A DNA stretch of 28,664 bases from a virus (taxonomy: Duplodnaviria > Caudoviricetes), in IMG/VR virus record IMGVR_UViG_3300032216_000291, positions 1 through 28,664 of that record. One strand, 5' to 3'. Positions 1 through 28,664 of this stretch are shown one piece after another. Position numbers and translations under genes: made by a program. A model generated the notes under the pieces. It did no database searches. It was not told the origin of the DNA and saw only the letters and a list, made by a program, of their open reading frames with translations. Position 1 is the stretch's first letter; each line of letters begins with the position of its first letter.

Positions 1-1
1 C

Positions 2-349
2 GCACTTCTCAATGCGTGGGTCTTCAAGACCGTTGATGAGAGATGACACGAACGAACCGTGCTCGGCACGTGCCCTGTCCCAAGGTTTGTTCTCGGTGTA
101 CCAAGCATGACCGAGTTCATGCAGTGCATACCCGATCATGTTGTTGAACGTGGTCATCGGTATGTCTGCCTTGTCATCGATGGATGGGAAGATCACCTTG
201 ACATCAGTCGAGTAGTAACCACGGCTGAAGATGATTCCCGCAGTCTTGCCCGACCACAGAACCTCCAGTTGTCCAATGCGAGAACCGCTCGCATTGAAGA
301 CACGTTCGAGCGTAGTCGCTACGCCCCGCTTTACGTTTGTACCTAGCAT
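2..349 (-). CDS. CobT-like / metallopeptidase (HExxH) protein, probable VWA partner of the MoxR-type ATPase (5' part only; runs off the window edge)
   Basis: Not in the ORF track; translated by hand. ATG at 349 with an AGGAGA RBS, open to the edge: MLGTNVKRGVATTLERVF...MIGYALHELGHAWYTE...LINGLEDPRIEKC. HELGH followed by N-x-x-ED-x-RIE is typical of CobT N-terminal domains, and the gene lies directly downstream of a CobS/MoxR AAA. The VWA domain is inferred, not seen. Confidence 0.75.
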   Translation of the reverse strand, partial: MLGTNVKRGVATTLERVFNASGSRIGQLEVLWSGKTAGIIFSRGYYSTDVKVIFPSIDDKADIPMTTFNNMIGYALHELGHAWYTENKPWDRARAEHGSFVSSLINGLEDPRIEKC

Positions 350-359
350 GTTGATCTCC

Positions 360-1832
360 TTAACGTTTGATTAGGTAAGACTTCAATGTGTCGACATCGA
401 TAGTCGCTGAGTAGATTCCACGCAATTCGCTTTCGCACTCTGCGGGGAACTTGTTGACGATGGCGTTCTCAAACGCTATCGATACAGGCATGCCACGTTG
501 CATCGCTCTTGCCCAAGCGAACAGTTGACGTAGTGATGGGGGCTGAGTCAGCAACCCCGCTCTCGCTTTCTCACGTGCGGTGTTGGCGAACCGAACAAGC
601 ACGTCAGTCGCATCGATGGGCAACAAGGTGCGCTTGTTGATCAGTGCAACCTCCTTGTCGTGAGGCAAGTAATCGAACTTGAGAGTGAAAGAGAACCGAT
701 CAAGGAAGGCAGTGTTCTTGCTACGAACACCGTCAAAGTTCCCGCTCTCGTCACCGTGACCGTTCGAGTTGTCAGCGCAGAAGAAGACCACGTGACTTGC
801 CACTGGGATGCGAACGCCTGTCTCGGCAATCACGATCGAGCGGTGAGGTGAGCGCTCGCACAAGGCGTGGAGCACTGCAAGGTTTTGACTACGTGCGAAC
901 CCGATCTCATCGAGCAGAACGATAGCACCCGCATGCTGAATCGCTTGAGTGATCACGCCCTCTTTCCATTCAACGTCACCGCCCTTGATGGTGTTACCGC
1001 CAATGAACTCGGCTCTCTCGATAGCCTCATCGAAGTTCACTCGGAAGAGTCTGCGACCAAGTCGACAGGCTACCTGAGAAACGAACTCGGTCTTGCCAGT
1101 GCCACGCTCACCGCCTAGCCACACATTGTCAGGCAAGGAGTCATCGAGGGCGATCAAGGTCTGATGCAAGTTCTTGGGATCGAACATGTAGTCATCGACC
1201 AAGGCGGGAGCATCAGGGTCAGCCCATATCTCAAGGGGCATCGCTCCGAAGTCTACAACCTGACCATCGTGATCGTATTGGCAAACGTCACCGAACACCT
1301 CGAAGGCAGTCTTGCGAACCGTCTTGGGCACGGCATTGGCAATCGCTACGATCTCCTCCCTTGGTGTGATCTTGCGGAAAGAATCGAACATGTCAGAGAC
1401 CTGAGACCTGATCACGTTCTCGACCTTGCCGTAGTCAACGCCTTGAATGCTTGTCACTGCATTGTTTAAACGAGCAGTCAGTTCGTTGAATTTTGCCTCG
1501 TTTGCGGTCTGTTGTCTCAGGTTGGAGTCGAGCAACTTGTCGGCTACCTCCTTGACACGTTTCACGCCATCGACCGCATTGGAAATGTCAGCCTGAGTCT
1601 GCATGATTTTCTGCTTGATCTCATCGTCAACCTTTGAGTTGGTAGCGAGAGCGGATGCCTGAGAGGGGACGGTTGCCTTGACCTCTGCAAGAGTGACCAA
1701 GCCGTTGTTGATCAGTTCGAGCACCGCCTTGACCGCATCGTTCTTGGTGATATGGAAAGGCAAACCTCGGTTGGTCAACACGGTGTTGAGCACAGGGGTC
1801 TGCATCTTGGAAAGTTCTAAAGTGATATTCAT
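360..1832 (-). CDS. MoxR/CbbQ/CobS-type AAA+ ATPase with an N-terminal coiled-coil extension
   Basis: Walker A GERGTGKT, Walker B IVLLDE, sensor/Arg finger FFCADN...AFLDRF, C-terminal PSLRQL lid motif; RBS AAGGAGG. Confidence 0.88.
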   Translation of the reverse strand: MNITLELSKMQTPVLNTVLTNRGLPFHITKNDAVKAVLELINNGLVTLAEVKATVPSQASALATNSKVDDEIKQKIMQTQADISNAVDGVKRVKEVADKLLDSNLRQQTANEAKFNELTARLNNAVTSIQGVDYGKVENVIRSQVSDMFDSFRKITPREEIVAIANAVPKTVRKTAFEVFGDVCQYDHDGQVVDFGAMPLEIWADPDAPALVDDYMFDPKNLHQTLIALDDSLPDNVWLGGERGTGKTEFVSQVACRLGRRLFRVNFDEAIERAEFIGGNTIKGGDVEWKEGVITQAIQHAGAIVLLDEIGFARSQNLAVLHALCERSPHRSIVIAETGVRIPVASHVVFFCADNSNGHGDESGNFDGVRSKNTAFLDRFSFTLKFDYLPHDKEVALINKRTLLPIDATDVLVRFANTAREKARAGLLTQPPSLRQLFAWARAMQRGMPVSIAFENAIVNKFPAECESELRGIYSATIDVDTLKSYLIKR

Positions 1833-1851
1833 GGTTTAAGCCTCCTTGAAA

Positions 1852-2448
1852 TTAAACGAGTTGAGTTGGTGTACCGCAGAAACATGTCGGCATGCCCTTG
1901 GTAGCGTTGAACTGAGAGATGCGAAACGAGAACTGCCATTTGACCTTGCCCTCAAGATCGGTCTCGATGCAACTGGGGCAAACGGCTTTCAGCATCCGAG
2001 TGGTTTGCGTCTTGCGGTCAGCCATCACGTCTAGGTTGGCGTGAGGGTATTCACCTAGCCCATCGATGAGAGAGGCGAACTCTTTCTTGAATCGATCCCC
2101 GATCTTGGTTGCGGTAGGTGCGCCCTCAAGGTACATCTTCTTGACCAGTTTAGGAAAGCGACCACGGTGACCGTCCCCCGCAGTGGCAGAGTGAGCAAGT
2201 TCGTGCACCATGATGCCCGCCACTTGCCAAGGGTCAGCCTCGACAGGGGAGATAAAGATTTCATGGTGACCGTCAGCACTGGAGGAGGGAGGATGCCACT
2301 CGCCCATCGCCCTGTTTAAAGCACGTGCATGGCGGGAAGGGAAACCGCATGTCACCCTGATCTTGTCAGGGAGTGGATAGCCGTAAGCGTCAAAGACAGG
2401 ACGCAATTCATCGACTAGGTTGTAGAGCCAAGGTTCACGGTGATTCAT
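1852..2448 (-). CDS. SprT-like zinc metalloprotease with a C-terminal Zn ribbon
   Basis: EIFISP...HELAH...GH zincin motif; C-terminal CPSC...CFCG; RBS GGAGG. Confidence 0.8.
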   Translation of the reverse strand: MNHREPWLYNLVDELRPVFDAYGYPLPDKIRVTCGFPSRHARALNRAMGEWHPPSSSADGHHEIFISPVEADPWQVAGIMVHELAHSATAGDGHRGRFPKLVKKMYLEGAPTATKIGDRFKKEFASLIDGLGEYPHANLDVMADRKTQTTRMLKAVCPSCIETDLEGKVKWQFSFRISQFNATKGMPTCFCGTPTQLV

Positions 2449-2636
2449 AGTAAGCCTCCAAGGAAGTTAAAGAAAGTGTCACGCCCGATACACTCACCTA
2501 GATGGCGAGAGCCGTCAGCGTAAACAAACGATTCACCGCAACCGCCCATGTAGTCGAGCAGTCCGATGCAGAGCAACGATGCGAACACCGATGCAAGCAA
2601 AATGTTGATTAGCACATAAAGAATTTTTTTAATCAT
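2445..2636 (-). CDS. small hypothetical membrane protein (63 aa)
   Basis: Start re-called at ATG 2636 (MIKKILYVLINILLASVFASLLCIGLL..., one hydrophobic N-terminal helix) with GAGG upstream; its stop overlaps the SprT-like start. Confidence 0.6.
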   Translation of the reverse strand: MIKKILYVLINILLASVFASLLCIGLLDYMGGCGESFVYADGSRHLGECIGRDTFFNFLGGLL

Positions 2637-2796
2637 TTTTAATGAACACCTCTTGAATACGCACGATCCATCGACCGCATTTTTCTTTGCTCTGTAGGAG
2701 CGCCATCTCTTCCGCTTGCTCATACATGTCGTAAATACCAATGACCTGACCAATAAAGTCTTCGTTGAAAACAACGACTTCAAATTTTTGATTCAT
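2629..2796 (-). CDS. hypothetical protein (55 aa), first gene of the leftward operon
   Basis: Start re-called at ATG 2796 behind a strong AGGAGA RBS: MNQKFEVVVFNEDFIGQVIGIYD... Confidence 0.65.
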   Translation of the reverse strand: MNQKFEVVVFNEDFIGQVIGIYDMYEQAEEMALLQSKEKCGRWIVRIQEVFIKND

Positions 2797-2824
2797 AAAT
2801 TCTCCTGTTAAGTTAAAGAAAGTG

Positions 2825-3082
2825 CATCTTGTTAGGCAGTGATATGCACTGCCCAAGGTAGATGAATTTTCATCATGCATGCGAACATGCATTACAAAGA
2901 ACAACCTATCGCTAGGGATTTCGCACTCGCCACAATCATCAGGTCATGGGTCAAAGCGGTCATGTGTTACGGTACAGGGTCTCGGCAGTTTCGCTCTTAC
3001 GCCCTCTAGTCTCCCGCTCACACTGCCCTCTTCTTGTTACTCGCTACGGCATTTGCGAGTCGATCAGTGCAATCACCAACCG
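2825..3082 (-). ncRNA. candidate structured leader RNA of the leftward operon
   Basis: Minus-strand hairpins at 3061-3082 (with G-U pairs), 3039-3060 (ACTCGC/GCGAGT), 2905-2916 (CCUA-GCGA-UAGG, GNRA loop), 2875-2892 (AUGCAUG-UUCG-CAUGCAU) and 2825-2864 (long interrupted stem). No convincing ORF. Confidence 0.45.
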
Positions 3083-3089
3083 AAAACTA

Positions 3090-3098
3090 ATAATAGCA
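3090..3098 (-). promoter_or_regulatory. putative extended -10 sigma70 promoter of the leftward operon
   Basis: Minus strand reads TG-C-TATTAT, about 7 nt upstream of the first leader hairpin. The -35 is poor. Confidence 0.45.
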
Positions 3099-3321
3099 CT
3101 ATTTAAACGGTCTAGCCACTATTACGGTTGACAAAAAACAACAAATTAACAAATATTTTTCAATAAGTTATTAGTAAACATCTGAGAATTATTTGAAAAC
3201 AAAAGTGTATTTGACCGATTTAAACGCCCTACAAGCGATTATTTATGGTGCAAGCACCTACCCCCTTACCGTGCTTGCGTTCGTGCAACCTGAGAGGTTT
3301 GTGGTCTTTAGTACTAATAAG

Positions 3322-3372
3322 TTATTCACATTTTTCTGTGGATAACTTTACTTATCAACACCCTGTGGATAA
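3322..3372. promoter_or_regulatory. cluster of four DnaA boxes (putative replication origin)
   Basis: TTATTCACA 3322-3330, TGTGGATAA 3337-3345, TTATCAACA 3352-3360 (1 mismatch), TGTGGATAA 3364-3372; consensus TTATNCACA. AT-rich tract at ~3130-3245. Confidence 0.7.
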
Positions 3373-3431
3373 CTAGATGGGATCGGAATGGTCTTGTTCG
3401 CTGTTGAGACTGCCTGTTTAAACAGCCTAAG

Positions 3432-3464
3432 TTAATGTATGCCACGCACCGTGCCATACATTAA
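3432..3464. repeat. inverted repeat / hairpin
   Basis: TTAATGTATG-C-CACG-CAC-CGTG-C-CATACATTAA: 14 bp stem with one mismatch, flanked by GTTTAAAC at 3416 and 3473. Confidence 0.8.
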
Positions 3465-3482
3465 AGTTCAACGTTTAAACGG

Positions 3483-3513
3483 TGAGCCTGTGATGAGCCT
3501 GTCGTGAGCCTGT
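3483..3513 (+). repeat. three direct repeats TGAGCCTGT at 11-bp period (iteron-like)
   Basis: Copies at 3483-3491, 3494-3502 and 3505-3513. Confidence 0.85.
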
Positions 3514-3612
3514 GAAAAGCGGGGACTCATAGCGTAGCGAAATGGTCAGGCGTTGTAGATCAGTGATAAGGTCAAGGAGTGTAGAAGTCATGTCCTAGAT
3601 GTCCTGATGTTG

Positions 3613-3641
3613 CGAACAGTGTACGAACAGATAGCGAACAG
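3613..3641 (+). promoter_or_regulatory. three CGAACAG direct repeats at 11-bp period (GAAC-N7-GAAC-N7-GAAC, alphaproteobacterial-type SOS box array)
   Basis: Copies at 3613-3619, 3624-3630 and 3635-3641, immediately upstream of TTGACA. The repeat is directly visible; the operator role is inferred. Confidence 0.6.
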
Positions 3642-3643
3642 TG

Positions 3644-3672
3644 TTGACAATCGATGTTTAAACGAACACCAT
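3644..3672 (+). promoter_or_regulatory. putative sigma70 promoter for terS / late operon
   Basis: Perfect TTGACA at 3644-3649, a 17-nt spacer containing GTTTAAAC, and a weak -10 CACCAT at 3667-3672. Confidence 0.4.
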
Positions 3673-3731
3673 ACGAATGAAATCACTCAGGGTCAAGGCA
3701 CTGGGCAACCACACTGAAAGGGAATGAAATC

Positions 3732-4343
3732 ATGGCAAACGACAAGCAAATGAATACAAGCACCACAAGCACGAACAATGCAAGCACAACGCCCGAGGGG
3801 GACTATGTCGAAGACATGCGGTCACGTGCGTCACAAGTAGAAGTAAAGGTAAAGAAGAATGGACTACCAAGAGGAGTGCATAGAGAGGAAACATCAACGA
3901 ATGGCAGAGACAAACGAATGACCGCAAAGATGCATGCATTCGCATCTAACGTGGTGCAAGGCATGAGTCCAAGCGATGCGTATAGGAGAGCATACGACAC
4001 GTCCAACATGTCAGAGGCGAGCACAATGTCAGAGGCGAACCGTTTATTGAAAGACCCAAGGATCACTCAGTTATTGGAGTCTTTTTGGACAACCCTCAAA
4101 GAAAACGTCATTGCTGATGCAGTTTCTACTCGGAGACACATCATGGCTGAGTTGTACGAACATGCTCAGAACAAGGAGGCTCAGTTGAGTAACCGATTGA
4201 AATCATTGGAGTTAATGGGCAGAGCAGTCGGCATGTTCACTGACAAGGTAGAGACCAAGACCGAGGAAGTCAATGTCGATACACTCAAGAAAGAACTGGA
4301 GTCTTCACTGCTACTGCTACAGTCAGCGAAGCCACTGCACTGA
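3732..4343 (+). CDS. terS: terminase small subunit
   Basis: HTH-like N-terminal block MTAKMHAFASNVVQGMSPSDAYRRAY...SEANRLLKDPRI and a RLKSLELMGRAVGMFTDKVE segment, both typical of TerS; lies upstream of TerL. Confidence 0.8.
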   Translation: MANDKQMNTSTTSTNNASTTPEGDYVEDMRSRASQVEVKVKKNGLPRGVHREETSTNGRDKRMTAKMHAFASNVVQGMSPSDAYRRAYDTSNMSEASTMSEANRLLKDPRITQLLESFWTTLKENVIADAVSTRRHIMAELYEHAQNKEAQLSNRLKSLELMGRAVGMFTDKVETKTEEVNVDTLKKELESSLLLLQSAKPLH

Positions 4344-4383
4344 GTTTAAACGGTGCTCCCCCTTGGCGAATGGCGTTGTGCGA

Positions 4384-4406
4384 CACCCACCACCCACCCA
4401 CCCCCC
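4384..4406 (-). other. potential G-quadruplex in the C/A-skewed spacer after terS
   Basis: Minus strand reads GGGGGG-T-GGG-T-GGG-TGGT-GGG. Confidence 0.5.
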
Positions 4407-4561
4407 GATCGTGGCGGTGCGCCCGCACGGTACACTACACTCAAAACTACACACCCCACCACAAACTGTAGTACACTACGAACGTTCTCTCCCACAGAGA
4501 CCCCCCCTTATGTTTTCAAATCGAAAGGGGTAGGGGTATATATATTTTTACAGGAGGCGTT

Positions 4562-4786
4562 ATGACCAAAGAAGAATACAACATATTGTTTCATAAAGAG
4601 CAACTTAATCTTGTTGCGTTTAAGCGCTTGATGGATTGCGATGAAGAAGTTTTGCGGTTAATTAACAGGGCGGTGCAAGAAGAACGTGAGGCGTGTGCAA
4701 AGGTAGCGGATGAATATGCTGAGGGGTTGGAACGTAATTATTCTGAAATCATTGCTGAAAAAATCAGAGCAAGGGGACAAGAATGA
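4562..4786 (+). CDS. hypothetical phage protein
   Basis: RBS AGGAGG; contains the EEREACAKVADE pattern common in small phage proteins. Confidence 0.75.
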   Translation: MTKEEYNILFHKEQLNLVAFKRLMDCDEEVLRLINRAVQEEREACAKVADEYAEGLERNYSEIIAEKIRARGQE

Positions 4787-5028
4787 CCAAAGACAAAGCA
4801 CTGGAAATGGCTTTAGAGTTGATAATAAAAATCAATAAAGAAGGATGGATGTTGGCAGATTTTGAGCCAGAGATGTATGCCTGCATTACTGCCATCAAAG
4901 AAGCATTAGCACAAAGAGTTGTACAAGTTAAGCCTTGGGAGTTCAATATGATGACGCAGGGCAAGGAAGATATAACAGGTGAGCCTATTGCATGGTCTCA
5001 GTGGCCCAATAAAGAACACAATGTTTAA
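4783..5028 (+). CDS. hypothetical phage protein
   Basis: ATGA overlap with the previous gene; ALEMALE...AIKEALAQ pattern common in small phage proteins. Confidence 0.7.
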   Translation: MTKDKALEMALELIIKINKEGWMLADFEPEMYACITAIKEALAQRVVQVKPWEFNMMTQGKEDITGEPIAWSQWPNKEHNV

Positions 5029-5034
5029 ACATTC

Positions 5035-5250
5035 ATGTACAATACGGTAACGTTACCACTTTGTTTTGCCATGAATCTCCAACTTGTACAACTAGCCCAA
5101 GAATGTATGAACTTGACCGTAGAGGAAATGAAGATACTCATACAGCACCTTAAAACACTCATTGACTCTGAAGAACTTTCTTCTGTCTCAAAATCAAGTT
5201 GGCGTAAACGCCAAGTCTTGGAACAAATGGAAAGGGAAAACAATGACTGA
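5035..5250 (+). CDS. hypothetical protein (start uncertain, possibly ATG 5071)
   Basis: Fills the gap in the + strand operon and overlaps the next start. Confidence 0.5.
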   Translation: MYNTVTLPLCFAMNLQLVQLAQECMNLTVEEMKILIQHLKTLIDSEELSSVSKSSWRKRQVLEQMERENND

Positions 5251-5473
5251 GAAACAAAAGTTGGTCTATGACTTCATCCAAACTTTTATTAAGATACGAG
5301 GGTTTTCCCCATCTTATTCAGAGATAGCACAAGGTTTGGGCATGCGTTCTAAGTCCAATATCCACCGTCATATTCATACTTTAAAAGAACGGGGATTGCT
5401 ACAGATCAAACCCCACATGATCAGGTCTATGAAAGTTGTGGACAATACCGTTAAACACGTACTTAGCCTGTGA
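5243..5473 (+). CDS. LexA-type DNA-binding-domain-only protein (winged HTH, no peptidase domain)
   Basis: Start re-called at ATG 5243 (76 aa): MTEKQKLVYDFI...GFSPSYSEIAQGLGMRSKSNIHRHIHTLKERGLL...PHMIRSM, matching the LexA N-terminal domain pattern. Confidence 0.85.
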   Translation: MTEKQKLVYDFIQTFIKIRGFSPSYSEIAQGLGMRSKSNIHRHIHTLKERGLLQIKPHMIRSMKVVDNTVKHVLSL

Positions 5474-6975
5474 CTCTTCTTACCCAACAAGAAATAACAC
5501 AGTATCGAGAACTGTTGGATGTCCTGCCTCCAGACCATCCCAACGTAACAAAAATAAATACCCTCTTTGTAGAAGACAAGAAAGAACGCTGTAGAAACAA
5601 CTTCTTGCCGTTCGTGCGTGAGATGTGGTCAGCCTTTATTCCCGGCAAGCACCACAGAGATATGGCAGAGGCGTTTGAGAGAGTAGCCGAAGGTAAGTTA
5701 AAGAGACTCATCATCAATATGCCTCCCAGACACACCAAGTCTGAGTTTGCATCTTTTCTTCTTCCCGCTTGGTTCTTAGGAAAATACCCTGAAAAGAAAA
5801 TCATTGAGACCGCCCACACCGCTGAACTGGCTGTAGGCTTTGGTCGTAAGGTCAGGAACTTGGTCAATACACCCAACTATCAGGCTATCTTCCCAACCAA
5901 ACTATCTACAGACTCCAAAGCCGCTGGACGTTGGAACACCAACAAAGGCGGGGATTATTTTGCGATTGGTGTTGGTGGTGCTGTAACGGGTAAAGGCGCT
6001 GACCTTCTCATCATTGATGATCCACACTCCGAACAAGAAGCCATGCAGGGTACTTCTTCAGTCTATGACCGAGTGTTTGAATGGTACAACTCTGGTCCTC
6101 GACAGCGTTTACAGCCGGGAGGAGCCATTATTATTGTGATGACTCGCTGGTCTAAGAAAGATTTAACGGGTCAAATCCTTGCAAATGCCGCAAGTCGTGA
6201 AGGAGATGAATGGGAAGTCATTGAATTTCCTGCTTTGATGCCTAGCGGAAAACCCTTATGGCCCGAATTTTGGAGCGAAAAGGAACTGCATGCCATCAAA
6301 ACAGAACTCCCAGTTAGTAAATGGGAAGCCCAGTACCAGCAAAATCCAACCTCAGAAGAGGGAGCCATCATCAAACGGGAGTACTGGAGAATCTGGGAGG
6401 ACGATAGCCCGCCTCCTATTGAGTACACCATCCAATCTTGGGATACAGCGTTTGAGAAAAACAACAGAGCAGACTTCTCAGCCTGCACCACATGGGGCGT
6501 TTTCTCCATGCCCAATGAAAACGGTGAAAGCCGTGCCAATATTATTTTGCTCAATGCCGTCAAAGAACGCATGGAGTTCCCAGAATTAAAAAGAAGAGCG
6601 TTTGAGCAATACAAAGAATGGGAACCAGATACCTGTATTGTGGAGAAAAGAGCGGCAGGCGCTCCATTGATTTATGAGTTAAGACAGATGGGAATTCCTG
6701 TTTCGGAATATACACCGGGTAAAGGAAGTGATAAGATAGCCCGTGTAAACGCCGTATCTGACCTGTTCTCGTCAGGTATGGTGTGGTGTCCTAACACTCG
6801 CTGGGCTGATGAAGTCATGGAAGAGTGCGCCTCTTTTCCAAATGGCGACCATGACGACTTGGTGGACTCAACGAGTCAAGCACTGTTAAGATTTCGGCAG
6901 GGTGGCTTTCTTCGTTTAAACAGCGATAGAGAAGATGAAGTTAAGCCATTTAAACGCAAGATGGCGTACTACTAA
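5470..6975 (+). CDS. terL: terminase large subunit
   Basis: Walker A MPPRHTKS, Walker B LLIIDDP, motif III VMTRW, QSWDTA and HDDLVDS RNase H nuclease residues; GTG start overlapping the previous stop. Confidence 0.95.
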   Translation: MTLLTQQEITQYRELLDVLPPDHPNVTKINTLFVEDKKERCRNNFLPFVREMWSAFIPGKHHRDMAEAFERVAEGKLKRLIINMPPRHTKSEFASFLLPAWFLGKYPEKKIIETAHTAELAVGFGRKVRNLVNTPNYQAIFPTKLSTDSKAAGRWNTNKGGDYFAIGVGGAVTGKGADLLIIDDPHSEQEAMQGTSSVYDRVFEWYNSGPRQRLQPGGAIIIVMTRWSKKDLTGQILANAASREGDEWEVIEFPALMPSGKPLWPEFWSEKELHAIKTELPVSKWEAQYQQNPTSEEGAIIKREYWRIWEDDSPPPIEYTIQSWDTAFEKNNRADFSACTTWGVFSMPNENGESRANIILLNAVKERMEFPELKRRAFEQYKEWEPDTCIVEKRAAGAPLIYELRQMGIPVSEYTPGKGSDKIARVNAVSDLFSSGMVWCPNTRWADEVMEECASFPNGDHDDLVDSTSQALLRFRQGGFLRLNSDREDEVKPFKRKMAYY

Positions 6976-6983
6976 GGATTCAC

Positions 6984-9410
6984 ATGTCAATAGAAAAAAG
7001 TCTTTACCAAGCACCCCAAGGAATAGAAAGCCTTGATGCACCCGATATTGAGATTGAAATAGAAAACCCAGATGCGGTTCATCTTAGTATCGATGGAATG
7101 GAAATAGATATTGAACCAAATGCTGAAGAAGGCTTTGATGACAACCTAGCAGAATATTTAGATGATTCAACCATTCAATCTATTGTTGAAGAATTGATTG
7201 GAGACTATGACGATGACGTAGCATCCCGTAGAGATTGGATGCAGACTTATGTAGATGGTTTAGAACTTCTTGGCATGAAGATTGAAGACCGTACCGATCC
7301 TTGGGCTGGGGCATGCGGTGTATACCATCCTTTGCTATCAGAGGCGTTGGTCAAGTTCCAAGCAGAAACCATCATGGAAATTCTGCCACCTAGCGGTCCA
7401 GTTAAAACTGAAATCATAGGCAAAGAAACCCCAGAGAAAAAAGAAGCGGCAATGCGTGTCCAAAACGACATGAATTACCAAATATCTGATGTGATGATTG
7501 AATACCGTCCTGAGACAGAGCGTATGCTTTGGGGCTTGGGATTGGCAGGTAATGCGTTTAAAAAAGTTTACTACGATCCAAATCTAGAACGCCCTGCCGC
7601 CATATTTCTTCCCGCAGAAGATGTGGTTGTTCCCTATGGAGCATCCAATTTAGAAAGCGCTGAACGGGTAACGCACGTCATGCGTAAAACAGAAAATGAA
7701 ATCCGCAGATTGCAAGTTGCGGGTTTCTACCTAGATTGTGATTTGGGAGACCCCAACAACACAATGGATGAGGTTGAAAAAAAGATTGCAGAAAAAATGG
7801 GTTTCCGTGCAACGACAGATGATCGTTACAAGTTATTGGAAATGCATGTCAATTTGGATTTGGAGGGATATGAGCATAAAGGAAAAGATGGGGAGCCTAC
7901 TGGCATTGCATTACCATATGTGGTCACCATTGAAAAAGGTAGCAGGACTTGTTTATCCATTCGCAGAAACTGGGAAGAGGATGACAAGACTCACCAAAAA
8001 AGAACTCACTTTGTCCATTATGGATATGTGCCGGGATTTGGGTTCTATTGTTTTGGGCTTATCCATCTTGTGGGCGCTTTTGCTAAGTCTGGTACTTCTC
8101 TTATCAGGCAACTGGTCGATGCAGGTACATTGTCCAACCTCCCCGGTGGATTTAAGACTCGTGGGTTGCGAGTTAAAGGTGATGATACCCCGATAGCGCC
8201 AGCAGAATTCCGTGATGTAGACGTACCCAGCGGGACAATCAAAGACAACATAATGACTCTTCCCTACAAGGAACCAAGTCAAGTATTGATGTCTTTGCTT
8301 AATCAAATTGTAGAAGAAGGGCGTAGATTTGCTGGAGCGGCAGACATTCAAATATCAGACATGTCAGCCAATTCTCCAGTGGGTACAACTCTAGCCATCC
8401 TAGAGAGAACCATGAAAGTAATGAGTGCGGTACAAGCCCGTATCCATTACTCTCTTAAACAAGAATTGCGTCTTCTTAAAGATATTATTCGGGACTATAC
8501 GCCTGAAGAATATCCATATGACCCAGAGCAAGGCGATAGACAAGCCAAAAAGTCTGACTATGACATGGTGGATGTTATTCCAGTGTCTGACCCCAATGCC
8601 GCAACGCTTTCGCAAAAAGTTGTGCAGTATCAAGCAGTTATTCAACTTGCCCAGACTGCGCCTCAACTCTATGACTTAGCCTATTTGCACCGCCAGATGT
8701 TGGATGTATTGGGGATTAAAAATGCAGAGAAGTTGGTCAAATTGGATGATGATGTGCAACCTCTAGACCCTATCAGCGAAAACATGAATGCGGTCAAAGG
8801 CAAACCCATGAAGGCGTTTATCTATCAAGACCATGATGCCCACATTGCCGCACACCAAGCATTTATGACCGACCCCGTGGTAATGAAAACGTTGGGGCAA
8901 AATCCACAAGCAAATCAAATCATGGCGGCTCTTCAGGCTCATATGGCAGAACACTTGGGATACCAATACCGTTCACAAATTGAGAAACAAATGGGCGTTA
9001 CGATGCCAGAGCCAGACAAACCTTTACCCGCATCCGTGGAAGTGGAACTGTCTCGTTTGGTTGCAATGGCAAGCCAACAGTTGTTGGAAATCCACAAAGG
9101 ACAAGCGGCTCAACAAAAGGCTCAAGAACAAGAGCAAGACCCTCTTATCCAATTGCAAAAAGCAGATGTGCAAATCAAACAACAAGATGCTCAACGCAAA
9201 GTGGCAAAAGATCAAGCCGATATGCAAGCAAAGATGGCGCAACTCGACTTGGAGCGTATGCGTATTGAGCAACAAGGACAGTTAGCACAAATGAAACTTC
9301 ATGCCGAGGCAGAAAGCCATGCGCTAGAAGATCAACAACAAATGACTTTGGAAAAAATGCGGGCAAGTTTGGATGCCGCAAAAGAAAAATCAAGACTTAT
9401 TAACAAATGA
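6984..9410 (+). CDS. portal protein (P22-like, with a C-terminal Gln-rich coiled-coil barrel)
   Basis: 808 aa directly after TerL; GNAFKKVYYDP and GFYCFGLIHL blocks typical of podoviral portals; Q-rich helical C-terminus. Confidence 0.88.
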   Translation: MSIEKSLYQAPQGIESLDAPDIEIEIENPDAVHLSIDGMEIDIEPNAEEGFDDNLAEYLDDSTIQSIVEELIGDYDDDVASRRDWMQTYVDGLELLGMKIEDRTDPWAGACGVYHPLLSEALVKFQAETIMEILPPSGPVKTEIIGKETPEKKEAAMRVQNDMNYQISDVMIEYRPETERMLWGLGLAGNAFKKVYYDPNLERPAAIFLPAEDVVVPYGASNLESAERVTHVMRKTENEIRRLQVAGFYLDCDLGDPNNTMDEVEKKIAEKMGFRATTDDRYKLLEMHVNLDLEGYEHKGKDGEPTGIALPYVVTIEKGSRTCLSIRRNWEEDDKTHQKRTHFVHYGYVPGFGFYCFGLIHLVGAFAKSGTSLIRQLVDAGTLSNLPGGFKTRGLRVKGDDTPIAPAEFRDVDVPSGTIKDNIMTLPYKEPSQVLMSLLNQIVEEGRRFAGAADIQISDMSANSPVGTTLAILERTMKVMSAVQARIHYSLKQELRLLKDIIRDYTPEEYPYDPEQGDRQAKKSDYDMVDVIPVSDPNAATLSQKVVQYQAVIQLAQTAPQLYDLAYLHRQMLDVLGIKNAEKLVKLDDDVQPLDPISENMNAVKGKPMKAFIYQDHDAHIAAHQAFMTDPVVMKTLGQNPQANQIMAALQAHMAEHLGYQYRSQIEKQMGVTMPEPDKPLPASVEVELSRLVAMASQQLLEIHKGQAAQQKAQEQEQDPLIQLQKADVQIKQQDAQRKVAKDQADMQAKMAQLDLERMRIEQQGQLAQMKLHAEAESHALEDQQQMTLEKMRASLDAAKEKSRLINK

Positions 9411-9604
9411 ACGACAAAATTTTAAAACTTTTATCCGAAAAGATAAATGACAGAGTGGCACAACTTCAAGAAGCCTTGGGTAGCGGAAGCGCCAAGGACT
9501 ACGTGGAGTACAAAGCAATGGTCGGAGAGATAAAAGGTCTGCTCACTGCCCGTTTAAACATCCAAGACCTACAAAAAAACCTTGAGGAGTCCGATGACGA
9601 CTGA
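9407..9604 (+). CDS. small conserved head-module hypothetical protein
   Basis: ATGA overlap with the portal stop; helical, with a DYVEYKAMVGEIKGL motif. Confidence 0.7.
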   Translation: MNDKILKLLSEKINDRVAQLQEALGSGSAKDYVEYKAMVGEIKGLLTARLNIQDLQKNLEESDDD

Positions 9605-10016
9605 CATTTTACTGGCTACAAACCCAGACAACCCTGTGATTATTGGTTCAATCCACAAAACTGTTGAAGAAAAAGCAAAACAACTTCCAAAACCCAGCGG
9701 ATACCACATTCTTTGTGCTATTCCAGAGGCTGAAGAAGAGATGGACGGCTCTGAAATTGGTTTAATCAAAGCCAGAGAGACCATGCTTCACGAAGAAATG
9801 CTAACTACCGTCCTTTTTGTAGTGGATTTAGGTCCAGATTGCTACAAAGATGCCACCCGCTTCCCCTCTGGAGCATGGTGCAAAAAAGGCGACTTTGTCC
9901 TAGTACGTCCCAACTCAGGCTCACGTCTTGTCATTCATGGCAAAGACTTTCGCATGATCAATGACGACTCGGTTGAAGGTGTGGTAGACGATCCAAGAGG
10001 AATTAAACGCAAATAA
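9594..10016 (+). CDS. groES: GroES/Cpn10-like co-chaperonin
   Basis: ATG 9594 behind GAGGAG; LPKPSGYHIL...VVDLGPDCY...KKGDFVL...GKDFRMINDDSVEGVV follows the GroES pattern. Confidence 0.8.
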   Translation: MTTDILLATNPDNPVIIGSIHKTVEEKAKQLPKPSGYHILCAIPEAEEEMDGSEIGLIKARETMLHEEMLTTVLFVVDLGPDCYKDATRFPSGAWCKKGDFVLVRPNSGSRLVIHGKDFRMINDDSVEGVVDDPRGIKRK

Positions 10017-10027
10017 GGAGTTTAAAC

Positions 10028-10960
10028 ATGGCTGAATTTGAAAAACCCGGCTTTAAATTTCCAGATGAAGGGACGGAAGTCTTTTCTAAAGAAGATGAGC
10101 CAAAGGTCAATATTGAAATTGAAATAGAAGACGATAGACCTGAGAATGACAGGGTTGACCCCTTGCCAGAAAACGTAAAAGAAGAACTTTACGATGACGA
10201 ATTAACAGATTACTCTGCAAAAGTTAAGAAAAAACTTTTACAGATGAAGAAACTGGCTCACGATGAAAGACGTGAGAAAGAGCAGGCGTTTAGGGAGCAA
10301 CAAGAGGCTATCAGTCTGGCTCAAAGAGTGATTGAAGAGAACAAAAGACTCAAAAGTCACCTCAATGAGAATGAAAAAAGCATTTTGCAGACTGTTTCCA
10401 AGACCGTTGAGATGGAAATGGAACAAGCAAAGCGTTCATATCGAGAGGCTTATGAGTCTGGAGATACTGAAAGGATGCTTGAAGCGCAACAAAAACTTAC
10501 CGAAATCTCGTTTAAACAAGAAAAGGTTAAGAATTTTAAGCCAACCCCTTTACAAGTTGAAGAACCTGTAGTACAAACTAGGCAACAGGTGACAGCACCA
10601 CGTCCTGATCCAACTGCGGTAACTTGGCAACAAGACAATCCTTGGTTTGGTCAAGATAAAGTAATGACGGGCATGGCTTTGGCTTTGCACGAACAACTTA
10701 AAGATGAAGGCGTGGCGCTATCATCACAAGAGTATTACAGACGCATCAATGATACGATGCGACATCGGTTCCCAGAGAAATTTGAGAACGAAGAACAAAA
10801 CGAGTCTCCTCGTACAAGACCAAGCACAGTTGTAGCACCTGCAACTCGTAGCACATCACCCAAGAAAATTAGATTGACCCAATCACAAATGGCAATCTCT
10901 AAAAAACTTGGATTAACCCCTGAACAATATGCACAAGCCGTGCTAAAAATGGAGTCCTAA
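10028..10960 (+). CDS. putative capsid scaffolding protein
   Basis: Acidic N-terminus, long coiled coil, C-terminal LTQSQMAISKKLGLTPEQYA helix pair; lies between portal and MCP. Confidence 0.65.
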   Translation: MAEFEKPGFKFPDEGTEVFSKEDEPKVNIEIEIEDDRPENDRVDPLPENVKEELYDDELTDYSAKVKKKLLQMKKLAHDERREKEQAFREQQEAISLAQRVIEENKRLKSHLNENEKSILQTVSKTVEMEMEQAKRSYREAYESGDTERMLEAQQKLTEISFKQEKVKNFKPTPLQVEEPVVQTRQQVTAPRPDPTAVTWQQDNPWFGQDKVMTGMALALHEQLKDEGVALSSQEYYRRINDTMRHRFPEKFENEEQNESPRTRPSTVVAPATRSTSPKKIRLTQSQMAISKKLGLTPEQYAQAVLKMES

Positions 10961-10961
10961 T

Positions 10962-11411
10962 ATGACGACCAACAGAAAACCCCGTGAACTTGAAGACCGT
11001 GTATTGGCGGAGCGCCCCAAGCAGTGGATGCCCCCAGAACTTTTGCCAGAACCTGACAAAGAACCGGGCTACAAGTACAGATGGATTCGTGTTTCTCTTT
11101 TAAACAACGCTGACCCACGTAATATTTCCAAAGCAATGCGTGAAGGTTACGAGCCAGTGAAGATTGAAGAGCAACCAAAATTCAAACTGCTAATCGATCC
11201 CAATAGCCGCTTTAGCGGAAACATTGAGATTGGTGGGCTATTGCTTTGCAAGACTCCCGAAGAGTTTGTTGAACAACGTGCGAAATACTACGATGATTTA
11301 ACAAGACAACAGACGGAGGCTGTAGACAACAACCTCATGCGCCAAAGCGACCCAAGGATGCCGCTCTTTAAAGAGAGCAAATCTTCGGCAAGTTTTGGAA
11401 AAGGAACTTAA
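10962..11411 (+). CDS. conserved head-module hypothetical protein
   Basis: 149 aa ORF tightly packed in the operon; PGYKYRWIR...EGYEPV...GGLLLCK motifs. Confidence 0.7.
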   Translation: MTTNRKPRELEDRVLAERPKQWMPPELLPEPDKEPGYKYRWIRVSLLNNADPRNISKAMREGYEPVKIEEQPKFKLLIDPNSRFSGNIEIGGLLLCKTPEEFVEQRAKYYDDLTRQQTEAVDNNLMRQSDPRMPLFKESKSSASFGKGT

Positions 11412-11427
11412 ATTTAGGAGCATTTAA

Positions 11428-12255
11428 ATGGCTTATCCTGTCGTTTCAGCCCCCTACGGGCTTAAACCCATCAACTTGCTTGGTGGTCAGGTGTTTTCGG
11501 GTTCTACCCGTTCTCTACCTATCCAGTACGGTTACGCATCCAATATTTTCTATGGCGACATGGTTAACTTGGTACGTGGAACTATTGTTAAAAACACATC
11601 CACCACAGACTCAACTGCGGCTGGTTTGACTGGTGTTTTCTTGGGTTGTTCTTATACAAACCCATCAACAAAACAGAAGACGTTTTCTCAATATTGGCCC
11701 GCAAGCACCTTGGCTGGTGATGCAATGGCTATTGTTTGTGATGATCCTGATACTGTTTTTAAAGTAGTTATGTGTTCAGCAACTACTGTGATTGCTTCTG
11801 GAAGCATTGCTGTTGTGGGTCAAAACTTAGGTTTGATTCAGAACGCTGGTAATGTCAACACAGGTGATTCAGCCGTAGCCGCTCTTTATTCTTCAACTTT
11901 AACAACTAGCGGTTTTGGATTGCGTGTTGTTGACGTTGTTCGTGATACACAAGTAGCGTTGGGTACAGCGGTTTGGTCTTCAACGTCCACAGCCACTTTA
12001 ACCTTAACTTCATCTTCTGCTTCAGCATTGCCCCTAGGAACTGATGTCGCTTCGATTGCCGCTAACGGTCAATTGATTGGCTCTGGTTCTTTTGTTGCAA
12101 CTGCCGCCGCCGCTGGTGCTACCACCGTTGTGCTTAATACTGCGCCTCAAACAGCGTTTACAACAGCCGCAACACTTGTCTTCACCCAGTACCCCGAAGT
12201 GCTTGTCAAATTAAACTTTGGCGCACATCAGTACTACACAGCAACTGCTGTATAA
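11428..12255 (+). CDS. putative capsid decoration / minor head protein
   Basis: RBS AGGAG; beta-rich A/T/S/G composition; immediately upstream of the MCP. Confidence 0.6.
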   Translation: MAYPVVSAPYGLKPINLLGGQVFSGSTRSLPIQYGYASNIFYGDMVNLVRGTIVKNTSTTDSTAAGLTGVFLGCSYTNPSTKQKTFSQYWPASTLAGDAMAIVCDDPDTVFKVVMCSATTVIASGSIAVVGQNLGLIQNAGNVNTGDSAVAALYSSTLTTSGFGLRVVDVVRDTQVALGTAVWSSTSTATLTLTSSSASALPLGTDVASIAANGQLIGSGSFVATAAAAGATTVVLNTAPQTAFTTAATLVFTQYPEVLVKLNFGAHQYYTATAV

Positions 12256-12266
12256 GGAGCGTTTAA

Positions 12267-13178
12267 ATGGCTATTTCACGTGCACAACTATTAAAGGAAC
12301 TTCTTCCCGGTCTGAACGCATTGTTCGGTCTTGAGTACGCCCGTTATGGTGAGGAACATAAAGAGATTTATGAAACCGAAACTTCTGAGCGTTCTTTTGA
12401 AGAAGAAACAAAACTGTCAGGTTTCTCTGCCGCTCCTGTTAAAAACGAGGGTTCTGCCATCGCTTATGACAATGCACAGGAAGCATGGACTGCTCGCTAC
12501 AACCATGAGACTATCGCTCTTGGCTTCTCTTTGACTGAAGAAGCAATTGAAGATAACTTGTATGACTCATTGTCTGCTCGTTATACCAAGGGTCTAGCCC
12601 GTGCTATGGCTTACACCAAGCAGGTTAAAGCGGCGGCAGTTTTGAATAACGGCTTCTCTGGTCAGTACACTGGCGGTGATGGCGTTTCTCTTTTCTCTAC
12701 TGCTCACCCCTTGGTTTCTGGTGGTACTAATGCAAACACACCCACAACTCAGGCTGACTTGAACGAAACTTCGTTGGAAAACGCAGTTATCGCTATTGCT
12801 GGCTGGACTGATGAGCGTAGTTTGCTGATTGCCGCTAAACCCAAGAAGTTGATTGTTCCTCCTGCTCTCCAGTTCGTTGCAACTCGTTTGCTCGAAACTG
12901 AATTGCGTGTTGGTACTAACAACAACGACATCAATGCTATCAAGAACAACGGTTCGATTCCAGATGGTTACACAATTAACCACTTCTTGACCGACACCAA
13001 TGCTTGGTTCTTGACGACTGATGTGCCTAACGGTATGAAACATTTCGTTCGTACCCCATTGTCTAACAGCATGGATGGCGATTTCGATACTGGTAACGTC
13101 CGTTACAAGTCTAGAGAGCGTTATTCTTTTGGCTGGTCTGACCCATTGGGTATGTACGGTTCTTCTGGTTCGTACTAA
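12267..13178 (+). CDS. major capsid protein (Mu gpT-like family, HK97 fold)
   Basis: MAISRAQLLKELLPGLNALFG start; GDGVSLFSTAHP, PKKLIVPPAL and DFDTGNVRYKSRERYSFGWSDPLG motifs; followed by a terminator. Confidence 0.9.
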   Translation: MAISRAQLLKELLPGLNALFGLEYARYGEEHKEIYETETSERSFEEETKLSGFSAAPVKNEGSAIAYDNAQEAWTARYNHETIALGFSLTEEAIEDNLYDSLSARYTKGLARAMAYTKQVKAAAVLNNGFSGQYTGGDGVSLFSTAHPLVSGGTNANTPTTQADLNETSLENAVIAIAGWTDERSLLIAAKPKKLIVPPALQFVATRLLETELRVGTNNNDINAIKNNGSIPDGYTINHFLTDTNAWFLTTDVPNGMKHFVRTPLSNSMDGDFDTGNVRYKSRERYSFGWSDPLGMYGSSGSY

Positions 13179-13181
13179 AAT

Positions 13182-13216
13182 AAAGGGGGTTTAAACACCC
13201 CCTTTTTTCTTTTTTT
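13182..13216 (+). terminator. rho-independent terminator after the MCP gene
   Basis: AAAGGGGGT-TTAAAC-ACCCCCTTT followed by a long T tract. Confidence 0.85.
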
Positions 13217-13230
13217 GTTGTATATTTAAG

Positions 13231-13300
13231 CATCTGGGTGATTGACTCTATCGGACTGCCCCAGCAGACGATGCAACGATTGATAGAGTTACTTTTGCAT
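13231..13300 (+). ncRNA. structured RNA, probably the Mu-gpT-DE motif
   Basis: About 55 nt downstream of a gpT-like MCP. Stem 13243-13253/13281-13291, inner hairpin CTGC/GCAG, and two pseudoknot-type pairings: CTGGG 13234-13238 with CCCAG 13260-13264, and ATGCAA 13271-13276 with TTGCAT 13295-13300. The family assignment rests on recalled position, not on a covariance search. Confidence 0.65.
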
Positions 13301-13313
13301 AAGGACATTTTTC

Positions 13314-14033
13314 ATGGCACGTTCCACATTTGAAGGCCCGATTTTATCTGGCAACACTCGTTTTGGACCTCTTCGTAACGTTGGTTATTCTGACTTATCA
13401 CAAGAAACAAGCATTGTTTTAACAAACGTATCAAACGCAACTGCTGGTTATGGCGGTACTTCTGGTCAATTTGTTAATGGCAATCAAATACCCAATGTAA
13501 ACGCAGTTGTTTACACACCATCTTCAACAGCATCCCCACCTACAGCGGCAACAATTACCGCTGACTCTGTATCTACTACTACTGGTACTTTGTATCGTGG
13601 CGTAGTGTTCTATTTGCCTTATGGCTCAAGCCTTAATGATTTTTTGCTAGACACTAACGTGGCTATCACATTAGACAACGGAACTGTTGGTACTGTGACT
13701 GCAAAAATGGGGAATGCTTTTAATGCCACTACTTACGGTAGCGTTGCTTCCATGAATGCGGCAACAGGACGTAACACCATTGTTCAAACTGGTGCTCAAT
13801 TGTTGGCTGGTAATTCAACTTCTGGTGATATTACTCAGCCCGCACAAGGCAGTGGTTCATACGCTGGTTTGGCTTCCCAAGTCGTTGTAACTTTGACTAT
13901 TCCCTATACGGGAGGTGTAAGTGGTGTTTTGTCAGCAATTACGGCTGGAACATTTACATTCTGTTTGCGTTACACACAACTTGATGCCAATATTGGTACT
14001 AGCACAACTTACCCATACGGTAACTTTGATTAA
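13314..14033 (+). CDS. putative virion structural protein
   Basis: MARSTFEGPI start; T/G/S/A-rich beta composition; AAGGA RBS. Confidence 0.65.
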   Translation: MARSTFEGPILSGNTRFGPLRNVGYSDLSQETSIVLTNVSNATAGYGGTSGQFVNGNQIPNVNAVVYTPSSTASPPTAATITADSVSTTTGTLYRGVVFYLPYGSSLNDFLLDTNVAITLDNGTVGTVTAKMGNAFNATTYGSVASMNAATGRNTIVQTGAQLLAGNSTSGDITQPAQGSGSYAGLASQVVVTLTIPYTGGVSGVLSAITAGTFTFCLRYTQLDANIGTSTTYPYGNFD

Positions 14034-14038
14034 TTCTT

Positions 14039-14069
14039 AGCGGGGAGGTAACTCCCTGCTTTTACTTTT
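14039..14069 (+). terminator. rho-independent terminator
   Basis: AGCGGGGAG-GTAA-CTCCCTGCT followed by TTTACTTTT. Confidence 0.75.
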
Positions 14070-14080
14070 GGAGAATTAAT

Positions 14081-14569
14081 ATGATGCAAACAGACGTTAA
14101 ATCCACGCACATTATGCTGGGGACTTCTGGTTTAGTTTATGGTAGCCGCACTCGGTTAAAGGGTGCGGTTGTATCAAATACTCAATCTGGAACACCTGCT
14201 AATGTGGCTTTTGCCAATAATGTAAGTTTAAGTGGCACATATACCACTTCCACTACAACTTGTACGGTGACTGTATCTGCTGGGCATGGGCTTGTAACAG
14301 GCGCTAGAGTATTGCTGGTATTTACTTCTGGCGGAAATGCAACTGGGCCTTATACAGTAACTGTTACTAGCGCAACTGCTTTTACAGTAGCAGTGGCTAG
14401 TAGTAGCAACTCTGGCAACGTAAGCGTATACGCTACCATATTAATGGAAGTAGATATTACCAACAGCGTACCTGTAAATGTAATGATTCCCGGTGAAGGA
14501 ATTGTTGCAAACGATGGCATTTACTGCGGTGTTCCACAATATATTGCGGCAACGGTGTTCTATGGCTAG
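14081..14569 (+). CDS. putative virion structural protein
   Basis: GGAG RBS; MQTDVKS...RTRLKG...IPGEGI...DGIY frame containing an internal beta-barrel-like insert (TVTVSAGHGLVTG...YTVTVTSATAFTV). Confidence 0.65.
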   Translation: MMQTDVKSTHIMLGTSGLVYGSRTRLKGAVVSNTQSGTPANVAFANNVSLSGTYTTSTTTCTVTVSAGHGLVTGARVLLVFTSGGNATGPYTVTVTSATAFTVAVASSSNSGNVSVYATILMEVDITNSVPVNVMIPGEGIVANDGIYCGVPQYIAATVFYG

Positions 14570-14873
14570 TCCAGCATGGCAACGCAAAGAAGGTAAGAAC
14601 CCTAATGGCGGTTTAAACGCCAAGGGCAGAGCCTCTGCAAAGAAAGAGGGTCACAACTTAAAGCCTCCTCAACCAGAAGGTGGATCAAGGCGTGATTCTT
14701 TTTGTGCCCGTATGGAAGGCATGAAGAAAAAACTAACATCTTCAAAAACAGCAAACGATCCAGATTCTAGAATTAACAAAAGTCTTAGGGCTTGGAATTG
14801 CGCTGAAGGTGGATACATTAAATCTGCCGATGGAATTGCCATCAAAGGAAAAACCAAAGGGAGACTTTGTTAA
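14562..14873 (+). CDS. small basic conserved phage protein (DUF6321-like, recalled and unverified)
   Basis: Start re-called at ATG 14562: MASPAWQRKEGKNPNGGLNAKGRAS...RRDSFCARM...SRINKSLRAWNC. Confidence 0.7.
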   Translation: MASPAWQRKEGKNPNGGLNAKGRASAKKEGHNLKPPQPEGGSRRDSFCARMEGMKKKLTSSKTANDPDSRINKSLRAWNCAEGGYIKSADGIAIKGKTKGRLC

Positions 14874-15133
14874 TGGAAGCAGGTCTTATTTGGTCAGCAG
14901 TTTTATCTGTATTGATGGGAGTTTTTGGGTTTTTTGTAAAAGAAAAACTTAATGAAGTAAAAGATGTTGTCGAAGACATTAAACGTGTCGAGCGACTTCT
15001 AAACATTACCCGTGAGGAGGTAGCACGTGATTACGCAACTAATGCAGAAGTTCAAAGAATTACTGACCACATTGATCAACGCTTTAACAGGCTTGAAGCA
15101 AAAATTGACCAACTTATTCAAGCGGGAAAATGA
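14873..15133 (+). CDS. membrane-anchored coiled-coil protein (possible holin-like)
   Basis: ATG 14873 overlaps the previous TAA; one N-terminal TM helix followed by a heptad region ending RLEAKIDQL. Confidence 0.6.
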   Translation: MEAGLIWSAVLSVLMGVFGFFVKEKLNEVKDVVEDIKRVERLLNITREEVARDYATNAEVQRITDHIDQRFNRLEAKIDQLIQAGK

Positions 15134-15717
15134 TGCCAAGTAGTTCTGCAAAGCAACATAATTTCATGGAAGCAATTGCCCATAACAAGGCTTTTGCTAA
15201 AAAAGTTGGCGTACCTCAAACGGTGGGTCAAGATTTTGCAAAAGCCGATAAGGGCAAAACTTTTAAAAGGGGTGGGGAAATGAAAGACGCAGATTTAGCA
15301 CAAGACAAAAAAATGGTTAAACGGGCTATTGCTATGCATGACAAGCAAGAGCACAAAGGCGATCACACTGATCTTTCCAAACTGAAAAAAGGTGGCAATG
15401 TGAAAAAAATGGCAATGGGTGGACAACCCGATCCTCGTATGGCGGCAATGATGGCTAAGAAACGTGCTATGGCGGCAGGTCAAATGGGGCAACAAGCCCC
15501 AGCAATGGCTCGTCCAATGGCTCCTACTGGCGCTCCTGCTCCTACCATGCCTATGAAAAAGGGCGGTAAGGTCAAGAAGATGGCTTCTGGCGGCATGACT
15601 AGTATGGGTAAAGTTAAAACAAATTCCGGCAATATCAATGGCGTTGCAGAACGTGGTTTGACCAAAGGCAAAATGATTAAGATGGCTGGTGGTGGTTCTG
15701 GTAAAAAGTATTGCTAG
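15130..15717 (+). CDS. Lys/Met/Gly-rich basic protein
   Basis: 195 aa, low complexity, with six phi-[AK]-x-GG motifs. Confidence 0.7.
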   Translation: MMPSSSAKQHNFMEAIAHNKAFAKKVGVPQTVGQDFAKADKGKTFKRGGEMKDADLAQDKKMVKRAIAMHDKQEHKGDHTDLSKLKKGGNVKKMAMGGQPDPRMAAMMAKKRAMAAGQMGQQAPAMARPMAPTGAPAPTMPMKKGGKVKKMASGGMTSMGKVKTNSGNINGVAERGLTKGKMIKMAGGGSGKKYC

Positions 15718-15726
15718 GAGATTGCT

Positions 15727-16038
15727 ATGAGTGAAGCGCAAACCAATGCTGACGTAAAAAAGGTAAAAGATTATCTTTACTATGGCAAAGAACAAACCGT
15801 AGGTAAAGACAATCCTTTTAGCCGTTTTCGTGATGAAAGTGGCAGGATGGCAAGGGATAGGCTAGAAAGCCGTGGCGTTGATACCGACAGTTTAATTACT
15901 GGTAAAGCCAGCGCCAACGAAGGTTACAAAAAAGGTGGCATGACCGCTTCTAAACGGGCAGATGGTATAGCCCAACGGGGTAAGACCCGTGGGACTATTA
16001 TTGCTTGTGAAGGCGGTTACATGAAAGGCAAAAAGTGA
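15727..16038 (+). CDS. small basic hypothetical protein
   Basis: AGGAG RBS; YKKGG and ADGIAQRGKTRG motifs. Confidence 0.7.
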   Translation: MSEAQTNADVKKVKDYLYYGKEQTVGKDNPFSRFRDESGRMARDRLESRGVDTDSLITGKASANEGYKKGGMTASKRADGIAQRGKTRGTIIACEGGYMKGKK

Positions 16039-16310
16039 GAGCATCACGTGGCATGGGTGACATCAACCCGTCCAAAATGCCCAAGGGTAAAAAAGAAGCC
16101 CGAAGGGATGACACTGACTTTACGCAATATGCTAAAGGCGGTACTGTTAATGCGGCTGGGAATTACACAAAACCAAGTTTGCGTAAGCGGATTGTTTCTC
16201 AAGTGAAATCCGCCGCTACACAGGGGACAGGCGCAGGTCAATGGTCAGCACGTAAAGCACAACTTGTAGCCAAGAAGTACAAAGCGGCAGGTGGGGGTTA
16301 TAGAGATTGA
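16035..16310 (+). CDS. small basic hypothetical protein
   Basis: GTGA overlap; NYTKPSLRKRI...GQWSARKAQLVAKKYKAAGGGY. Confidence 0.7.
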   Translation: MRASRGMGDINPSKMPKGKKEARRDDTDFTQYAKGGTVNAAGNYTKPSLRKRIVSQVKSAATQGTGAGQWSARKAQLVAKKYKAAGGGYRD

Positions 16311-16540
16311 AAGCGCCACAGGAATCCCTTAAAAATTGGGGTGACCAGAAATGGCGTACCAAGTCGGGGAAGCCTTCGTCAAAAACTGGAGAAAGGTATC
16401 TTCCAGAGGCGGCAATTAAGTCTTTAAGTCCTGCTGAGTATGCCGCAACGACAAAAGCAAAACGAGAAGGTAAAGCCAAAGGTAAACAGTTTGTAGCCCA
16501 ACCCAAAAACATAGCAAAGAAAACAGCAGGTTTTAGATAA
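16307..16540 (+). CDS. small basic conserved phage protein (DUF5872-like, recalled and unverified)
   Basis: TTG start overlapping the previous stop; QESLKNWGDQKWRTKSGK...GERYLP. Confidence 0.65.
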   Translation: MKAPQESLKNWGDQKWRTKSGKPSSKTGERYLPEAAIKSLSPAEYAATTKAKREGKAKGKQFVAQPKNIAKKTAGFR

Positions 16541-17485
16541 ATGGCTAATACTAGCGGAACGTCAACATTCAACCTTGATTTCAATGAAATTGCGGAAGAG
16601 GCGTATGAGCGTTGTGGAATTGAAATGCGTACTGGTTACCAGTTGCGTACTGCTAGGCGTAGTCTTAACTTGATTACGATGGATTGGGCTAGTCGAGGCA
16701 TCAATTTGTGGACGGTAGAAGAGGGCGAGATACCTCTTGTAGTGGGTCAGGTAGCCTACCCCCTTCCCGTAGACACAATTGACCTCCTAGACCACGTTAT
16801 ACGCCAAAATCAAGGCACTCAAAACCAAATTGACATTAGCATTACCCGCATTTCTGGGGTAACTTATTTGCAAGTACCTAATAAACTGGCACAAGGTCGT
16901 CCAATTCAGTTGTATGTAAACCGTCAGTCAGGAATGACCAATCTAAGCGATGCTTTGGTCGTTGGAAACGGTACAAACGGTACGATAACTGGCATAAGTG
17001 CAACAGATACCAACATTCAAGTAAACTCAACTGCTGATTTAGCCGCATCTGGTTATATTAAAATTGGCGCAGAGACTATTTACTACACCAGCATTGCCAA
17101 TAATCAATTGCAACTGTGTGCACGTGCTCAAAATAACACAACTGCTACCAGCCATGCGGCAGGTGCAACCATTTATCAGCAAAACTTACCGACTGTAAGC
17201 GTTTGGCCCACTCCCAATGACGGAGGAAACTACACATTGGTGTACTGGCGCATGCGTAGGGTGCAAGATACTGGGTCTGGAACTCAAGTTGAAGACATTC
17301 CTTTTCGCTTTTTGCCTTGTTTGATTGCGGCTTTGTCGTATCAACTGGCTGTAAAAAACCCCGAAGCAATGGACAGAGTCCAAATGCTTAAACAAATGTA
17401 TGACGAAGCATGGTTAACCGCATCTCAAGAGGATAGAGAGAAAGCCTCATTGAGACTTGTGCCTCGTCAAATGTTCTGGAATTAA
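16541..17485 (+). CDS. putative head-tail adaptor / tail tubular protein with an inserted beta module
   Basis: ARRSLNL...WASRGINLW, VWPTP and IPFRFLPCLIAALSYQLA pattern of podoviral adaptors; position after the head module. Confidence 0.65.
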   Translation: MANTSGTSTFNLDFNEIAEEAYERCGIEMRTGYQLRTARRSLNLITMDWASRGINLWTVEEGEIPLVVGQVAYPLPVDTIDLLDHVIRQNQGTQNQIDISITRISGVTYLQVPNKLAQGRPIQLYVNRQSGMTNLSDALVVGNGTNGTITGISATDTNIQVNSTADLAASGYIKIGAETIYYTSIANNQLQLCARAQNNTTATSHAAGATIYQQNLPTVSVWPTPNDGGNYTLVYWRMRRVQDTGSGTQVEDIPFRFLPCLIAALSYQLAVKNPEAMDRVQMLKQMYDEAWLTASQEDREKASLRLVPRQMFWN

Positions 17486-17488
17486 AAC

Positions 17489-17917
17489 ATGGCGAATGCT
17501 TACGCATCAGGTAAACATTCAATTGCCGAGTGTGATAGGTGCGGTCAGCGCTACATGCTCAAGGAGTTGAAGAAAGAGATTATCAAGACACGCCTTTTTA
17601 ATTTAAAGGTTTGTCCTGAGTGTTGGGACCCAGATCAGCCTCAGTTGTCATTGGGTATGTATCCAGTGTATGACCCACAGGCGGTTTTGGAACCTCGCCC
17701 AGATGTGAGTTACCAAATGTCTGGAAACAGTGGATTGCAGGTTTCTAACAGCAATACAACGGCACAAAATGCCAATGGTTATCCAGAGGGTGGTAGTCGA
17801 GTTTTTGAATGGGGATGGAATCCAGTTGGGGGTTCGCAGGGTTTTGACGCTAGTCTAACTCCCAACAGTTTGGTATTATCGTTTCAAATAGGTACAGTAA
17901 CAATTTCAACCAGTTAG
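17489..17917 (+). CDS. Zn-finger-containing conserved phage protein
   Basis: CDRCG...VCPECWD-PDQPQ. Confidence 0.75.
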   Translation: MANAYASGKHSIAECDRCGQRYMLKELKKEIIKTRLFNLKVCPECWDPDQPQLSLGMYPVYDPQAVLEPRPDVSYQMSGNSGLQVSNSNTTAQNANGYPEGGSRVFEWGWNPVGGSQGFDASLTPNSLVLSFQIGTVTISTS

Positions 17918-17926
17918 GAGTAGAAA

Positions 17927-18109
17927 ATGGGATACAAAAAAGCCGCAGATGGCATAGTTTCTAAAGGTAAAACAGACGCACAAGTCTTTCCTACTGATGG
18001 AAAAAAGATTATTGACAAAGGACCGAAGTCCAACAAAAGCAGTTTAAACAGCAACTACAAGTCAATGGGTCGCAACTTGGCACGTGCCGCTAATCAAAGG
18101 GGAAGATAA
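17927..18109 (+). CDS. small basic hypothetical protein
   Basis: AGGAG RBS; ADGIVSKGKT motif; MGRNLARAANQ. Confidence 0.7.
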   Translation: MGYKKAADGIVSKGKTDAQVFPTDGKKIIDKGPKSNKSSLNSNYKSMGRNLARAANQRGR

Positions 18110-18363
18110 TGGGATTCTCTAAAAAAGTCATGGGTAAAGAAGTTGGCGATGCCAAAGTCTATGCCCAGCCACATACACCAAGCGGTAAAGCGCTTGATGC
18201 AAAAGTTCCAACTGAAACTGGCGCTGAGTTTATGAATAAAATGAACCCATCTGTTGCTGGAATTAGTAAGGGTAACTACCCAGAGACAAAGACTTCTGGC
18301 ATTAAAATGCGTGGAACAGGTGCGGCAACCAAAGGAACCATGTCACGTGGTCCGATGGCTTGA
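18109..18363 (+). CDS. small basic hypothetical protein
   Basis: TAATG coupling; C-terminal KTSGIKMRGTGAATKGTMSRGPMA. Confidence 0.7.
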   Translation: MGFSKKVMGKEVGDAKVYAQPHTPSGKALDAKVPTETGAEFMNKMNPSVAGISKGNYPETKTSGIKMRGTGAATKGTMSRGPMA

Positions 18364-18373
18364 GGTTTAAACA

Positions 18374-19036
18374 ATGAATTACGCTGAATTAGTAACGGCT
18401 ATCAAAGATTATTCGGAAAATGACTTTCCGACTACTGATGTTGACCGTTTTATTCAACAAGCAGAACAGAAGATTTATAACGCTGTTCAATTGCCGTCAT
18501 TGCGTAAGAATGTTACTGGTACTTTGACCACTAACAATAAGTATTTGTCATGCCCAGATGATTTTTTGTCTTCTTTTTCACTAGCAGTTGTTGAAAATTA
18601 TGGTTTAAGCAATGAAAATTACACGTATCTTTTAAATAAAGACGTTAATTTTATTCGACAAGCCTATCCAAATCCAAAAGACACGGGTTTACCCTTGTAC
18701 TATGCCTTGTTTGGACCTCAATCTAACAACACAACCGAACTATCTTTTATAGTTGGACCTACTCCTGATGCGCTTTATACAGTTGAATTGCATTATTTCT
18801 TCTATCCTCCATCAATTAAAGTAACAACTACAACATGGCTTGGGGATAATTTTGATACCGCTTTACTTAATATGTGTTTAATGGAAGCCATTACATACAT
18901 GAAAGGTGAGCAAGACTTGGTTGTTCTTTACAAATCCCGTGCTGATGAAGCAATGGCTCTTCTCAAACAACTTGGCGATGCCAAAGAGAAAGGCGATTCT
19001 TATCGTGATGGACTACCTAAATATCCTGTCACATGA
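18374..19036 (+). CDS. putative head-tail adaptor / connector protein
   Basis: MNYAELVTAIKDY...FIQQAEQKI...P-YYA...VGPTPD...VELHY...TTTWL pattern of podoviral adaptors. Confidence 0.65.
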   Translation: MNYAELVTAIKDYSENDFPTTDVDRFIQQAEQKIYNAVQLPSLRKNVTGTLTTNNKYLSCPDDFLSSFSLAVVENYGLSNENYTYLLNKDVNFIRQAYPNPKDTGLPLYYALFGPQSNNTTELSFIVGPTPDALYTVELHYFFYPPSIKVTTTTWLGDNFDTALLNMCLMEAITYMKGEQDLVVLYKSRADEAMALLKQLGDAKEKGDSYRDGLPKYPVT

Positions 19037-19443
19037 TTGTCCAAACCATTACCACCTCGTTCGTAGTAGATATTCTGCAAGGCTTACAGAGTCTTACTAC
19101 GGATACCATAAAAATGGCATTGTACACAGCGGATGCCAATTTGAGCGCCAGCACAACTGCGTATTCTTCTGCAAACGAGGTATCTTCTGGAAACTACTCT
19201 GCTGGAGGTGCTCCGTGTTTAAACGTCACAGTCAACCAGTACAACGGGACAGTTTACGTAAGTTTTGATAATGTAAGTTGGACAAATGTTTCCTTTACTT
19301 GTAGGGGCGCTCTTATTTATAATGTCACCAAGTCAAACAAATCAATTGCCGTATTGAATTTTGGTTCAGATAAAACTGCTGGACCAAATTTCACTGTGAC
19401 GTTACCAGCAAATACATCAACAACTGCGTTGATAAGAGTTTAA
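19033..19443 (+). CDS. virion structural protein (paralog of 19655-20131)
   Basis: KMALYT...ASTTAYSSANEVS-GNYSAGG...ALIYN...NKSIAVLNFGSD. Confidence 0.7.
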   Translation: MIVQTITTSFVVDILQGLQSLTTDTIKMALYTADANLSASTTAYSSANEVSSGNYSAGGAPCLNVTVNQYNGTVYVSFDNVSWTNVSFTCRGALIYNVTKSNKSIAVLNFGSDKTAGPNFTVTLPANTSTTALIRV

Positions 19444-19456
19444 ACAGGGAATCAGC

Positions 19457-19645
19457 ATGTTAGTTACAACAACAAAAGGCGAAATGGAAGATTCTTTGTT
19501 GGAAAAGCGTGAAGGTAATGTTGACAATGAAAATGAATTAACCACATGGACTGAATATTGGTTGGAGGGTGAATTGGTTCACCGTTCAGTGCATGTAACT
19601 TTGAAAAAACCACTGCCAATGGGTGGTGAAACAGGCACTTTTTAA
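19457..19645 (+). CDS. small hypothetical protein
   Basis: AGGGA RBS; 62 aa filling the operon gap. Confidence 0.65.
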   Translation: MLVTTTKGEMEDSLLEKREGNVDNENELTTWTEYWLEGELVHRSVHVTLKKPLPMGGETGTF

Positions 19646-19654
19646 GGAACCATC

Positions 19655-20131
19655 ATGGCAAATACATCATCAATGTGCACCTCCTTTATGGGCGAGTTAA
19701 TGACTGCAACTCATAATTTTGGAGTTTCTCCCATTCGTCCTGCTACTACAGCAGATGTTTTTAAAGCGGCTTTGTATTTATCATCTGCTACCGTTAATGC
19801 TTCTACAACGGCGTATTCTTCTAGTGGAGAAGTTTCTGGTACTGGATATTCGGCTGGTGGCGTAACGGTAACAAATGCTACCGCTCCTATTGCAACAAAT
19901 AGCAGTATTACTGCTGGTGTTGCATATTGGACACCATCTGCATCTATTACTTATACAACAGTTACTTTAAGTACTGCATTCAATGCGGTATTGATTTATA
20001 ACTCAACTCAGAGTAATAAATCAGTTGCTGTATATACATTTGGAGATCAAACAATTACCGCTGGAACGTTTACGTTGACAATGCCATCTAACACCACGAC
20101 AACTGCTTTGGTGCGGTTAGCGACAACTTAA
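19655..20131 (+). CDS. virion structural protein (paralog of 19033-19443)
   Basis: KAALYL...ASTTAYSSSGEVSGTGYSAGG...VLIYN...NKSVAVYTFGDQ. Confidence 0.7.
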   Translation: MANTSSMCTSFMGELMTATHNFGVSPIRPATTADVFKAALYLSSATVNASTTAYSSSGEVSGTGYSAGGVTVTNATAPIATNSSITAGVAYWTPSASITYTTVTLSTAFNAVLIYNSTQSNKSVAVYTFGDQTITAGTFTLTMPSNTTTTALVRLATT

Positions 20132-20141
20132 AGAGGTTTCT

Positions 20142-21035
20142 ATGTCTACCACATGGGGCGAAGGCACATGGGGGGCGGGACCGTATGGAGGAAGAGACCC
20201 AGAATTCACAGGATGGGGTGCTGGGACTTGGGGCAGTAACTCTTGGGGCGGTGCTGGACCTATCAATCTAGTTGGCGTTGAAGCCACTGGAAGCGTAGGG
20301 TCGGTAACTGTTTTTGAAATTGCAGTTGCATTAACAGGGGTTTCGGCTTCTGGTGCAGTTGGAACGTTGGTTTATAGTGAAACAACTGGTACAACTGGTG
20401 ATGCGGCAGTAGGTTTGGTAGGAACGTTAAGTCCAACACTGACATTGGCTTTAACGGGTGTTTCGGCTTCTGGAGCGGTTGGTACAGTTGTTAAAGTTGT
20501 ATCGCCAACTTTAACTGGAGTACAGGCTACAGGATCGGTAGGAATAATTTCTAGGGGGGCAACATCGTTTGCTTTAACTGGAAACGCAATTGCAGGACAA
20601 ATTGGGAGCGTTATCAGAGATGCCAGTTTTGCTTTAACAGGCAAATTGGCTAGTGGTTCGGTAGGTAGTGTTGGTCAAACATTTAATTCAATATTAAATG
20701 GAGTTGAAATACAGGGTTCAATAGGACAAGTTGTTGTTCCATTGTTACCTAACACTATTAATGGACAGATTGGTAGCGTAACGGCAAGCAGGACAATTGC
20801 TCTTAATGGTCTTTCCATAAATGGAGTAATTGGTTCTGTTGGTTTAGGAACAAGAAGTTTTGCTTTAACAGGGGTTGGAGCAACTGGTCAAATAGGAACG
20901 GTAATAGCGGTTTATTGGAAAATAATTGATGACTCACAGACACCAAACTGGCAGAATATCACTGATACTCAGACAGCAAACTGGAATGAGGTTAGCAATG
21001 AACAAACAGCGGCTTGGTTGGAAATAACCACATAA
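20142..21035 (+). CDS. repetitive virion/tail protein
   Basis: N-terminal WG repeats, ~20-aa repeats of the type ALTGVSASGAVG, and C-terminal W-x-x-I-x-D-x-QT repeats. Confidence 0.7.
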   Translation: MSTTWGEGTWGAGPYGGRDPEFTGWGAGTWGSNSWGGAGPINLVGVEATGSVGSVTVFEIAVALTGVSASGAVGTLVYSETTGTTGDAAVGLVGTLSPTLTLALTGVSASGAVGTVVKVVSPTLTGVQATGSVGIISRGATSFALTGNAIAGQIGSVIRDASFALTGKLASGSVGSVGQTFNSILNGVEIQGSIGQVVVPLLPNTINGQIGSVTASRTIALNGLSINGVIGSVGLGTRSFALTGVGATGQIGTVIAVYWKIIDDSQTPNWQNITDTQTANWNEVSNEQTAAWLEITT

Positions 21036-21044
21036 GGACTTTAA

Positions 21045-21908
21045 ATGACAACAGCATATACATCACTACTAGGATTGGCTCTTCCAGTTACTGGAGAACT
21101 GTCTGGAGCATGGGGGGATGTTGTTAACAACTCCATTACTTCTCTTGTAGACTCAGCCGTTGCTGGAACAACTACATTGGCTTCTGATGCAGATGTTACC
21201 CTTACAACGACAACTGGCTCATCTAATCAGGCAAGGGAAGCAATTCTTTTATGGACTGCATCGGGAACTGTTACTAGAAATATTACCGCCCCAGCACAAA
21301 GCAAGGCGTACATTGTTATTAATGCAACTGGGAGTACACAGTCTATTGTATTGCGAGGTGCTGGACCAACATCAGGTGTAACCATCGTATCGGGAGAAAA
21401 GGCTTTATGCGCTTGGAACGGTACTGATTTTGTGAAAGTCTCCACTACAGCCACAGCATCATCGTTCTCTGCTGGTACAACTGGTTTCACCCCAAGCACA
21501 GCAACAACTGGTGCAATTACATTGGCTGGGACATTGGCGACAACAAATGGCGGAACAAACCTAACTTCATTTACTTCTGGTGGCGCTGTTTATGCAACAT
21601 CAACAAGTGTATTGACTACAGGTACATTGCCTGTGGCTAGTGGCGGTACAAATTTAACATCAGGAACTTCTGGTGGTATTCTTGCTTACACTGCAACGGG
21701 TACTTTAGCCTCTTCAGGCGCATTGACACAGTACGGTGTTGTGCTTGGTGGTGGCGCAGGAGCCGTTCCAACATCAACTGCCGTAGGTACTGCAACTTAT
21801 GTTTTGACAAGTAACGGGGCTGGTGTGGCTCCTACTTTTCAAGCACCAGCGGCAAGCGGCATTTCAACAGGTAAAGCCATCGCTATGGCAATGATTTTTG
21901 GATTCTAA
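21045..21908 (+). CDS. tail fibre-like protein
   Basis: LLGLALPVTGELSGAWG N-terminus; GTLxxxxGGT repeats typical of phage fibres; T/G/A-rich. Confidence 0.7.
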   Translation: MTTAYTSLLGLALPVTGELSGAWGDVVNNSITSLVDSAVAGTTTLASDADVTLTTTTGSSNQAREAILLWTASGTVTRNITAPAQSKAYIVINATGSTQSIVLRGAGPTSGVTIVSGEKALCAWNGTDFVKVSTTATASSFSAGTTGFTPSTATTGAITLAGTLATTNGGTNLTSFTSGGAVYATSTSVLTTGTLPVASGGTNLTSGTSGGILAYTATGTLASSGALTQYGVVLGGGAGAVPTSTAVGTATYVLTSNGAGVAPTFQAPAASGISTGKAIAMAMIFGF

Positions 21909-21917
21909 GGAGCAATC

Positions 21918-22319
21918 ATGGCAAACCCGAATATAGTCAACGTCACCAGTATTTATGGGAACACAGCCTATGTGTCCCCTTCTGCTACTTCAGTTTCAGT
22001 TGCTTGGACTTACAACGGTTCAACTTCTTTAACTGGTCTTACTCCAGCATCTGGCACAGTTAATAGAGTCACAAGTATTGTGGTATCTAATGTAACGGCA
22101 TCTGCGGCTAATGCCACAATTGCAATTGCAAACAACGCCACGTATGGTAGCGGAACACCATATTACATTGCTTATCAAATTAGCGTACCGCCAAATGCAT
22201 CTGTGATTGTGACTGATAAGACTACATCGTTTTATGTAACAGAAAGTCAATCAGTCGGTGTTACATCTGGAACATCAAGTGCATTGAACTATACCGCTAC
22301 ATTTGAAGCAATTACTTAA
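21918..22319 (+). CDS. tail-associated structural protein
   Basis: AGGAG RBS; MANPNIVNVTSIYG...ISVPPNAS, beta-sandwich-like. Confidence 0.7.
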   Translation: MANPNIVNVTSIYGNTAYVSPSATSVSVAWTYNGSTSLTGLTPASGTVNRVTSIVVSNVTASAANATIAIANNATYGSGTPYYIAYQISVPPNASVIVTDKTTSFYVTESQSVGVTSGTSSALNYTATFEAIT

Positions 22320-22332
22320 CTAGGAGGCTAAT

Positions 22333-23181
22333 ATGTCTCTTACGAAAGTTGGCGGAGTTCTTTCAGCCAGTTTAAACGGTCTTAACTATCCTGTAACAAC
22401 GGTAGAGTATCTTGTTGTCGCTGGTGGTGGCGGCGGTTCTTATAGTGGAAATCCCGGAGGTGGTGGCGGGGCTGGTGGATTATTGACTGCTACAGGTTAC
22501 TCAATCACTTTTGGTTCTACTATTACTGTTACTGTTGGCGCAGGTGGCCCGGGATTTTGGTCAGGAGTTTCTTATAACGGTTCTAATTCCGTATTTGGAA
22601 ATATCACCGCTTTGGGTGGCGGTGTTGGTAATGGTATATCTGGTGGTTCTGGTGGAGGCGGTAATTATAACACCACTGGGGGTTCTGGCACATCAGGTCA
22701 AGGAAACAATGGGGGTAACGGAGGTTATACTAACCCAAACTATGGGGGCGGAGGCGGAGGTGGCGCTGGTTCTGCGGGTTTAAATTCGGCTTCACCACTA
22801 TGGGCGGGTGATGGTGGGGCAGGATTAGTTTCTAGCATCACAGGTTCCCCTGTCCAGTATGCAGGGGGAGGTGGTGGTGGTGGATACAATGCCGCAAGGG
22901 CTTCATTAGGTGGTGGTGGTGGTGGTGGTAACGGTATAAATTTAGCCAACACAGCACAAAATGGTAATCCGGGCGTTGCAAATACTGGGGGCGGCGGCGG
23001 CGGTATAGGCGCAGGGGGCGGTATCAATCCTACTGGCGGTGCAGGTGGTTCAGGCATTGTAGTCATCAGATACCCATCAAATCTTGCTCCAGCCACATCA
23101 ACAACAGGTTCACCCAATACTTATATTTCAGGAACATACCGAGTGTATGTATTCACTGCCTCTGGCACAATCACATTCTAA
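22333..23181 (+). CDS. glycine-rich domain protein (putative adhesin / receptor-binding)
   Basis: VEYLVVAGGGGG...GGGGAGG...TVTVGAGG...ANTGGGGGG...GGSGIVVIRYP. Confidence 0.8.
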   Translation: MSLTKVGGVLSASLNGLNYPVTTVEYLVVAGGGGGSYSGNPGGGGGAGGLLTATGYSITFGSTITVTVGAGGPGFWSGVSYNGSNSVFGNITALGGGVGNGISGGSGGGGNYNTTGGSGTSGQGNNGGNGGYTNPNYGGGGGGGAGSAGLNSASPLWAGDGGAGLVSSITGSPVQYAGGGGGGGYNAARASLGGGGGGGNGINLANTAQNGNPGVANTGGGGGGIGAGGGINPTGGAGGSGIVVIRYPSNLAPATSTTGSPNTYISGTYRVYVFTASGTITF

Positions 23182-23189
23182 GGTTAACA

Positions 23190-25358
23190 ATGGCATCAGG
23201 ACTCTTTAATCTTAAAAACCAACTGCGTGGGCTTATTCAAAAGGCTTGGCCCAGACCACTTAGTTCTGCTGGAATATATGCTGGAGTATTTAGCGGTTCT
23301 AATAATTTAAGTCTTTCGGCAAACTCTGCTTTTGCATTTGGTTCTAATGATTACACAGTTGAGATGTGGGTTTACTCGCAAGGAACAGGTCAACAAATTC
23401 CTTATTGTTCTGGGGTTACAGGCACACTTAATTTTTATTTTAATTACAACCCAAGTGGTGGTTATATTGGTATAGGTACGCAAGCAGTATTTGTTTTACA
23501 AGCAACGGGCTTAACAATAAACTCTAATACTTGGTATCACATTGCCGCCAGTAGAGTTTCAGGAACTTTAAAATTGTTCTTAAATGGAACACAAGTTGCA
23601 TCAGGAACAGATAGTACAAATTGGATTCAAGCAGGTGGGCCTTTAATTGGTCAAACTGGTGGTGGGTCTTTATATTACACAGGTTCAATTACCAACTTAA
23701 GAGTTATCAATGGAACAGGGCTTTACACATCAAGTTTTACGCCATCAACAACGCCATTGACTGCTGTACCAAACACAGTTTTATTGACGCTACAAAATAC
23801 CATCTTTACTGACACTAGCGCAAACGCATTTGCAATTACAAATACTGGCGGAGTTACAACTCAACCTACAACTTTGTTTACCAACAATCCTTTGTACACA
23901 ATCCCATCAGTTGAATACCTTGTTGTAGCAGGTGGAAGTTCGGGGGGTGGAGGTGGATCATATGCTGGCGGTGGTGGTGGCGCTGGTGGATTACTTGCTG
24001 GAATTGCGTCTATTGCTGTAGGTTCATCTATTACTGTGACCGTAGGTGGAGGCGGCGCTGGAACTAGTGGCTTGGGAAATAATGGATCGAATTCTGTTTT
24101 TGGGAGTATTACTGCTAGTGGCGGAGGCGGTGGTTCCTATACGCAAACCGACAGTGGACTCAATGGAGGTTCTGGTGGAGGAGGTGGTGGTGGCACATCA
24201 GACACTTTTCATCCGTATGGCAATGGTATTCAAGGACAGGGTAACTCTGGTGGACTTGGGAAATATTATGCTAGTGGTGGTGGTGGCGGTGCTGGGACTA
24301 AAGGTATAGATGGTGCAGGTACATTCATTCCCTGTGGAAATGGCGGCGCAGGTGTTGCCTCGGCAATCAGTGGTGCTGTTGTTACATACTCTGGTGGAGG
24401 CGGAGGTGGAAGTTATGTTAGTCAGACAACTGGCAACGGAATTGGAGGTGTCGGAGGCGGGGGTACTGGCGCATACTATTCCTCTGCGGCTGGAACAGCA
24501 GGAACTGTTAACACGGGTGGTGGAGGTGGTGGAGGGAATCAAAACTTTGTAACATCAGGCGCAGGCGGCTCAGGCATTTGCATCATTTCATACCCAGACA
24601 CCTATAACGCACCTACAACATTAACAGGAACATATACTGCTTCTACAAGTGGTAGTGGTAGTTTTGCTCCTTTAAATACCTCAAGTTGGATTTATTACAA
24701 CGCTCCATCAAATCTTCAATTTGGTACTGGTGACTTTACTATTGAACTATGGGTGTACTTTACATCACTTTCTGGGACAAATTATTTAATTGATTTTAGG
24801 GGAACAAGTAATCCAACGGGAGCATCATTTGGTATGTATCAAAATAGTGCCGGATTACAATTATTTAATAACGCTACAACTATTAACTATGGAATGCCGT
24901 CCGCAAATACTTGGTACAACGTAGTATGGTCAAGAACAAGTGGAGTAACTTATTTTTTTGTTAATGGTACTTTAGTTAATTCTGGAGGTACAACAGATAC
25001 AGCAAACTACACAGCAGGTACAAATGGCCCATCTTTTGCTGGTAGTAGTTACTATGGTTTTTCTGCTGGTCTAAATTTTGGTCTTCAAGGATATATGTCT
25101 AATTTGCGGGTGTTAAAAGGAACAGGTTTGTATACATCAAACTTTACGCCATCAACAAAACCTTTAACTGCTATTACAAATACATCATTGCTTTTAAATA
25201 CTGTTTCAGGCGCTTATTTAGCAGATGGTTCAACAAATGCAAATGCCGCATCAGTTGCTGGCACAGTTTCATGGAACCAAGCATCCCCATTTGCAACAGG
25301 ACTAGGATACAAAAATCGTGTGTACACTTGGACAGCAAGCGGTACGGTGACCTTTTAA
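23190..25358 (+). CDS. LamG/concanavalin A-like + Gly-rich + LamG tail protein (putative receptor-binding)
   Basis: Two blocks of F/YTV/IExWVY...WY...R-SG...F-NG...G-ITNLRV/MSNLRV flank one Gly-rich domain. Confidence 0.85.
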   Translation: MASGLFNLKNQLRGLIQKAWPRPLSSAGIYAGVFSGSNNLSLSANSAFAFGSNDYTVEMWVYSQGTGQQIPYCSGVTGTLNFYFNYNPSGGYIGIGTQAVFVLQATGLTINSNTWYHIAASRVSGTLKLFLNGTQVASGTDSTNWIQAGGPLIGQTGGGSLYYTGSITNLRVINGTGLYTSSFTPSTTPLTAVPNTVLLTLQNTIFTDTSANAFAITNTGGVTTQPTTLFTNNPLYTIPSVEYLVVAGGSSGGGGGSYAGGGGGAGGLLAGIASIAVGSSITVTVGGGGAGTSGLGNNGSNSVFGSITASGGGGGSYTQTDSGLNGGSGGGGGGGTSDTFHPYGNGIQGQGNSGGLGKYYASGGGGGAGTKGIDGAGTFIPCGNGGAGVASAISGAVVTYSGGGGGGSYVSQTTGNGIGGVGGGGTGAYYSSAAGTAGTVNTGGGGGGGNQNFVTSGAGGSGICIISYPDTYNAPTTLTGTYTASTSGSGSFAPLNTSSWIYYNAPSNLQFGTGDFTIELWVYFTSLSGTNYLIDFRGTSNPTGASFGMYQNSAGLQLFNNATTINYGMPSANTWYNVVWSRTSGVTYFFVNGTLVNSGGTTDTANYTAGTNGPSFAGSSYYGFSAGLNFGLQGYMSNLRVLKGTGLYTSNFTPSTKPLTAITNTSLLLNTVSGAYLADGSTNANAASVAGTVSWNQASPFATGLGYKNRVYTWTASGTVTF

Positions 25359-25367
25359 GGAACAAGA

Positions 25368-26258
25368 ATGAGTGAATCTTTATTAGGCGGATTTCTTACG
25401 GCAACCTTTGACCCATTGGCGGCAGATAAAACCACGACTGTTGAATACTTGGTTGTGGCTGGAGGCGGCGGTGGAGGTGGCAACTATGGCGGTGGCGGTG
25501 CTGGAGGTTTGCTTACTGCCACAGGATATTCTATTACTGTTGGTAGTTCAATTACTGTAACTATTGGTGCTGGTGGCGCAGGTGGAGCGGCAGGAGCATA
25601 TGCTGGTACAAGTGGATCAAATTCAGCATTTGGTTCTTTAACTGCAATTGGTGGCGGTGGAGGAGGAGCAGGTAATCCACCTACAAATACACCCGCTCTT
25701 ACTGGTGGATCAGGCGGGGGCGCTGGAGTTCCTAATGGATCAGTAGGCGCTTCTGGAACATCTGGTCAAGGATATGCTGGTGGTAATTGTGTTTCAGATA
25801 ATTCAAACTACACCACAGGTGGTGGAGGCGGGGGTAGTGGTTCAGTAGGACTATCCTCAGCCTATAGCCCTAACGGCGGCAACGGAACAATATCTACAAT
25901 AACTGGCGCTAGAGTTGGATATGCAGGCGGTGGAGGCGGCTCTACAGACAATGCTAACAATACTGTTTACAGAGGCGGTTTAGGTTCTTGTGGTGGTGGA
26001 AACGGCGCTAATGGATCGGCTAATTCGGGAAGCACAGTACCCTCTACACCCGGTACAGCAAACACAGGTGGAGGAGGTGGCGCAGGGCAAATAGCGTATG
26101 GCAGTATATTACCTAGTTCAGGTGGATCAGGGATTGTGATTATTCGTTATCCAGCAAATTGTCCTGCTCCTGCAAGCACCACAGGTTTACAACAAGTTTT
26201 ATATAATTCAGGCTATCAAATTTATGTCTGGACTTCTTCAGGCACAATCACTTTTTAA
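25368..26258 (+). CDS. glycine-rich domain protein (paralog of 22333-23181)
   Basis: Same VEYLVVAGGG...GGLLTATGYSIT...GSGIVIIRYP...SGTITF architecture. Confidence 0.8.
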   Translation: MSESLLGGFLTATFDPLAADKTTTVEYLVVAGGGGGGGNYGGGGAGGLLTATGYSITVGSSITVTIGAGGAGGAAGAYAGTSGSNSAFGSLTAIGGGGGGAGNPPTNTPALTGGSGGGAGVPNGSVGASGTSGQGYAGGNCVSDNSNYTTGGGGGGSGSVGLSSAYSPNGGNGTISTITGARVGYAGGGGGSTDNANNTVYRGGLGSCGGGNGANGSANSGSTVPSTPGTANTGGGGGAGQIAYGSILPSSGGSGIVIIRYPANCPAPASTTGLQQVLYNSGYQIYVWTSSGTITF

Positions 26259-26270
26259 TGGAGTTTAAAC

Positions 26271-26654
26271 ATGGCACATTATGCACACATCACAAACGGA
26301 GTAGTTGATAACGTCATTGTTATTGATGCTGAAACATTGGCTACAGGTAACTGGGGTGATCCATCTGAATGGGTTCAAACCTCATACAATACTCAAGGCG
26401 GTGTTCATACCCAAGGCGGTACGCCACTTCACAAAAATTACGCTGGTATTGGTTACACTTGGGACGGCACAGGCTTTGCCCCACCACAGCCTTATCCATC
26501 ATGGACAAAGAATACTGAAACATATCAATGGTCTGCTCCAGTAGCCATGCCATCAGACGCAGGTACAGGCACTCCTCCTAAGATATATATATGGAACGAA
26601 GAAACAGTCAATTGGGTTGAAATGACTCATACAGAAACAAACACTCAGGCATAA
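26271..26654 (+). CDS. tail-fibre-associated protein (possible assembly chaperone)
   Basis: WVQTSYN...KNYAGIGYTWD...FAPPQPYPSW...W-APVAMP...YIWNE pattern seen beside Gly-rich fibre genes. Confidence 0.65.
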   Translation: MAHYAHITNGVVDNVIVIDAETLATGNWGDPSEWVQTSYNTQGGVHTQGGTPLHKNYAGIGYTWDGTGFAPPQPYPSWTKNTETYQWSAPVAMPSDAGTGTPPKIYIWNEETVNWVEMTHTETNTQA

Positions 26655-26657
26655 ATC

Positions 26658-28367
26658 ATGGCTCAATACAGTGGAATGTGGACTCTTAGTCAAGTAAGTC
26701 AGGCGGTTAAAAACCAGACTTGGACGGGTCTTCCTCCGTCTGTAGTTGAGTATTTGATAGTTGCTGGAGGTGGCGGCGGCGGAGCCTCTTCGGGCGTAGG
26801 TAGTGGCGGCGGTGCTGGCGGACTATTACAAGGATTCATGTCGGTAACAGCAGGTACTTCATACACGGTTACTGTAGGTACTGGTGGAACTGGAAGCCCT
26901 ACGAACGGCGTTGATTCTGTATTTAATAACATTACAGCCACGGGCGGCGGCGCAGGTGCAGGTGCTTATGGCGTAGGTAGTAATGGTGGATCAGGCGGAG
27001 GTTCTTGCGCCACTCCATCTTCTTCTGGCGGTCGAAGCGCAGTTGGTATCGGTGTCCCCGGTCAAGGCAATAATGGTGGTGGAGCCGATCAAGTGGGTTA
27101 CCAGCCATCTGGAGGTGGTGGAGGTGCAGGCACTGCTGGTATTGGTTCTGCGGCAAATGGTGGAACAGTATCAGGAAATGGTGGATCAGGCATAGCATCT
27201 AGTATTACAGGTTCAGTTGTTACCTATGCTGGAGGCGGCGGAGGCGGTTTAAACGGCGGTTTTGCTACTGCTGGTATTGGTGGAACAGGTGGGGGCGGCA
27301 ATGGATCAGGTTCTGGAGCCGCAACTGCTGGAGCCGCTAATACTGGCGGTGGAGGAGGAGGTGGTGGATATTCTGCTGGAGCCGCAGGTGGCTCTGGAAT
27401 AGTTGTTGTTCGTTATCTTGGTTCAGTTAAATTTTTTACTGGTGGCACTGTTTCATCTATTGGTGGATACATGATCCACACATTTACATCTAGTGGCACA
27501 TTGGCTCCTGCTACGCCTTCTACTACGGCTTATAGCGCATCTTATTTGGTTGTTGGTGGTGGCGGCGGAAGTTCAGAAATTGGTGGAGGAGGTGGAGGTG
27601 GCGGCTTCTTAACTGGCACAACAGGACTTGTTGCTGGTGTTGTTTACCCTGTGATTGTTGGTCTTGGTGGGTATGGATGTAACGCTAATAATGGTGGCAA
27701 TGGTGGTAATGGTGGTAATTCTGTATTTAATAATGCAATTGCAATTGGCGGTGGCGGTGGTTCTTATTACGGTGGTGATGGACAAACTGGCGGGTCAGGC
27801 GGTGGTAGTGGGCGAACTGGTGGGGCAGTAGGATCAGGATTTCCGAGTCAAGGATATGCTGGCGGTACAGGTTCTTTTGCAAGCAGTATAAGCCTTGCAG
27901 GTGGTGGTGGTGGTGCAGGTGCTGTTGGTGGAAATTGTGTACCTACTACTGGCCCAAGTGGAAGTGGTGGAGTAGGTTTAACAACCACATTGATTACGAC
28001 TTCTCAAGCAACATCAGCAACTGTAGGGCAAGTTGTTTCATCTTCAGTTTATTTTTCTGGAGGTGGTGGAGGTGGTGCGTATAGCGGTTCTGCCTCACCG
28101 GGGTCTGGTGGTTATGGTGGCGGCGGTAATGGAAATAATGGTTTATACACCTCTGGTTATTCTGGGACAGCAAATACTGGAGGCGGTGGAGGCGGTGCTG
28201 GAGGCGGTGGTACTACGGGTATTGGTGGATCTGGTGGCTCAGGTTGTGTAATTGTTTCCGTGCCAAGTGCAAGTTACACAGGAACTTATACAGGATCCCC
28301 CACAGTAGTTACCAATGGATCTAACACGGTTTTGATATTCAAAGCCAACGGAAGTTACACGGCATAA
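26658..28367 (+). CDS. protein with two tandem glycine-rich domains (putative adhesin)
   Basis: VEYLIVAGGG...GSGIVVVRY followed by ASYLVVGGGG...GSGCVIV. Confidence 0.8.
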   Translation: MAQYSGMWTLSQVSQAVKNQTWTGLPPSVVEYLIVAGGGGGGASSGVGSGGGAGGLLQGFMSVTAGTSYTVTVGTGGTGSPTNGVDSVFNNITATGGGAGAGAYGVGSNGGSGGGSCATPSSSGGRSAVGIGVPGQGNNGGGADQVGYQPSGGGGGAGTAGIGSAANGGTVSGNGGSGIASSITGSVVTYAGGGGGGLNGGFATAGIGGTGGGGNGSGSGAATAGAANTGGGGGGGGYSAGAAGGSGIVVVRYLGSVKFFTGGTVSSIGGYMIHTFTSSGTLAPATPSTTAYSASYLVVGGGGGSSEIGGGGGGGGFLTGTTGLVAGVVYPVIVGLGGYGCNANNGGNGGNGGNSVFNNAIAIGGGGGSYYGGDGQTGGSGGGSGRTGGAVGSGFPSQGYAGGTGSFASSISLAGGGGGAGAVGGNCVPTTGPSGSGGVGLTTTLITTSQATSATVGQVVSSSVYFSGGGGGGAYSGSASPGSGGYGGGGNGNNGLYTSGYSGTANTGGGGGGAGGGGTTGIGGSGGSGCVIVSVPSASYTGTYTGSPTVVTNGSNTVLIFKANGSYTA

Positions 28368-28376
28368 GGAGCAGAC

Positions 28377-28664
28377 ATTGATCCTTTCACTCTTGTTGCC
28401 CTTGCATCCTCTGCGTTTAAACTCGTCAAAGAATCATGCGAGATGTACAAAGAGGGGCGGCAATACGTCCTTGATGCCAAGGCTGAAGTTGAAGGTGTAG
28501 TTAAAGATTTGAAGGGTGTCCAAGCGGATGCCAAGGGAGTGTGGGGTTTCTTAACGGGTCTTTTTGGTGGCAAGAAAGAAGCAATTCAACAAAAATCTGT
28601 TGAAAAGCCCGTTAAAAAGGTAAAAGCCAAGGCTCCTGAGTTTGATGAGAATCAGATTTATGCC
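28377..28664 (+). CDS. hypothetical protein with an apparent ATT start (3' truncated)
   Basis: Not in the ORF track. AAGGAG, 5 nt, then ATT GAT CCT TTC...; open for 96 codons to the edge: (M)DPFTLVALASSAFKLVKESCEMYKEGRQY... Confidence 0.6.
   Translation, partial: MDPFTLVALASSAFKLVKESCEMYKEGRQYVLDAKAEVEGVVKDLKGVQADAKGVWGFLTGLFGGKKEAIQQKSVEKPVKKVKAKAPEFDENQIYA

Follow-up and report, generated by a model that had tools for sequence, protein, structure and literature searches.

Placement of the octamer in the window

The window, a 28,664-nucleotide stretch of freshwater-phage DNA, contains 20 perfect copies of the palindromic octamer GTTTAAAC where 0.76 would be expected (~25 times chance, one copy per 1.4 kb), all of which had been correctly located in an initial annotation. 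The first copy (1464–1471) lies in an AAA ATPase gene, encodes Arg-Leu-Asn and is kept in 19 of the 24 aligned loci. Two copies (3416–3423 and 3473–3480) occupy a divergent control region, and another (3656–3663) falls, as previously proposed, in the spacer of a putative terS promoter on the plus strand (3614–3672). This promoter comprises three GAAC motifs with an 11-base period (3614, 3625 and 3636), TTGACA (3644–3649), a 17-base spacer and CACCAT (3667–3672); 10 of the 22 relatives listed share this layout, spacer word included, and across 26 aligned loci this site reads GTTTAAAC in 22 and GTTTACAC in 4. The following copies lie immediately 3' of the terS stop (4344–4351) and at 5023–5030, where the word provides a TAA stop. 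The terL gene carries the variant GTGTAAAC on the plus strand (6743–6750) and, near its 3' end, an exact copy encoding Arg-Leu-Asn (6914–6921). With kinship uncorrected, the exact word is found at this terL site in 28 of the 29 relatives encoding Arg-Leu-Asn; of 78, likewise uncorrected, 28 have the terL site, 15 have a site ~35 bases downstream and none has both.

Further along, copies occur in the gap between RBS and ATG (10020–10027, 18365–18372 and 26263–26270), at a position where the word again provides a TAA stop (19438–19445), and in the loop region of a terminator hairpin 3' of the major capsid gene (13189–13196), where a G/C hairpin (-14 kcal/mol) with T runs after it bears out the terminator annotated there. 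Within genes, the word is read as Arg-Leu-Asn in a 65-aa gene 3' of portal (9552–9559; exact word in 14/14 aligned relatives), Gly-Leu-Asn in a DUF6321 gene (14611–14618; 10/11 aligned loci), Ser-Leu-Asn at 18042–18049, Cys-Leu-Asn at 19217–19224, and Ser-Leu-Asn and Gly-Leu-Asn in Gly-rich genes (22370–22377 and 27247–27254, respectively). The Phe-Lys frame is used in a 310-aa gene (10510–10517), where the site is not conserved, and in an uncalled ORF that starts at ~28377 and exits the window (28415–28422). A second GTGTAAAC lies on the minus strand (13509–13516) and reads GTTTACAC on the plus strand. The family consensus of the word is Y-GTKTAAAC-R.

GTTTAAAC is the commonest 8-mer of the window and its only palindromic octamer with more than 4 copies, a number that was also the maximum reached by GTTTAAAC in 100 shuffled windows. 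The excess persists under a codon-preserving null, with 9 in-gene copies in the 41 called genes against a mean of 0.83 and a maximum of 4 in 1000 shuffles. Moreover, placement is low-cost: among the 19 sites at window positions 360–28367, 10 contact non-coding DNA or a stop codon, compared with 6.3% of positions (P = 5e-8), and these are exactly the ten that had been named as junction sites. An accompanying enrichment of near-matches was not recovered, since the window holds 23 one-mismatch sites vs ~23 expected from an order-3 model, and two of those cited (11422 and 21039) are two mismatches off.

GTTTAAAC is present in 79 of 80 terminase relatives, and it was found in relatives from many separate metagenomes as well as in cultured GenBank phages. 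When contigs from four other studies were compared with the window over positions 1400–5300, those of three studies spanned sites 1464, 3416, 3473, 3656, 4344 or 5023 (among the contigs listed), and none of the differences listed falls within a word. We found nothing in favour of an assembly or library artefact or of a compositional effect; because cultured genomes carry the word and the codon-aware null is exceeded, this explanation is already refuted, as the initial annotation had anticipated for an artefact.

The word resembles HIP1 (GCGATCGC), also an over-represented palindromic octamer under selection and of similar density (one per 1131 bp in Synechocystis; PMC6604393). HIP1 differs in belonging to a cyanobacterial chromosome and in having methyltransferase sites at its core (PMC6604393), whereas GTTTAAAC is restricted to mobile elements and goes with a protease gene. 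Despite the likeness in density, a host-driven word of this type, or a methyltransferase mark copied into the phage, is very improbable. None of 121 bacterial genomes from one betaproteobacterial order, a sample that may not include the real host, was enriched in the word; the densest reached 0.04/kb, and densities were mostly lower than for a control word. Scanning bacterial genomes (15/64 parts) for triple words turned up mostly tandem repeats, and in none of 120 such loci did the number of separate clusters exceed 5. No methyltransferase was found in the phage ORFs covered, which comprise the 41 of the window and 48 larger non-structural ones from two complete relatives. The methyltransferase mark, nick site and host signal suggested initially are thus unsupported, and the broader proposal of a DNA word selected for a protein reader is supported.

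The SprT-like protein and the variants of the word

The likely partner gene, ORF 1852–2448 on the minus strand, had been overlooked. It encodes a SprT-like zinc metalloprotease (phrog_6361) with an HExxH motif (H82, E83 and H86; 2191–2205, minus strand), invariant in 59/59 aligned proteins, and a third histidine downstream (H94); all four residues are invariant. The protease fold spans residues 1–132, with human SPRTN (6MDX) as the best match (Z 8.7, rmsd 3.2, 97 residues) and Wss1 (5XBN) at Z 7.4. Thus, the protein has the HExxH motif, downstream histidine and zincin fold of the SprT/SPRTN-Wss1 clan; it has no Pfam match of its own, and the proteins P0089 and P0115 carry PF10263. Like SPRTN/Spartan and Wss1, it joins this fold to a small zinc-binding tail. 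SPRTN and Wss1 target DNA structure and cross-links and are not known to depend on a sequence word; neither is known to have a dispersed target word.

The C-terminal tail, consisting of a K-x-Q-x-T-R-M-x-K strand (the Q-x-T-R strand) and a four-Cys zinc ribbon of the form CxxC...CxC (1882–2013, minus strand), is the predicted DNA-reading part. When the C-terminal domain was examined as a candidate WRKY/GCM-type beta-sheet DNA-binding domain, GCM (1ODH) ranked top in Foldseek at E 0.76 (VIA-align Z 2.2) and the best Z overall was 2.9; the isolated tail had no clear fold match. All ESM Atlas matches were below 0.9, the best E in a PDB sequence search was 0.075, and no family in NCBIfam or PADLOC reached its cut-off.

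The asymmetric GTGTAAAC stands in for the palindrome at an orthologous site and is the form used by three actinobacteriophages, and the symmetric GTGTACAC occurs in none of the 7 records counted, which makes the dimeric reader proposed initially doubtful. We also considered a residue-base code linking Q-G-T-R to GTGTAAAC, which was rejected because many Q-G-T-R proteins accompany GTTTAAAC. Recognition of the word as a hairpin was rejected as well, since, of 1084 distinct sites, 394 (36%) have flanks that pair, vs 34% expected.

Co-occurrence of the word and the gene

The distribution of word and gene was examined in hand-picked named records (12 of 164 phage matches and 4 of 74 plasmid matches), with distant subfamilies sampled through these records and a word-first scan. 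Every one of the 13 named elements, phage or plasmid, whose strand is intact carries GTTTAAAC or GTGTAAAC. These include 10/10 cultured phages, whose hosts are Alpha-, Beta- and Gammaproteobacteria and Actinomycetota, with GTTTAAAC in R5C (17 copies), Alexa (8), Mica (7), MQ-4 (6), ECO1230-10 (5), Persinger (4) and Mano (4), and GTGTAAAC in the Microbacterium phage Floof (16), the Arthrobacter phage Crewmate (21) and LazerLemon (40), where order-3 expectations are 0.09–1.6; the 3/3 plasmids have 5, 18 and 6 sites. Within one clade, the word occurs in all 80 viral loci around close homologues, with 849 sites vs 16 expected. Selection on the word alone gave a concordant picture: among 46 contigs picked for a triple word, the protein is encoded in 9 of the 12 with at least 0.45 sites/kb and in none of the 34 below this density (P = 2e-7). 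The three dense contigs without the gene are 20–48% complete.

Seven homologues that keep the protease and have lost or altered Q-x-[T/I/V]-R (those of Epa5, LK3 and an R. insidiosa plasmid, and four encoded on chromosomes) have 0–1 words each; for Epa5, LK3 and the four chromosomal cases, no convincing alternative cognate word was found. Similarly, 7 of 8 records without sprT showed no word enrichment. SWEP2 has 20 GTGTAAAC and no sprT, indicating that the word can be retained where the gene is missing; its alignment with Maureen is compatible with a deletion between repeated promoter units, by which SWEP2 apparently lost sprT.

Since unrelated phages and plasmids that carry the gene with an intact tail have the word, the word is likely a docking site of the SprT-like protein on the element's own DNA. 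The product of ORF 1852–2448 is accordingly the likely reader, and we predict with good confidence that it binds the word directly. Another phage or host protein (a nucleoid, packaging, partition or recombination factor) could read the word while sprT merely travels with it, as the retention of the word in SWEP2 and the 3–5-site clusters near terS/terL in several lineages might suggest. This is improbable given that the carriers cover two host phyla and include both phages and plasmids, that no window protein other than SprT was found in L100, L146 and L157, and that word loss tracks the loss of one SprT strand.

Possible function of the proposed docked protease

We propose that the selected word travels with the SprT-like ORF, that it would be recognised on DNA by the Q-x-T-R strand together with the zinc ribbon, and that the HExxH protease would likely clear host proteins off the element's own genome, acting in cis on DNA-bound proteins that may be restriction, silencing or cross-linked proteins. 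A promoter copy of the word would, in addition, allow sprT to repress itself. To this whole chain, a word-docked SprT-like protease guarding its own genome, we assign a probability of about 0.5. The wider proposal, with odds somewhat short of even, is that phages and plasmids of at least two phyla share a self-marking module made of a sequence-specific DNA-tethered protease and an 8-base word spread over their own genomes, which would form a picket line destroying the host proteins that act on this DNA.

The same protein might instead be a global repressor or immunity factor acting on dispersed operator- or stoperator-like sites, with proteolysis secondary, for instance at induction; we regard this as unlikely, though a repressor would account at least equally well for the promoter copies and the Liebe phenotype. 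The word lies at the +1 position or within the spacer of putative promoters. A copy upstream of the sprT start sits immediately 3' of a -10-like hexamer in Crewmate, which has four repeated putative promoter units, and in six integrase-linked proteobacterial phages; in Floof the copy overlaps such a hexamer. These copies count for our main reading too. In two unrelated phage groups sprT is near an integrase. Moreover, Cluster AZ is without an identified repressor, and there the sprT-truncated Arthrobacter phage Liebe forms clear plaques and the Arthrobacter phage Maureen turbid ones (10.1101/2025.05.26.655371). Cluster A phages (L5, D29) have ~24 dispersed sites for their own repressor, mostly intergenic and one overlapping a promoter; these stoperators are conserved in D29 (PMC5712189), which SWEP2 resembles in keeping its sites. 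The word shows the same pattern of many dispersed, mostly intergenic sites with one at a promoter. Stoperators are 13 bp, asymmetric and oriented one way (PMC5712189), whereas the word has 8 bp, is palindromic in the window and only weakly oriented in three actinophages (38/57 one way when pooled, P = 0.016), lies in genes in half of its copies, and is paired with a protein of protease fold whose catalytic residues are invariant. Also against a repressor, plasmids carry the word next to rep/parA, the scanned ORFs of two complete relatives yielded no integrase, and BaileyBlu and Halsey, which both encode a serine integrase, have neither sprT nor the word.

Returning to the tethered protease, a parallel on a mobile element is ArdC of plasmid R388, an antirestriction protein that also combines a DNA-binding domain with a Spartan-like metalloprotease (PMC7213743). 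ArdC differs in its non-specific ssDNA binding, its reversed domain order and its lack of a known cognate word (PMC7213743); an ssDNA-binding domain of this kind at the N-terminus is not present in the SprT-like protein, whose first 132 residues form the protease fold. The protease activity of ArdC is dispensable for antirestriction (PMC7213743), which counts against our reading.

The Cluster AZ proteins annotated as 'SprT-like protease' (Lizalica gp46 and Maureen gp49) belong to the same family, with 33–37% identity, and have been predicted to carry a DNA-binding tail and suggested to act in lysogeny (10.1101/2025.05.26.655371). The available text of that preprint contains neither GTGTAAAC nor GTTTACAC and proposes no target word, and we found no description of the pairing between word and sprT in the literature searched, in which subscription journals were thinly covered. 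If true, the pairing would provide a target sequence for a widespread phage gene annotated merely as 'SprT-like protease', a possible identity for the immunity repressor missing in Cluster AZ, and a sequence-targeted protease, a kind for which the same literature gave no description.

Finally, our reading is favoured by an even spacing of the word in LazerLemon, Floof, Crewmate, SWEP2, R5C and a Magnetospira plasmid (P from <0.0002 to 0.03). Counting against it, the window (P = 0.28), Mica (P = 0.05), ECO1230-10 and pUT1 showed no such spacing, nor did seven longer metagenomic contigs, the majority with a higher number of sites around sprT or the control region.

Excess of the word in the window and its terminase relatives

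The window represents 28.7 kb of a tailed-phage genome. Its leftward genes encode an AAA ATPase and a 198-aa ORF (1852-2448, minus strand; sprT), and its rightward genes are terS, a LexA-type HTH gene, terL, portal, GroES, capsid and Gly-rich genes. Its terminase shares 52-60% identity with those of HTVC023P-type pelagiphages and DSL-LC04, and the sequencing runs containing this phage are mostly freshwater metagenomes. The initial annotation claimed 20 copies of the palindromic octamer GTTTAAAC (the word), and 20 were indeed observed versus 0.76 expected. The excess held against a codon-aware null, with 9 copies in genes versus 0.83 (1000 synonymous-codon shuffles, maximum 4), and the claimed junction placement was borne out, 10 of 19 sites contacting non-coding DNA or a stop codon versus 6.3% of positions. 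Near-matches, also noted there, are not enriched. The GTTTAAAC excess is real, is under selection and is linked to a named gene of the window, ORF 1852-2448.

We considered whether the word could be a HIP-type word of the host; however, the densest of 121 genomes, all from the taxonomic order to which a Zoogloea genome belongs, had 82 sites in 2.0 Mb, versus 0.70/kb in the window. A methylase or nickase mark is another reading, but the methyltransferase sought as a co-occurring gene was absent from 48 ORFs, each 110 aa or longer, in two complete relatives. HNH and endonuclease VII genes are present in one of these (G048), and neither was seen among the scanned ORFs of the other (G049).

Related phages share the octamer: it occurs in 79 of 80 terminase-relative loci (566 sites over 810 kb), with a preference for Y on the 5' flank and R on the 3' flank, and the asymmetric variant GTGTAAAC is also over-represented there (153 vs 19 expected). 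Four cultured terminase relatives showed neither word enrichment nor a SprT homologue. Of 26 aligned loci, 22 have GTTTAAAC at site 3656 and the other 4 have GTTTACAC. In 10 of 22 relatives shown, the word sits within the spacer of a TTGACA-N17 promoter-like element, which is conserved. At the terL end, kinship being ignored in both counts, the exact word is found in 28 of 29 relatives encoding Arg-Leu-Asn there, and among 78 relatives 28 have this site, 15 have another ~35 bases downstream and none has both.

Avoidance of four-base palindromes varies among terminase relatives, and the word persists regardless. In the whole window, AGCT (0 vs 104 expected) and CGCG (0 vs 46) are missing and GGCC and CCGG are strongly depleted; the sets avoided in relatives differ (GATC, CCGG, GGCC), which suggests differing host restriction systems. 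Immediately 5' of the terS -35, positions 3614-3639 hold three GAAC copies with an 11-base period, retained in many relatives, which we take to resemble the alphaproteobacterial LexA box GAAC-N7-GAAC. Positions 5243-5473 encode a LexA DNA-binding domain without peptidase, and 22333-28367 four Gly-rich paralogues (PF21722), of which one carries two Laminin G domains.

Joint distribution of the word and sprT

Viral contigs were scanned for three close GTTTAAAC copies, giving 95 loci; many of the densely marked ones encode a homologue of the sprT product, and some of these have nothing else in common with the window. Among 46 contigs drawn from these loci (longer, giant viruses excluded), 12 reached a density of 0.45 sites/kb or more, and 9 of these encode the protein, versus 0 of the 34 less dense ones; the three dense contigs without it are 20-48% complete. 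Starting from the protein, the word was present in 80 of 80 loci of close homologues. A literature search found no account of this pair. Separately, contigs L089, L111-L113, L135, L143, L158, L161 and L166 have a common cluster of GTTTAAAC/TTTAAA repeats; those searched lack a SprT homologue, so this cluster may belong to an operator system of its own.

For host diversity, 12 of the 164 phage and 4 of the 74 plasmid homologue matches were chosen. The Q-x-[T/I/V]-R strand of the C-terminal tail is kept in ten phages and three plasmids, all 13 of which carry GTTTAAAC or GTGTAAAC; word counts far exceed expectation in 12 of these 13, those for which it was computed, and the Caulobacter plasmid has 6 words and no control word. 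Phages Epa5 and LK3 keep the protease with a tail devoid of strand and cysteines, and have 0 and 1 words. The R. insidiosa plasmid protein has Q-T-R-R-H in place of the strand, with 0 words. In four chromosomal homologues the strand is missing although protease and ribbon are retained, and the surrounding 10-40 kb contain no word.

Some further features of these loci were observed. The R. insidiosa plasmid carries GTGTACAC twice with common flanks (L420:192 and L420:3233; 2 vs 0.32 expected), one copy just upstream of the variant sprT, possibly reflecting a changed specificity. In Epa5 (L393-L396), CCCTGGGC occurs 57 times vs 9.7 expected, an excess not seen in LK3. The chromosomal SprT-zinc-ribbon homologues without the Q-x-T-R strand, present in 4 of 121 genomes (L461-L464), lie amid housekeeping genes. 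On plasmids L309, L417, L418 and L419, sprT is near parA in all four, directly upstream in three, and near rep in three.

Phages related to actinobacteriophage cluster AZ but without sprT have few words (BaileyBlu 0, CallinAllBarbz 1, Halsey 0), except SWEP2, with 20, which argues against strict dependence of word on gene. SWEP2 has one promoter-plus-word unit and Maureen two, on either side of sprT, a pattern consistent with deletion between the repeats.

Site placement, the SprT-like protein and a proposed mechanism

In six integrase-linked proteobacterial phages, the word lies upstream of sprT, 6-9 bases past a -10-like hexamer; in this region it abuts the -10 in Crewmate, which has four -10/word units, and overlaps it in Floof. 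No word lies within 130 bases of the sprT start in R5C, plasmid pUT1 or the Caulobacter plasmid. Elsewhere, copies occur between RBS and ATG, at stop codons and in the centres of hairpins, where a word would probably cost little. In six named records the words are spaced more evenly than by chance; this was not seen in three others, the window or seven longer metagenomic contigs.

Across 59 homologues, H82, E83, H86, H94, Q148, R151, C157, C160 and C189 are invariant. The predicted structure (pLDDT 91) best matches SPRTN (Z 8.7), followed by abylysin, selecase, jannalysin and Wss1 (Z 7.4-7.9). Its tail is modelled as a beta hairpin, a short helix and a zinc ribbon, and a structural search with the tail gave no clear match.

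A repressor acting through the word was supported by the copies at promoters and by clear plaques of sprT-truncated Liebe, as reported in an AZ preprint (10.1101/2025.05.26.655371); this reading was then weakened, since carriers include plasmids, word orientation is weak and the catalytic residues are invariant. We favour instead a tethered protease. The SprT tail probably binds YGTKTAAACR, the promoter copy would limit the protein's own synthesis, and dispersed words would keep the protease on the element's DNA, so that host proteins are removed in cis; we give this whole chain a probability of about 0.5. The closest antirestriction precedent is ArdC, whose protease was dispensable for that activity (PMC7213743), and the closest site systems are stoperators (PMC5712189) and HIP1 (PMC6604393); the one-way orientation of stoperators was not found for the word, whose orientation is weak at most.

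Directly downstream of sprT lies a MoxR/CobS-type AAA ATPase gene (window 360-1832; L451:3107-6507), followed in relatives by CobT/VWA-like genes; the ATPase is a possible remodelling partner.
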